The notes below the pieces were generated by a model, which made no database searches, was not told the DNA's origin, and worked only from the letters and a program-made list of their open reading frames with translations. From positions 17,360,001 to 17,424,000 of the forward strand of contig NC_135769.1 in NCBI RefSeq assembly GCF_052425735.1: DNA of 64,000 bases. The letters are read 5' to 3'. The stretch comes from Oculina patagonica (lineage: Eukaryota). Both the position numbers and the translations under genes were made by a program. This document shows, one piece after another, positions 1-64,000 of the stretch (position 1 is the first letter of the stretch; every line of letters begins with the position of its first letter).

Positions 1-41
1 ATTATGTGGCCAATAAAGTCATGAATTAAGAACTGAAATGA

Positions 42-222
42 AATAGGCCATTTCCGAGTTACCCTTTGCCTCTTTTCAAAACGAGTCTACAACCATTCAA
101 ATGAAAATGAGTTTGATTTGCTTGAAAATGGACCTGGAGGTAAAACTCATTTTCATATGAATGGTTTCGCACTTAGACTCGTTTTGAAACAGAGGCGAAG
201 GGTAACTCGGTTATGGCTTATT
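42..222. mobile_element. Small MITE with terminal inverted repeats
   Basis: Left end AATAGGCCATTTCCGAGTTACCCTTTGCCTC is an imperfect reverse complement of the right end GAGGCGAAGGGTAACTCGGTTATGGCTTATT; no coding capacity. Confidence 0.6.
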
Positions 223-812
223 TTAAAGCCTGGTGTCTACATTAGCGATATAACGGCAAGCTCAAGCAAACGCAAAAACAATAACAACCAACACCTGGCG
301 TAGTTTATCAACAGAAATTAATATTGGAAATTATTCGAAATTCAAGTGAATTTTATTAAGTTTAAATCTCTTCTCATTAAACTTATGAACATAAGTTTTT
401 TTAACTAAATATTGGCCACTTTATTATATTGAATTGTCTGTTTTTTTAGCTCCGGTTGTGTTCTTGTGTGGACTTTCAACACGTTGCATTGCAACCATTC
501 AGTTTTCCCGTTTGGGGGGGGGGGGGGGGTCAATTTTGGTGTTAACTCTTTGTTAGCGCTCTCGGAAGTTTTCGATGATGCTCGGAGAATCCGAAGTTTT
601 GCTATGAGATAATGCGCAGTCAGGGAAGTAAAATCAATACCTCTTGTGTTGTTGTAGTTTTAAACCTGTGCACAGTTCACGGATTTGATGTTTCACATAC
701 CGAACGAGAACTTTGTTTACTGTATATCCTTCCGCCAATGACCCCTTCTTTAAACTGATTGGTGAAACCGAGCTAAGCCTTAGTCGTTATAGCGAACATT
801 TGCGAGTTACAC

Positions 813-899
813 GCAACAACACTCTTGGGTGTCCTGTGGTCAACAAGACTCCTGGGATTCCTGTGGCCAACAACACTCTTGGGTTTTCTGTGGCCCAAC
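813..899. repeat. ~27-bp tandem repeat, 3 imperfect copies
   Basis: CAACAACACTCTTGGGTGTCCTGTGGT / CAACAAGACTCCTGGGATTCCTGTGGC / CAACAACACTCTTGGGTTTTCTGTGGC. Confidence 0.7.
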
Positions 900-1975
900 A
901 TTTCAACTGCATGCACGTGTCACAGTAGTTCTGATGTCCAGGTGAGGCGTATGGTTTTATGCAATAGAAGGGTTATTCATGCACCCGAAACGTTTGTTTT
1001 CACAACAATTTATGACACTTTTTGATATTTTGTTTTTACGATATAATCCTCTAAGTTACCTCAAATAGTTAATTACTTGTAGTGTATAGGGAACTGGTGG
1101 CAGACATGCTGTAATTTGCCCGATGATCGATAGTGCTCCCATTTTAATGGTTAAAAACCCTATACTATGATCTGAGTGGGCAATCGCAATTTACTGAGGG
1201 ACATTCCTCAGGGCTTTTCCTCGAAATCAAACCAGTTTTACAAATTAATTGAGATATTTGCGCGTTGTGATTGGTCGACAGGATTGGCTATTGTACAGAA
1301 AAGCAGATAGAAAGCGAGAAAAACACAAATCAAATTTCTTTTATAATACATGGCAGCAGCACTGCGTGGGAGGACAAGCAATTGCTCAATTTCAGTTTAA
1401 TTTATCTTACCTGGGAAATCAGAAGTACATGTAAGACTATTAAAGTGTCAACAGTATTAAGCTTTTACAAACTAATTGGATACACTGATAAAGTGAGATC
1501 AAATTTTAAAAGGGAAATAAATAAAATAAAGTAAAGTTATACTACTTTCTCTTTTAAAGACTAAAAAATGTCAAAAGAGTTCATTACTAAGTAATGTTTG
1601 TACTCCTGTTTATTTTGCCTTGTTGATGAAAACGGAAGTTTTGATTCTGTAATGGACTGTAATGTAAACAAATTGCTAAACTAGGCTCAGCCATTGGACA
1701 TATTATGTTTGGCGCATATCAAAGGAGGTTTCTAGCTAGTTGGTGTAATGTGCAAGGTAAGGCACTTTGTTAATACAAGAATACTTACTCAGCTTTATCA
1801 AACAATTATTCCCCACTTTCTTTGTTTCTTATTGTTGTCTAGTTTGGGGCAAAACTTACAAAAACAGCGTTAAATAAATGTTACAAAAGAAAGCCATTTG
1901 TCTAATAATGTTTATTCTCTCAACTTGATGCTCACACTAATGTTGTCATCGCCCAGTTCTAATAAGTAAACCCTC

Positions 1976-2198
1976 AAGGACCCTGGTCAGCCATTGTTTT
2001 TGTTTTACATACGGGAATTTCGGTACTATATTTTTCGCGGAGCGTGTCTAAACGAAAGAGATCACTGTGAAACTGCTAAATTTTATTAAACAGACTTCCA
2101 GTAACACAACTTACAGCAATGCAACAAGGTTTTGCTTCGCCGGACAATTTTTATAATTTCGATGGCATCGAAAATGGCGGAGGGTGACAAGGGTCCTT
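1976..2198. mobile_element. ~220-bp MITE (also at 10748..10970 and in unit 3)
   Basis: TIRs AAGGACCCTGGTCA ... TGACAAGGGTCCTT; absent from the homologous position of unit 4 (~25800). Confidence 0.6.
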
Positions 2199-2276
2199 TC
2201 CAGGGGGGGATACAGGGGGGGGGGGGGGGGGGGATACCCCCCCCCTTTTTTAAAAAAAAAAAAAATATATATATCT

Positions 2277-2317
<41 letters not shown>

Positions 2318-2487
2318 TCTTTTTTTTTTTTTTTTCCCTTCCCCCCCCCTCCCCGTTGGTTGGTTGGCCCCCCCATCCCCCCCCCCCCCCCCCCCCTTTA
2401 CCCCCCGCCCCCCCCCCTTTCACGATCTCATTTGACTCTAAATCTTTTATGTTATGCATCATCGACTTTCGATTTGGTAGTCTTCTA

Positions 2488-2489
<2 letters not shown>

Positions 2490-2527
<38 letters not shown>

Positions 2528-3000
2528 ATGCTTTAGAAGACTTACACTACAGTACATTACATTTGTTTAACCCTACATATATTACATTGCACAGTACATT
2601 ATATTATGTTACACAAACATACTACAATACTTACGTTATACGTTACAAAAGTAATTACGGTACATGTTAAACACCTAATTTCCAAAAAACTTAATAATCT
2701 TATACATTATATTACAGAGAGTTGATAATTGGCTTCCACTTTTCAACGTGAGTTTTCAGTTTGTTATTTTTTAGGGCAATGGATCGCTCAATTGATTCAA
2801 TGTATTTTATTTTTATGATAACATGTGGTAAAAGGGGTAGAATATTCTTGAGCCGGTTAGAGTAAATGACCTGTTTACCAATAATAATAATATGATTTAG
2901 AAGGGTCCAATTGAGATTCTTTTGAGCTAGGCCCAAAATGATATCGTAATCATTTAAAAAGTCAATATTTATGTCTATGGATTTTAGCCAAAGAATAGTA
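2490..3000 (-). mobile_element. 5'-truncated non-LTR retrotransposon (Tx1/L1-like ORF2 C-terminus) with poly(A) tail
   Basis: Poly(T) at 2490..2521; 13-bp TSD GTAGTCTTCTACA at 2477..2489 and 3001..3013; ORF remnant 2712..2936 (LNHIIIIGKQVIY...IERSIALKNNKLKTHVEKW); empty site in unit 3 at ~20110. Confidence 0.85.
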
Positions 3001-3740
3001 GTAGTCTTCTACATGTTCTAGGGATTTTCGAATCCTTTACATCTAGGTCTAATTTTCGCACAGATTATGGTTAAGTCAATATTGAGCGGATTTATTGGAC
3101 GAAAATTTTGGAATGAAATGGACACTAGGCTACCAACATATTCTGTAATATTTTATTTTGCCTTCCTGTATTTTTTAGTACAATAGTCTGTTGTATTTAC
3201 AAACCTCTCAAAGTTCTGATATGTAAACTTTTACTTAGCTTTTTTATTCTATTGTCTCTCTTAGTTATAGCTCTCAGAGTTATTTTAGATGTCCAGTTTC
3301 CATTTTCTAGTTTAGATAAAAAATGTTGTAAATAATCATATTTTAATTCATGTTACAAATAATTGGTTGTTGTTGCATGTTGTTGTTGCTGCTGACCACT
3401 CTGAAAATAACATTTTCCCACGATCTGCAATTGAAGGAGCGAAAAAAATTGAAGATATAATCGAAACTCACAAAAAAATAGTGACAAAGGAATACAATAT
3501 TAGAACAATTTTTTGCTTTCACTAACAACTTGTTCTTGAAAACCTTATTTACAAGGAAATTCGACCACAAATCGACCGAGGCAAACACAGACCTTCTTTT
3601 CCGTCTTTAGAGTCTTTGAGAGCGCAAGCATGGCAAAAACCGTGTTCAAAATTTTAAGTTCAAATGGATGTCAAAAAGGATGTTGGGACAATACTACAAA
3701 AGCTACACGAGACCTCAAACTTCTTTCATCTTCCTACATT

Positions 3741-4958
3741 TCAATCATCCTCAATGTGGTCGTTACAGTCAGCATAAGGAACAGCGCCAAACTCCTGGGC
3801 TGGTCGGAACAACTTTGTAGATCTCCACCAGTCCTCTAAATTATACCTCTCTAACAGTTCATATAAATTCTTCCAGAAAATATATATCATATCATCAGCA
3901 ACTAGAATTGGTCTGTCATAATCTCTGGCTTCTTTCCTGCTTGGTCTACATTTTGCGGACCATGGCTTAGGTGGATGGTAGCGTGGACCACCGGCAAAAT
4001 GGAAAGAGTTCAGGGGTCTGTAGATAATGAGTCTGATGTTGAATGAAAAGGGTAGTGCCTTCCAGTTACCAGCATCAGCATAATAATGCCACAGCAAAAC
4101 TTGATCATCAGGACAAGTATCTATTTTTGTTGTTTCCAGCCACAGGTCCATAATTTCCTGGTAGTACTTGGTGTCTGGTCTGAAAACCAGGAGTCCTGCA
4201 TTGAAGCATGGATCCACTATTCCTGGTCGGGCACAAGGTGCAGCAGCAAAGTCGTCTGGAATGTCGAACAGTCGATCAATGTTTGTCATCAATATGTAAT
4301 CAGCATCAACATAAATGATTTTGGAAAATTCTGTGTAGTTCCAGGCGTGGAATCGAGTGTGTGTTCCCTTTATTCTGTATCCAAGTGGCTTCCCAAGCCA
4401 CCCACTGTTGCGGTCACCACCCAATTTAGCATCCAGCCAGTTACAGTCCATTTCTTCAACCAAACGAGTGTTCCAACCAACGCTTTGAAGCGCTTTCCGT
4501 GTAGCCTCGCTCACTGTTTCCGAAATTAACGCGATCATGTTCTTCTGGCAAGAAAACGTGCGTATTGAGTGACCAAGAACCAACGCAGCGGAAGCAAAAT
4601 TCTCGTCGACCACGATGGTCAGCCATGTAACGTCGCTTCTAGATTTCACGTTCTCTTTGCACCAATCTTGGCCAAAACGACTTTCAATTTGATACATTCT
4701 CCATTCCTTGTGAGCCAACTCCATTTTGCTCTCCTCACGCCTCTGCTCATAATTCGTAGCTTCTGAAATAATCAACCTCGTGTATCTAAAGAAATACGCA
4801 AGAATGAGCGGTCTCCACACAACGAGAAAAATCACCACAGTTAAGATCGGAATGAGTGTTATGGCGAAGATTGTTCGACGGGTTCCTTTCTTTCTTGTTC
4901 GTACATTCTCCATAGTTTGGTGTGATTCGGATTGTTTACTTGACGAAGAACGTAACAT
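3741..4958 (-). CDS. GT8-family (glycogenin-like) glycosyltransferase, type II membrane protein, copy 1 (405 aa, intronless)
   Basis: Basic N-terminal tail + hydrophobic anchor (IFAITLIPILTVVIFLVVW); GT8 motifs ALVLGHSIR, HAWNYTEFSKIIYVDAD (DxD), FNAGLLVFRP, DDQ, HFAGG...KPW. Confidence 0.9.
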   Translation of the reverse strand: MLRSSSSKQSESHQTMENVRTRKKGTRRTIFAITLIPILTVVIFLVVWRPLILAYFFRYTRLIISEATNYEQRREESKMELAHKEWRMYQIESRFGQDWCKENVKSRSDVTWLTIVVDENFASAALVLGHSIRTFSCQKNMIALISETVSEATRKALQSVGWNTRLVEEMDCNWLDAKLGGDRNSGWLGKPLGYRIKGTHTRFHAWNYTEFSKIIYVDADYILMTNIDRLFDIPDDFAAAPCARPGIVDPCFNAGLLVFRPDTKYYQEIMDLWLETTKIDTCPDDQVLLWHYYADAGNWKALPFSFNIRLIIYRPLNSFHFAGGPRYHPPKPWSAKCRPSRKEARDYDRPILVADDMIYIFWKNLYELLERYNLEDWWRSTKLFRPAQEFGAVPYADCNDHIEDD

Positions 4959-5618
4959 TTTTCAACGAATATCTCAATGACGCAGGTTTATTTTTTTTTG
5001 GCGGAATCCACTAGCGTTGCGCACCATCGATCAGTCAGTCGTGTGCATCAGTCCGAGACATTCCTTCTTTTTCAAACTTTCTTCTCTTTTAAATATTTTA
5101 AGGTTCGTTGAAAGCGTAATCAAACACTGTAGGAAAACAAGAAATGGCACTAGCAACGTTTTAGGAAGTCTTTAATGATTTACGTAAATTAAAATTTTCA
5201 ATTAAAAGTTTGTTCGCTGGTGAGAGTGGCGTGATCTTACTGCTCTGACGTCATATCCGTTTTTACACTAAGTAACAAAATACAATGCTTATTGTTCAAA
5301 TGGCCAGCTTTTTCATGAGAAAGTTTTGCACAAGATTTCACAGTTTTTATATAAATTCTGATACAACATAAATTTTAGCCAATCAGAGCGTGCGCAAAAC
5401 TAAATCGTGAGAGAAATTATCACTTCCCGCGAAATCCCCACGAATTAGTGCCCAGGACTACTCGGAGTTCGCATTGTGGGAAGAACGTGAATTTGCACAT
5501 GTCTGTGATGTTTACAACGAGAACCTATTATCACCTGATTTTTCCTTGCTTACTCATGGAAAACTTATTGACCTACAACTTCCGGACTCGATACGTTGGA
5601 ACTTAAGTCGTATACGGA
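4959..5618. promoter_or_regulatory. Putative bidirectional promoter, unit 1 (duplicate at 13779..14438)
   Basis: 660 bp between divergent ATGs; contains TGACGTCA (5246..5253), AGCCAATCAG and CTACAACTTCCGG. Function is inferred. Confidence 0.55.
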
Positions 5619-5947
5619 ATGGAGCTATACGAGAGAATGCAAGAACGTACACATCGCGAGTATCATAAGGATCCGCGCCGGGATATTTTCGCGAATGGCG
5701 CCTTTCATGATGGCATTTCGACGGCCGCAGACAGTGACGAAAATTTGGCGCACAAAAAGGGTCTCAAAGAGCACAGTAGCGTTTATACGTTTGTATGGAC
5801 GTTGCTGTTTGCGGTTGTTTTAATTGTGGAGAACATTTTTCACTTTAAACTCTTCGAAAACTGCCAAGCGTCTATCGTTTTCTACTGGTTGGAAAGTTGT
5901 GTTATTGCTCTGTTCTTCAGATTTTGGGGAAGAAAACGAGTTCGAAG
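5619..5947 (+). other. Orphan duplicate of exon 1 of the SLC35-like transporter gene (partial gene or alternative first exon)
   Basis: Near-identical to 28492..28823; open frame from ATG to an intact donor AG|GTACGT, phase 2 (329 nt); no downstream exons within the unit. Confidence 0.75.
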
Positions 5948-6649
5948 GTACGTGAAATATAAGCTTAAAGTTCTTGGATATTATTAGGGAAAGAGGGAAG
6001 ACCTTCACTGTAGAAAACCCTGCCACCTGGAAGACTTGACCGAAAATTACGCTGCTTTAGAAGAGCAAGCTTAATAACAATTGAATCATCGGGCAATATT
6101 TCTCGTATTTTATGTATTATTTATGAAGAATAACAAATCTCTAACGCCTGGTTCACATTTAATAACGGCAGAACGGCAAGGTCACGCAAACGCCAAACAA
6201 CACAACAGGCGTAGTAATTAATCAATAGAAATCGATATCGAAAATCATTCGATACAATTCGATAGCACTCGATATTGATTAATAACAATCGAACTTACAG
6301 AAAAAATATTATTGATTTTTATCCATTAGCAATAATCCACAATTCATCTTGCCGGGTACACATGTAGTCGATGACAGTTTGGAGTCATGTTGTTTTAAGT
6401 ATATGACTATTTTTATGGACTGAAGATGTCATTATTGCTATTATTTGATATGAATGTAGGTCATTTTGCCCTCAAGATGATAAGCCCTTAACTTGGTCAG
6501 ACTGATATAATTGCAGGATAATGCCCCAGTAATGCCCCAGGCCGACAGATTGTCCAAAAAATTGAACAGTTGGCAGAGAGGCGATGCTTCGAAGGCAACT
6601 GAAATTTGGAGGAAAATCTTTTAACCAAGGGCAGCAAGGGCCTTATCCT

Positions 6650-7230
6650 CCAGCATATCAGCCATAAAAGGGGTTTGTTTAATTTTTTACACCTCTGATT
6701 AACTTCTACAACATGTTTACCAGAACAATATTTCATTATTGTCCAAAGTCCAATATTCATGCTTTTTACCCTCTGATAACCGTTACATACTCTCACGTCA
6801 AACACATCATGCGGACAAAATTGGGCAACATTATTAGGCAGCATGCCCCAGCATTATTCCCCAACATATCAGCAAACCAGAAATTTGTTTATCTTAAACA
6901 CCTTTGATTAATTTCTGCGACAAATATTCAGCGTCCAAGAGCCAATATAATTGTCACTAACACTCACGTCAAATACATCATGCGATACGAAATTAGACAA
7001 TTAATATCAAGCAGCACGCCCCATCATTATCCTTCAGCAAATCAGCAAGCCAGAAAGTGGTTTGTTTATTTAATACACCTGTGATTAATTTCTACGACAT
7101 GTTTAATAGACAATAAGGCCAAAGGCCAATATATTTGTGCTTTTAACCGAACGATTATTATTGTTACAAACTCTTACGTCAAACACATCATGCATTACAG
7201 ATTGGACAATGAATATCAGGAAGCACACCC
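6650..7230. repeat. Imperfect tandem repeat of ~175-210 bp, about 3 copies (also in units 2 and 4)
   Basis: Recurrent ATCAGC...TTTGTTTA...ACACC..TGATTAA...CTCACGTCAAACACATCATGC blocks at ~6655, ~6865 and ~7040. Confidence 0.6.
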
Positions 7231-7573
7231 CATCTGATTTGACATCTTGTTCAATTTCATAGAAGAGAACAAAAACAATCATGGTTATGATTTAAGGCCT
7301 ATTTTTTTTAATCAAATCATGGTTAATGGCATGTCAAGAAATCTTTCAAGATTCAAAAAATCTACCAAAATATCCTTTTAAAGGATCTTTGGTAGGGGCT
7401 TGAAGATCTTGAACAGTCCTTCTCAAACTCATTAATACCATCATCAAATTAAAACAAAGAAAATCATAACCGTTAAGGAGATTTGGATACCCAGTCTTTA
7501 TTGGCATAGATTTTTACGATTTTATTTTTCCATTTACTCCATAGTTTTGGTTTTGATTGAGAAGATATATTAA

Positions 7574-8193
7574 GATGGAATCCACTAGGAAGTCGAGTAA
7601 TATTTATAAAAGTTGGACAAAAATCAAGTACCAGAATAATTTAAATCCTATTGCGTTATTTCCTACCCTTAATAAAAGATAAAGATGTAAGTAATTATCC
7701 GTGATATACACCAACAACAATTTCTTATCAGAGTCTGAGAAAATGAATTTCAAAGTTCACAAGGTATAGCCAAAATCTCACGTGTAGCCATTTTGGAAAT
7801 TCGTCTTAAGCGATTCAGTGGAATTCAGCGGAACTTCGAAATTTGTTTTCGATGTTTGGTGTTGTTAGAAAAGATTTCTTTTGATAAGATATTTGAAGCA
7901 GTAACAAAAAATTTTGCAATAAGGTGGAAATAATTCTGGTACAACAATTTCTTATCAGAGTCTGAGAAAATGATATTCAAAGTTCACAAGCTATGGGCAA
8001 AAGCTCACATCTTTTAAGCAATTCATGGGAATTCAGTGGAACTTTGAAATTAGTTTTCGATGTTTGGTGTTGTAGAAAAGATTTCTTTCGATAAGATATT
8101 TGAAGCAGTAACACAAAAGCTTGCAATCAGGTGTAAATAGTTTTGGTACATAATTTTGTCCAATAACTACTCGAAGTCCTGGCGGATTTCCTC
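7574..8193. mobile_element. TTAA-flanked non-autonomous DNA transposon (Kolobok/piggyBac-type) with an internal ~230-bp direct repeat; copies at ~16394..17013 and ~31795..32418
   Basis: TTAA-GATGGAATCCACTAGGAAGTCGAGTA ... TACTCGAAGTCCTGGCGGATTTCCTC-TTAA (imperfect TIR); ACAACAATTTCTTATCAGAGTCTGAG occurs twice inside. Confidence 0.6.
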
Positions 8194-8402
8194 TTAAACA
8201 CTCAAGACAATGTTTCATCGGCTATCCAAAAACCTCTAATTTCATCAAAAAATACTCCGCTGCGCGTCATATTTTCAACTCTCTTCTTGGTGTTTGGATA
8301 TCCTGATAAAACACTGTCTCACCACAGTCACAAATAAATAGGGTGGCCCGCCAACACCAACGGTATTTGCATATCATCACTAACCGTTAGTTGGCTTTAA
8401 TC

Positions 8403-8893
8403 TAGGGTTGCAACGATACATTTTCTCACAATACGATACGTACCTCGATACAAGTGCCACGATACGATACACGATACGATACAACATTACATAAAACTGA
8501 CAAGTGTTATAATTTTACTAATTTCTGTTGGTAACTCAGTTTTTTCCACTGTATCAGCAGCGAAACTTATTTGCAAAGTGAATTTTTCAGGAACCGCATG
8601 TTTTTGCTTGTGGGCACACAAGGCTGTGTCAGTCGACAACTAATTGTCGCATCTTTAAAGAATATATGATCGGAAGTGAAGCAGAATGGAACTTCCTTGT
8701 CCCACAGGTTAACAAATCGCTATTGAGGGCTTTGACTTGGGTTAAAAAACAGTAAAAACAGTAATTTCTGAAAGTTGCTGAAGAATATTTTATTGTTTCA
8801 CGATACTGCGATATTTTGTTCAAATACCGATATTCGTATCTTGACAAAAAATATCGCGATTCACCGGTGCACCGGTGTATCGTTGCAGCCCTA
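8403..8893. mobile_element. hAT-type MITE (491 bp)
   Basis: TIR TAGGGTTGCAACGATACA / TGTATCGTTGCAGCCCTA; 8-bp TSD CTTTAATC on both sides; subterminal CGATAC repeats. Confidence 0.85.
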
Positions 8894-9699
8894 CTTTAAT
8901 CTCAGGAGGACTGGTATGCAGTTGGAAATACCAAGTTTTAATTTGGAATGGGAAGGTTGTCTGATACACCCAAAGTGAGACGATTTGACTATAGCACTTA
9001 TAATTAACAAATTGACTTGAATCAATCAAATTGTCAAAACTTTTCTGCCTTGATGTTGACCTGTTATTCTAGAATTCAATTTCCGCAACAGTTAGAAAAC
9101 ATAGGGGATCCACAATAAGTTCTACAGGATCCAAGATTTGACTTATTTGAAGGCCAAGATTCAGGATTTTTGATGGAAAAGGGAGCGAGATTTGGGGTTG
9201 AAATAATGAACTGGACACATGAATTGGCGATTTTACAAGGCGAGATTCAGGACTCCAGTGACAAAAAATAATGTGGTTGCATAGAAAATCAAGTTGTGAT
9301 CTTCGTGAACACCGCAAAAAGCTGCACAAAGCATTTATTATGACTTACATGAGTTACCTGTATTTCCATGTGTGCCAGTTACATGGGAAAAAAGAAATAA
9401 GCTTACAGCTTATTGTCGGTGACCAAAGACTTCAAGACCAGTGCCGAGTGCAACACCCACTGCAAGTCTTTTTATCCCCGGGGGGGGGGGGGGGGCACTC
9501 AACAAAGTTTTGTATGGGGAGGAGGCTCCGCCCCGAGGTCCAACCCCTTACTCTTTTATGTACCATTTTGACAGAAAAGGTACCCCTTTCATAAACCTTT
9601 TTTTTTTTAAAAAGGTATCCTTTTCATATACCTACATGATATTACTTATACCTAAAACAGGAAGTCTTCCTGTCAATTTTATGTAGCACTTAAAAAATT

Positions 9700-10498
9700 T
9701 GTTATTTTGATTTTCCTAAGCGAAGGAATAGTTCCAACGCTGTGGCATGCCATTTATGATATTAAAACCAAAAAGTTTCGGAACTCTATAGGTTTTAATA
9801 TTTCGGCTTTTACTGTTCATGTAAGTAACGGATATGAAGACTGCAGAAACAACGATTCCAATGAACTGCCGAGTGAACAGCCAAACATGTGCATAAGCAC
9901 GTGAAAGGTCTGAACAAACAGACTGAGCAGACGAAGGTCGAAAGTGCAGAAAACCATCCATAAGACTGACTGACTAGAGGGTTTACTGACTAGATGGTAA
10001 AGAAAAAAGTCCTAATAGTTATGTTTGTGCAAGTAACCGACGCAATGAGTGGCTATGCTGGTTTACTTAGTAGTGATTTGTTGTCCCTATTTAATTTTAT
10101 CGTTTAGGTAAATTACCATTGTTAGTTTATAATAGTGAGCTCACTAATAAGTTTTCCTGGATCGGAGTAGATTGTCATGAAAGCTCAGAAAGTCTGCCAT
10201 TCTCGTCAGGGGCACAGTGACAGACCCCTTAGAGAGATCATTATTTCGCGAAGAGTAAGCTAGAAAAAAAAGGGGGTAAGCGCGCGCGGGAAGACGTTAC
10301 ATTGATCTTTTATCCGTATTGTAACGTATCGATAAACTAAAAGCCAAATCAGGGTAAATCTCTCTAAACCACGTTTCAAACTGTGGTACCACAGCTGGCC
10401 CTACGTGGCTGAGCTAACTGTTTACAATCTATACCGATGAAACGTTTACAAAAAGTTCAAAACCCTAACCCTAACCCTAACCCTAACCCTAACCCTAA
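9700..10498. other. Duplication-junction filler (~800 bp) ending in (CCCTAA)6
   Basis: Homology to the parental unit-4 sequence stops at TAAAAAATT (9699 vs 33930); the filler is absent there; telomeric hexamers at 10463..10498 abut the start of the next unit. Confidence 0.85.
10463..10498 (-). repeat. Interstitial telomeric repeat (TTAGGG)6
   Basis: Six perfect CCCTAA units; a second identical tract at 19285..19320. Confidence 0.95.
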
Positions 10499-10972
10499 GG
10501 TTTCTAGCTAGTTGGTGTAATGTGCAAGGTAAGGCACTTTGTTAATACAAGAATACTTACTCAGCTTTATCAAACAATTATTCCCCACTTTCTTTGTTTC
10601 TTATTGTTGTCTAGTTTGGGGCAAAACTTACAAAAACAGCGTTAAATAAATGTTACAAAAGAAAGCCATTTGTCTAATAATGTTTATTCTCTCAACTTGA
10701 TGCTCACACTAATGTTGTCATCGCCCAGTTCTAATAAGTAAACCCTCAAGGACCCTGGTCAGCCATTGTTTTTGTTTTACATACGGGAATTTCGGTACTA
10801 TATTTTTCGCGGAGCGTGTCTAAACGAAAGAGATCACTGTGAAACTGCTAAATTTTATTAAACAGACTTCCAGTAACACAACTTACAGCAATGCAACAAG
10901 GTTTTGCTTCGCCGGACAATTTTTATAATTTCGATGGCATCGAAAATGGCGGAGGGTGACAAGGGTCCTTTC

Positions 10973-11221
10973 CAGGGGCGGATACAGGGGGGGTGGATAG
11001 GGTGGATATCCACCCCCCATTTTTCAGTAAAAAAAAATTCGAAATGTCACTTTATTTGAAATAGAAAATAAATAAATAAAGAAAAATTAACTCTCGCTCA
11101 TGCTGGTTGTTGTTACGCCACGTTTCGCCGTCTGCCGCCACTTAGGGTTAGGGTTAGGGTTAGGCCCTAATGGTCTGCCATCCACCCCCCCCCCCCTTTT
11201 GAAATCCTGGATCCGCCCCTG
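10973..11221. mobile_element. MITE with CAGGGGCGGAT termini, 5-bp TSD and internal TTAGGG repeats (copies at 19795..20048 and, corrupted, ~2201..2420)
   Basis: CAGGGGCGGATACAGG ... CCTGGATCCGCCCCTG flanked by CTTTC on both sides. Confidence 0.75.
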
Positions 11222-11292
11222 CTTTCACGATCTCATTTGACTCTAAATCTTTTATGTTATGCATCATCGACTTTCGATTTGGTAGTCTTCTA

Positions 11293-11294
<2 letters not shown>

Positions 11295-11330
<36 letters not shown>

Positions 11331-11803
11331 ATGCTTTAGAAGACTTACACTACAGTACATTACATTTGTTTAACCCTACATATATTACATTGCACAGTAC
11401 ATTATATTATGTTACACAAACATACTACAATACTTACGTTATACGTTACAAAAGTAATTACGGTACATGTTAAACACCTAATTTCCAAAAAACTTAATAA
11501 TCTTATACATTATATTACAGAGAGTTGATAATTGGCTTCCACTTTTCAACGTGAGTTTTCAGTTTGTTATTTTTTAGGGCAATGGATCGCTCAATTGATT
11601 CAATGTATTTTATTTTTATGATAACATGTGGTAAAAGGGGTAGAATATTCTTGAGCCGGTTAGAGTAAATGACCTGTTTACCAATAATAATAATATGATT
11701 TAGAAGGGTCCAATTGAGATTCTTTTGAGCTAGGCCGAAAATGATATCGTAATCATTTAAAAAGTCAATATTTATGTCTATGGATTTTAGCCAAAGAATA
11801 GTA
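11295..11803 (-). mobile_element. Duplicate of the 5'-truncated Tx1/L1-like insertion
   Basis: Poly(T), TSD GTAGTCTTCTACA at 11282..11294 and 11804..11816; near-identical to 2490..3000. Confidence 0.85.
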
Positions 11804-12560
11804 GTAGTCTTCTACATGTTCTAGGGATTTTCGAATCCTTTACATCTAGGTCTAATTTTCGCACAGATTATGGTTAAGTCAATATTTAGCGGATTTATTG
11901 GACGAAAATTTTGGAATGAAATGGACACTAGGCTACCAACATATTCTGTAATATTTTATTTTGCCTTCCTGTATTTTTTACTACAATAGTCTGTTGTATT
12001 TACAAACCTCTCAAAGTTCTGATATGTAAACTTTTACTTAGCTTTTTTATTCTATTGTCTCTCTTAGTTATAGCTCTCAGAGTTATTTTAGATGTCCAGT
12101 TTCCATTTTCTAGTTTAGATAAAAAATGTTGTAAATAATCATATTTTAATTCATGTTACAAATAATTGGTTGTTGTTGCATGTTGTTGTTGCTGCTGACC
12201 ACAATTGGTTGTTGTTTCATGTTGTTCTTACTGCTGACCACGATCTGCAATTGAAGGAGCGAAAAAAATTGAAGATATAATCGAAACTCACAAAAAAATA
12301 GTGACAAAGGAATACAATATTAGAACAATTTTTTGCTTTCACTAACAACTTGTTCTTGAAAACCTTATTTACAAGGAAATTCGACCACAAATCGACCGAC
12401 AAAAACACAGACCTTCTTTTCCGTCTTTAGAGTCTTTGAGAGCGCAAGCATGGCAAAAACCGTGTTCAAAATTTTAAGTTCAAATGGATGTCAAAAAGGA
12501 TGTTGGGACAATACTACAAAAGCTACACGAAACCTCAAACTTCTTTCATCTTCCTACATT

Positions 12561-13778
12561 TCAATCATCCTCAATGTGGTCGTTACAGTCAGCATAAGGA
12601 ACAGCGCCAAACTCCTGGGCTGGTCGGAACAACTTTGTAGATCTCCACCAGTCCTCTAAATTATACCTCTCTAACAGTTCATATAAATTCTTCCAGAAAA
12701 TATATATCATATCATCAGCAACTAGAATTGGTCTGTCATAATCTCTGGCTTCTTTCCTGCTTGGTCTACATTTTGCGGACCATGGCTTAGGTGGATGGTA
12801 GCGTGGACCACCGGCAAAATGGAAAGAGTTCAGGGGTCTGTAGATAATGAGTCTGATGTTGAATGAAAAGGGTAGTGCCTTCCAGTTACCAGCATCAGCA
12901 TAATAATGCCACAGCAAAACTTGATCATCAGGACAAGTATCTATTTTTGTTGTTTCCAGCCACAGGTCCATAATTTCCTGGTAGTACTTGGTGTCTGGTC
13001 TGAAAACCAGGAGTCCTGCATTGAAGCATGGATCCACTATTCCTGGTCGGGCACAAGGTGCAGCAGCAAAGTCGTCTGGAATGTCGAACAGTCGATCAAT
13101 GTTTGTCATCAATATGTAATCAGCATCAACATAAATGATTTTGGAAAATTCTGTGTAGTTCCAGGCGTGGAATCGAGTGTGTGTTCCCTTTATTCTGTAT
13201 CCAAGTGGCTTCCCAAGCCACCCACTGTTGCGGTCACCACCCAATTTAGCATCCAGCCAGTTACAGTCCATTTCTTCAACCAAACGAGTGTTCCAACCAA
13301 CGCTTTGAAGCGCTTTCCGTGTAGCCTCGCTCACTGTTTCCGAAATTAACGCGATCATGTTCTTCTGGCAAGAAAACGTGCGTATTGAGTGACCAAGAAC
13401 CAACGCAGCGGAAGCAAAATTCTCGTCGACCACGATGGTCAGCCATGTAACGTCGCTTCTAGATTTCACGTTCTCTTTGCACCAATCTTGGCCAAAACGA
13501 CTTTCAATTTGATACATTCTCCATTCCTTGTGAGCCAACTCCATTTTGCTCTCCTCACGCCTCTGCTCATAATTCGTAGCTTCTGAAATAATCAACCTCG
13601 TGTATCTAAAGAAATACGCAAGAATGAGCGGTCTCCACACAACGAGAAAAATCACCACAGTTAAGATCGGAATGAGTGTTATGGCGAAGATTGTTCGACG
13701 GGTTCCTTTCTTTCTTGTTCGTACATTCTCCATAGTTTGGTGTGATTCGGATTGTTTACTTGACGAAGAACGTAACAT
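12561..13778 (-). CDS. GT8-family glycosyltransferase copy 2 (405 aa, protein identical to copy 1)
   Basis: Translation identical to 3741..4958. Confidence 0.9.
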   Translation of the reverse strand: MLRSSSSKQSESHQTMENVRTRKKGTRRTIFAITLIPILTVVIFLVVWRPLILAYFFRYTRLIISEATNYEQRREESKMELAHKEWRMYQIESRFGQDWCKENVKSRSDVTWLTIVVDENFASAALVLGHSIRTFSCQKNMIALISETVSEATRKALQSVGWNTRLVEEMDCNWLDAKLGGDRNSGWLGKPLGYRIKGTHTRFHAWNYTEFSKIIYVDADYILMTNIDRLFDIPDDFAAAPCARPGIVDPCFNAGLLVFRPDTKYYQEIMDLWLETTKIDTCPDDQVLLWHYYADAGNWKALPFSFNIRLIIYRPLNSFHFAGGPRYHPPKPWSAKCRPSRKEARDYDRPILVADDMIYIFWKNLYELLERYNLEDWWRSTKLFRPAQEFGAVPYADCNDHIEDD

Positions 13779-14438
13779 TTTTCAACGAATATCTCAATGA
13801 CGCAGGTTTATTTTTTTTTGGCGGAATCCACTAGCGTTGCGCACCATCGATCAGTCAGTCGTGTGCATCAGTCCGAGACATTCCTTCTTTTTCAAACTTT
13901 CTTCTCTTTTAAATATTTTAAGGTTCGTTGAAAGCGTAATCAAACACTGTAGGAAAACAAGAAATGGCACTAGCAACGTTTTAGGAAGTCTTTAATGATT
14001 TACGTAAATTAAAATTTTCAATTAAAAGTTTGTTCGCTGGTGAGAGTGGCGTGATCTTACTGCTCTGACGTCATATCCGTTTTTACACTAAGTAACAAAA
14101 TACAATGCTTATTGTTCAAATGGCCAGCTTTTTCATGAGAAAGTTTTGCACAAGATTTCACAGTTTTTATATAAATTCTGATACAACATAAATTTTAGCC
14201 AATCAGAGCGTGCGCAAAACTAAATCGTGAGAGAAATTATCACTTCCCGCGAAATCCCCACGAATTAGTGCCCAGGACTACTCGGACTTCGCATTGTGGG
14301 AAGAACGTGAATTTGCACATGTCTGTGATGTTTACAACGAGAACCTATTATCACCTGATTTTTCCTTGCTTACTCATGGAAAACTTATTGACCTACAACT
14401 TCCGGACTCGATACGTTGGAACTTAAGTCGTATACGGA

Positions 14439-14767
14439 ATGGAGCTATACGAGAGAATGCAAGAACGTACACATCGCGAGTATCATAAGGATCCGCGCCG
14501 GGATATTTTCGCGAATGGCGCCTTTCATGATGGCATTTCGACGGCCGCAGACAGTGACGAAAATTTGGCGCACAAAAAGGGTCTCAAAGAGCACAGTAGC
14601 GTTTATACGTTTGTATGGACGTTGCTGTTTGCGGTTGTTTTAATTGTGGAGAACATTTTTCACTTTAAACTCTTCGAAAACTGCCAAGCGTCTATCGTTT
14701 TCTACTGGTTGGAAAGTTGTGTTATTGCTCTGTTCTTCAGATTTTGGGGAAGAAAACGAGTCCGAAG
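14439..14767 (+). other. Second orphan duplicate of transporter exon 1
   Basis: Same translation as 5619..5947; donor AG|GTACGT intact. Confidence 0.75.
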
Positions 14768-17222
14768 GTACGTGAAATATAAGCTTAAAGTTCTTGGATA
14801 TTATTAGGGAAAGAGGGAAGACCTTCACTGTAGAAAACCCTGCCACCTGGAAGACTTGACCGAAAATTACGCTGCTTTAGAAGAGCAAGCTTAATAACAA
14901 TTGAATCATCGGGCAATATTTCTCGTATTTTATGTATTATTTATGAAGAATAACAAATCTCTAACGCCTGGTTCACATTTAATAACGGCAGAACGGCAAG
15001 GTCACGCAAACGCCAAACAACACAACAGGCGTAGTAATTAATCAATAGAAATCGATATCGAAAATCATTCGATACAATTCGATAGCACTCGATATTGATT
15101 AATAACAATCGAACTTACAGAAAAAATATTATTGATTTTTATCCATTAGCAATAATCCACAATTCATCTTGCCGGGTACACATGTAGTCGATGACAGTTT
15201 GGAGTCATGTTGTTTTAAGTATATGACTATTTTTATGGACTGAAGATGTCATTATTGCTATTATTTGATATGAATGTAGGTCATTTTGCCCTCAAGATGA
15301 TAAGCCCTTAACTTGGTCAGACTGATATAATTGCAGGATAATGCCCCAGTAATGCCCCAGGCCGACAGATTGTCCAAAAAATTGAACAGTTGGCAGAGAG
15401 GCGATGCTTCGAAGGCAACTGAAATTTGGAGGAAAATCTTTTAACCAAGGGCAGCAAGGGCCTTATCCTCCAGCATATCAGCCATAAAAGGGGTTTGTTT
15501 AATTTTTTACACCTCTGATTAACTTCTACAACATGTTTACCAGAACAATATTTCATTATTGTCCAAAGTCCAATATTCATGCTTTTTACCCTCTGATAAC
15601 CGTTACATACTCTCACGTCAAACACATCATGCGGACAAAATTGGGCAACATTATTAGGCAGCATGCCCCAGCATTATTCCCCAACATATCAGCAAACCAG
15701 AAATTTGTTTATCTTAAACACCTTTGATTAATTTCTGCGACAAATATTCAGCGTCCAAGAGCCAATATAATTGTCACTAACACTCACGTCAAATACATCA
15801 TGCGATACGAAATTAGACAATTAATATCAAGCAGCACGCCCCATCATTATCCTTCAGCAAATCAGCAAGCCAGAAAGTGGTTTGTTTATTTAATACACCT
15901 GTGATTAATTTCTACGACATGTTTAATAGACAATAAGGCCAAAGGCCAATATATTTGTGCTTTTAACCGAACGATTATTATTGTTACAAACTCTTACGTC
16001 AAACACATCATGCATTACAGATTGGACAATGAATATCAGGAAGCACACCCCATCTGATTTGACATCTTGCTCAATTTCATAGAAGAGAACAAAAACAATC
16101 ATGGTTATGATTTAAGGCCTATTTTTTTTAATCAAATCATGGTTAATGGCATGTCAAGAAATCTTTCAAGATTCAAAAAATCTACCAAAATATCCTTTTA
16201 AAGGATCTTTGGTAGGGGCTTGAAGATCTTGAACAGTCCTTCTCAAACTCATTAATACCATCATCAAATTAAAACAAAGAAAATCATAACCGTTAAGGAG
16301 ATTTGGATACCCAGTCTTTATTGGCATAGATTTTTACGATTTTATTTTTCCATTTACTCCATAGTTTTGGTTTTGATTGAGAAGATATATTAAGATGGAA
16401 TCCACTAGGAAGTCGAGTAATATTTATAAAAGTTGGACAAAAATCAAGTACCAGAATAATTTAAATCCTATTGCGTTATTTCCTACCCTTAATAAAAGAT
16501 AAAGATGTAAGTAATTATCCGTGATATACACCAACAACAATTTCTTATCAGAGTCTGAGAAAATGAATTTCAAAGTTCACAAGGTATAGGCAAAATCTCA
16601 CGTGTAGCCATTTTGGAAATTCGTCTTAAGCGATTCAGTGGAATTCAGCGGAACTTCGAAATTTGTTTTCGATGTTTGGTGTTGTTAGAAAAGATTTCTT
16701 TTGATAAGATATTTGAAGCAGTAACAAAAAATTTTGCAATAAGGTGGAAATAATTCTGGTACAACAATTTCTTATCAGAGTCTGAGAAAATGATATTCAA
16801 AGTTCACAAGCTATGGGCAAAAGCTCACATCTTTTAAGCAATTCATGGGAATTCAGTGGAACTTTGAAATTAGTTTTCGATGTTTGGTGTTGTAGAAAAG
16901 ATTTCTTTCGATAAGATATTTGAAGCAGTAACACAAAAGCTTGCAATCAGGTGTAAATAGTTTTGGTACATAATTTTGTCCAATAACTACTCGAAGTCCT
17001 GGCGGATTTCCTCTTAAACACTCAAGACAATGTTTCATCGGCTATCCAAAAACCTCTAATTTCATCAAAAAATACTCCGCTGCGCGTCGTATTTTCAACT
17101 CTCTTCTTGGTGTTTGGATATCCTGATAAAACACTGTCTCACCACAGTCACAAATAAATAGGGTGGCCCGCCAACACCAACGGTATTTGCATATCATCAC
17201 TAACCGTTAGTTGGCTTTAATC

Positions 17223-17713
17223 TAGGGTTGCAACGATACATTTTCTCACAATACGATACGTACCTCGATACAAGTGCCACGATACGATACACGATACGAT
17301 ACAACATTACATAAAACTGACAAGTGTTATAATTTTACTAATTTCTGTTGGTAACTCAGTTTTTTCCACTGTATCAGCAGCGAAACTTATTTGCAAAGTG
17401 AATTTTTCAGGAACCGCATGTTTTTGCTTGTGGGCACACAAGGCTGTGTCAGTCGACAACTAATTGTCGCATCTTTAAAGAATATATGATCGGAAGTGAA
17501 GCAGAATGGAACTTCCTTGTCCCACAGGTTAACAAATCGCTATTGAGGGCTTTGACTTGGGTTAAAAAACAGTAAAAACAGTAATTTCTGAAAGTTGCTG
17601 AAGAATATTTTATTGTTTCACGATACTGCGATATTTTGTTCAAATACCGATATTCGTATCTTGACAAAAAATATCGCGATTCACCGGTGCACCGGTGTAT
17701 CGTTGCAGCCCTA
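17223..17713. mobile_element. hAT-type MITE, duplicate
   Basis: Same TIRs and CTTTAATC TSD as 8403..8893. Confidence 0.85.
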
Positions 17714-19320
17714 CTTTAATCTCAGGAGGACTGGTATGCAGTTGGAAATACCAAGTTTTAATTTGGAATGGGAAGGTTGTCTGATACACCCAAAGTGAGA
17801 CGATTTGACTATAGCACTTATAATTAACAAATTGACTTGAATCAATCAAATTGTCAAAACTTTTCTGCCTTGATGTTGACCTGTTATTCTAGAATTCAAT
17901 TTCCGCAACAGTTAGAAAACATAGGGGATCCACAATAAGTTCTACAGGATCCAAGATTTGACTTATTTGAAGGCCAAGATTCAGGATTTTTGATGGAAAA
18001 GGGAGCGAGATTTGGGGTTGAAATAATGAACTGGACACATGAATTGGCGATTTTACAAGGCGAGATTCAGGACTCCAGTGACAAAAAATAATGTGGTTGC
18101 ATAGAAAATCAAGTTGTGATCTTCGTGAACACCGCAAAAAGCTGCACAAAGCATTTATTATGACTTACATGAGTTACCTGTATTTCCATGTGTGCCAGTT
18201 ACATGGGAAAAAAGAAATAAGCTTACAGCTTATTGTCGGTGACCAAAGACTTCAAGACCAGTGCCGAGTGCAACACCCACTGCAAGTCTTTTTATCCCCG
18301 GGGGGGGGGGGGGGGGGCACTCAACAAAGTTTTGTATGGGGAGGAGGCTCCGCCCCGAGGTCCAACCCCTTACTCTTTTATGTACCATTTTGACAGAAAA
18401 GGTACCCCTTTCATAAACCTTTTTTTTTTTTAAAAAGGTATCCTTTTCATATACCTACATGATATTACTTATACCTAAAACAGGAAGTCTTCCTGTCAAT
18501 TTTATGTAGCACTTAAAAAATTTGTTATTTTGATTTTCCTAAGCGAAGGAATAGTTCCAACGCTGTGGCATGCCATTTATGATATTAAAACCAAAAAGTT
18601 TCGGAACTCTATAGGTTTTAATATTTCGGCTTTTACTGTTCATGTAAGTAACGGATATGAAGACTGCAGAAACAACGATTCCAATGAACTGCCGAGTGAA
18701 CAGCCAAACATGTGCATAAGCACGTGAAAGGTCTGAACAAACAGACTGAGCAGACGAAGGTCGAAAGTGCAGAAAACCATCCATAAGACTGACTGACTAG
18801 AGGGTTTACTGACTAGATGGTAAAGAAAAAAGTCCTAATAGTTATGTTTGTGCAAGTAACCGACGCAATGAGTGGCTATGCTGGTTTACTTAGTAGTGAT
18901 TTGTTGTCCCTATTTAATTTTATCGTTTAGGTAAATTACCATTGTTAGTTTATAATAGTGAGCTCACTAATAAGTTTTCCTGGATCGGAGTAGATTGTCA
19001 TGAAAGCTCAGAAAGTCTGCCATTCTCGTCAGGGGCACAGTGACAGACCCCTTAGAGAGATCATTATTTCGCGAAGAGTAAGCTAGAAAAAAAGGGGGTA
19101 AGCGCGCGCGGGAAGACGTTACATTGATCTTTTATCCGTATTGTAACGTATCGATAAACTAAAAGCCAAATCAGGGTAAATCTCTCTAAACCACGTTTCA
19201 AACTGTGGTACCACAGCTGGCCCTACGTGGCTGAGCTAACTGTTTACAATCTATACCGATGAAACGTTTACAAAAAGTTCAAAACCCTAACCCTAACCCT
19301 AACCCTAACCCTAACCCTAA

Positions 19321-22300
19321 GGTTTCTAGCTAGTTGGTGTAATGTGCAAGGTAAGGCACTTTGTTAATACAAGAATACTTACTCAGCTTTATCAAACAAT
19401 TATTCCCCACTTTCTTTGTTTCTTATTGTTGTCTAGTTTGGGGCAAAACTTACAAAAACAGCGTTAAATAAATGTTACAAAAGAAAGCCATTTGTCTAAT
19501 AATGTTTATTCTCTCAACTTGATGCTCACACTAATGTTGTCATCGCCCAGTTCTAATAAGTAAACCCTCAAGGACCCTGGTCAGCCATTGTTTTTGTTTT
19601 ACATACGGGAATTTCGGTACTATATTTTTCGCGGAGCGTGTCTAAACGAAAGAGATCACTGTGAAACTGCTAAATTTTATTAAACAGACTTCCAGTAACA
19701 CAACTTACAGCAATGCAACAAGGTTTTGCTTCGCCGGACAATTTTTATAATTTCGATGGCATCGAAAATGGCGGAGGGTGACAAGGGTCCTTTCCAGGGG
19801 CGGATACAGGGGGGGTGGATAGGGTGGATATCCACCCCCCATTTTTCAGTAAAAAAAAATTCGAAATGTCACTTTATTTGAAATAGAAAATAAATAAATA
19901 AAGAAAAATTAACTCTCGCTCATGCTGGTTGTTGTTACGCCACGTTTCGCCGTCTGCCGCCACTTAGGGTTAGGGTTAGGGTTAGGGTTAGGCCCTAATG
20001 GTCTGCCATCCACCCCCCCCCCCTTTTGAAATCCTGGATCCGCCCCTGCTTTCACGATCTCATTTGACTCTAAATCTTTTATGTTATGCATCATCGACTT
20101 TCGATTTGGTAGTCTTCTACATGTTCTAGGGATTTTCGAATCCTTTACATCTAGGTCTAATTTTCGCACAGATTATGGTTAAGTCAATATTTAGCGGATT
20201 TATTGGACGAAAATTTTGGAATGAAATGGACACTAGGCTACCAACATATTCTGTAATATTTTATTTTGCCTTCCTGTATTTTTTACTACAATAGTCTGTT
20301 GTATTTACAAACCTCTCAAAGTTCTGATATGTAAACTTTTACTTAGCTTTTTTATTCTATTGTCTCTCTTAGTTATAGCTCTCAGAGTTATTTTAGATGT
20401 CCAGTTACCATTTTCTAGTTTAGATAAAAAATGTTGTAAATAATCATATTTTAATTCATGTTACAAATAATTGGTTGTTGTTGCATGTTGTTGTTGCTGC
20501 TGACCACTCTGAAAATAACATTTTCCCACGATCTGCAATTGAAGGAGCGAAAAAAATTGAAGATATAATCGAAACTCACAAAAAAATAGTGACAAAGGAA
20601 TACAATATTAGAACAATTTTTTGCTTTCACTAACAACTTGTTCTTGAAAACCTTATTTACAAGGAAATTCGACCACAAATCGACCGAGGCAAACACAGAC
20701 CTTCTTTTCCGTCTTTAGAGTCTTTGAGAGCGCAAGCATGGCAAAAACCGTGTTCAAAATTTTAAGTTCAAATGGATGTCAAAAAGGATGTTGGAACAAT
20801 ACTACAAAAGCTACACGAGACCTCAAACTTCTTTCATCTTCCTACATTTCAATCATCCTCAATGTGGTCGTTACAGTCAGCATAAGGAACAGCGCCAAAC
20901 TCCTGGGCTGGTCGGAACAACTTTGTAGATCTCCACCAGTCCTCTAAATTATACCTCTCTAACAGTTCATATAAATTCTTCCAGAAAATATATATCATAT
21001 CATCAGCAACTAGAATTGGTCTGTCATAATCTCTGGCTTCTTTCCTGCTTGGTCTACATTTTGCGGACCATGGCTTAGGTGGATGGTAGCGTGGACCACC
21101 GGCAAAATGGAAAGAGTTCAGGGGTCTGTAGATAATGAGTCTGATGTTGAATGAAAAGGGTAGTACCTTCCAGTTACCAGCATCAGCATCAGGACAAGTA
21201 TCTATTTTTGTTGTTTCCCGCCACAGGTCCATAATTTCCTGGTAGTACTTGGTGTCTGGTCTGAAAACCAGGAGTCCTGCATTGAAGCATGGATCCACTA
21301 TTCCTGGTCGGGCACAAGGTGCAGCAGCAAAGTCGTCTGGAATGTCGAACAGTCGATCAATGTTTGTCATCAATATGTAATCAGCATCAACATAAATGAT
21401 TTTGGAAAATTCTGTGTAGTTCCAGGCGTGGAATCGAGTGTGTGTTCCCTTTATTCTGTATCCAAGTGGCTTCCCAAGCCACCCACTGTTGCGGTCACCA
21501 CCCAATTTAGCATCCAGCCAGTTACAGTCCATTTCTTCAACCAAACGAGTGTTCCAACCAACGCTTTGAAGCGCTTTCCGTGTAGCCTCGCTCACTGTTT
21601 CCGAAATTAACGCGATCATGTTCTTCTGGCAAGAAAACGTGCGTATTGAGTGACCAAGAACCAACGCAGCGGAAGCAAAATTCTCGTCGACCACGATGGT
21701 CAGCCATGTAACGTCGCTTCTAGATTTCACGTTCTCTTTGCACCAATCTTGGCCAAAACGACTTTCAATTTGATACATTCTCCATTCCTTGTCGGCCAGC
21801 TCCATTTTGTTCTCTTCACGCCTCTGCTCAAAGTTCATAGCTTCTGAAATAATCAACCTTGAGTATCTGAAGAAATACGGAAGAAAGAGCGGTCTCCACA
21901 CAACGAGAAAAATCACCAGAGTTAAGATCGGTATGAGTGTTATGGCGCAGATTGTTCGACGGGTTCCTTTCTTTTTTTGTTCGTACATTCTCCATAGTTT
22001 GGGGTGATTCGGGTTGTTTACTCGACGAAGAACGTAACATTTTTCAACGAATACCTCAATGGCGTAGGTTTATTTTTTTGGCGGAATCCACTAGCACAGT
22101 ACTAGCGTTGCGCACCATCGATCAGTCAGTCGTATGCAGCAGTCCGAGACATTCCTTCTTTTTCAAACTGTCTTCTCTTTTAAATATTTTAAGGTCAGTT
22201 GAAATCGTAATGAAACATTTACGTAAATTAAAATTTTCAATTAAAAGTTTGGTCTCTGGTGAGAGTGGCGTGATCTCATGGGTCTGACGTCATATCCATT

Positions 22301-22620
22301 TTTACACTTGGTGACAAAATAAAAGGCTTATTGTTCGTATGGCCAGCTTTTTCATAAGAAAGTTTCGGACAAGATTTCACAGTTTTGATACAAATTCTGA
22401 TAAAACATAAATTTTAGCCAATCAGAGCGTGCGCAAAACTAAATCGTGAGAAGAATATCACTTCCCGCTAAATCCCCATGAATTAGTGCCCAGGACTACT
22501 CGGACTTCGCATTGTGTGAAGAACGTGAATTTGCACATGTGATGTTTACAACGAGAACCTATTATCACCTGATTTTTCCTTGCTTACTCATGGAAAACGT
22601 ATTGACCTACAACTTCCGGA
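19321..22620. repeat. Duplication unit 3 (short, 3.3 kb; lacks the LINE insertion and ends just before the transporter ATG)
   Basis: Homology to unit 1 runs from GGTTTCTAGC to AACTTCCGGA (22620), followed by ~58 bp of unrelated sequence and the start of unit 4. Confidence 0.85.
20849..22040 (-). pseudogene. GT8 glycosyltransferase copy 3, probable pseudogene
   Basis: +1 frameshift in an A-run at ~21972-21978, and a 27-bp in-frame deletion at ~21189 that removes DQVLLWHYY (CPDDQVLLWHYYADAG becomes CPDADAG), including the conserved DQ motif. Confidence 0.8.
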
Positions 22621-23072
22621 TCTTATTCCCCCCGGATGATAACGACGATCCAATTTGGGGGCTCTGGCTCATGGACTATAAGTAATGTTTGTACTCCTGC
22701 TTATTTCGCCCTGTTTATTTTGCCCTGTTGATGAAAACGGAAGCTTTGATTCTGTGATCGACTGTAATGTAACCAACTTGCTAAACTAGGCTCAGCCATT
22801 GGACAGATTATGTTCAGCAAATACCAAAAGAGGTTTCTAGCTAGTTGGTGTAGTATTTAGCAAGATACTTTGTTAATACAAGAGTACTTACTCAGCTTTA
22901 TCACACAATTATTCCCCCATTTCTTTCTTATAGTTTTCTAGTTTGGGGCAACACTAACAAAAACAACATTGAACCCTTTAAATAGATTTTACATAAGAAA
23001 GCCATCCGTCTAATAATGTTTATTCTCTAAACTTCATGTTACGTTAGTCTTCTCATTGCCCAGTTCTAATTA

Positions 23073-25790
23073 GGCCTACTCTGGGACCTTAACTCGCTGC
23101 GAGATTGTGCGAGTTAATGCGAGTTTAGGCGAGTTAAGGAAAAAATGAGCTTACCTAACAGTTGCGAGTTAAGGCGAGTTAAGGAAAAATGACCTACGCA
23201 ATGTTGAGGCGATACCGGTTAAAACACAATTATAATATGCCTGACAAGCAAAAAATGTTGAGGCGATACCGGTTAAAACATAATTATAATATGCCCTAGA
23301 AGCAAAAAATGCCATGGAGTTTTTGTATGTCTTGAATATATAATGAGGCTCCATGTTGTTCAGTTACTTGTCCTAATTGGACAAGCTTAAGTATTGATAG
23401 TGATTCATGTTCTTAATTAATTATCTAGCATCCAGACACCAAACTATCCCATTAGGTGGTTGTATGATGATGAATGATCATCATCATCATCATAATATTA
23501 TTATAGCTACATAAGTAGCTGACAGAATAATAAATAAATGAAAAAGAGAAACTAATGTAAATAAAGCAATCATGAATAGACAATTTAATGTAACTGTTGT
23601 ATAAACACAGGTAGGATATTTTTTTAATTCAACAACACTATGCTTTAATTGACTGGTGAGCATAATCATTATCAAATCACATAGCATGAATTATTGTCAT
23701 TGACTGCAGAATTAATAAAAAGAAATGTTCTGACAGTCTGTTTCTGACAGTCTGTGCCAATGTTTTTCAAACAACTAGAACAAAAAAGGAGTCTGACGAA
23801 TTACAACCCAGCTGAGGAGACTTTTATGACACAATCAATTTTACTGAAATGAAATGAGATTTCTTTCTCCTTGAAAAAATATCAGACTTATCTTCAAGTC
23901 TTCCACTGGCCCATCCTCTGCACCTCACTGATGGTTTTCCTTGGAATCCAGCCCAACTGTTTGTTGTCACTATCAGAAATGAAAACACCAATTGCCTTTT
24001 CTTTTCCTTGGGATAAATCCATTTTAATTTCGTGTACATGTAAATGAACTGGCTGATGCCTTTTCGCAAAGACAGCTGTTCCTCAGTCCTGTAAGAGACA
24101 CCTTGATTTCTACAAAAGAAAGGAGGATCAAGTTAAGCTCTTCATCATTCTCAGTCCAGCAAAAACAGCGAAAAGAAATGGCCATAAGCTTATTTTATGT
24201 TTACAAAGTGTTCAGTACACATGAACAAGAAATTATTCTTTCCTCATGCAAAGCATTCCTTAATTTCCATTATCTGCTTTGTTTTACCTCATTTTAAAAC
24301 ATACCTTACAAAGTTAAAAGGCTTAGGTTACCTGCGTGTGATCCATTTCGAAACTTCTCAATAATTTAACATCAATTTTTGCACGAGTTCTCTTCCTTTT
24401 CTTTATAAGTTTTTCGTCCATCTTGAAAATTTCCCAAAATACATCTCGAGGACAGATGGGTTGAACGAGAGGGCCCTGGGAAAGACACTAGTTACCAGTA
24501 TCTTCTGGGCAATTTTCAAGATGGCGAACGAAGCTGGCGATCAATGTTAAAAATGGTAGCTTTAGCAACCGTTTATTCAGTGAAGGGCTCAATGAAACAA
24601 GTCTTAATGAATCATGGATTATGTTTGCCAGGCTAACTACAATGTAAGCCATACAGGATCTCACGTTGAACCAAATCTTCTAGTACCAGGTAACTTTATG
24701 ACATGTTATGAAAAATGTATCGTGATGGAAAATATCCATATCCCTCTCACAGAGGGTGTTTCGGCTTAAATCCCCCACACCTCTGGAAAATCCCAGTTAA
24801 GCACTATACTTTAATTTTAAAATTTTGGCTTTTGAGACCCTCCTTCCTCCTTGGTTTTCTCATAATTTGACCTTCCATTGGGTGGGTATGGATATTTCTG
24901 GAACTGCATAATATAGAATGCAATAAATGTGTGTGTGGAGTATTTAAAGGATTCTGGCAGCATCCCAGGCTCTCATTGTCAGCTGGAATCCTCATTAAGC
25001 TCCATCAGACTATATGATGTTACTATTGCTAGTGGTATTCACTGACATAAGCAGCTTCTTTGTATATTATTTCCAAAGTAATTAGATTTGCCACTACAAA
25101 CATTTTTTATAAATCATTAGTCAGCTTAAAACTAAAAATTTGTTGTTCTGTTTTGTTTTTGTATTTCATTGACTTGCTTATGAATACTTTTTCATGGTCT
25201 CTTGGTCAGTGTTACATACTTTGTGGACCAAAATAAGTTAAATAAATAAGTTTTTAAAATATCCCTAGACCCTGTGACCCCATGCCTCTGGAATTTCTGC
25301 CATGCTTAGCATTGTAGCCTTTTTGTTAGACATCAGCAAACTTGTTAATGCATGTTGAGGTTGTTCCTAGCAGTTCCATTGACAATCCAATCGTGATTCC
25401 AAGGCATATGCATGACAAGGTTAATCTTTAGTTGTGAAACACCCTTAACATAAAGGCTATTGGAAATTCCAAAAGGATAGGCCGAGCCAGTTTTCATACT
25501 ATTCAAAGGAGGGTAAAGAACCTGTTTTCCTTACAAAACACTGTTTTGCACTTTCAAAATTCATTCTCTTTTACAACTTCCCATTATGGATTAATTTTGA
25601 AATAACACTGAAAACAGGATGAAATAATTAAATTGGTATTTTGCTTATTCGGTGAGATTGAGTGAGTTTGTGCGAGATAACGCGAGTTTAGGCGAGTTAA
25701 GGCGAGTTAAGGAAATTTGACCATAATCTCAAGTTGCGAGTTAGGGCGAGTTTAGGCGAGTTAGGGCGAGCTAAGGTCCCAGAGTAGGCC
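23073..25790. mobile_element. 2.7-kb non-autonomous TIR DNA transposon (GG termini, 8-bp TSD; superfamily uncertain)
   Basis: TIR GGCCTACTCTGGGACCTTAACTCGC / GCGAGCTAAGGTCCCAGAGTAGGCC; TSD TCTAATTA at 23065..23072 and 25791..25798; GCGAGTTWAG arrays near both ends; absent in units 1-3. Confidence 0.85.
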
Positions 25791-26637
25791 TCTAATTAGT
25801 AGACCTTCACAATCTCATTTGACTCTAAACCTTTAATGTTATGCATCGACTTTCGATTTGGTAGTCTTCTAGGGATTTTCGAATCCTTTACATCCAGGTC
25901 TTATTTTTGTTTACCAACCATTCGCACAGATTATGAAAAAAGTCGATATTTAACGGATTTATTGAACGAAAATATTGGAATGAAATTGACACTAGTCTAT
26001 CAATCTTGTCAGCTTATTCTGTAATATTTCATTTTGCCTTCCTGTATCTTTTACTACAATAGTCTGTTGTATTTACAAACCTCTTAACGCTCTGATTTGT
26101 AAACTTTTTCTTTGCTTTTTAATTCTATTGTCTCTCTTAGTTATAGCTCTAAGAGTTATTTTAGATGCCCAGTTGCCATTTTCTAGTTTAGATAAACATG
26201 CTGTAAATAATTAAAGTACAATTCAAATTCATGTTACAAATCATCGGTTGTTGTTGCTGACCACTGTGAAAATAACATTTTTTCTACGCTCTCTAGTAGA
26301 AGCGAAGCAATTTGAAGATAATCGAAACTCACAAAAAAAATAGTGACAAAGAAACACAATATTAGAACAAGTTTTTTGCTTTCACTAACAACTGATATTA
26401 ACAATATAGAATATCTTTCATTCTGCTTGTTCTTGAAAACCTTATTTACAAGGAAAAACGATCACAAATCGACCGACAAAAACACAGACCTTCTTTTCCG
26501 TCTTTAGAGTCTTTGAGAGCGCAAGCATGGCAAAAACCGTGTTCAAAATTTTAAGTTCAAATGGATGTCAAAAAGGATGTTGGGACAATACTACAAAAGC
26601 TACACGAGACCTCAAACTTCTTTCGTCTTCCTACATT

Positions 26638-27810
26638 TCAATCATCCTTCATGTGGTCGTTACAGTCAGCATAAGGAACAGAGCCAAACTCCTGGGCTGG
26701 TCGAAACAACTTTGTAGATCTCCACCAGTTCTCTAAATTATACTTCTTTAGCAGTTCATATAAATTCTTCCAGAAAATATATATCATATCATCAGCAACT
26801 AGAATTGGTCTGTCATAATCTCTGGCTTCTTTTCTGCTTGGTCTACATTTTGCAGACCATGGCTTAGGTGGATGGTAGTGTGGAGCTACAGCAAAATGGA
26901 AAGAGTTCAGAGGTCTGTAGATAATAAGTCTGACATTGAATGAAAAGGGTAGTGCCTTCCAGTTACCAGCATCAGCATAATAATGCCACAGCAAAACCTG
27001 ATCATCAGGACAAGTATCTATTCGTGTTGTTTCCAGCCACAGGTTCATAATTTCTTGGTAGTACTTCGCATCTGGTCTGAATACCAGAAATCCTGCATTG
27101 AAGGCTGGGTTTACCACACCGGGTCTTGAGGAGGGTGCAGCAGCGAAGTCATATGGAATGTCGAACAGTTGATCAATGTTTGTCATCAACATGTAATCAG
27201 CATCAACATAAATGATTTTGGAAAATTCTGTGTAGTTCCAGGCGTGGAATCGAGTGTGTGTTCCCTTTATTCTGTATCCAAGTGGCTTCCCAAGCCACCC
27301 ACTGTTGCGGTCACCTCCCAATTTAGCATCTAGCCAGTTACAGTCCATTTCTTCAACCAAACGAGTGTTCCAACCAACGCTCTGCAGTGCTTTCCGTGTA
27401 GCCTCGCTCACTGTTTCCGAAATTAACGCGATCATGTTCTTCTGGCAAGAAAATGTGCGAATGGAGTGACCAAGAACCAACGCAGCAGAGGCAAAATTCT
27501 CGTCGACCACGATGGTCAGCCATGTAACGTCGCTTTTAGATTTCACGTTCTCTCTGCACCAATCTTGGCCAAAACGACTTTCAATTTGATACATTCTCCA
27601 TTCCTTGTGAGCCAGCTCTAGTTTGTTCTCCTCAAGCCTCTGCTCATAATTCGTAGCTTCTGAAATAATCAACCTCGTGTATCTGAAGAAATATGGAAGA
27701 AAGAGCGGTCTCCACACAACGAGAAAAATCACCACAGTTAAGATCGGAATGAGTGTTATGGCGAAGATTGTTCGACGTGTTCCTTTCTTTCGTGTTCGTA
27801 CACTCTCCAT
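26638..27810 (-). CDS. GT8-family glycosyltransferase copy 4 (390 aa, diverged paralog)
   Basis: Intact ORF with TM anchor, DAD, FNAG, DDQ and KPW motifs. The upstream ATG used in copies 1-3 was removed by a 15-bp deletion at ~27849. Confidence 0.9.
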   Translation of the reverse strand: MESVRTRKKGTRRTIFAITLIPILTVVIFLVVWRPLFLPYFFRYTRLIISEATNYEQRLEENKLELAHKEWRMYQIESRFGQDWCRENVKSKSDVTWLTIVVDENFASAALVLGHSIRTFSCQKNMIALISETVSEATRKALQSVGWNTRLVEEMDCNWLDAKLGGDRNSGWLGKPLGYRIKGTHTRFHAWNYTEFSKIIYVDADYMLMTNIDQLFDIPYDFAAAPSSRPGVVNPAFNAGFLVFRPDAKYYQEIMNLWLETTRIDTCPDDQVLLWHYYADAGNWKALPFSFNVRLIIYRPLNSFHFAVAPHYHPPKPWSAKCRPSRKEARDYDRPILVADDMIYIFWKNLYELLKKYNLENWWRSTKLFRPAQEFGSVPYADCNDHMKDD

Positions 27811-28491
27811 ATTTTGGTGTGATTCGGGTTGTTTACTTGACGAAGAACGAATACCTCAATGACGCAGGTTTATTTTTTTTTTGCGGAATCCACTAGCGTT
27901 GCGCACCATCGATCAGTCAATCGTATGCATCAGTCCGAGACATTCCTTCTCTTTCAAACTGTCTTCTCTTTTAAATATTTTAAGGTTCGTTAAATCGTAA
28001 TGAAACACTGTAGGAAAACGAGAAATGGCAATAGCAACGTTTAAGGAAGTCTTTAATGATTTACGTAAATTAAATTTTCAATTAAAAGTTTGGTCTCTGG
28101 TGAGAGTGGCGTGATCTTACTGCTCTGACGTCATATCCATACAAAACACAATGCTTATTGTTCGTATAGCCAGCTTTTTCATAAGAAAGTTTCGCACAAG
28201 ATTTCACAGTTTTTGCACAAATTGGGATAAAACATAAATTTTAGCCAATCAGAGCGTGCGCAAAACTCAATCGTGAGAGAAAATATCACTTAATTCCAGC
28301 GAAACCCCACGAATTAGTGCCCAGGACTACTCGGACTTCGCATTGTGCGAAGAACGTGAATTTGCACATGTTTGTGATGTTTTAATACAACGAGAACCTA
28401 TTATCACCTGATTTTTCCTTGCTTACTCATGGAAAACTTATTGACCTACAACTGCCGGACTCGATACGTTGTTACTTAAGTCGTATACGGA
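27811..28491. promoter_or_regulatory. Putative bidirectional promoter shared by GT8 copy 4 and the complete transporter gene
   Basis: 681 bp between divergent ATGs; CRE palindrome TGACGTCA at 28126..28133 and CCAAT at 28245..28249, both conserved in all four units. Confidence 0.6.
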
Positions 28492-31400
28492 ATGGAGCTA
28501 TACGAGAGAATGCAAGAACGTACACATCGCGAGTATCATAAGGATTCTCGCCGCGATATTTTCGCGAACGGCGGGTTCGCCGTCCATGACATTTCGACGG
28601 CCGCAGACAGTGACGAAAATTTGGCGCACAAAAAGGGTCTCAAAGAGCACAGTAGCGTATATACGTTTGTATGGACGTTGCTGTTTGCGGTTGTTTTAAT
28701 TGTGGAGAACATTTTTCACTTTAAACTCTTCGAAAACTGCCAAGCATCTATCGTTTTCTACTGGTTGGAAAGTTGTGTTATTGCTCTGTTCTTCAGATTT
28801 TGGGGAAGAAAACGAGTCCGAAGGTACGTGAAATATAAGCTTAAAGTTCTTGGATATTATTAGGGAAAGAGGGAAGACCTTCACTGTAGAAAACCCTGCC
28901 ACCTGGAAGACTTGACCTAAAATTACGCTGCTTTAGAAGAGCAAGCTTAATAACAATTGAATCATCGGGCAATATTTCTCGTATTTTATGTATTATTTAT
29001 GAAGAATAACAAATCTCTAACGCCTGGTTCACATTTAATAACGGCAGAACGGCAAGGTCACGCAAACGCCAAACAACACAACAGGCGTAGTAATTAATCA
29101 ATAGAAATCGATATCGAAAATCATTCGATACATACTAGTTATGCAACGCTTTCGAGTGGTATACTATGGAATATCCCACGAGTCACTTGTATTTTCTCGG
29201 TATACACACGAGCCTTTAGGCGAGTGTGTATACCAAGAAAATACAAGTGACAAGTGGGATATTCCATATTATCACATATATAGCGAGAATTTTGGGCAAT
29301 AAATCTCCCAAATAGATTTCTATATTTGCTATATTTCACATGTGAGAAAAGCGATACGTCCAATCAGCTTCGCGTATAGCTTTCTTCACATGTGAAAAAT
29401 ATAACCAATCAGCATCTAGAGTGGAACGACCCAACCAATCAAAGCACGAGAACTCAAATGGTTTCCAACGAGGTTGAGCAAACAGCGAGCGGCAAGTTTG
29501 TTCCCTACGGCAGTTTATGCTTTGAAAATATGGCTACACGGTTTGTTCCTTTAAAAAACTTTGTCTTTAGAGTACTTTATGGAAAGGCAAGCAAACAGGA
29601 ACTCGCTAAGCAAAACCGAAAGAATACAGTAATGAGATTATAACAATAAAAATCATTCTTCAAAGGCGGAGCGAAGACAAGCGAAGTGTCGATACGTGAA
29701 AGCGAAGACAAGAATTTCTTCAAAACTTACAACACATCCGCGGACTTTCTAAGAATATTCAAGCACTAGCACCCTCGGGAACACCATGGTAAAGTAGATT
29801 GCATTTTTGAATGTGGATTTGCGTCGCAATTATTGCCTAATTAACTGACTCCTTGTATGTAATATCGCAATTTTGTTCAAAATTCGCCTGCGTGTTTAGT
29901 TGATTCGCTTGTGGCGACGCTTCCTCGATGCGATACCAAAACTTTTGCTTTCAAAAAGTAACGCAATGTGTTTAATTAAATAAAGTTTTTGCAGAAGATT
30001 TTGTTGGCAGTAATTTTTCTTATTTGATTAAAAGTGGTTTCGCTTGAAAAGCGATGTGCATTTGCCTGCTTTGTTTTTCCTACCGCTAGGTCAAACTGTA
30101 ATATGTCAAAGGTTTATGTATTACTTGACATGAAAAATCGCGTAAACTTTACAATGCTTGAATTCTCGTTATATATATAATAAACAAATTACAGCATAGA
30201 AAGTGTTTGAACGGATTTTTATTACTCGTTGCAAAACTTTGAAACTCTGTGCTGCTCTCGTTGTTTTATTTCGAAAAATCCGTACGTTGCACTTTCTATG
30301 AAGTAATCTATATGTATACCACGAGAAAGTGTTGTATAACTATTTTATACCATGCCATAGAAAATACGCTTACTAAATTTCGTCGAGAATACAATCGCAG
30401 CGCACGATGGGAAGGTTGGGTTGAATACCGTCGAATATACAACGGCTTTCCTGTATTCTGATTGGCTGTATTTTCTATGGCATGGTATAAAATTCGATAG
30501 CACTCGATATTGATTAATAACAATCGAACTTACAGAAAAAATATTATTGATTTTTATCCATTAGCAATAATCCACAATTCATCTTGCCGGGTACACATGT
30601 AGTCGATGACAGTTTGGAGTCATGTTGTTTTAAGTATATGACTATTTTTATGGACTGAAGATGTCATTATTGCTATTATTTGATATGAATGTAGGTCATT
30701 TTGCCCTCAAGTTGATAAGCCCTTGGTCAGACTGATATAATTGCAGGATAATGCCCCAGGCCGACAGATTGTCCAAAAAATTGAACAGTTGGCAGAGAGA
30801 CGATGCTTCGAAGGCAACTGAAATTTGGAGGAAAATCTTTTAACCAAGGGCAGCAAGGGCCTTATCCTCCAGCATATCAGCCATAAAAGGGGTTTGTTTA
30901 ATTTTTTACACCTCTGATTAACTTCTACAACATGTTTACCAGAACAATATTTCATTATTGTCCAAAGTCCAATATTCATGCTTTTTACCCTCTAATAACC
31001 GTTACATACGCTCACGTCAAACACATCATGCGGACAAAATTGGGCAACATTATTAGGCAGCATGCCCCAGCATTATTCCCCAACATATCAGCAAACCAGA
31101 AATTTGTTTATCTTAAACACCTTTGATTAATTTCTGCGACAAATATTCAGCGTCCAAGAGCCAATATAATTGTCACTAACACTCACGTCAAATACATCAT
31201 GCGATACGAAATTAGACAATTAATATCAAGCAGCACGCCCCATCATTATCCTTCAGCAAATCAGCAAGCCAGAAAGTGGTTTGTTTATTTAATACACCTG
31301 TGATTAATTTCTACGACATGTTTAATAGACAATAAGGCCAAAGGCCAATATATTTGTGCTTTTAACCGAACGATTATTATTGTTACAAACTCTTACGTCA

Positions 31401-34400
31401 AACACATCATGCATTACAGATTGGACAATGAATATCAGGAAGCACACCCCATCTGATTTGACATCTTGCTCAATTTCATAGAAGAGAACAAAAACAATCA
31501 TGGTTATGATTTAAGGCCTATTTTTTTAATCAAATCATGGTTAATGGCATGTCAAGAAATCTTTCAAGATCCAAAGAATCTACCAAAATATCCTTTTAAA
31601 GGATCTTTGGTAAGGGCTTGAAGATCTTGAACAGTCCTAATTCTCAAACTCATTAATACCATCATCAAATTAAAACAAAGAAAATCATAACCGTTAAGGA
31701 GATTTGGATACCCAGTCTTTATTGGCATAGATTTTTACGATTTTATTTTTCCATTTACTCCATAGTTTTAGTTTTGATTGAGAAGATATATTAAGATGGA
31801 ATCCACTAGGAAGTCGAGTAATATTTAAATATTAAAGTTGGACAAAAATCAAGTACCAGAATAATTTAAATCCTATTGCGTTATTTCCTACCCTTAATAA
31901 AAGATAAAGATGTAAGTAATTATCCGTGATATACACCAACAACAATTTCTTATCAGAGTCTGAGAAAATGAATTTCAAAGTTCACAAGGTATAGGCAAAA
32001 TCTCACGTGTAGCCATTTTGGAAATTCGTCTTAAGCGATTCAGTGGAATTCAGCGGAACTTCGAAATTTGTTTTCGATGTTTGGTGTTGTTAGAAAAGAT
32101 TTCTTTTGATAAGATATTTGAAGCAGTAACAAAAAAGTTTGCAATAAGGTGGAAATAATTCTGGTACAACAATTTCTTATCAGAGTCTGAGAAAATGATA
32201 TTCAAAGTTCACAAGCTATGGGCAAAAGCTCACATCTTTTAAGCAATTCATGGGAATTCAGTGGAACTTCGAAATTAGTTTTCGATGTTTGGTGTTGTAG
32301 AAAAGATTTCTTTCGATAAGATATTTGAAGCAGTAATGCAAAAGCTTGCAATCAGGTGTAAATAGTTTTGGTACATAATTTTGTCCAATAACTACTCGAA
32401 GTCCTGGCGGATTTCCTCTTAAACACTCAAGACAGTGTTTCATCGGCTATCCAAAAACCTCTAATTTCATCAAAAAATACTCCGCTGCGCGTCATATTTT
32501 CAACTCTCTTCTTGGTGTTTGGATATCCTGATAAAACACTGTCTCACCACAGTCACAAATAAATAGGGTGGCCCGCCAACACCAACGGTATTTGCATATC
32601 ATCACTAACCGTTAGTTGGCTTTAATCTAGGGCTGCAACGATACATTTTCTCACAATACGATACGTACCTCGATACAAGTGCCACGATACGATACACGAT
32701 ACGATACAACATTACATAAAACTGACAAGTGTTATAATTTTACTAATTTCTGTTGGTAACTCAGTTTTTTCCACTGTATCAGCAGCGAAACTTATTTGCA
32801 AAGTGAATTTTTCAGGAACCGCATGTTTTTGTTTGTGGGCACACAAGGCTGTGTCAGTCGACAACTAATTGTCGCATCTTTAAAGAATATGTGATCGGAA
32901 GTGAAGCAGAATGGAACTTCCTTGTCCCACAGGTTAACAAATCGCTATTGAGGGCTTTGACTTGGGTTAAAAAACAGTAAAAACAGTAATTTCTGAAAGT
33001 TGCTGAGGAATATTTTATTGTTTCACGATACTGCAATATTTTGTTCAAATACCGATATTCGTATCTTGACAAAAAATATCGCGATTCACCGGTGCACCGG
33101 TGTATCGTTGCAGCCCTACTTTAATCTCAGGAGGACTGGTATGCAGTTGGAAATACCAAGTTTTAATTTGGAATGGGAAGGTTGTCTGATACACCCAAAG
33201 TGAGACGATTTGACTATAGCACTTATAATTAACAAATTGACTTGAATCAATCAAATTGTCAAAACTTTTCTGCCTTGATGTTGACCTGTTATTCTAGAAT
33301 TCAATTTCCGCAACAGTTAGAAAACATAGGGGATCCACAATAAGTTCTACAGGATCCAAGATTTGACTTATTTGAAGGCCAAGATTCAGGATTTTTGATG
33401 GAAAAGGGAGCGAGATTTGGGGTTGAAATAATGAACTGGACACATGAATTGGCGATTTTACAAGGCGAGATTCAGGACTCCGGTGACAAAAAATAATGTG
33501 GTTGCATAGAAAATCAAGTTGTGATCTTCGTGAACACCGCAAAAAGCTGCACAAAGCATTTATTATGACTTACATGAGTTACCTGTATTTCCATGTGTGC
33601 CAGTTACATGGGAAAAAAGAAATAAGCTTACAGCTTATTGTCGGTGACCAAAGACTTCAAGACCAGTGCCGAGTGCAACACCCACTGCAAGTCTTTTTAT
33701 CCCCGGGGGGGGGGGGGGGGGGGGGCACTCAACAAAGTTTTGTATGGGGAGGAGGCTCCGCCCCGAGGTCCAACCCCTTACTCTTTTATGTACCATTTTG
33801 ACAGAAAAGGTACCCCTTTCATAAACCTTTTTTTTTTTTAAAAAGGTATCCTTTTCATATACCTAAATGATATTACTTATACCTAAAACAGGAAGTCTTC
33901 CTGTCAATTTTATGTAGCACTTAAAAAATTAAAATGATGCAGCCATTAGGTGTGTCTGTTTGAAATATTTCAATGGAAGGCCCTTTTAAATTACCTCGAT
34001 GACAAAATTCTGAAAATTCCCTTTCATATACTTAAACTTGTGAAAACCCTACCCTTTGCTACACCTGAAGAATAGGTCATTATAGGGAGTACTGCACGGG
34101 CTTTTAGTGTTGAGGCAAGGAATTAAGAAAAAATAAATGGTCGGGATCAGGGTAAGCCAAAAAAAACCTTCAGGATTATGGGATTTAGGGAAAATTTGTA
34201 CCAATCGCTCCTGTTACGAAGTCGGAATTTATGATCGAATGGAAAGTACCCCAACACTTCTAAATATTAATTCTCTCATTAATCTGAGGGCCGTGGGTTT
34301 GTCAGTCACAAGACTGTTAAGTGCAACCCTTGTCAAATAATGTCAATTTATTTTATTTTTATTTAAATACTAATAGATGAAATTTTTAATCCTTTATATC

Positions 34401-37400
34401 TTTTATTATTGTATTATTATATTGTAAATAGTTTGTTTTAATTTTTATGTCATTTTAGCTACTCTTGTCATTGTATGTAAATTATAATCAGTATTATTAT
34501 CATATTTTTTCACATGCACATTTTAACGAGCCTCATTGCTTCTCTGTGTTATGTGGGTAAATAAACTATTGTACTATATTGTATTGTTATTCTAAAAGAC
34601 TTGGGGGAAATAAGAAGAAAATTACCAACATTGCATAATTTTTGGCAAAGAGACATCACAAGGGGGTGGAAACTGGGAGAGAAAGGTACAGGAAGAGTAT
34701 GTTTGAGTACCCCCCCCCCCCCCCAACATTCTCTTCCCCAGAGCCTCTTAGCTGGCAGAACCTGGGGCACAAGGAACAAGTGGCTCTGGGGACCCATGAT
34801 TTGATTGACTAGAACTTTAACAAAGGAAATTTAAATCTTGCAAATCAAATCAGCTGTTTTAAAATTCCTATGTTTTAAAATGGTTGATTTGATTGGTTAG
34901 ATTTAAATTCTCTTTTTAAAAAATCTAGCCAATCAAATCATGTGTCCCCACAGCCACTTGTTCCTCATGCCCAAGGCTCTGGGGACGAGAATGAGGGCCC
35001 CCCCCCCAGGAACTAGTACAAAAAGCCCAGAAAAAGCTTGTCAGGATACCATAAAGTTCCTACAGTAATGAGGTAACAACCCTACAAAAGTAGAGATAAA
35101 ATTTTGGGATTGTTAGCAAATCCCAAAAATACTGATCATGACCCTCTAAAAGTAACAATTAATGCTCCAAAAGAAGTGACCTGAAACATGACTTGTTATT
35201 AAAGCAAACAGTGGAAATAACAGATAACACAAGCTGTACCAAACTGATCATTATTATTAAATGAGCCTTTCCCCAAGGCAGTTTGTACTGATGTAATACA
35301 AATTCTTTTGAACAAGATTTCTCAAATTCATCTCTGCATGTATTCAAAACATTTTTGATTTTAATAACACGGCTCCGCCTACACATGGTACATGTTAAAT
35401 AAATGAAAGTAGCCCCCCCCCCCTTCTAACTTATGAAGGAAGAAGGGTCATTCCTTTTGGACCTTTACTGTAATTCACCCCAGTAAATTTCTTTCTTGTT
35501 ATTAATCATGATAATTTTTTGTCATATTTTCCTTTTGCTGTTTAGCTTCAGGAGTCAAGTGAGCTATTTTGGGCCTCTTCTTTTCCTACATGTTGCTGTT
35601 GTCACTGCCTTTGGACTGGATTTTAATACCTCTCCATTTGGCCTTTCAGCCGGCTCTGAGTCATACCTGGTTTGTACCAATTTTTGTCATTATTTTAAAA
35701 TAGCTTTGAAGTAAGAAGCTTATGGTATATTATTAAATTCTCAACCTCGGATATTGCATTTCTAGCTTTCTGATTGGTTCACTGAATCCCGGTTATCAGC
35801 TTGTATACCTATGTTTGACCTTATATGGGAAATGAGTGCAGCAAGTGCCGCTCAGGGTAAAATTTTTCTGCGGGAAGCAACAGTTTCATCAGAACTCAGA
35901 GACTCAAAGGACAGTGCAGAATGCAATGGAGTCGACGACTGAAAGTATTGTTTTATGTTCGTGTTTATTTGCCTTATTTTACTTGCAATTAGATGTTGAA
36001 ACACCACTTGTATTCCTTCCCGAGTTTTTGTTACGCTAATCTTTGCAAACGTAACACGATTCTTCTGTTCGTTTGTAACAAGATACATGTACTTTTGTTG
36101 TTTTCCTTGAAAATGCTGTAACGTGACCCTTTGTTTATTTGTCTCTTTTTTTGTTTCACGGCGACATCGATGGCATTTGTCTTTCTTTCAATAATAAAGC
36201 CAATTATTTAACTTTAATTAAATTAAGTTGCGGTTTAAACTGCACGAAAGACGTTTCTCAAAAAGTAAAGAGCAAATCTAGTCAAAAACATCTCTTTCGA
36301 AAGGTTTTTTTAAAACGCAATACAGGTAGGATGTTTGTTTCCTGGTTATCAGGAGTTTCACGCCGAAAATCCCAGTGCAAGTTTTTGCATTCCTATTTAC
36401 GAAAGCGCTGTAAAAGTCTAAAAATCTAATTTAATTAATTTGCGGTTTTCACTTGGCGCCACGAAGTCTGCAGGAATCCTACCACAAACACGCAATACAA
36501 GCGATGTTCATGAGAGTTCCAGCAAAAAACGTAGACTACACTGCGCATGCGTTTGGCGTAAAGTACGTTGCCCTAAAACGTCGAGTAGTACCACAAGGAG
36601 AGCAAAGAGTTTTCTGAAACAAATATGTACTTTTGAGAATCTTTATATGAAAGTAACGTAGATGTGCTCCAGGTTTTACCTAGGGGTACGGTCAGGTGCT
36701 CCCCACCCGCACCCCCTCCACAAGAAATAATTAATTAATTGATATTAATTAATTAATTGGTGATTAAAAGTTTACACCGCGTTAGCGGTCTAGTGGTTTA
36801 GGGGTTTAGCAAACGCCAACCCACCAAACTATCACAATAGTGCATTCTGCACTAAAAATGGTTGAAAACAGCAAATTTGGCGAGCTTTATGAACAAGAAA
36901 TAATCAGCGGTGCCTACAAAACCACAGAAATGCCATAGTAAAATTAACTACGCAAAACAAAAGGATTGATGCAAAAAGTTTAATTAATAATACTTGTAAA
37001 TGCAATACAAGAGCGAGTGAATAAAGTAGAAAAGCAGCAAATAATTTACGAAAGAACAGCAAACTGACACAGTTTCATTCATTGTATGTCATAAAATTAG
37101 GCTCAGCACTTCTGTAAAGTTAAATACCTTTTAATCTTGGTCTTGTTCTTTTATGCTTCAATAAACCTGTTCCACTTTGAGGTCAATTTCGCTTCAAATA
37201 ATATAGCAGTCTTGATGACAGCCGTGAAGCCGTAAATTACAAGTACAATGTAAACACTTGCTTTGTTCTACTTGCACAAGATGTGTAGTTTCCAGAAAAG
37301 CTTTTGCTTCGGACCATCCTGTAAATCTTAACTGATGTCACAATTTCCAGAATATATAGACGACTTTAGAGGAGATTATTGGATGAAAATCTTGGGAAGA

Positions 37401-40400
37401 AAACTCTCTCACTCGCTTTCCTCGTGTGTTTCATTCAACTGAAGAAAGTGAACACCACGCCACAAATTTTCCCGCCCCCTCATACTATCACTTCATTTAC
37501 ATCGAACTGAAATGTCCAGTCGATTTAAACTTAAAGAAGAGTTTAATAAAACAATTATTCTATTCGCCCTTGTTGGATACAAGTCATTATAGCCAACTTG
37601 GCGCTTTGCGCCTCATTGGCTATTTACCACGTCGTATCCAATGCGGGCTCATAGAATAATTGTTAATTATATTACTGTATACTGTCAATGGGGTCATAGC
37701 GTTATCCATCCTTTGAACAACTGGTCTCAGAATGCTGACTGTAAGGTGTACTGGAATAATAAATTTATTAAATAGACTAACAAATTATACTTGTTGACAT
37801 TGTTCTCATTTCTTGCATTTTTCTCACTCCTACAGTATTGGAAAAATCCTACAAAACTCGTAAAAGATGTCAGACCTTCCAACTCTCACAATTTGGTTGT
37901 GAGACTCACGGTTTCAGGACATCTCACGGTCTCACGATTGAACCTCAAAATCTCACGATTTTCCACAATGAATTACAATCTCAATCAGATATGACCTAAA
38001 ATCAACTCGAATTATAAAATAATAGTTGCAAATACAAATCAGCTTGATTAAGAAGGATTAAATATTTGTAATGTCTGCGTTTCTTCTCACTGGGGAATTT
38101 GAACTGAGCTATTTTAAAAAATTGCACTACGAGAGGTCGAAGACTCTCATCGGTGTTTCAAGTCCCAAAGGGGAAAATGGCACTATTAAATTACAGCAGT
38201 TTGAACACTGCTAGGTTTTGTTAGCATTGAGATTCCTTTGTTTTAAAACATTTTTGTGAACCTAACTATTTGGGACCTCAAGATTTGGGGGTTTTAAATG
38301 TTGGAAGGTCTGAGATGTTCTTGTATTATCTGTAAAATCATCCAGTAAGGACCACATTATGCAGTACTCCTGACCAATATAGCTAATTAAAGTTTTCTAA
38401 TGTCTTTGTTGCAGGTAGCCTTAGCATTGACACCTCCTATCGTGTTAATAGCATCTTGGGTGACCAATCAGCATTATTACTCAGACAAGATTATTATATT
38501 GGTGACCACATCAAGTTCACTTCTCATGGTTCTGTTCTGTACATTTGAAGATGAACATGCTCATTACAGAATGTCATTTAGTCGTGGTGCTTTTGGTATT
38601 ATAATGGGTGCTTCTTTGGCTTTCTTTATTGTTCATGCGAAACGATCTCTGCCAAAGGTATGTGTTATGCTTGCAGGTTATTTGTAAAATTTATTACTAA
38701 TAATTGAAAAGAAAAGGATGTAAAAGACACTATGCAGGTCTTGTGAATGCACTGTAAACCTTGATATAGAAAAAGGCATTCTTGTATTTTAATATGAAAT
38801 AGGAATTAGAACAGGCATTCTGTTTGGTATTCATTCTATTCATTCTGACAGCATTCTTCATTTTAGTGATAATAAAAATATTGTTGTTCCAATGTGAACA
38901 CTCAAGATAATACCAAAGTAACAGCTTACTTGCTTAAACTGAGACAATGAGCATCTGTGTGCCATTTAAATGTGACTCTACCCTGAAAGAAAGAGAGGAA
39001 AGGAAAGCCTCAAGCCAAGTGGCCCATACTGCTGGAGCTCATCCTGTTTTTGATAGCATTAAACAGCTAGGAGTATTTCTACTCCCCCCTGAATGGGATG
39101 CTAGTCCATCGCCCCCAGCATTATTTTGCACAACACAACACAGGGACCCTAGCCAAGGCTCGAACCCAGGCCGTTTGATCCTGAGTCCGGCGTGCTAACC
39201 ATTAGCCCACTGCGCCTCCCAAAGAAAGATCAAAGGCTCTTCGAGCAACCTCATGGTAATTCGATGAAGTGGCGTCCTTCGTTTTCTTTTCAAATAAGCG
39301 TTCAATAATGTAACAGTCTCACTTCATTTGCCTTTAAATGCTTTTTTTTCATGCGAGTTGCGTCAGTGGGTCACTGATGCTTTGTGCTCTCCGGCTTCGT
39401 AGCGCAAATTCTATATTTTCACTACCAAAATAAAGTGTAACCTTTGAATATGTTTTTTACTCTCTTGGATGCGCCGAATTGCGTTTTCAATTACTTTTCT
39501 GCCAGCACATATATAATATACGTACCGGAGAGCGACAAGCGTTATGATCCGTTATTATTTTTTGAGCAGCCGATGAAATTTGAGAAAAAGATGCGCGTGA
39601 GCACTTTGTATTTCTGCTCGCCTCTATTTTTGTACATACAAGATGACGTGACGCAAAACAGAAACGTGCTATGCAACTCGTGTTTTTCCAGTGAGCTGAA
39701 ACGTTTACTAAATCACGTCACATGGCAAGCGAGACCGCATGTATTTTGTACCTGCTATCAGTATTAAAATCACATTCTCACTTCATTTCCCTTTTTGAAT
39801 GTTTTCTTTTTTTTCATGGGAGTTGCGTGAATGGGTAATTGATAGTTTGTGCTCTGGGGCTTCGTAGAGCAATTTTTTTTACCACTGAAAATGGATGATG
39901 TGACACGAGATGACGTGACGCGAAACAAAAACGTGCCGCGATATGAACTGAAACATGGCAAGGGAAATTGCATGTATCTCGTACCTGCTATCAGTAAGTA
40001 ACAATCTCACTTCATTTGCCTCTTAGAATTTTTTTTTTTTTTTCTACATGGGAGTTGCGTGAATGGCTCATTGATTGCTCGTGCTCTCCGGCTTCTAGAG
40101 CGAATTTTTTTTTAACCACTAGAATAAAGTGTGATAACCTTTGATCCTCTTTCGCATTTAGGATAATTTCTTTTGCAAATACTGATCAACCTCGTTTCCT
40201 GGAAGAGAGAGATCTTGGGAATGAATTTTTTTTTCACTTTTTGAAAAAGATAGGTCGGTCGGGCGATGGGAAACGAAACATTTTATTGGGATGGCCTAAC
40301 ACTGATACTTTAAATCACTAACAGACCAAAATCTACTCCGCAAAGAGACGAACAGCAGCACTTCTCAGCAAGAAAAAAATATCCTTTGTCATGTGCGTGT

Positions 40401-42909
40401 ATAACAGCACTTCTCAGCACTTTCATACGAAAAACGTCCTTTGTCATGAGCTTTCTCACACATGTACAACAGCACTTCTCGGCATGCGCGTCAATACGAA
40501 AAGCATGAGCTTTGTCATGTGACATTTACCGAAAAGCTTTCGTGGTGTTTATATGTCCTGTATGTCTTGTATGTACAATAATACAATAGAAGGAGGAACG
40601 CTTGCCTTTTCTCCCAGATCATAAAGCGTTCATCGGTATACTGCATTCTTCCTGCACCTCATCAATTCTTAGTCGTCCAAATGAACTGATGTAACTGATC
40701 AAACAGCTCAACAACCTTTGCTTTGAAGCCCATTTCTTTCCACTTGAATATTTTTCTGCATATTTCCTCTTCATTTCTAAGGTCTACAAAGGTGTATTTT
40801 GATCGAGGGTGGAGCGAACGAAATACTACCTTTGATATTATCTCGGCCCGACACGCCATTTTGAATTATGTTGATCTCTGTCAAGCAAACATTTGGCCTC
40901 TATCCCACCCCCCAGATATATGAACAGAACACAAGGGCAGGGAGGCAGGGGAAAACCGAAAGGACCTTTCCATCAGCACGTTTATCGTTTAATGACAAAT
41001 TAATTGCGGTTTGATATCAGAATCGAGTGAGTGAGTGAGTGTTCGAGTGAGAAAATGAGGCCAATAACATAACCTCATTACCATTCGGTAAAAATGGCCG
41101 GTTGAATTGTGTAAAACTGATTATTAAAGTTTGCTGTCCTATTTTTATTACAGGCTTCATATGCAGAGCTACTCTATATGTTCAATTTTAGCTGCGTCAT
41201 GTCTCTCCCATTTGTTGCCTTACTGTTTGGTGAATTACCCTTAATTGAAGGTGAAATACAAAAACGAGGAGCATTAAAGCTTATCTTCAGCATATTCATT
41301 GTGGTGAGTTCTACTGTACAAATTAACTTTGTTGATAGCCATGCATAGTGAAGTCATAATAAATTAATGATACTCTATTTATCACTCCAAAACTTTTCAG
41401 TAATTAATGATAATATAAATGCATCATCAAAATTGAAGTGCTCAAAAATAATTTTTGTCAAGCAGCCTTCTCTTATGAGTGGTTTTAAAATAATATTATT
41501 GATTTCATTAATACACCAAGAGAGGCATCCTTGCTTTCTGGCAGCCCGTTCCACAGTCGTACTGTTCCAAATAAAAACGCTGAACGCTGAGTACACTTAT
41601 AGGGTGGGAATTGTAACATGTTCCTATGTCTTGTATTACACAACAACAGTCATGATCAGGAAGCAATGGTAGATGTTTTCATGCTTTTGTAGGATCGGAA
41701 GACGACCAGTCATTTAGACATCAGGTTGCAGATGTACAACTGCATCTGGGTTTAAGCCAGACAGAGCTCTTGCATTTTTTAGTATTTTTTTGTTACTCTT
41801 ATAGTGCCTCTCCTGACCCAGCTGCATTTATAAATCAAAATGGTAGTTTCTTTTGCAGCTGTTATTTGGGTCAACCCTTTTACTTAGTGGAGAGACCCCC
41901 CCCTCCCAAAAGGAGAAGCATGACAAACTGTTAGTGCTATCTGACCACCTGCTGGGAATTAACCTGTCAACTTTGCCAGTCGGGGAACAAGAGTCGTATT
42001 TGGTACTTGAGAGTAATGAGCTCAAATGTTGTCACGTAATGAATGGCATAAAGCAACCATTGTAATTGTAACATTTCTTTATTTTGGCTTCATTTAAGTA
42101 AAGTAATTAATAAATAAGTTAATTTAAGTAATGCATTGTAACTCGAGGAATTATATTAGTTAATTTCAATTTTCTATAGAGGGAGTGCACAGACATTTAG
42201 TTCTTTTCTCTTTCTTATTTGTTATTTGTTAATCGTATTTATGTAGTGCCTTTGTTGTAAATAAAGTATTCATTAAATGCAAAAAAAAATAAAATAAAAT
42301 AAAATAAAATAAAAATATAGCAACTTGAAAATGGCAGGTTCAGTCTGGTGACTGGAATAGGCCCTTTGCACAACCCGGTTAATTACATGGTACACAGTCA
42401 GCGATGTTGGGCCCCAAGTTACCCAGTGGGAAATCCAAAAAACGGAACGTGAAGCTTGTCTGGTGGGAGTGTTCAACTGCCTGTTTTGCAGCGCAGCATA
42501 GCTGATTTTGTACCATGTGACCAGGTCATGCAAAGGACCTATTTGTTAGCAACTGGTACTCTTTCTCCTGATTGATACATACCTGTTCCATTTTCAACAA
42601 ATGACTCACCACTTTGTGATTGACACACTTAATTACTGTTAGTACAGCTGGTTATTAATTTTTGTACTGTTATTTTAGGCCATTCTACGTTTGGCGAGCC
42701 AGGCAGCTTGCCTTTATCATCTGAAGTACTCAACTCCACTGCTAAATGCCACAGTGCGAGGGTTTTCCTGGATTTGGATCACAATTGCTATTACTTTTAT
42801 TACCCCTGGGATAACAGCTGAGCTTGTGGTGCCAGTGCTATCTTCATTTTGGATTTATGGCTTTGCATCATTTTTACCGGCACTGTTTTCTGATTTTCCC
42901 TGGAAATGA
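28492..42909 (+). CDS. Multi-pass membrane protein, diverged SLC35/TPT-family nucleotide-sugar transporter (SLC35C1 GDP-fucose transporter-like), 5 exons, 359 aa
   Basis: Exons 28492..28823, 35546..35669, 38415..38657, 41154..41303, 42679..42909 all have GT-AG sites with compatible phases (1080 nt, no internal stop); about 9-10 hydrophobic segments. Segments GAFGIIMGASLAFFIVHAKRSLP, LLYMFNFSCVMSLPFVALLFGEL and LKYSTPLLNATVR align by eye with SLC35C1 segments recalled from memory ([63 protein letters not shown]). Confidence 0.75.
29132..30490. mobile_element. 1.36-kb non-autonomous insertion with terminal hairpins and no TSD (Crypton- or Helitron-like)
   Basis: Empty site CATTCGATAC|AATTCGATAG in units 1 and 2 (~6255, ~15075); long palindrome at ~29168..29268; inverted repeat TTATACCATGCCATAGAAAATAC at ~30345 and 30468..30490. 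Confidence 0.75.
32628..33118. mobile_element. hAT-type MITE, parental copy
   Basis: Perfect TIR TAGGGCTGCAACGATACA; TSD CTTTAATC. Confidence 0.85.
33701..34095. mobile_element. CCCGGGGG-terminated MITE-like repeat; truncated copies at 9476..9699 and 18296..18522
   Basis: CCCCGGGGGG...CACTC left end and a degenerate ATAGGGAGTAC right end; the duplication breakpoint of units 1 and 2 falls inside it. Confidence 0.5.
35730..37668. mobile_element. ~1.9-kb non-autonomous repeat with terminal hairpin in transporter intron 2
   Basis: Imperfect palindrome AAACAATTATTCTAT...GCCAACTTGGCGCTTTGCGCCTCATTGGC...ATAGAATAATTGTTAA at ~37549..37666; the left boundary is approximate. Confidence 0.45.
39001..39220 (-). 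mobile_element. tRNA-derived SINE (internally deleted)
   Basis: Minus-strand head GGGAGGCGCAGTGGGCTAATGGTTAGCAC...GGGTTCGAGCC (A/B boxes); homologous to 53594..53905. Confidence 0.7.
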
Positions 42910-43880
42910 ACAGAAGAACAGTTTTCCTTGTTTTGTAAATATTTTTAAAGTGTTCCATAATAATTACGTCTGAAGGGGGGGAAAGTGGGTGGTGTAGCAA
43001 TTGTAGAGTAAAGGTACCGTAAAATTCCAAAAATAACCTCCACATATTTAAAGTTTGAGGTGAAAAGTGCCACATGCAAGCAGTGGCATAATTTTTGACT
43101 CGTATGTGCGGTATGCAACTGTTGATCGAATTTTATACAGGGAGGCTTTGCTCCAAGGTTCAAACCCTAACTAGGTAACTATTTCATATACCTGCCTTAG
43201 AAAATGATGTTGCATCCCTTTTCTATACCCTAGCTAATATGGAGCAACTTTCACTAAACTATTCATGTGAGTAACCCCAAAATATTTGGATGAAAACGCC
43301 TTTAGCAGGGCTGTAACTAGGAAGAGGTAAGACGAGGCGCTTGCCTTGGCTAGATTTTAACCCAAAATTAAAAACAAAATAAGTTTTGTTGGGAAAATGA
43401 TCCCAAGTTGAACAAGATTGTTTTTTTTTTCTCAAGCTCAAGAAATACTTTATGAAAAGTGTCAAAGAAAGAGTTCGAGAGCACTCTTTCAAAATTTTTC
43501 TGTAGGGCATGCCCCCAGAACTAACTAGTAAGATCTTGCCTCGCCTATGGCAAAGGTCTTGTTACAGCCCTGGTTAGGTGCCTCTGTTTGAGATGTTTTA
43601 AAAGATCTTTGATACCTCAATGACCGTTTCAAGTAGAGCCTCACCGTATAGTCCATTGTAGGGAGTACCACCAAAGGGTCAGGTTACTTACAGAAGATTC
43701 CACTTGCAGTCACTAAACTGTTCGAGTTAATAATCAAGGGTTAAATTAGTAAATTTAAGGCACAATATTAATTGACTAGCCACAAGTCCACTCTTGTGAG
43801 CGACGTAGTCCCAATAAACTAGCGACAACGCGAGAGAGGAACAAATAAAACAGAGTTTGAAAAATCTAAAATATAAACTA

Positions 43881-43881
<1 letters not shown>

Positions 43882-43934
<53 letters not shown>

Positions 43935-43999
43935 AATAATATTATTATTATTATTATTATCATTAAATAAAAATAATGATCTTTATTCAATTCTCATAA

Positions 44000-44050
<51 letters not shown>
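43882..44050. repeat. (TTA)n and (AAT)n microsatellites
   Basis: Two adjacent, oppositely oriented trinucleotide tracts; the second is the 3' tail of the neighbouring LINE fragment. Confidence 0.9.
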
Positions 44051-44051
<1 letters not shown>

Positions 44052-44440
44052 CATTTTTATAGCGCCTATCCAGGTCTGCTCTAGGCGCTTTACAAATCTA
44101 TAAAAATTCGTTAAAATTAGCTGAATAAATCTTAAAAATTAAAAATGTACATTAAAAGTAATAAAAAGTAAAAATCGCTAAGAGTAATAAGTTTTTTTAA
44201 AAAGATAAGTTTTGAGTTTTGATTTAAAAGAACTTAAATTGTCACATGAGCGGATAAAAAGAGGTAGACTGTTCCAGAGTTCAGGCGACGAAACAGCAAA
44301 AGCTCGAGACCCATACGACTTAAGGTGGAATTTGACAGGGTTAAGGCGTGAAGAGTGTGACGATCGGAGGGTTCTTGAAGGTTGGTAGTGCGTTAACAAA
44401 TCTTGAATGTAGATAGGAGATTGTTGATGGAGAGCTTTAT
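44000..44440 (-). mobile_element. 3' fragment of a CR1/L2-group LINE with (TTA)n tail
   Basis: ORF 44178..44399: YQPSRTLRSS...[18 protein letters not shown]...SFKSKLKTYLF, a typical L2/CR1 ORF2 C-terminus. Confidence 0.8.
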
Positions 44441-44904
44441 TGTTATTATTTTTATTTTTATGATTATTATGTAATACAATCCCAATTCATGTTCATAAAG
44501 AATTAAACTATGAAAGAGAAAAAGACAGCATGTGTGCTTTATTGAATCTCAGGGGTTGAATTGACTCGGGACACTCGAAAGTGAAAACGTCTTATAGTAT
44601 CGGACGTCACGTCAAATGACAAAAGTTGCAAATAAATCTGCGAGATTGAACAAAAAATATACTAAACGGCATGTACCCCTTGCCATCGCGCCGAAGGTTC
44701 GTTTTCGCAAAATTCGTAAACCTGGCAAATGCAAAATGAGTTTTAAGACGTTTTACAGTAACTGATTGAGGGAAGCCCCACGTGTGAGTGCGATGCTGAC
44801 TCGACCCGGTTGGCACTGGTTCCCAAGGCTCAAAAGGACAAAATACGTGTTACCCTAACCAACAAATGTTGGCTAACCGTAAGCAGGCTCGTCAACCCAA
44901 GGAT

Positions 44905-47812
44905 AAAATTTGCTATTGGTAACTGGAACGTGAGAACCATGCACGCTGCTGGAAAAGCCGTTTAGATCGCCTGGAAGATGAGAAGAGCAAAGATCGAGAT
45001 ATTGGGGGTCAGTAAGAGTAGATGGAATGGATCTGGCAAGACACGACTTATTACTGATGAGACTGTTGTGTACAATGGAAGGGATGATGATGCTTATATG
45101 CAGAGAGTAACCATCATGTCGAGAAACGTAGACGCATCACTCGTCAGTTGGTGTCCAACCAAGAGAGAATCATTAGTACAATATTTAACTCTGAACACAC
45201 CACCAACGATTCAGACGAAACCGACAAAGACAATTGCTACAGAACATTCCGAAGCGGTAGAGAGGGAACACACCACACGAGGAAATGGCAGCCACGGTGT
45301 AGGGGAACGGTACGAGAATGGCGAGAGACTTTAAAAGTTTTGCGCTATGAATGGCTGAGCATTACAGGCGCACACTTTCCACACAAGATGATCCGTAAGC
45401 TGACATGGGTTTCACCAGACAGTAACACCGAGGAACACTGAAATTGACCACACACGCTGATCAACAAGAGGTTCAAATCGTTGGTCCCAAACACCAGAGT
45501 GTACAGAGGGACAGTCATTGCAAATGACCACTAACTGGCGAAGAACACCTTGAAGCTAAAACGGAAGAAAGCACCGAGAAATGAGCAACGATGGACAAAG
45601 TACGACATAGACAACATAAAATGTGGAGATCAAGAGACGCTTCTACATGAAGAAACTGGTATCATGCACTGAAAGTGGATGAACGACAGACAGGTGGACG
45701 GCGACAACATCAAGTCCATGAATGCCATTATGCATAGAGTAAGCATACAATGACACTGAATAGAGGTACTGGGAGTTGAGACCAAGTCAGAGAGGTTAAA
45801 GAAGAGGTACAGGAACGAATACGAAAAGAAGGACAGAGAGGTGAAGAGACAGATCCGGGAAGACAAAAGAGAGTTACCAGAGAACATCGCGCAAGAGGCA
45901 GTGGAAGCTGCAAGGAGTCAGCACATGAAAGCAGTGTATGACTTCACCAAAGTTACTGAGTAATCAGTGAAAGACCAAGACAAAGTGCGCCAGTGAAGGA
46001 CAAAGACGGAAACATGCTCACCAACAAAGAAGACAGGCAGGACCGATAAAAAGAACAATTCAGCAAGGCCCTTAACCGTATGGAGCCAGAAAACCCAATG
46101 ACAGAGGAAGACACAGAAGCATGACATTGCTGACGTCAGGACCGACCCACCTAGGGTTAGGGTTAGGGTTAGAAGCAAGCTGGCTACAGGAACAGGAGAA
46201 GTAAAACAGACGAAATCTTCATATTACGCAACATCATTGAACGTCCTTATACATAAGGGTCTATTATAAGGGGTCTTACAGTTATAAGGGGTCTTGACTA
46301 GGCACATAGGGAAAGCCTCTGGACCATTATGAAGTCAAACAGCATACCGGAGAAGATCATCAGAGTGGTGTAAGCCTTATACAAGAACTTTGAGTGCGCT
46401 GTCATTGATGAAGGCGATGCTACCGATAGTTTCAAGATCAAGACAGGAGTGAAACACACGTGCACATGCCCGGCTTTCTGTTCCTCCTCATCATGCCTCA
46501 TCATTGATGGATCATGGGAAGAACGGTACGAAATGAAAAGAATGGTATCAAGTGGAAATTCAACATTAAACAAGGCGACCTTGATTACGCCAATGACATT
46601 GCATTGATCCCATGAACAGAAACGCAGATCAAGCAGAAGACCAAAGGAGAATGGAGAATGAAGCGGAGAGAGTGGAGAATTAAGAACGTACAGGTCTGAA
46701 GGTGAACATTAAAAAGTGAAAGATCCTCAGAATGAAGGCCAGAAATCAAGATAGCATTACGATGAAAGCAGAGCCAGTGGAGGACGTTGAAAAGTTTCAA
46801 AACTTGAGATCTTTTGTCTCTAACGTCGGAGGTGGGACTGTAGACCTTGGATAACAGACTAGCTGAGGAACATCTAGAACTCAAGCAGTATCACTCACTA
46901 CATCAAATGAGTGAGAGTGTTCAAGACCTTGGTAACGAACGTTTTGATGTATGGCTCCGAGACGAAAAGAGATGAAAAGAAACTAGACGTCTTCCAAACC
47001 AAATGTCTGCTGAGGATACTGAAGATACGATGGCAAGAGCGCATTAGGAACGAGTTCGTACTGGAGAGAGCCGGGATGAAGACCATGGTGGGCGATAAAG
47101 CACGCAAAAGGAGATGGAAGTGTATCAGCCATATCCTATGGGAAGAGACCAACCACGACTGCCTGATAGCCATGACATGGGCCCCTGAGCGGAGAAGGAA
47201 ACGCAGAAGGCCGAAGACCACATGGAGACGAAGCGTTGAGAACGAGAAACAGGCTGGCGGATTGTGAACGTGGTATGAGGTCTGGGCCACAGCCCCACCC
47301 TGTATATTTTTGGGTGGGGGTGTGCCGCTGGGAATTTGAAACCCTTACCCTATACCTGACCATGTTCAGCTGATTTTGCACCCCTATACTAGACTAGACA
47401 GCGAAATTCCCTACCCTATCCCAGACTTACATTTTTTCAGAACTTTGTCACTGTCAGTGTTCTAATGGAAAACGATGTGTCAACAACGATGCTGCGAATA
47501 TTTTATTTACGTTTAGGAAAGCCTCTTTCTCTTCCAAGTTTCTATTCCTATTCTGGACTTAATTCGTCATACCACTGATCACTTTTCCGGCAAATGCTAC
47601 CCATTTGTAGACCAAAACTCTGTGATTTCTATACCCTATTCCAGACTAAACTGCTTGAAAACCATACCCTTCACAGCGGCACATACCTATATAGCTCATA
47701 TATCGGAGTGCCCCCCCCCCCCACGGGGGGGCCACAGCTAGCCATCGATAGGGCAGCGGGGAGACAGAGTGTGGAGGCGTTATGTGCCATTTGGCATGAA
47801 GAGGATAGGTAA
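44905..47812 (+). mobile_element. Decayed RTE-clade LINE (AP endonuclease + RT remnants), interrupted by a MITE-like insert at ~47290..47725
   Basis: IGNWNVRTM at ~44915, ILGVSKSRWNGSG, LTWVSPD, and C-terminal VLMYGSET...FQTKCLLRILKIRW...RPKTTWRR; many stops and frameshifts. Confidence 0.85.
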
Positions 47813-48068
47813 CAGTAAAATCTTAAAATGATTATGAATAAATTGCTCTAAACTACTTTGAAAATGGTCAGAGCTTGTTGTTCTCTGTGTATGCATTGTG
47901 GACCTATTTATGTTTTAGAAACAGGGAGCATTATGGGTCATTCAAAAACCATTCCCATCAATCTTTGCGAAATGACCTAGCGAAAAGTTCGCGTGACCAA
48001 AAGGATAAAAGGCGTTCATACAGGAAAACACCTCTTGAAAAGGTGTCAAAGGTAAATATTTCAAGAAC

Positions 48069-51000
48069 ATGGCTAATAAAACGCCGGATTCGTCAACTGC
48101 AACAAACAAGAAAGGAGAATACGTTCGTCAGCCGACTGCTTTTCGTAACTGGGTGACAGCTGATGGATCGAGCGGCTTCCCAGCCGAAGCAAATCGATAT
48201 CATCTCTATGTGTCGCTTGCCTGTCCCTGGGCACACCGGGCTCTTGTAACACGAAAACTCAAAGGCCTTGAAGACGTTATTTCTTACACTGTGGTCGACT
48301 GGTTCCTTGGTGAAGAAGGATGGTCGTTTACAGATAGCAAGCCGAAATGTACCCTGGACACGTTAAATGGATGTCGAACGCTGAGAGAAGTGTATCAAAT
48401 CGCCGAACCTGGGTATTCTGGCAGGGCAACGGTGCCTGTCTTATGGGACAAGCAAAAGAAGACGGTCGTAAGCAACGAATCCAGTGAGATCATCCGGATA
48501 CTGAACAAGGAATTCAACGCCTTTTGCGCCACTGAAGAACAGAAGAAACTGGATTTGTACCCAGCTCACCTGCAGGAAAAGATCGAAGAGCTCAACGGTT
48601 GGATTTATCCGTGAGTTTAAACTATCTAGCGATCTGGTGATGCTATTAACTTTCAATTGGCTAAATAAATAATATGATTCAGACAGGATATACCCGTCAG
48701 TGTAATGAGCAGACTGGCAAAATAGGGCTGGGTCACGCAGGGCGTGGTAAACCCCAAAGCAAATACTAGAGCGTGCACGATTCACTTGGCATTGTGGGAC
48801 TGACGAGCACGCACATATGGTTTGCTTGGCATTGTGGGCCAAAATTTAGGTGCTTCAAATTGCACATTTGAGGGTCTTTGTTGAGAGCATACCCCCAAAT
48901 CCCCCCCCCCCCCCTCCCCCGCAGAAGCAGCCAGGCCTACAACTGTCCAGAAAGCTGGCTACACCCCTGGCAGGTAAGCCCCTCCGTTTATAAGGCTTCC
49001 CAAAACCCCTTACGAAGTTGTATAAGCCCAGGGCTTATAACCGGAATTTTACACACTGGGCATATATAAGACCTCAAAAGTGCCATGGTACATATAACAT
49101 TTGGAGCTTGCTGTTATATGTACCCCAGCACTTTTGAGGTCTTATATGCCCACTGTGTTACGGTGCTTAAACAGGAAAAAGGACAGTAGAGAAGGAGCAA
49201 AAGGTGATGGGTTTTCACTTTTGGGTTGAGGCAGGATTGGCAGCAGCAGACAGAGTATCTAGGAGGAGAACAATCTTTCTGGTTCTATTCTCCTATATGG
49301 AGAGAAGGAGCTGATGACAAATTATGATTTTTTGACAAAAACTTATAATATCTCACAATATCCCAGGTTTTTAGGGAAATGTTTACTTGTCAAATTATAA
49401 TCCTGACATTCTTTTTATCTAGAAATATCAACAATGGTGTTTACCGTGCAGGATTTGCCACAACACAGGAGGCATATGATGTCGCTGTGAAGGATCTCTT
49501 CAATGCCCTTGATAAGGTACAAGAAAGTATTATTTATTAATCTTCCAAATTTCCCATTTAAACTGTAACATAAAATTTATAGTGTGCCACTGGTCTTTAA
49601 AATTAAGCATAATCACCTATTTTTTTGGCTATACAGTATACTCCAGAATAAAACTATATACTATGGTACACAAAATAAGCTTATAATGTACGTACCTTAT
49701 TCCATTGGGAGAGGGGGACAGGCCAGGGGGATCTGAATTTCCTACTTCCCACACCTTTTACTCCCAGTTTTAGTAGTTCCCATCTCTTAGTGTTTTTCAG
49801 TTGCAAAATATTTTGCAATGTTGCAAAAACTTTTCCAAGATCCCACCATCCTGGGAAATTTCTCTTCTCCTGCCCTCCATACAGTTCCTGCCCCCTTTCC
49901 TTCATGGTTTCCACCCCCTATCTCCCCCACCCCCACAGACCAGACCTCTTCACCCCATATCTTTCCTTTTTTTACATACAAGCTGTTATGGACTTTTCAA
50001 GTCACAGCGGTCATTTTGTCACCTTGAAGATACAAGTGTCAAAAGCCAGTAGTTAAGATCTAGGGGCGTGAACCAAGTAACTGTCCTCTCACACCTTAGG
50101 GAAAAAAATTTTCACCTTTAAATTTGGTCCAGCTGAGTCTTTTAAGCAACAAATTAAAAGGCCCTCTTTACTTTGCTCTTCCCCCTTTGGGCTTATATTG
50201 ACCCATTACTGTTTGCACCCCCACCTAGAAATTCAAATTTTCAATAAATATCCACTTGTCTAATAAATCCCCTCCCCTCTGCCCCAATGGCTGCATGCCA
50301 GATGTTGCACATTTTCGGCTCAAATAGGGCAATTGTGAGGTAAGGAGGAAAAAAAACGATGGCATGCTCGACCAGAATTAAAATTCAAAAATTATGAACC
50401 AGTGAAAAAGTCATGGACTTCAACTATCTGGATTAAGAAAGGGTATAAAATGTCATTTTATGGGCTATTTAATAATACAGTCTGACCTCTATTAAGCGGC
50501 CACCCTTGGGACTTTGGAAAGTGGCCGCTTAATAGAGGTTGGCCGCTTAATAGAGGTAAAATATAAATTGGATAGGAATGGCAGTAAACATGATTTTATT
50601 GACTCTATATAGCAAAACGCTTTTAAAAAGTGAACATATATAAAGATAAATCCAAAATTCATTGTAACAAAACATCAAGTGCATTTCCAGCCCATGCATA
50701 GTACTAGCTCTAACACAGAGGGCACGTAGCCCGGGGGGGGACTCGCATATGAAAGTGACGGGGATGCTCGTCGTCTCGCTTAGGGGTGTAAATTTCGGAC
50801 TTTTGGTCTCGCTTAGGGTGTTCCGGGGAAAAAATGCCCAAAACGCCAATATTTTTAGCCATAATGGTCTCGTTTAGGGTTACACACGAAGAAATATACA
50901 AATATAAACTCCATTCTTAGTTTTTTGGTATCTTTTAGGGGTCAAGAAAGGCTTGAGCCACACCCAGATTGGTCTCTTTTAGGGGTTCTTTTCAAAATTT

Positions 51001-51426
51001 CCGACGAGCATCCCCGTCCGTTTCATATGGGAGTCCCCCCCCCCGGGCACGTAGTTGAAATGTACAGTATTTCTTTGGCTTGATAATGTCAGAAAAATAT
51101 GCAAAACATCGATGACAAGTTTCTTAGGCCTTTTTGCATTAACAGCTAGTATGTGCAAAAATTTAGCTCAATATATTTTACGGACAATTTATTTAATTAT
51201 CATCTGTCACCATGCATTTCGCGTGGTAAGATAATTTGCTGGCCGCTTAATGGAGGTAAAAAACAATATAAATAATACACTTGCGATAGCAAAAAGGTGG
51301 CCGCGGCCGCTTAATAGAGGTGGCCATTGAATAGAGGTATCAAATACAGCAGTTTACTAACAAATAAGTCGGGACTTTGGAAAGTGGCCGCTTAATGGAG
51401 GGTGGCCGCTTAATAGAGGTCGGACT

Positions 51427-51484
<58 letters not shown>

Positions 51485-54400
51485 TTTTTATAGCACCTAT
51501 CCAGGCCTGCTTTAGGCACTTTACAAATATGTTTAAAAATTAATAAAAAAAAACATCACTAAAATCACAATATAATAAAATCAATAAAAATTCGTTAAAA
51601 TTAGCTGAATAAATCTTAACAATTAAAAATGTGCATTAAAAGTAATAAAAAGTAAAAATCGCTAAGAATTTTAAGTAATTATTTAAAAAGATAAGTTTGA
51701 GTTTTGATTTAAAAGAACTTAAATTGTCATACGAGCAGATAAAAACAGGCAAACTGTTCCAGAGTTCAGGCGAGGAAACAGCAAAAGCTCGAGACCCATA
51801 CGACTTGAGGTTATTGGTAAAATATTTTTTTCTCATTGTTTAACTGATCACAGGTAGAATCTATCTTGTCTAAATCACGTTTCTTGACTGGTGACACCAT
51901 CACAGAGGCTGACGTTCGTCTCTTCACCTCCCTTGTTAGATTTGATATGGTTTATGTTGGACACTTCAAGGTAACGATAAAATACCAACTGAAGGTTATT
52001 TTAGATATAAAGGGGAATAGCCATGAGATGTGCACTTTTGAACCACAGGTGTTTCCTTGTTGCTGCCTCCAGTCCTTCATTTGAATTTCAAAAGAGCATG
52101 ATTCAAGCCTTTTCAAGGTTTTCAAGGTTTCCGACTGCATTGATGTCATGTATTATCGGCATGCATGCATTAAAAATGGCAGCTTTGCCTTCATGCCTGC
52201 AGGAGCTCACCAGACAGATAAATTATCATTTTCTCATCAAAGAATGGTTATGGACCCCCTCTATTGTCCGACACCCCTCATAAGCAGACACTTCAAGCTA
52301 GTGCAGTGCTCGAAATTAACTTTTAGGTCTGGTCTTCCACAGGACGAGTAGGCTTAGAATTTACTGGTCCCAGGAGCAAAGCTACTTGTCACTCGTTACA
52401 TTTTTTCCACGTGTATTAAATGCAATAAGTAATTTGCGCCTTCAGGTAAATACACGCCAAACCATGATCAAATTATTAAACACAACCATATAATTTGCAT
52501 TTTTTTAGTAATTAAGCTTTCGTATTACAACAATTTCTCCGTTACACGTAAGAGCTGCAACATATATGCATCATTTGGCCGCGTGTGCCTTTAAGCAGTT
52601 TGAAAGTTATTTGTTCCGATCGTCAGGGAATATTGCGTGTTTTTTCTATTTAAAAATTCCCTGCAAAACTTGCAAAACATTAAGTTTTCTCTTTCATCAA
52701 ACTGGAGCCATTTGTACCTTTCTTCCCACGATTCCCGAAACTTCCGAGTTTTTTTGGTCGTAGCTGCAGCAGGCATTGAAGGTGTTATATGATTTCTTGA
52801 TTTTGCTTTTCTATAAATTAAGAAAGAACTGTGAACTTTGAACTTGTTTCGTTTGGACATTTCAACAAATTCTATTTTGGAAGAAAATATAGATGCAACC
52901 GAAATCTATCATGTTGAGCAAAACGAAAAGCCGCCATATTGCACCCCACGATGCATTTCATTTCGAGTAGAACCCAGACTTTTACCTGCCAAGAGAACGA
53001 CTAGCATTTTTTTGCTCGTCGTTTCGAAACATTCGTTTTCGGAAATTCTTCGTTTGCTTCGACACTTTTGGTCAGTTTTAGTACGATACAAAAGCAATTA
53101 TTTATCGGAGAACTGTAACCTTACTCGTCCAGAGGACTAGTGGCAAAAAAAGCTACTCGTTTTGGGCAATTTTCACTCGTTTTAGACGAGTGGACGACCG
53201 TTAAGTTCGAGCACTGTAGTGGGTCTTGATGACTACTTGATGGCCAGTTTTCAGTTATTTATCAATTATCAGCTAAACTTTTACCCATGTTTCAATTACC
53301 ACTTTCATTGAACGGATCTTATAATGCAGTAGACAGTTCAAAAAATTGTCATTTCTCAGCTAACAGTTAAATTTTGGCTAATTCTTGGCTATCAGTTTAT
53401 AATACTACAGTCACAACTTTGCTCATAGAGCCTTTGATTCTCTTGTGATATTACTTTACTTGCAGTGTAACAAAAAGCGTATTATTGACTATCCAAACAT
53501 GTGGGGATTTGTTCGGGATCTGTACCAGACAGGTGGGATTGCCGAAACTGTGGACCCTGAACACATTCAAAAGTGTTATCAGGTGAGTCAGTAAAAGGTT
53601 AAGGTAAAGCCTGCTGTCGAGCCTAGTGGCTCATCAGGCCGGAGCTTATCCCGGTTTCTGTAGCATTAAGCGGCTAGGAGTACTTCTACTCTTCCCTGGA
53701 TGGGATGCTAGTCCATTGCAGGGTTTCCCCCTAGCAGTAAATTCACCGGTACCCATTAATACACCTGGGTGGAGACTGAGGCACTATGAGAGTAAAGTGT
53801 CTTGCCTAAGAACACAACACAGTGCCCCGGCCAGGTCTCGAACCCAGACCGCTTGATCCAGAGTCCAGCACACTAACCATTAGGCCACCCTGCCTCCCAG
53901 TAGTGAGGTGAGTCAGTACTAGTCATGATAAGCATCTGATTTCTCCATAATCATAATGGAGTTATTAATCTATTATGGGGGAGGCAGGCTTAAAATAGGA
54001 CTGCACTAGACTACAGATGGATTGATTTTGGTTTAAGCCCTGGCTGGAGTCATTAGCAAGGTTCTTTCTCTCACATTGCCTCTCCCACCCAGGTGTTTAT
54101 ATTGGTACTGGCAAATTTCATACTGAGGGACAGCCCTTAAGCATCCCATCCAGGGTGGAGTAGAAATTAACCCTAGTCATTTAATGCTAGTGACCTGGGA
54201 TAAGCTCTGGCAAGATTGGACATTTTGTCGTGATGCAGACTTGGTTTTACCTTATTAATCTGTTACACAGATATTTTTTTTGGCATTCAGATGCATGCAG
54301 CGTGAAAAATGAAACTGATCAACCAAGGCAATAATCTTTGCTATTAAAGCAGTGTCCCTTATGCTAGTTTGAATTACTTAGTATTATAATAAAGAACAGC

Positions 54401-55208
54401 ATTAAGTTTCTGCTTAGGTCTGACTGGCATGTAACTTAGTGAGTATATAAGGGAGGCATGGTGGTGAAATGGAAAGAACATTGAAAAAAAAGAGTCTGGG
54501 TTTTGAGCCCTGGTGACGCCCTGGCTGGGGTCACTGTGTTGTGTAGGACAAAGAACTAATTGCCCTCACATTGCATATCTTATCCCCACCCAGGTGAATA
54601 AATGGGTACTGACAAATTATTGGGGCAACCTGACAGAATGTTGGGGCCGGAGTAACCTGCAATGGACTAGTATCCCATTCAGGGACATAGCAATAGCAAA
54701 GCGCGCAAGGTCTAAAAATAGAATACAAATGAATATAACCACCACAAGGCTAAAAAAATATCAGCATGTTCTGAGAGAAATAGAAGGAATCTAGGCGAAG
54801 TTTTCGTTTTATAAAAGTGTTTAAGGAATATTGGCTGCTTTAGAAAGTGTTTTAAGATAATTGTCAGCCATTTCGTTTTGCTTGTCTGAGTCTTGTCTGA
54901 GTCGTGACGTCACTTGTGCGCTTCGCTATTAATACTCAGTTCCTTTGGTGGCAATCACACAACCTATTCGCTTTAGTGTAAGGCAGTGGGTTGTATTCTG
55001 GTTTGATGATGTAGTGTACGATGTATAGACTGTGTTGTCGACACAACTTCTATTTTCTTAGAAAATAGTCAGTTCTGAAACATTAGCAAAATACTTTGAC
55101 TTACTAGATCTTTGTTCATTGCAGGAAAGTCAAAAGAAGATTAATCCATATGGTATTGTGGCTATTGGCCCAGACTTGGACTTCACCCTACCTCATGGCC
55201 GACAGTAA
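48069..55208 (+). CDS. Glutathionyl-hydroquinone reductase (GST Xi/omega-like; YqjG/ECM4 family), paralog 1, 5 exons, 317 aa
   Basis: Exons 48069..48610, 49423..49516, 51854..51970, 53466..53582, 55125..55208 (954 nt, GT-AG, in frame). Motifs [70 protein letters not shown]. Confidence 0.93.
50478..51427. mobile_element. Tc1/mariner (pogo-like) MITE
   Basis: TA-CAGTCTGACCTCTATTAAGCGGCCACC ... GGTGGCCGCTTAATAGAGGTCGGACTG-TA; internal GGCCGCTTAATAGAGG repeats. Confidence 0.85.
50730..51047. mobile_element. CCCGGGG-terminated MITE nested in the mariner-type MITE
   Basis: [28 protein letters not shown] / TTTCATATGGGAGTCCCCCCCCCCGGG; flanking duplication CACGTAG; same family at 57087..57351. Confidence 0.8.
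51430..51810 (-). mobile_element. 3' fragment of CR1/L2-group LINE, same family as 44000..44440
   Basis: [21 protein letters not shown]...SFKSKLK, a shared 3' UTR and an (AAT)n tract. Confidence 0.8.
52304..53216 (-). mobile_element. Internally deleted hAT-like DNA transposon with 5-bp TSD and TTF-type zinc-finger remnant
   Basis: TIR CAGTGCTCGAAATTAAC / GTTAAGTTCGAGCACTG; TSD TAGTG; ORF 52591..52860 [28 protein letters not shown] resembles the ZnF_TTF N-terminus of hAT/ZNF862-like transposases. Confidence 0.8.
53594..53905 (-). mobile_element. Full-length tRNA-derived SINE inserted at the exon 4 splice donor of GHR paralog 1
   Basis: Minus-strand head GGGAGGCAGGGTGGCCTAATGGTTAG...GGGTTCGAGACC; 13-bp TSD AGGTGAGTCAGTA at 53581..53593 and 53906..53918; empty site in paralog 2 (~61479). 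Confidence 0.85.
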
Positions 55209-56645
55209 AGATCTAATCTTGTACAATCTAATCTTATATGTTTTCATTTAGTTTTCACTATGTATGGGCATGTGTTCTTGAGAATATATCTATATATGAG
55301 GCCTTCCAAGGGGGTTACTGATGTCGCTTTTTCGTTCGTTTCCAACCCACCTGTCGCCAATTTGGTGAGGGAAATGTTGTCGCTGTCATAAATATATTCC
55401 CTTTCATTGCTAGTTTCTGTCGGCTTATGGTGCTCTGGAACAAGATTGTCGTTACATTTTTAGCTATTTTGAAACAATGTTGCCTGTCGCCAAAACCCCT
55501 GGCCGGGGAAGGTCTCATATATGTTACAAGTATAGTTATTGGTATAATTAATATGTAAGTTTTTGTTTTCAAACTATATACCAGATATACACATTGTCAA
55601 AAAATTGTATTTTTCTGACCAACTAGATTGGGTGGGGTGCCCATCTACCAACTTTGGTGAAACATTATTACATGTATAGATAACATTTGAAGCTTTTGTT
55701 TTTTTGGTACGAATAAAACAATTGTTGTTGTCGTTGTTGCAAAATAGAATTTGACGGTACAACTTACAAAGTTGTTTTTACCTTTTTTACACAACTGTTT
55801 TTAAACTTTCGTGTACAAAATTATTCATGTACGTAAAGAATATTATTAATAAACTATGAAAGAGGGAAAAGGAGCCTGCTAATCTTAATTAACATTGTTT
55901 CATTGAATTCCCGGACATCGGTAGTCTAGTCACAGAAGTTGTAATAAATCTGCGAAATTGAAGATAAAAACATGCCAAAGCACTTGTATCCCTTTTCATC
56001 CCGCAAGAGGCTCATTTTTGCAAAACTTGTTAACCTTGGAAAAAAAATGCTTGATAAAAGATAAGGAATAAGTTTTGAAGCGTTTGCCTCATCAATGGCA
56101 AGTGTACCTTTGAACCAACTTTGCCAGATCTGGTAGCCTTATCGCGTCTTCCACGAGGAAAAAGAACGCGCTTTGCGTTTCTCTTGCGCGCCCACCCGGT
56201 GAGCCTGCCCGCATGCTCGAATGGTTCGGTTTATGTTCTTGAGCAAGACACTGTTTTTAATTTCGAAGTGCCCGACGAACTGTTAGAATAGGGGGTAACT
56301 AGGTTTGAAAGCTTCCCATCCAGAGGGATCCGGGTTATGGTGCGGCGATGTCGACCACGTCAGCCCGTCAGTGCTAACTATGCTTTAGGCCACTCTTAGG
56401 CATGTCTCATAAAGGGACTTGGATTTCTTTTTGCCCCTCGTAAGGCAAAGGGCTTCCACCATAACTCCCCACCGGACTTTGTACTTTGCAATCTGTTCAG
56501 CTTCACCCTACGTCTTTATCCCGATATTCTTCTTTTCTTTCATCACTGTACGTCTCCAAGACTGTTTTAGTCTTCCGTGTTTCCTTTTTCCCTGAGGATT
56601 TCATTTCATCGCCATTCTGGTCCTTCCTAAACGATGGCCAATCCA

Positions 56646-56826
56646 GAGGGTAGCAAAGGGTGGGTCGTGAACCTGTTTCACGCACAAATTTTCACAAAAT
56701 TCACATGTCACGCATGACTTCAAACAGCAGAATTCACAAATCACGCGTCTTTTCTAGCTATTTGCACGCGTCACGGTCTAACTTTTGCCCTTTACACGAG
56801 TCACGCATTAACCCTTTGCTACCCTC
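56646..56826. mobile_element. Small MITE inserted in a degraded minus-strand LINE remnant (~56420..57050)
   Basis: TIR GAGGGTAGCAAAGGGT / ACCCTTTGCTACCCTC; flanking AATCCA duplicated; internal TCACG repeats. Confidence 0.65.
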
Positions 56827-57086
56827 AATCCATTTCCACTTCCTTCGTTTTATCGTGATTGCTACATCTCCCTGTCCAGTTCTTACAGATCCTCGTTCGT
56901 GATGACATTTGGCCAAAAGATGCCGAGTATCTTGCAGAGTCTTTTATTCACAAACGTATGCACTTTGGAAAGCAGAGTTTTGGTTAGTTGCCAGGTTTAC
57001 GACCCGCATAGAAGTAATGATTTGACGTTAGAGTTGAATATCCTCAACTTCAGCTAACTTCGTCTTGAGGGGAAGGGCTCTTGCTT

Positions 57087-57351
57087 CCCTGGGGGGGACT
57101 CGCATATAAAAAAGACGGGGACGCTCGTCGTCTCGCTTAGGGGTGTAAATTTCGGATTTTTGGTTTCGCTTAGGGTGTTCTGGGCAAAACGCCAATATTT
57201 TAAGCCGTCAAGGTCTCGTTTAGAGCTGCACATGAAGAAATATAGGGGTTAAAGAAAAGCTAGAGCCACGCCCAGATTGGTCTCTTTTAGGGGTTCTTTT
57301 CAAAATTTCCGACGAACATCTCCGTCCACTTCATATAAGAGTCCCCCCGGG
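57087..57351. mobile_element. CCCGGGG-terminated MITE
   Basis: Highly similar to 50730..51047; flanking duplication TCTTGCTT. Confidence 0.8.
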
Positions 57352-58236
57352 TCTTGCTTTCCCTGAGACCCCCCTGAGGCATGCTGGCTGTGCTTTCCTA
57401 ATACATACGTGTAATGTTTTCTTCTTCTGTTCCTCCTGACATGCTCACAATGATTACAAGGTAAGTGAAGTTTTCTGTCTGTTGATATCCTCACTCCCAA
57501 CGTCGAGAGGGTTGCCATCTCTAACCTGGATTCTTATTTCTCGGGTTTTCCCAGACTCTGGAGTGCTACCATCTTCTCCCGCATGTGTTAAACTTATGAC
57601 TTAGAAGGAAGACATCGTCGTCGAAGTCTAGGTATTCTAACTTAAGTGTTAGAGTCCACTGCATACCAGTTCTTTCTGTTTCGTAAACTTGTCTGGTAAC
57701 CCAGTCTAGGACCAGCAAGGAAAGATTTTGCGGAAGCAGGCACCCTTGGCTTACTCTGGAAAAGGGAAGTAGGAATCCCTAAAAAAAGATTGGGTTTAAT
57801 GTATCATTAAATTCTTATTATATTGCCGTAGTGGTAAAACCTTAAAATAGCTATCACAAATTTGCTTTGAATTGCTTGAAAAATGGTCAAAAATCTACAA
57901 TTTGAGCTCGCTTGCTGTTCCTTGCACGGGCACAGAGGGAGTGTCCGCTTAAAATTTACTGTAGTGGTGTTTGGTTCATTTTTTTTTTTTGGGGGGAAAA
58001 AGCCGGGGGTTAAAGGGGCGACGAGGGAGGAAGGAAGAAAAAAAAAAAAAAAGAAGGGGGGGGAAAAGGGAAAAATGTATGCATTGTAGACCTACTTTTT
58101 TGGATACGGGGAGCATTGTGGGTAATTCGAGAACCATTCCCACCAATCCTTGCGAACATGACTTAGCGAAAAACAAGTTCGCGTGACACTATCGTTCGGG
58201 AAAACACCTTGAATAAAGGGATATAATTTCAAAAAC

Positions 58237-61200
58237 ATGGCTGATAAACCGCCAGATTGGTCAACTGCAATAAACAAGAAAGGAGAATTCGTTCGTCCAC
58301 CGTCTGCTTTTCGTAACTCTGTGACAGCTGATGGATCGAGCGGCTTCCCAGCCGAAGCAAATCGATATCATCTGTATGTGTCCCTTGCCTGTCCCTGGGC
58401 ACACCGGGCTCTTATAACGCGAGAACTCAAAGGCCTTGAAGACGTTATTTCTTACACTGTGGTCGACTGGTTCCTTGGTGAAGAAGGATGGTCGTTTACA
58501 GACAGCAAGCCGAAATGTTCTTTGGACACGTTAAATGGATGTCGAACGCTGAGAGAGGTGTATCAAATCGCTGAACCTGGGTATTCTGGCAGGGTCACGG
58601 TTCCTGTGTTGTGGGACAAGAAAAAGAAGACGGTCGTCAACAACGAATCCAGTGAGATTATCCGGATGCTTAACAAGGAATTCAATGCCTTTTGCACCAC
58701 AGAAGAACAGAAGAAACTGGATTTGTATCCAGCTCACCTGCAGGAGAAGATCGAAGAGCTCAACGGTTGGATTTATCCGTGAGTAAATTAAAAGCTGAAA
58801 ATTATTCATGATGCTCGTTTGTGATAATTAATTGGCGATTGAAAGCGGAACACCATGGGTACGGAAATTTGGTAGGGGGAGGGGAGTCACAAGGCAACCC
58901 GAGCAGGGGGGGGGGGACAGAATGCCATCTTATAATACCCCAACTAAAGTTAACGTCGGCTTGTATGTTTAATATTGGACATCCATCTTATGGTCAATTG
59001 ACAGCTGTCAAAACAAGGTATTCGCTGACAGGAGCCCATTACCCAGAGTGTACAACTTTGTTGTATTTGTGCAACGGCATTTTCACAAGTAAAGTTATTT
59101 TTAGCTAAGCCTTTCCCACAAAAATTACTGCTGCAGATGAAGTCAGCTACTACTTTGTAAAGAAATACAGAAATCATCGCTTGAAATGCTGTCAGAACAC
59201 TTCCTTGCATGTATCTGCCATGTTAACTTTCCTGGTGGATGAGGTACTGTAGTTACGTATCAACAGTCTAATAATAATCGCTTCTGATTGGCTTTCCAAT
59301 TTGTGGGAAAATCGTATCTAAAAATAACTTGACTTGTGAAAACGCCATTTCACAGGCTAGGCACAGTATGGAAGTTGCACACCCCAGGTAACGGGCTCCA
59401 TCGTCAAACATCTATCCAACATACAACTCTAAATTGTTATAAAAAATCTTTTGACTTACACCACAGCCCATTGTTGCGCACCAGACAGCAAAGTTTAGCT
59501 GTTGCGGCCAATTAAACCTTCAAACCACCATAAAATCCCCTGGGTACGCATCAGCGGTCTCAAAATTGCCAACCCTACTTTGGCCTTCCATTTTGCTGCT
59601 GTACTTTAATAACAAAATGAAAAAAAGTAACTATTATTTCTCACAACATAGCAGGTTTTTAGGGTAATGTTTTTCTAGTCAAATTTTTAATCCTGACATT
59701 CTTCTTCTAGAAACATCAACAATGGTGTTTACCGTTCAGGATTTGCCACAACACAGGAGGCATATGATGCTGCCGTGAAAGAGCTCTTCAATAGCCTTGA
59801 TGAGGTGTCAAAAATATTACATGTATTAATCTTCCAAATTCCCCAGCTAAACTGCATCATTATTCATAAAAAGCATGCCACTGGTCATGAAAATAAATAC
59901 TCCAGTGGAGGAGGGGGAGGGGGTAGGAACAGGGATCTGAGCTTCCCACTTCCCATACCTATTACTCCCAGTTCCTGTACCCTCATTAGTGTCCCCACCT
60001 CTTAATGTTTTTCAACTGCAAAATATTGTGAAATGTTGCCAAAATATTTCCATATTTCTCCAAGATCCCACCACTGTGGGAATCCCACTTCCTGTCCTCT
60101 CTTTTCCTGGCCCCCTTAGAGTTCCTGCCCCCTTAACTCCCTTGATACAACCGTTTATCCCCCCAATATTGCTGATCACTTCACCTCATTTCTTTCATTT
60201 TCCACACACAAGCTGTTATTGACTTCCAAACTTTATCTCTAGTCACAGCAGTCATTTTCACCTTGAAGATACTAGTGTCAAAAGCCAGTACGTAGTTAAG
60301 ATCTAGAGGAAAGGGCCCAGGTGATTGTCCTCTCATTCTTTTGGAAAGAAAATTCCCACCTCCAAATTCAGTACAGCCGACTCTTGTGAGCAAGAAATTA
60401 AAAAAAATCATCTTTATTTTGCCTTACCCCCGCCCCCATCTGGGCTCATCTGGATCCACGAACATAAGCTCCCAAGTTCCTCTTCCTAGAAATTCAAATT
60501 TTCAAAAAGTATCCACTCTCCAATAAATCTTCCCCTCCACCCAATGACTGCATGCCAGATAGGGCAGTTGTGAGGCAAGGGGAAAAATGGACGGCATGCT
60601 TGACCAGAGTTAAAATTCAAAAATTATGAACCAGTGAAACATTAAGTTAAACTTTGTGGTTAAAAAAGGGTCAAAAATTTCATTTCAAGGGCATAGGTTC
60701 AATATAGCACTTCTTTAACGATAATTTTAATTTTTTCTCATTGTCGTACAGGTAGAATCTATCTTGTCTAAATCACGTTTCTTGACTGGTGACACCATCA
60801 CAGAGGCTGACGTCCGTCTCTTCACCACCCTTGTTAGATTTGATATGGTTTATGTTGGACACTTCAAGGTACATGTACTGAAAAACTAGCAAGGTTATTT
60901 AAGTTATAAAGGGGAATAGCCATGAGATGTGTTTGTTTTTAATGCCTTCTTCTGACAAACATTTTCTCACTGCTGCCTCCTCCTGTTCGTAGGCAGAAAC
61001 TACATTAATTTTTTTAACCTACCCCATTAACGTACACTTAGAACTTCTAAGCATCCCCTTTTTCTGATCCCAAGGATGACAAATTTACCGGAGGTTTGTC
61101 TGTATTTTGATACATTTTGTACGAGGGCACTTTAAAGTGGACCACAGTTGAATTGACTTTTAAGCCAAACAAAGGTCCAAGAGAAGGCATTGAAATGTCT

Positions 61201-63973
61201 TTGAGTAGGTTTGTAAAAGTTTCCAATTCAATAATTTGCACAAGGTTACTTCTTTCACATGAGTTTTTAGAAGAACTTATGGCCTTCAGAGGTCCAACAT
61301 TTCATAACATTCTAGGCAGTACGCAAGAATCCTTTTTCACTTGTGATGTGATTTTACTTGCAGTGTAACAAAAAGCGCATTATTGACTATCCAAACATGT
61401 GGGGATATCTTCGGGATCTGTACCAGACAGGGGGGATTGCTGAAACTGTGGACCCTGAACATATTCAAAAGCATTATCAGGTGAGTCAGCGTTAGTCATG
61501 ATGAACATCTAATTTCTTCACAATGTAGAATTATTGAGTAATTTATCTATTATATATAATGGAGCAATGGTGGCCTAATGGTTAGTGTGCTGGACTTAAG
61601 GACGGTGCCTACTAATAACAAAGTATTTTTGCCCGGCCAATGACTATACAAGAAATGTAGATGTTACCAAGGGCTACTAAAATTCAAAAAGAAAATTGGG
61701 GGTAGCCACGCAAATTTTCGAGATAATTAGGTTTGAAATCTGGAAAAAAGTGCTGAAGTGGCATTTTAAAATAAAGTAAAACTAAATACAATTTCCTTGC
61801 AAATTTCATTTGAAATTGGTTTTTCATGAACAAAATCAACATTAAATATAACAATCTTTACAATAACTAACAAATAATGTCTTCGGAACTGCGTGATCCA
61901 TGTTTTTATTAACAAAATAATTGCGTTTGAGCCATTTTTGACTCTAGCAGCTCTCACTTGCACGGCCAGAAAATCGGCCTAAATTTGTTTTTCACTTAAT
62001 GAAAAATTAAACATGTGCTGTAAAGAGGTACCACTTACATTTTATAAAATAAAAAGTAGGGGTCACCACGCGTTTTTAAAAGTTATACCAGTTGTTTTCA
62101 GGTTCTGTGAAATCGCTTTTGGGGTTTGTTACATTTTTCCTATCCCCTCCCTAGCGAGTTGAATATTTGCATCTCGCGCGTGCACTACACCATTTGTCAC
62201 GGTTAGCAGTTTGCAGGTAACGTTTTAGCGCTTAGCGATTTGTTTTTAACTGTTAATGTGAGCCATTTTCAGTGGTTAGCGGTCAGTGGTTACTGATATG
62301 TTGCTTTTCCGCTGTTCCTGGCTTAGGATATGTCCATAAACTGGATTTTGTCGCAGAGAAAACTTTCTTGATTTTAAGTCGCGCGCTTGTTCGCGTAGTT
62401 GAATTCGTCATTTTGAGCGAGCAAATTAATTAAAAGCGCGCGTGCCCAGTGTGATCGATGCATTGCGTGATGCGCAGAACAAGTGCGCAGTGGCAATAGG
62501 AGGCACCGTCCTTAAGATGGAGCAGTCTGGGCTCAAGCCCTGGATGGGGTCATTGTCATACCTACCAACCCCCAGAGTACAAAAATCTGGAGACATCCAG
62601 AAATCTTTGCATTGTAAGGATATCATTTAAGACAATGTATGAATACTCTCTGAAAATCAGACTGGGAGACTTGATGAATAGCTTGGAGACTCCCGGGAAA
62701 ATCTGGAGAGTTGGCAGGTATGCATTGTATTGCCACCCACCCATGCCACCCAGGTGTATCAATGGGTACTGGCGAATTTAATGCTGGGTGTAACCTGTGA
62801 TGGACTAATATCCCATCCAGGGAGGAGTAGAAATATTCCTAGTTGCTTAATGCTCCAGAAACTGAGCTCCAGCAAGAAATGGGACACTTATTGGCTAGCT
62901 CAAATTTTTATAAAGAAGAGCATTTAGTTTTTGCAGAAACCCATAAGGGTTGAAACGTGTAACTTCCTATGATTCGCATTGTACAAAGCGTTTGCACATT
63001 CGTTTACACTAAGTACCATATTTGGAAAATCACAAATTACTATACTTGGATTAAATTCACAGCGCGCGCTAGCTCGCGCTCGATGGCGTAATCTTGTTTT
63101 TGAACAAGCTTGGTTGAATAAAGTTAAATTTGGTTAAATTCTCCTGTTTCATCTTTTTGAAGTAGTCTGGAGAACTTCGCTTCGATACACTTAATGTATT
63201 TCTTTAGTTTCTGTAAGAAATTTAGGGCGTTTAGGACGAAATTCAAGCAACTTACCGCAAAACCAAAAATTATATGTTGCGTGTGTCATTACGTGTATAA
63301 AGCATTCGCGTACAATTCTTCGTGCTTCCAAATATGGTACTTAGCAAAATGAATATTCAAACGCTGTGCGCGCGCGTTACACGTTTCAACCCTTATGGGT
63401 TTCTGGTTTTTGATTGGTATAACTAAACTAGCTAAGGGAGGCATGATGGTGTAATAGACAGTACATATAGGATTACCAATAACCTCTGGGTTAGAGCCCT
63501 CAGCTAGGCTGGGATTGGGTCATGTTTCTTGTGCAAGACGCATAACTCTCACAGTGCCTCTCTTCACCGTAGTTTATAAATGGTTACTGGCAAATAGTTT
63601 GGGGCAACATGCAGTTATGTAATCTGCGAAGGACTAGCATCCAACATTCCTATTCACTTCATGCTACAGAAATGGCAGTCAAACGGTCTGCGTGAATGTT
63701 GTGCCAAATTGTAGTTCACTGAAGTGTAAGGAAGTGGGTTGTATTTCAGTTGTGTGATCATGCCATGGTGCTTTGTGAAGACTGTGTTGTTGACATAACT
63801 CCTATTTTCTTAAGCAATATTCAGTACTGCAACAAGTGAAAAATGATGCTTTCAACTTACTTGATCTTTGTTTACAAATTTCGTTGCAGCAAAGTCACTT
63901 GAAGATTAATCCATATGGTATTGTGGCTATTGGCCCAGATTTGGACTTCAGCAAGCCTCATGGCCGACAGTAA
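58237..63973 (+). CDS. Glutathionyl-hydroquinone reductase (GST Xi/omega-like; YqjG/ECM4 family), paralog 2, 5 exons, 317 aa
   Basis: Exons 58237..58778, 59711..59804, 60752..60868, 61364..61480, 63890..63973; exon sizes identical to paralog 1; [20 protein letters not shown] and [15 protein letters not shown] motifs. Confidence 0.93.
61600..62511. mobile_element. TTAA-flanked MITE (Kolobok-like) nested in a tRNA-SINE head
   Basis: TTAA-GGACGGTGCCTACTA ... TAGGAGGCACCGTCC-TTAA; it splits GGTGGCCTAATGGTTAGTGTGCTGGAC from GATGGAGCAGTCTGGGCTCAAGCCC. Confidence 0.8.
62934..63405. mobile_element. MITE with 30-bp perfect TIRs and 7-bp TSD (P-element-like)
   Basis: CAGAAACCCATAAGGGTTGAAACGTGTAAC and its exact reverse complement; TSD GTTTTTG. 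Confidence 0.85.
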
Positions 63974-64000
63974 TGATCTATAATCATTTTGTTTTTAAAC

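Follow-up and report, generated by a model that had tools for sequence, protein, structure and literature searches.

A glycogenin-like GT8 array in tandem units

We focused on a 64,000 nt window of the Oculina patagonica genome (C12:17.36-17.42 Mb; GCF_052425735.1, NC_135769.1). The window is the whole stretch of DNA analysed, and all coordinates are window-based. It contains no N runs. Four minus-strand open reading frames (ORFs) encode glycogenin-like GT8 proteins. Matches to PF01501 scored 40.3 and 51.2 bits (gathering cut-off 24.3). Similarity to glycogenin-1 extends across residues 98-366 (E 4e-25) and a DxD-type motif (DAD) is present. The genes are as follows.

3741..4958, minus strand: GT8 copy 1; 405 aa, single exon; PF01501 at 40.3 bits against a cut-off of 24.3; glycogenin-1 at E 4e-25
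12561..13778, minus strand: GT8 copy 2; 405 aa; same protein sequence as copy 1
20849..21988, minus strand: GT8 copy 3; 379-aa ORF
26638..27810, minus strand: GT8 copy 4; 390 aa; 92% identical to copy 1

Each gene lies within a repeated unit.

2408..11295, no strand: unit A; GT8 copy 1, promoter, exon-1 copy 1, ~3.8 kb of intron 1, repeat filler and X segment
11213..20122, no strand: unit B; same content as unit A, with GT8 copy 2 and exon-1 copy 2
20109..22620, no strand: unit C (partial); GT8 copy 3 and promoter; homology stops 33 nt before the ATG, without exon 1
25806..33930, no strand: unit D (proximal, original); GT8 copy 4, promoter, exon-1 copy 4 and intron 1
9700..10510, no strand: duplication-junction filler; second copy at 18523-19332; high-copy repeat with a depth of 10^4-10^5 in run X15

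Units A and B are 99.4% identical over 8.9 kb by self-BLAST, which is far beyond chance. Two segments of unit D, 25806-29132 and 30487-33930, match the repeat at 93.7% and 98.5%, respectively. They are separated by a 1.35-kb insertion in intron 1 (29133-30486). Identity of unit D to unit A changes at ~28590, from 90-96% on the left to ~99% on the right. C12 has at least 11 GT8 copies; exon 1 accompanies those of units A, B and D only.

The near-identity of units A and B (99.4-99.9%), together with a high-copy repeat at their junction, could point to a single unit falsely duplicated by the assembler. However, the window is gapless and the same filler occurs at both the A-B and B-C junctions. 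Furthermore, scattered substitutions and indels distinguish A from B, some of them in the GT8 3' flank (97.3%). Even if unit B were removed, units A and D would leave two copies of exon 1. We consider an assembly artefact very improbable.

Three first exons and one constant exon set

The plus strand carries the membrane-protein gene LOC144632462. The sequence-only reading of this DNA had described three same-strand copies of its exon 1, each with its own promoter, ATG, open frame and phase-2 donor, with only one set of exons 2-5 downstream of them. All of these elements were recovered at the positions listed below.

4959..5618, no strand: divergent intergenic promoter, copy 1; 660 bp, from the alignment of promoter copies
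13779..14438, no strand: divergent intergenic promoter, copy 2; 99.8% identical to copy 1; an RNA-like contig of run X2 begins at 14330
27811..28491, no strand: divergent intergenic promoter, copy 4; 91% identical to copy 1
5619..5947, plus strand: exon-1 copy 1; 109 codons + 2 nt; unique T at 5942
14439..14767, plus strand: exon-1 copy 2; for contigs of runs X2 and X12, the match breaks off exactly at 14767
28492..28823, plus strand: exon-1 copy 4 (proximal); 110 codons + 2 nt; first exon of RefSeq isoform X1
35546..35669, plus strand: exon 2 (constant); in frame with all three exon-1 copies; exon boundary the same in Pocillopora
38415..38657, plus strand: exon 3
41154..41303, plus strand: exon 4
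42679..42909, plus strand: exon 5; TGA stop; first ATTAAA 458 nt downstream, at 43367
12960..12984, plus strand: cryptic acceptor with a short piece of terminal coding sequence; lies within GT8 copy 2 in antisense orientation; exon 2 of KAL9956357.1

In a search of the whole assembly, exon 1 matched at exactly three places and exons 2-5 occurred as a single set; in addition, a paralog with 66% identity lies at a distance of 8.4 Mb. The exon-1 copies lie 6.7-30 kb from exon 2. All three share the phase-2 donor AAG/GTACGT, and TGACGTCA and CCAAT motifs are conserved in four of four promoter copies in the alignment.

Divergence among the exon-1 copies is 0.3-5%. Copies 1 and 2 are distinguished by a single, synonymous base, T at 5942 and C at 14762, which lies 6 nt ahead of the donor; copy 4 also has C there, at 28818. 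At 78 letters from the end of the exon, copies 1 and 2 have G (5870, 14690) and copy 4 has A (28746). Altogether, 13 substitutions and a 3-nt in-frame insertion separate copy 4 from the other two. Eleven of the 13 substitutions cluster in 41 nt (14493-14533) and yield both of the N-terminal tail peptides that had been predicted from the letters. Hence, the peptide of copy 1 is also that of copy 2, and copy 4 departs from it by ~6 residues of the tail. The tail patch lies at 14516-14533 in the copy-1/2 type and at 28569-28589 in copy 4. All copies are near-identical over the final 230 nt of exon 1, and both helices encoded by the exon are the same throughout. At the tail patch, the ~90%-identical relative (L007), used as an outgroup, has bases in common with both exon-1 types and also a deletion.

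The in-frame joining to exon 2 at 35546 that had been proposed for each copy agrees with existing annotation. Copy-1/2 exon 1 followed by exons 2-5 gives 358 aa, 100% identical to XP_078347247.1 (isoform X2 of LOC144632462). The corresponding model with copy 4 is XP_078347246.1 (isoform X1). The gene structure is of a known kind, and RefSeq already has two isoforms at LOC144632462. GenBank instead has KAL9956357.1 (117 aa), in which exon-1 copy 1 is joined to the cryptic acceptor at 12960, preceded by a good pyrimidine tract. The result is an orphan, dead-end gene of two exons. RefSeq and GenBank disagree because the upstream promoter/first-exon cassettes are present.

The product of LOC144632462 is predicted to be a coral-restricted membrane protein with about 10 helices. 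An AF2 model, built from a 12-sequence alignment, has ~10 long helices with a mean pLDDT of 42. Pfam searches with separate exons, full-length orthologs and all 12 family members gave no match at E up to 10. Likewise, a profile search against PDB sequences found no match for the membrane protein. The shared gene had been called a transporter from the sequence. This label did not gain HMM support; no match to the NST/TPT/UAA/EamA family (nucleotide-sugar transporter/DMT/SLC35) was obtained. Among named language-model neighbours, the ten closest are without exception DMT/NST clusters (0.96-0.97), and we treat "transporter" as only a lead. The protein database held no Logan-derived Oculina protein of this family, and exact look-ups of proteins P0017 and P0033 in the contig collection recorded nothing.

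RNA-like contigs and the possible use of upstream exons

Contigs from sequencing runs presumed to be RNA were placed on positions 9000-14999; they carry no expression levels. A 1,637-nt contig (run X2, record 31) matches 14330-14767 with 4 mismatches and no gaps. Against copy 4, the same contig has 16 mismatches and 7 gap columns. The match ends exactly at the donor, 14767, and the remaining 1,199 letters have no place on 9000-14999. Once exons 2-5 (748 nt) are subtracted, 451 nt of this remainder are left over; the distance from the stop to the first ATTAAA is 458 nt. A second contig (run X12, record 15) has a copy-4-like exon 1 and its match likewise breaks at the exon-1 donor. Such contigs run on for 1.0-1.2 kb beyond the donor, and one belongs to the copy-1/2 type. 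Depth in run X1 is 91 for the exon-1 contig, compared with 8 for a contig running into the intron. Tight co-expression of GT8 and the shared gene is not indicated by contig depths, a weak guide. Taken with RefSeq isoform X2, the contigs that break at the donor suggest splicing from the upstream exon-1 donors to 35546.

The upstream exons could instead be inert by-products of GT8 amplification. They would then be silent, end in intron 1 or be cryptically spliced and degraded, and only the 28823-35546 junction would make functional mRNA. KAL9956357.1, with its plausible acceptor at 12960, would fit such a fate, as would the copy-4-like exon 1 expressed in run X12. Units A and B, with 0.1-0.6% divergence, are also too young for selection to have acted yet. 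Isoform X2 argues the other way, since it is the copy-1/2 model. So does the run X2 contig, which is of the copy-1/2 type and extends 1,199 nt past the donor. This extension lands nowhere in 9000-14999 and, hence, the run X2 contig does not use 12960. No splice to the cryptic acceptor was among the joints listed for contigs on 9000-14999. Finally, the upstream promoters share 99.8% identity, and the promoter of copy 4, which is 91% identical to them, is clearly active. We regard inert upstream exons as unlikely.

A further concern is the source of the RNA. Run X2 differs by ~1% from the window; its source may be a different individual, or a sister species, carrying the copy-1/2 type at the proximal exon 1. 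If so, neither its contig nor cross-mapped reads in RefSeq would prove use of an upstream copy. More generally, RNA donors with such a proximal exon, or with a different array, could supply reads that map upstream and create isoform X2 in silico. Consistent with this, the contig has 4 mismatches in 438 nt. The DNA-like run X15, which shares the organism label of run X2, has its own 6-nt promoter deletion, and the type of exon 1 varies between runs of different organism labels. Junction reads are also ambiguous, because the last 230 nt of exon 1 barely differ between copies. Conversely, the left segment of unit D, which comprises GT8 and promoter and diverges by 4-10% from unit A, has the tail patch at its right end. 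A different mosaic would be needed for an allele whose proximal exon is of the copy-1/2 type. Confusion of alleles or species is, in our assessment, improbable, and somewhat more so than inert upstream exons.

We favour the interpretation that LOC144632462 has three alternative starts, generated by a partial tandem gene duplication that gave rise to alternative first exons. We assign this a probability of roughly 0.7.

Origin of the cassettes and known systems

To judge from the alignments, the exon-1 copies arose by ~8.8-kb tandem duplication within the glycogenin-like GT8 array. In Pocillopora verrucosa (L006), and in the L007 relative, a minus-strand GT8 gene lies head-to-head with a single exon 1, followed by a short intron 1. 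With one exon 1 beside GT8 in two related corals, the triplication is best read as young and derived.

The simplest model is that the GT8 array of O. patagonica kept growing, and that the latest ~8.8-kb duplications began from the GT8 copy head-to-head with LOC144632462. From such a start, copying would also take in the divergent promoter (660 bp), exon 1 and ~3.8 kb at the beginning of intron 1. As judged by self-alignment, these three elements were indeed copied together. First exons possess a donor and lack an acceptor. Hence, a transcript started upstream could not take in the exon-1 copies downstream of it. It would splice its own donor to the first good acceptor, that of exon 2 at 35546. 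The products would differ only in the 5'UTR and in ~6 residues of the cytosolic tail. The outcome would be additional promoters for one protein and no protein diversity. GT8 copies would become antisense within the long first intron; GT8 copy 2, for example, sits within the intron of any transcript started at exon-1 copy 1. The antisense passage through downstream GT8 copies, which had been anticipated from the letters, follows from the geometry of the locus.

A literature search found no genome or annotation paper treating this O. patagonica locus. The closest likeness is to PEP1 of Arabis alpina, described as one full-length and one partial gene copy placed in tandem, giving two overlapping genes (Albani et al. 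2012, PMC3527215). According to that account, two full-length transcripts have common downstream exons, and PEP1a and PEP1b are differentially expressed (PMC3527215). As described there, a partial tandem duplication puts a second promoter and first exon upstream of one set of later exons (PMC3527215). The Oculina locus is of this type, with a single exon 1 in L006 and L007. It differs from PEP1, as portrayed in that source, in having three first exons and in a duplicated unit that includes the whole divergent GT8 gene, which ends up antisense in the intron (PMC3527215).

Multiple-variable-first-exon clusters formed by tandem duplication, described for UGT1, GCNT2 and the clustered protocadherins, are a second point of comparison (PMC1885805). 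Their first exons stand in tandem, have individual promoters and donors, lack acceptors and share constant exons, as in Oculina (PMC1885805). Such a cluster has at least two first exons with their own promoters and one constant set, an arrangement found here with three copies. In UGT1, GCNT2 and protocadherins, however, a variable exon is described as a whole divergent functional domain, and the copies as old and specialised (PMC1885805). The first exons of Oculina are only ~6 tail residues apart, with an identical protein from two of the three, and their divergence is 0.3-5%. Distinct functional domains for each exon were not found among the three copies; copies 1 and 2 share one peptide and the exon-1 helices are invariant. 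The UGT1A/protocadherin-like architecture suggested from the sequence therefore holds in form, as three promoter/first-exon cassettes and one constant set, but not in content. The "variable" exons appear to be a multiplication of promoters, not a UGT1A/protocadherin-like diversification of protein.

A more elaborate scheme would have the divergent GT8 promoters co-fire the membrane-protein gene, with a dose that follows the number of active GT8 units. Upstream transcription would dampen downstream GT8 copies by antisense passage through them and their promoters, so that one GT8 unit at a time is paired with a putative Golgi sugar transporter, in a protocadherin-like logic. We consider this scheme very unlikely to be correct.

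The locus offers a clean and very young case (0.1-2% divergence) of how a variable-first-exon gene starts. A duplication with its right breakpoint in intron 1 would leave orphan promoter/first-exon cassettes, for which only the old exon 2 is available for splicing. As a side effect, complete opposite-strand genes would be nested antisense in the new long intron. The head-to-head pairing of GT8 with the 10-helix protein is conserved from Pocillopora to Oculina, and the pair may be a functional glycosylation module.

Tandem units, exon 1 copies and constant exons

The window is eukaryotic DNA from C12:17,360,001-17,424,000 of the assembly, and its encoded proteins match NCBI entries for the stony coral Oculina patagonica without a difference. 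Self-comparison identified a tandem repeat of ~8.8 kb, with units designated A to D. Each unit has one single-exon GT8 gene on the minus strand (379-405 aa). The GT8 proteins match Pfam PF01501 above the cut-off and their nearest solved relative is glycogenin-1 (E 4e-25). In units A, B and D, GT8 is followed by a 660-bp intergenic region and then by plus-strand exon 1 of the membrane-protein gene LOC144632462.

Tandem units (self-comparison), exon 1 copies and constant exons
2408-11295, unit A, 99.4% identical to unit B across 8.9 kb
11213-20122, unit B, 99.4% identical to unit A across 8.9 kb
20109-22620, unit C, partial
25806-29132 and 30487-33930, unit D, split by a 1.35-kb insertion
5619-5947, plus strand, exon 1 copy 1 (unit A), ATG, open frame, phase-2 donor AAG/GTACGT
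14439-14767, plus strand, exon 1 copy 2 (unit B), ATG, open frame, phase-2 donor AAG/GTACGT
28492-28823, plus strand, exon 1 copy 4 (unit D), ATG, open frame, phase-2 donor AAG/GTACGT
35546-35669, plus strand, exon 2, preceded by a strong pyrimidine tract
38415-38657, plus strand, exon 3
41154-41303, plus strand, exon 4
42679-42909, plus strand, exon 5

The sequence-only reading had described three promoter and exon 1 cassettes. That observation is confirmed; the exon coordinates were exact, and all three copies share ATG, open frame and donor. Unit C keeps the promoter, with homology broken off 33 nt short of the ATG. All four promoter copies retain the TGACGTCA motif together with a CCAAT box. 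Copies 1 and 2 give the same peptide, and copy 4 alters ~6 tail residues. Across the 234 nt common to the exon 1 copies, 3 of 3 substitutions are synonymous, and the lineage of each is not assignable. The 1.35-kb insertion (29133-30486) is confined to intron 1 of the proximal unit, D; units A and B lack it.

Possible use of the upstream exon 1 copies

The whole genome contains exactly three exon 1 matches, one set of exons 2-5 and one paralog of the membrane-protein gene (66% identical, 8.4 Mb distant). Joined to exons 2-5, each exon 1 copy yields an unbroken frame 358 or 359 codons long. In Pocillopora verrucosa, the full-length ortholog (P0005, 363 aa) is likewise split into five exons, with an identical boundary between exons 1 and 2. 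Over 358 aa, the copy-1/2 model matches XP_078347247.1 ("LOC144632462 isoform X2") at 100% identity, and the copy-4 model is the same protein as both XP_078347246.1 and KAL9956360.1. The three-start structure is not new to annotation; RefSeq already has two isoforms. The NCBI pipeline normally issues extra isoforms only where alignments back the alternative intron.

Transcription was assessed using contigs from four public runs placed on 9000-14999; the RNA status of the runs is a guess. Record 31 of run X2 is a 1,637-nt contig that aligns to 14330-14767 without gaps and with 4 mismatches. The match ends exactly at the donor, and the 1,199 letters beyond were placed nowhere on 9000-14999. Over the same interval, 16 mismatches plus 7 gap columns separate copy 4 from copy 2. 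Hence, this mRNA-like contig has a copy-1/2-type exon 1. Its remainder equals the length of exons 2-5 (748 nt) plus 451 nt, and the first ATTAAA lies 458 nt after the stop; this is consistent with the exon 2-5 model, not proof of it. Because the genome has a single set of exons 2-5, any full-frame mRNA of this genome with a copy-1/2 exon 1 must use 35546-42909. The sequences of run X2 and the window diverge by ~1%. The animal behind run X2 may not have the same array. The RNA-source animals could instead carry another array, or a copy-1/2-type proximal exon 1; we consider such allelic confusion improbable.

Record 15 of run X12 ends its match at the same donor base, with a copy-4-like exon 1 (9 mismatches and a 3-letter gap). 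In run X1, the exon 1 contig ending at 14767 (depth 91) and the one continuing into the intron (depth 8) share a 30-letter overlap, the pattern expected where an assembly graph branches. One X1 contig (13821-14767) covers the entire intergenic promoter, reaching from the 5' end of GT8 to the donor of exon 1, with a 44-nt skip. This reflects either overlapping 5' ends of both divergent transcripts or DNA in run X1. The sequence-only reading had proposed that activation of a GT8 copy would also drive the shared gene. By contig depth, a poor measure, GT8 far exceeds exon 1 in run X1 and exon 1 exceeds GT8 in runs X2 and X12.

The proposal that each upstream exon 1 splices to exon 2 is partly supported, by the frame, the identical RefSeq isoform and the contig that stops at the donor. 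Against it, the GenBank submitters' model KAL9956357.1 treats copy 1 as an orphan gene of 117 aa, with its splice directed to a cryptic acceptor (12960) that lies antisense within GT8 copy 2. No splice back to 12960 was found among the joints listed for contigs on 9000-14999. Strong cryptic acceptors with a short ORF, antisense in GT8 coding sequence, occur at 12958-12984 and 4139-4164; the GT8 copy 3 counterpart (21220-21245) has lost its AG (cag to cgc). Most likely, each upstream cassette would provide an extra promoter and first exon for one gene. Since a first exon has no acceptor, downstream exon 1 copies would be skipped automatically.

The suggested likeness to UGT1A and protocadherins holds for the outline of the architecture, as known from the UGT1, GCNT2 and protocadherin clusters (PMC1885805). 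It does not extend to the defining feature of those clusters, their divergent variable domains; the Oculina products are nearly the same. PEP1 of Arabis alpina is a closer precedent, with a tandem full-length and partial copy yielding two full-length overlapping transcripts (PMC3527215).

Origin of the duplication

The four GT8 genes are the proximal end of a bigger array, which comprises at least 11 copies. Within 35 kb upstream (C12:17326646-17359240) are six further copies or pseudogenes on the minus strand, some of which contain stop codons; an inverted copy is found 5 kb beyond the window end (C12:17428850-17429995). These additional copies are 85-93% identical, and promoter and exon 1 are absent from all seven. 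Two more GT8 copies occur at C12:18.64 Mb and C4:25.2 Mb.

In P. verrucosa (L006, 3587-15932), two diverged GT8 genes face one exon 1 head-to-head, and the first intron measures 3 kb. A contig of a ~90%-identical relative (L007, 848-4925) has the order GT8, one exon 1, 1.9-kb intron, exon 2. This simple arrangement in both corals indicates that the head-to-head pair is old and that the exon 1 triplication is young and lineage-specific, a side effect of the amplification of GT8.

The right-hand breakpoint lies inside intron 1, at 9699/33930, and an 811-bp filler occupies both the A-B and B-C joints. In run X15, which is DNA-like, this filler has the depth of a high-copy repeat (10^4-10^5). Across 9400-11200, filler and adjoining X segment are both very high-copy (contig depth 10^4-10^5, run X15), which places the joints in transposon-like sequence. 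Units A and D form a mosaic, with 90-96% identity over GT8, promoter and the initial ~95 nt of exon 1, and ~99% from about 5714 on. The tail-coding cluster (11 substitutions and a 3-nt insertion) is the edge of the older, diverged segment. Gene conversion among the arrayed GT8 copies is inferred as the most probable source of this pattern.

The membrane protein and neighbouring sequence

Only about 15 family members are detectable among 1.8 billion representatives, and those named are all from stony corals. Pfam and PDB sequence searches gave no match. An AlphaFold model has about ten long helices, though at a pLDDT of 42, and the language-model neighbours are without exception nucleotide-sugar or DMT transporters (0.96-0.97). 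We regard "NST-like" as no more than a lead. The conserved head-to-head arrangement of GT8 and a 10-helix membrane protein in two other corals would be consistent with the two forming a functional pair in glycosylation. Near the paralog (C12:8.96-8.99 Mb), the own-genome search gave no GT8 match.

Downstream of the membrane-protein gene is a second, separate set of direct repeats (44094-55215 against 51578-63980; 73-92% identity, offset about 7.5-10 kb), which resembles a further duplicated pair of genes. Between 44 and 48 kb, both GC content and AT skew are elevated.

What the first reader, a model, noticed from the sequence alone, without database searches (positions are those of the whole stretch)
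26638..42909. Head-to-head glycosyltransferase + nucleotide-sugar transporter module: a candidate two-gene Golgi glycosylation system
Seen: an intact type II membrane GT8 gene and a hidden 5-exon multi-pass gene start 681 bp apart on opposite strands. The ORF track shows only fragments of the second gene, but splicing gives a clean 359-aa protein. Established: lumenal GT8 enzymes need nucleotide sugars imported by SLC35/TPT-fold transporters. Inference: the membrane protein is a diverged SLC35C1-like transporter, and the pair is a co-regulated enzyme + substrate-supply (or enzyme + scaffold) unit, possibly making a lineage-specific glycan (mucus, skeletal matrix, glycolipid or symbiont-recognition surface). 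Functional clustering of this kind is unusual in animals.
Basis: partly seen in the sequence, partly recalled or inferred. Interest (0 to 1): 0.85.

Follow-up and report, generated by a model that had tools for sequence, protein, structure and literature searches.

The report
Coral glycosyltransferase beside orphan transporter-fold gene
In the stony coral Oculina patagonica, a Golgi-type sugar-adding enzyme gene sits back-to-back with a gene for a coral-only membrane protein that folds like a nucleotide-sugar/metabolite transporter; three coral genera share the pairing, but nothing yet shows that the two proteins work together.

Summary
The ORF at 26638-27810 (-) is an intact type II GT8 enzyme. 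A 5-exon gene starts 681 bp away on the + strand and ends at 42909. Its 359-aa product is identical to the GenBank/RefSeq protein KAL9956360.1 / XP_078347246.1 of Oculina patagonica ('hypothetical/uncharacterized'), so the gene is annotated, not hidden.

- The membrane protein matches no Pfam family or PDB sequence, even at E<=10.
- Its AlphaFold model matches every solved DMT-superfamily transporter at Z 16-24.5; the next, unrelated fold scores 7.7.
- A protein-language-model search points to the same clan.
- The fold is therefore SLC35/TPT-like, but 'SLC35C1-like' is too specific. The family was found only in stony corals.

The head-to-head layout also occurs in Pocillopora and Desmophyllum, with 2-5 kb gaps and no shared promoter motifs. 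It lies in a conserved block that also holds unrelated genes.

The GT8 gene is the last of a tandem array. Duplication copied the promoter and exon 1, and RefSeq isoform X2 uses a copied exon 1.

Enzyme-plus-substrate-supply coupling is plausible (about one in three) but untested. The one read-laying run failed, so no RNA-seq junction or co-expression test was made.

The parts
26638..27810 (-). GT8 copy 4: single-exon gene for a 390-aa type II membrane, glycogenin-like retaining glycosyltransferase
   Evidence: Intact ORF. PF01501 at 51.2 bits. Best solved relative is glycogenin-1, E 1.9e-23. The DxD motif D203-A-D205 and His311 align with glycogenin's DxD motif and a conserved His (Mn-binding His212, from memory); Pro299 falls where I place, from memory, glycogenin's acceptor Tyr195. 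Signal anchor at residues 14-32. dN/dS 0.15-0.28 against paralogues and orthologues.
27811..28491 (.). 681-bp divergent intergenic region, a candidate shared promoter
   Evidence: CpG o/e is 1.38 against 0.75 for the whole window. A TGACGTCA palindrome at 28126-28133 and a GCCAATCAG box at 28244-28252 are kept in all four GT8-copy upstream regions of the window. Neither is found in the Pocillopora or Desmophyllum intergenic regions.
28492..28823 (+). Membrane-protein gene, exon 1 (proximal first exon; isoform of 359 aa)
   Evidence: ATG and the donor AAG|GTACGT, 8/9 to consensus. The spliced product is identical to P0159.
35546..35669 (+). Exon 2
   Evidence: Acceptor TTTAG|C and the weaker donor CTG|GTTTGT. 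This is the only in-frame choice. Boundaries match the orthologue alignment and tblastn blocks in Pocillopora and Desmophyllum.
38415..38657 (+). Exon 3
   Evidence: Acceptor TTGCAG|G and donor AAG|GTATGT. 20 representative proteins match it at E<=1e-3, in register with residues 153-233. Several runs guessed to be RNA hold 0.95-1.00 of its words.
41154..41303 (+). Exon 4
   Evidence: Acceptor TTACAG|G and donor GTG|GTGAGT; orthologue alignment.
42679..42909 (+). Exon 5 with stop codon
   Evidence: Acceptor TTTTAG|G. The most conserved block of the family, LRLASQAACLY..STPLLN..GFSWIW.
5619..5947 (+). Duplicated exon 1, distal copy 1 (alternative first exon)
   Evidence: The translation equals the N-terminus of RefSeq isoform X2, P0142 / XP_078347247.1, and the donor GAAG|GTACGT is kept. 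It lies head-to-head with GT8 copy 1.
14439..14767 (+). Duplicated exon 1, distal copy 2 (alternative first exon)
   Evidence: Same protein sequence as copy 1, donor intact. Part of the 98.5%-identical repeat unit of about 8.8 kb.
3741..4958 (-). GT8 copy 1 (405 aa)
   Evidence: Intact ORF, 92% aa identity to copy 4.
12561..13778 (-). GT8 copy 2 (405 aa)
   Evidence: CDS identical to copy 1.
20849..21988 (-). GT8 copy 3 (379 aa, P0001); has the upstream region but no exon 1 copy
   Evidence: The repeat 20051-22620 = 25806-28459 ends just before the exon 1 ATG.
48069..58782 (+). Downstream context: two GST genes (GST_N_2 exons at 48069-48614 and 58237-58782). A fifth GT8 (P0010) and an ELG1-like gene follow beyond the window.
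   Evidence: Pfam. L005 overlaps window 58856-64000 at 100% and continues into GT8 P0010 and the ELG1-like gene.

Best explanation
The window is from Oculina patagonica chromosome CM126646.1, at about 17.36-17.42 Mb. It holds a tandem array of single-exon genes for lumenal, glycogenin-like GT8 glycosyltransferases. These have a type II anchor, an intact DxD motif and the metal-binding His, and are under purifying selection.

The last array member points away from a 5-exon gene for a 359-aa protein with ten membrane helices. That protein belongs to a small sequence-orphan family found only in stony corals. Its predicted structure is the DMT-superfamily transporter fold. That superfamily includes SLC35 nucleotide-sugar transporters, plastid triose-phosphate translocators, PfCRT, LicB and YddG.

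Most likely mechanism (inferred, not shown): it is a secretory-pathway solute exchanger working by the DMT rocker-switch cycle. I put about 45% on a nucleotide-sugar-like substrate.

The divergent GT8/transporter layout is old. It is shared with Pocillopora at dS above 1. Only in Oculina is the spacer short enough (681 bp, CpG-rich, with CRE and CCAAT boxes) to act as one bidirectional promoter.

Tandem duplication copied GT8, spacer and exon 1 together. The transporter gene therefore has alternative first exons, each paired with a GT8 copy, and the proximal GT8 genes lie antisense in its long first intron.

It is plausible that the transporter feeds a UDP-sugar to the neighbouring GT8 enzymes. 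I give this about one chance in three; no result here tests it directly.
For: Gene models:
- Exon model and identity to P0159 / XP_078347246.1.
- Isoform X2 uses a duplicated exon 1.
- Purifying selection: dN/dS 0.19 and 0.26 for the membrane protein and 0.15-0.28 for GT8.

Fold:
- AlphaFold2 model on a 12-sequence family alignment: pLDDT 70, pTM 0.69, eleven helices of which ten are membrane-spanning.
- Foldseek against PDB: the top 38 hits are all DMT members, TM 0.40-0.70.
- VIA-align: Z 16.4-24.5 over residues ~50-358 for 21 DMT entries, then a drop to 7.7 for MFS.
- AFDB Swiss-Prot and cluster hits are all TPT/SLC35/EamA. The best two-sided TM scores are UDP-Gal/Glc transporter 7 (0.66/0.72) and fly GDP-fucose transporter (0.68/0.71).
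- ESM-feature search: score 0.97 with 216 shared features; 10 of 10 top named clusters are in the DMT clan.

Synteny:
- Pocillopora L001: GT8(-), GT8(-), membrane protein(+), GST(+).
- Desmophyllum L006: membrane-protein exons (-) facing GT8(+).

Promoter features.

GT8 identity.
Against: - There is no sequence-level link to any DMT family. No DMT-clan Pfam hit at E<=10 in 12 members. No PDB sequence hit at E<=10. hhalign against a 5-sequence E. coli EamA profile gives 4% probability. No internal 5+5 repeat is detectable by sequence.
- The model rests on a shallow alignment, and about 20% of residues have pLDDT below 50.
- The substrate and the subcellular location are unknown.
- The spacer is 2.0 kb in Pocillopora and 4.9 kb in Desmophyllum, with no conserved motifs.
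- GT8 relatives exist in anemones and at other coral loci without this partner.
- The conserved block contains unrelated genes as well.
- No RNA-seq junction or co-expression data could be obtained.
Confidence: 0.7

Rival explanations
1. The two genes form a dedicated, co-regulated Golgi module: the DMT-fold protein imports the donor nucleotide sugar (or scaffolds the enzyme) for the neighbouring GT8 enzymes, which make a coral-specific glycan.
For: - A lumenal GT8 needs an imported UDP-sugar (established biochemistry).
- The partner has the transporter fold that does this job.
- The divergent layout is kept in three genera at dS up to about 1.2-1.5.
- Duplications copy the GT8, spacer and exon 1 as one unit, and a copied exon 1 is used in RefSeq isoform X2.
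- The spacer is CpG-rich with CRE and CCAAT boxes.
- Precedent recalled from memory and not found in the paper library: in Kluyveromyces lactis the GT8 GlcNAc-transferase gene MNN2-1 and the UDP-GlcNAc transporter gene MNN2-2 are contiguous.
Against: - No expression, localisation or transport data.
- The spacer is not compact and has no shared motifs outside Oculina.
- The GT8 family predates the membrane-protein family (anemones have GT8) and works at other loci without it.
- From general knowledge, corals should also have ordinary SLC35 carriers; this was not checked here.
Confidence: 0.3
2. Neutral neighbours. The adjacency is only slowly decaying microsynteny in coral genomes. The DMT-fold protein carries an unrelated solute, or is an orphan like SLC35E/F/G, and has no functional tie to GT8.
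For: - The whole block PALB2-like, GT8, membrane protein, GST, GT8, ELG1-like is conserved, including genes with no link to glycosylation.
- Divergent pairs are common in animal genomes (general knowledge).
- The fold match does not favour nucleotide-sugar carriers over choline, drug or amino-acid carriers.
- Canonical DMT sequence motifs are undetectable.
Against: - The orientation and immediate adjacency are kept over a long divergence.
- The best two-sided structural matches among reviewed proteins are TPT-type nucleotide-sugar transporters.
- Duplicated exon 1 copies stay intact and are used.
Confidence: 0.4
3. The ten-helix protein is not a transporter at all, but a fast-evolving coral-specific membrane protein of another function, and the DMT-like model is a prediction artefact from a shallow alignment.
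For: - pLDDT is only 70, and the five models range from 39 to 70.
- There is no sequence homology to any family.
- Two members give a weak 7tm_3 Pfam hit.
Against: - Z 24 over all ten helices, against 7.7 for the next fold.
- An alignment-free language-model search gives the same clan, 10 of 10.
- Hydropathy gives ten segments of the right spacing.
Confidence: 0.07

Closest known systems
SLC35 / TPT-type nucleotide-sugar transporters (e.g. yeast Vrg4 5OGE, mouse CMP-sialic acid transporter 6OH2, human SLC35B1 9I20, GDP-fucose transporter SLC35C1)
   Same: Ten-helix DMT fold over the whole protein (Z 17-22.5, TM up to 0.70). Similar size, with a short N-terminal tail predicted disordered. Eukaryotic, and a plausible partner for a lumenal glycosyltransferase.
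   Different: No detectable sequence or profile similarity. Found only in stony corals, whereas SLC35 families are pan-eukaryotic. Substrate-binding motifs could not be checked. Other DMT branches (LicB, PfCRT, TPT, YddG) match equally well.
Plastid triose-phosphate/phosphate translocator (5Y78) and bacterial DMT carriers (LicB 7PAF, YddG 5I20)
   Same: Top structural matches: Foldseek E 3.8e-5 for 5Y78, and Z 23.8 and 24.5 for 5Y78 and 7PAF.
   Different: Different kingdoms and substrates, 8-12% identity. hhalign against an E. coli EamA profile is not significant.
Glycogenin-1 and the glycogenin-like branch of CAZy family GT8
   Same: The GT8 copies match PF01501 and glycogenin-1 (E 1.9e-23). 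The DxD motif and the Mn-binding His are kept.
   Different: They have an N-terminal signal anchor, so the catalytic domain should be lumenal. Pro299 falls at the glycogenin acceptor tyrosine position (as I place Tyr195, from memory). The RefSeq name 'glycogenin-1-like' therefore describes similarity, not function.
Kluyveromyces lactis MNN2-1 / MNN2-2 (adjacent GT8 GlcNAc-transferase and UDP-GlcNAc transporter genes); recalled from memory, not verified in the paper library
   Same: A Golgi GT8 enzyme gene directly next to the gene of a DMT-fold transporter that could supply its donor.
   Different: In yeast the functional link was shown genetically and biochemically; here nothing is shown. The coral transporter-like protein is a sequence orphan, and the GT8 is a multi-copy array.
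Variable-first-exon genes made by tandem duplication (e.g. UGT1A, clustered protocadherins)
   Same: Duplicated promoter-plus-exon 1 cassettes upstream of shared constant exons. RefSeq isoform X2 uses a distal cassette.
   Different: There are only three cassettes, they differ by a few residues, and each is coupled to an antisense GT8 gene. Usage of each cassette was not measured.

Membership tests
DMT superfamily (Pfam clan with TPT, Nuc_sug_transp, UAA, EamA, SLC35F, CRT-like) | Ten transmembrane helices in the DMT arrangement | tested here: met
   Ten hydrophobic segments. The AF2 model has helices spanning 41-354. VIA-align aligns 251-305 residues covering model residues ~50-358 to every solved DMT fold at Z 16.4-24.5.
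DMT superfamily (Pfam clan with TPT, Nuc_sug_transp, UAA, EamA, SLC35F, CRT-like) | Structural matches specific to the superfamily, well above unrelated helical folds | tested here: met
   21 DMT entries score Z>=16.4 and the next entry (MCT1, an MFS carrier) scores Z 7.7. The Foldseek top 38 are all DMT. All 10 top named ESM clusters are in the clan.
DMT superfamily / SLC35-TPT (PF03151, PF04142, PF08449, PF00892) | Significant sequence-profile match to a family model | tested here: not met
   No DMT-clan Pfam hit at E<=10 for 12 family members. A family profile finds no PDB chain at E<=10. hhalign against an E. coli YddG/EamA/RarD/BioP/RhtA profile gives probability 4.4%, P 0.009.
DMT superfamily | Internal duplication (two 5-helix EamA-like halves) visible in sequence | tested here: inconclusive
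   hhalign of the N-half against the C-half gives probability 0.2%. The only matched stretch pairs helix 2 with helix 7, which is the expected register but is not significant.
Nucleotide-sugar transporter (functional class) | Conserved substrate-binding residues (e.g. Lys/Arg of TPT, FYNN and GALNK of Vrg4) and antiport activity in the ER/Golgi | not testable with these tools
   No residue-level superposition is available. Family-invariant polar residues inside helices (P0142 numbering: E71, E92, N243, R286, Q290) are candidates only.
SLC35C1 (GDP-fucose transporter) orthologue | Sequence similarity to SLC35C1 and a pan-eukaryotic distribution | tested here: not met
   An exhaustive HMMER search with exon 3 found 20 representatives. 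The word-based profile search found 18 proteins. All named proteins in either search are scleractinian 'uncharacterized' proteins. Structurally, SLC35C1 relatives are among many equal matches.
CAZy GT8 / Pfam PF01501 | Family model above the curated cut-off | tested here: met
   51.2 bits against 24.3, covering 250 of 253 profile positions.
CAZy GT8 / Pfam PF01501 | DxD motif and metal-binding His of the retaining GT-A site | tested here: met
   D203-A-D205 aligns with the glycogenin DAD motif, and H311 aligns with a conserved glycogenin His that I identify, from memory, as Mn-binding His212.
Glycogenin proper (self-glucosylating glycogen primer) | Cytosolic protein with the acceptor tyrosine (Tyr195 in human GYG1) | tested here: not met
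   N-terminal signal anchor at residues 14-32. Pro299 falls where I place, from memory, glycogenin's acceptor Tyr195.
Bidirectional-promoter gene pair (divergent starts less than 1 kb apart) | Short shared spacer, conserved across species | tested here: inconclusive
   Oculina: 681 bp, CpG o/e 1.38, CRE and CCAAT boxes kept in all four local copies. Pocillopora: 1,968 bp. Desmophyllum: about 4.9 kb. No shared motifs or blastn similarity. Transcription start sites are unknown.

The most novel reading that the evidence does not exclude
Stony corals evolved their own, highly diverged DMT-fold nucleotide-sugar carrier that works with an expanded array of lumenal GT8 enzymes as a genomically coupled glycosylation module. 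Each tandem duplication copies enzyme, divergent promoter and transporter first exon together, so transporter output scales with enzyme copy number. The module would make a coral-specific glycan, for example for mucus or the skeletal organic matrix.
Probability: 0.2. Interest if true: 0.7.

Novelty: new member of a known kind. Interest (0 to 1): 0.45.

Why it matters
A coral-restricted protein annotated only as 'uncharacterized' can now be placed in the DMT/SLC35 transporter fold. It has no Pfam family, so this is a concrete, testable functional lead for a lineage-specific gene. If it supplies the neighbouring GT8 array, it would be a rare animal case of an enzyme and its substrate carrier kept together in the genome, like the yeast K. 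lactis pair. It would also point to a coral-specific glycan pathway. If it does not, it is an ordinary conserved neighbour pair. The locus also shows how tandem duplication can create alternative first exons with antisense genes nested in the first intron.

Tried and rejected
- Pfam on single exons and on full-length orthologues: nothing relevant. A 7tm_3 hit in two members was judged spurious against the fold evidence.
- ESM atlas on exon 5 alone: uninformative, best score 0.55.
No junction or co-expression test was possible.
- The look-up of sequencing runs: only indirect support. Exon 3 is held at 0.95-1.00 by runs guessed to be RNA, which hold 0.15-0.45 of the mostly intronic 5.8-kb stretch.
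- PDB sequence search with the family profile: 0 hits at E<=10.
- hhalign of the family against five E. coli DMT proteins and eleven unrelated membrane proteins: the DMT profile scored best (27.3, P 0.009) but not significantly.
- Internal-repeat test: negative.
- Exact look-ups of the Montipora, Acropora and paralogous Oculina membrane proteins (P0150, P0153, P0144): not on record. Synteny in complex corals and at the paralogue is therefore unknown.
- GT8 loci in Acropora digitifera, Nematostella, two unnamed ENA coral assemblies and a distant Oculina paralogue: no membrane-protein exons within 10 kb, even with a profile search of six-frame translations.
- Literature: no paper on this coral pair was found, and the K. 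lactis 'contiguous genes' paper was not in the library.

Full report
**Where the window is from.** A locus fetched for a neighbouring GT8 protein (L005, Oculina patagonica GCA_052425735.1, CM126646.1:17,418,856-17,440,025) overlaps window 58856-64000 at 100% identity. The window is therefore about 17.36-17.42 Mb of that 33.5-Mb chromosome of a robust-clade stony coral.

- The ORF 26638-27810 (-) is intact and encodes 390 aa.
- It matches Pfam Glyco_transf_8 at 51.2 bits against a cut-off of 24.3. Its best solved relative is glycogenin-1, E 1.9e-23.
- The DxD motif (D203-A-D205) and a His (H311) at the position of a conserved glycogenin His (Mn-binding His212, from memory) are kept. A proline falls where I place, from memory, glycogenin's self-glucosylated tyrosine (Tyr195).
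- A basic N-terminus followed by one strongly hydrophobic segment (residues 14-32) fits a type II anchor with a lumenal catalytic domain.

On the + strand, the best GT-AG sites allow only one in-frame solution: exons 28492-28823, 35546-35669, 38415-38657, 41154-41303 and 42679-42909. These total 1080 nt and encode 359 aa. That protein is identical to P0159 = KAL9956360.1 / XP_078347246.1, 'hypothetical/uncharacterized protein' of O. patagonica. It aligns end to end with orthologues from Pocillopora, Montipora, Acropora and several transcript-derived sequences. The two start codons are 681 bp apart. The gene is thus real and already annotated; it is hidden only from an ORF list.

Both genes are under purifying selection. 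dN/dS is 0.19 and 0.26 for the membrane protein against Pocillopora and Desmophyllum, and 0.15-0.28 for GT8.

**What the membrane protein is.** By sequence it is an orphan.
- Exon 3, searched with HMMER against 1.84 billion representatives, found only 20 proteins.
- Full-length and profile searches found 13-18 proteins. Every named one is scleractinian.
- No Pfam family of the DMT clan appears at E<=10 in any of 12 members.
- The family profile hits no PDB chain at E<=10.

By structure the answer is clear.
- An AlphaFold2 model built on the 12-sequence family alignment has pLDDT 70 and pTM 0.69.
- In Foldseek its 38 best PDB matches are all members of the drug/metabolite transporter superfamily: triose-phosphate translocator, SLC35B1, Vrg4, CMP-sialic acid transporter, PfCRT, LicB and YddG.
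- A second aligner gives Z 16.4-24.5 over residues ~50-358 for all 21 such entries. The score then drops to 7.7 for an unrelated MFS carrier.
- AlphaFold DB matches are all TPT/SLC35/EamA proteins.
- An alignment-free language-model search gives score 0.97 with 216 shared features, and all ten best named clusters are in the same clan.
- Hydropathy gives ten segments.

The finer label 'SLC35C1-like' is not earned. Choline, drug, amino-acid, phosphate and nucleotide-sugar carriers match about equally. hhalign to a small bacterial EamA profile is not significant, and no internal repeat is visible by sequence. From general knowledge of GT8 enzymes, which use UDP-sugars, a GDP-fucose carrier would not be the natural partner in any case.

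**The surroundings change the picture.** The GT8 is copy 4 of a tandem array in the window:
- copy 1 at 3741-4958 and copy 2 at 12561-13778, whose CDS are identical to each other;
- copy 3 at 20849-21988;
- copy 4 at 26638-27810.

More copies lie upstream of the window, and a fifth lies about 4.9 kb beyond the window end, after two GST genes.

The repeat unit (1726-11298 = 10498-20125, 98.5% identical) carries GT8, the spacer, a copy of exon 1 and part of intron 1. The exon 1 copies at 5619-5947 and 14439-14767 keep their donor sites. Their translation is exactly the N-terminus of RefSeq isoform X2 (P0142, 358 aa), which joins one of them to exons 2-5. The transporter-like gene therefore has alternative first exons, each facing a GT8 copy, and the proximal GT8 genes lie antisense in its first intron.

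The 681-bp spacer has CpG o/e 1.38 against 0.75 for the window. It carries a TGACGTCA palindrome (28126) and a GCCAATCAG box (28244) that are kept in all four local copies.

**Is the pairing conserved?**
- Pocillopora verrucosa: the order is PALB2-like, GT8(-), GT8(-), membrane protein(+), GST(+), with 1,968 bp between the divergent coding starts.
- Desmophyllum pertusum: all five membrane-protein exons lie on the strand opposite a GT8, about 4.9 kb away, with a second GT8 behind it.
- Orbicella: the last exon of the membrane-protein gene, GST, GT8 and an ELG1-like gene follow in the same order as on the right side of the Oculina locus. The left side was out of reach.

The divergent layout thus predates the split of these robust corals (synonymous divergence 0.45-1.5). 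However, the spacer is long in the other two genera and shares no motif or blastn similarity with Oculina's. The conserved block also includes genes with no tie to glycosylation.

GT8 relatives at other loci have no membrane-protein exon within 10 kb, even by profile search of six-frame translations. These loci are in Acropora digitifera, two unnamed coral assemblies, a distant Oculina paralogue and Nematostella. The GT8 family reaches sea anemones, while the membrane-protein family was seen only in stony corals. The enzyme family therefore does not depend on this partner. Synteny in complex corals and at the Oculina paralogue LOC144633285 could not be checked because the exact look-ups failed.

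**Expression.** The indirect support is as follows:
- two independent annotations give the same model;
- orthologues come from 1.2-2.4-kb assembled contigs that encode the full protein and so must be spliced transcripts;
- exon 3 is held almost completely by runs guessed to be RNA, which hold far less of the intron-rich stretch.

**Reading.**
- Shown: an intact lumenal GT8 gene; a real, conserved, selected 5-exon gene for a ten-helix protein; a DMT fold by prediction; a divergent layout in three genera; and duplication of the promoter and exon 1 together with GT8.
- Inferred: the protein is a secretory-pathway exchanger. I put about 45% on a nucleotide-sugar-like substrate and about 30% on it serving the neighbouring GT8 enzymes.
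- The main rival, at about 40%, is that the two are merely neighbours in a slowly rearranging genome.
- A precedent for a true GT8-plus-transporter gene pair exists in Kluyveromyces lactis (MNN2-1/MNN2-2). This is from memory; I could not find the paper in the library.

**Verdict.** The fold inference is correct at superfamily level, and the functional module is an open hypothesis. The finding is a new, very divergent member of a known transporter superfamily in a conserved divergent pair with a GT8 array. It is of moderate interest and is mainly a good target for expression and transport tests.

Noticed in passing
window 1726-11298 and 10498-20125: A tandem repeat of about 8.8 kb at 98.5% identity carries GT8, the spacer, an exon 1 copy and intron sequence. 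The CDS of GT8 copies 1 and 2 are identical (dS 0).
   Followed up: partly
window 6252-9699, 15072-18522 and 30487-33930: This intron 1 segment is 98.4-98.6% identical between the repeat units and the proximal gene copy, while the adjoining GT8/exon 1 segment is only about 90% identical. The pattern is mosaic and suggests gene conversion or a second, younger duplication.
   Followed up: no
window 5619-5987 and 14439-14807: GenBank annotates an exon 1 copy as a separate 117-aa 'hypothetical protein' (ACROYT_G037823, P0158), while RefSeq joins such a copy to exons 2-5 as isoform X2. The two public annotations disagree.
   Followed up: partly
window 20849-21988 and 21989-22700: GT8 copy 3 (379 aa) keeps the upstream spacer with its CRE and CCAAT boxes but has no exon 1 copy. 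Its dS to copies 1 and 2 is only 0.03, although the flanks are 85-94% identical.
   Followed up: no
window 48069-48614 and 58237-58782: Two GST genes (GST_N_2) lie in tandem downstream of the membrane-protein gene. The same GST follows the orthologue in Pocillopora and Orbicella.
   Followed up: partly
L006 1015-1356 (Desmophyllum pertusum): The last exon of the Desmophyllum orthologue matches the family profile in two overlapping frames, and the public annotation calls only a 125-aa product. This is either a frameshift (pseudogene) or an assembly error.
   Followed up: no
P0148, P0149 (orthologues from transcript assemblies): Two family members give a Pfam 7tm_3 hit (best E 2e-5) that the other ten lack. 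It is probably a compositional match in membrane helices.
   Followed up: no
window 44001-48000: A composition outlier: GC skew up to +0.16, AT skew up to +0.24 and GC 0.41-0.45, just downstream of the gene. A poly-isoleucine low-complexity ORF lies at 43727-43990. This is probably repeat or transposon sequence.
   Followed up: no
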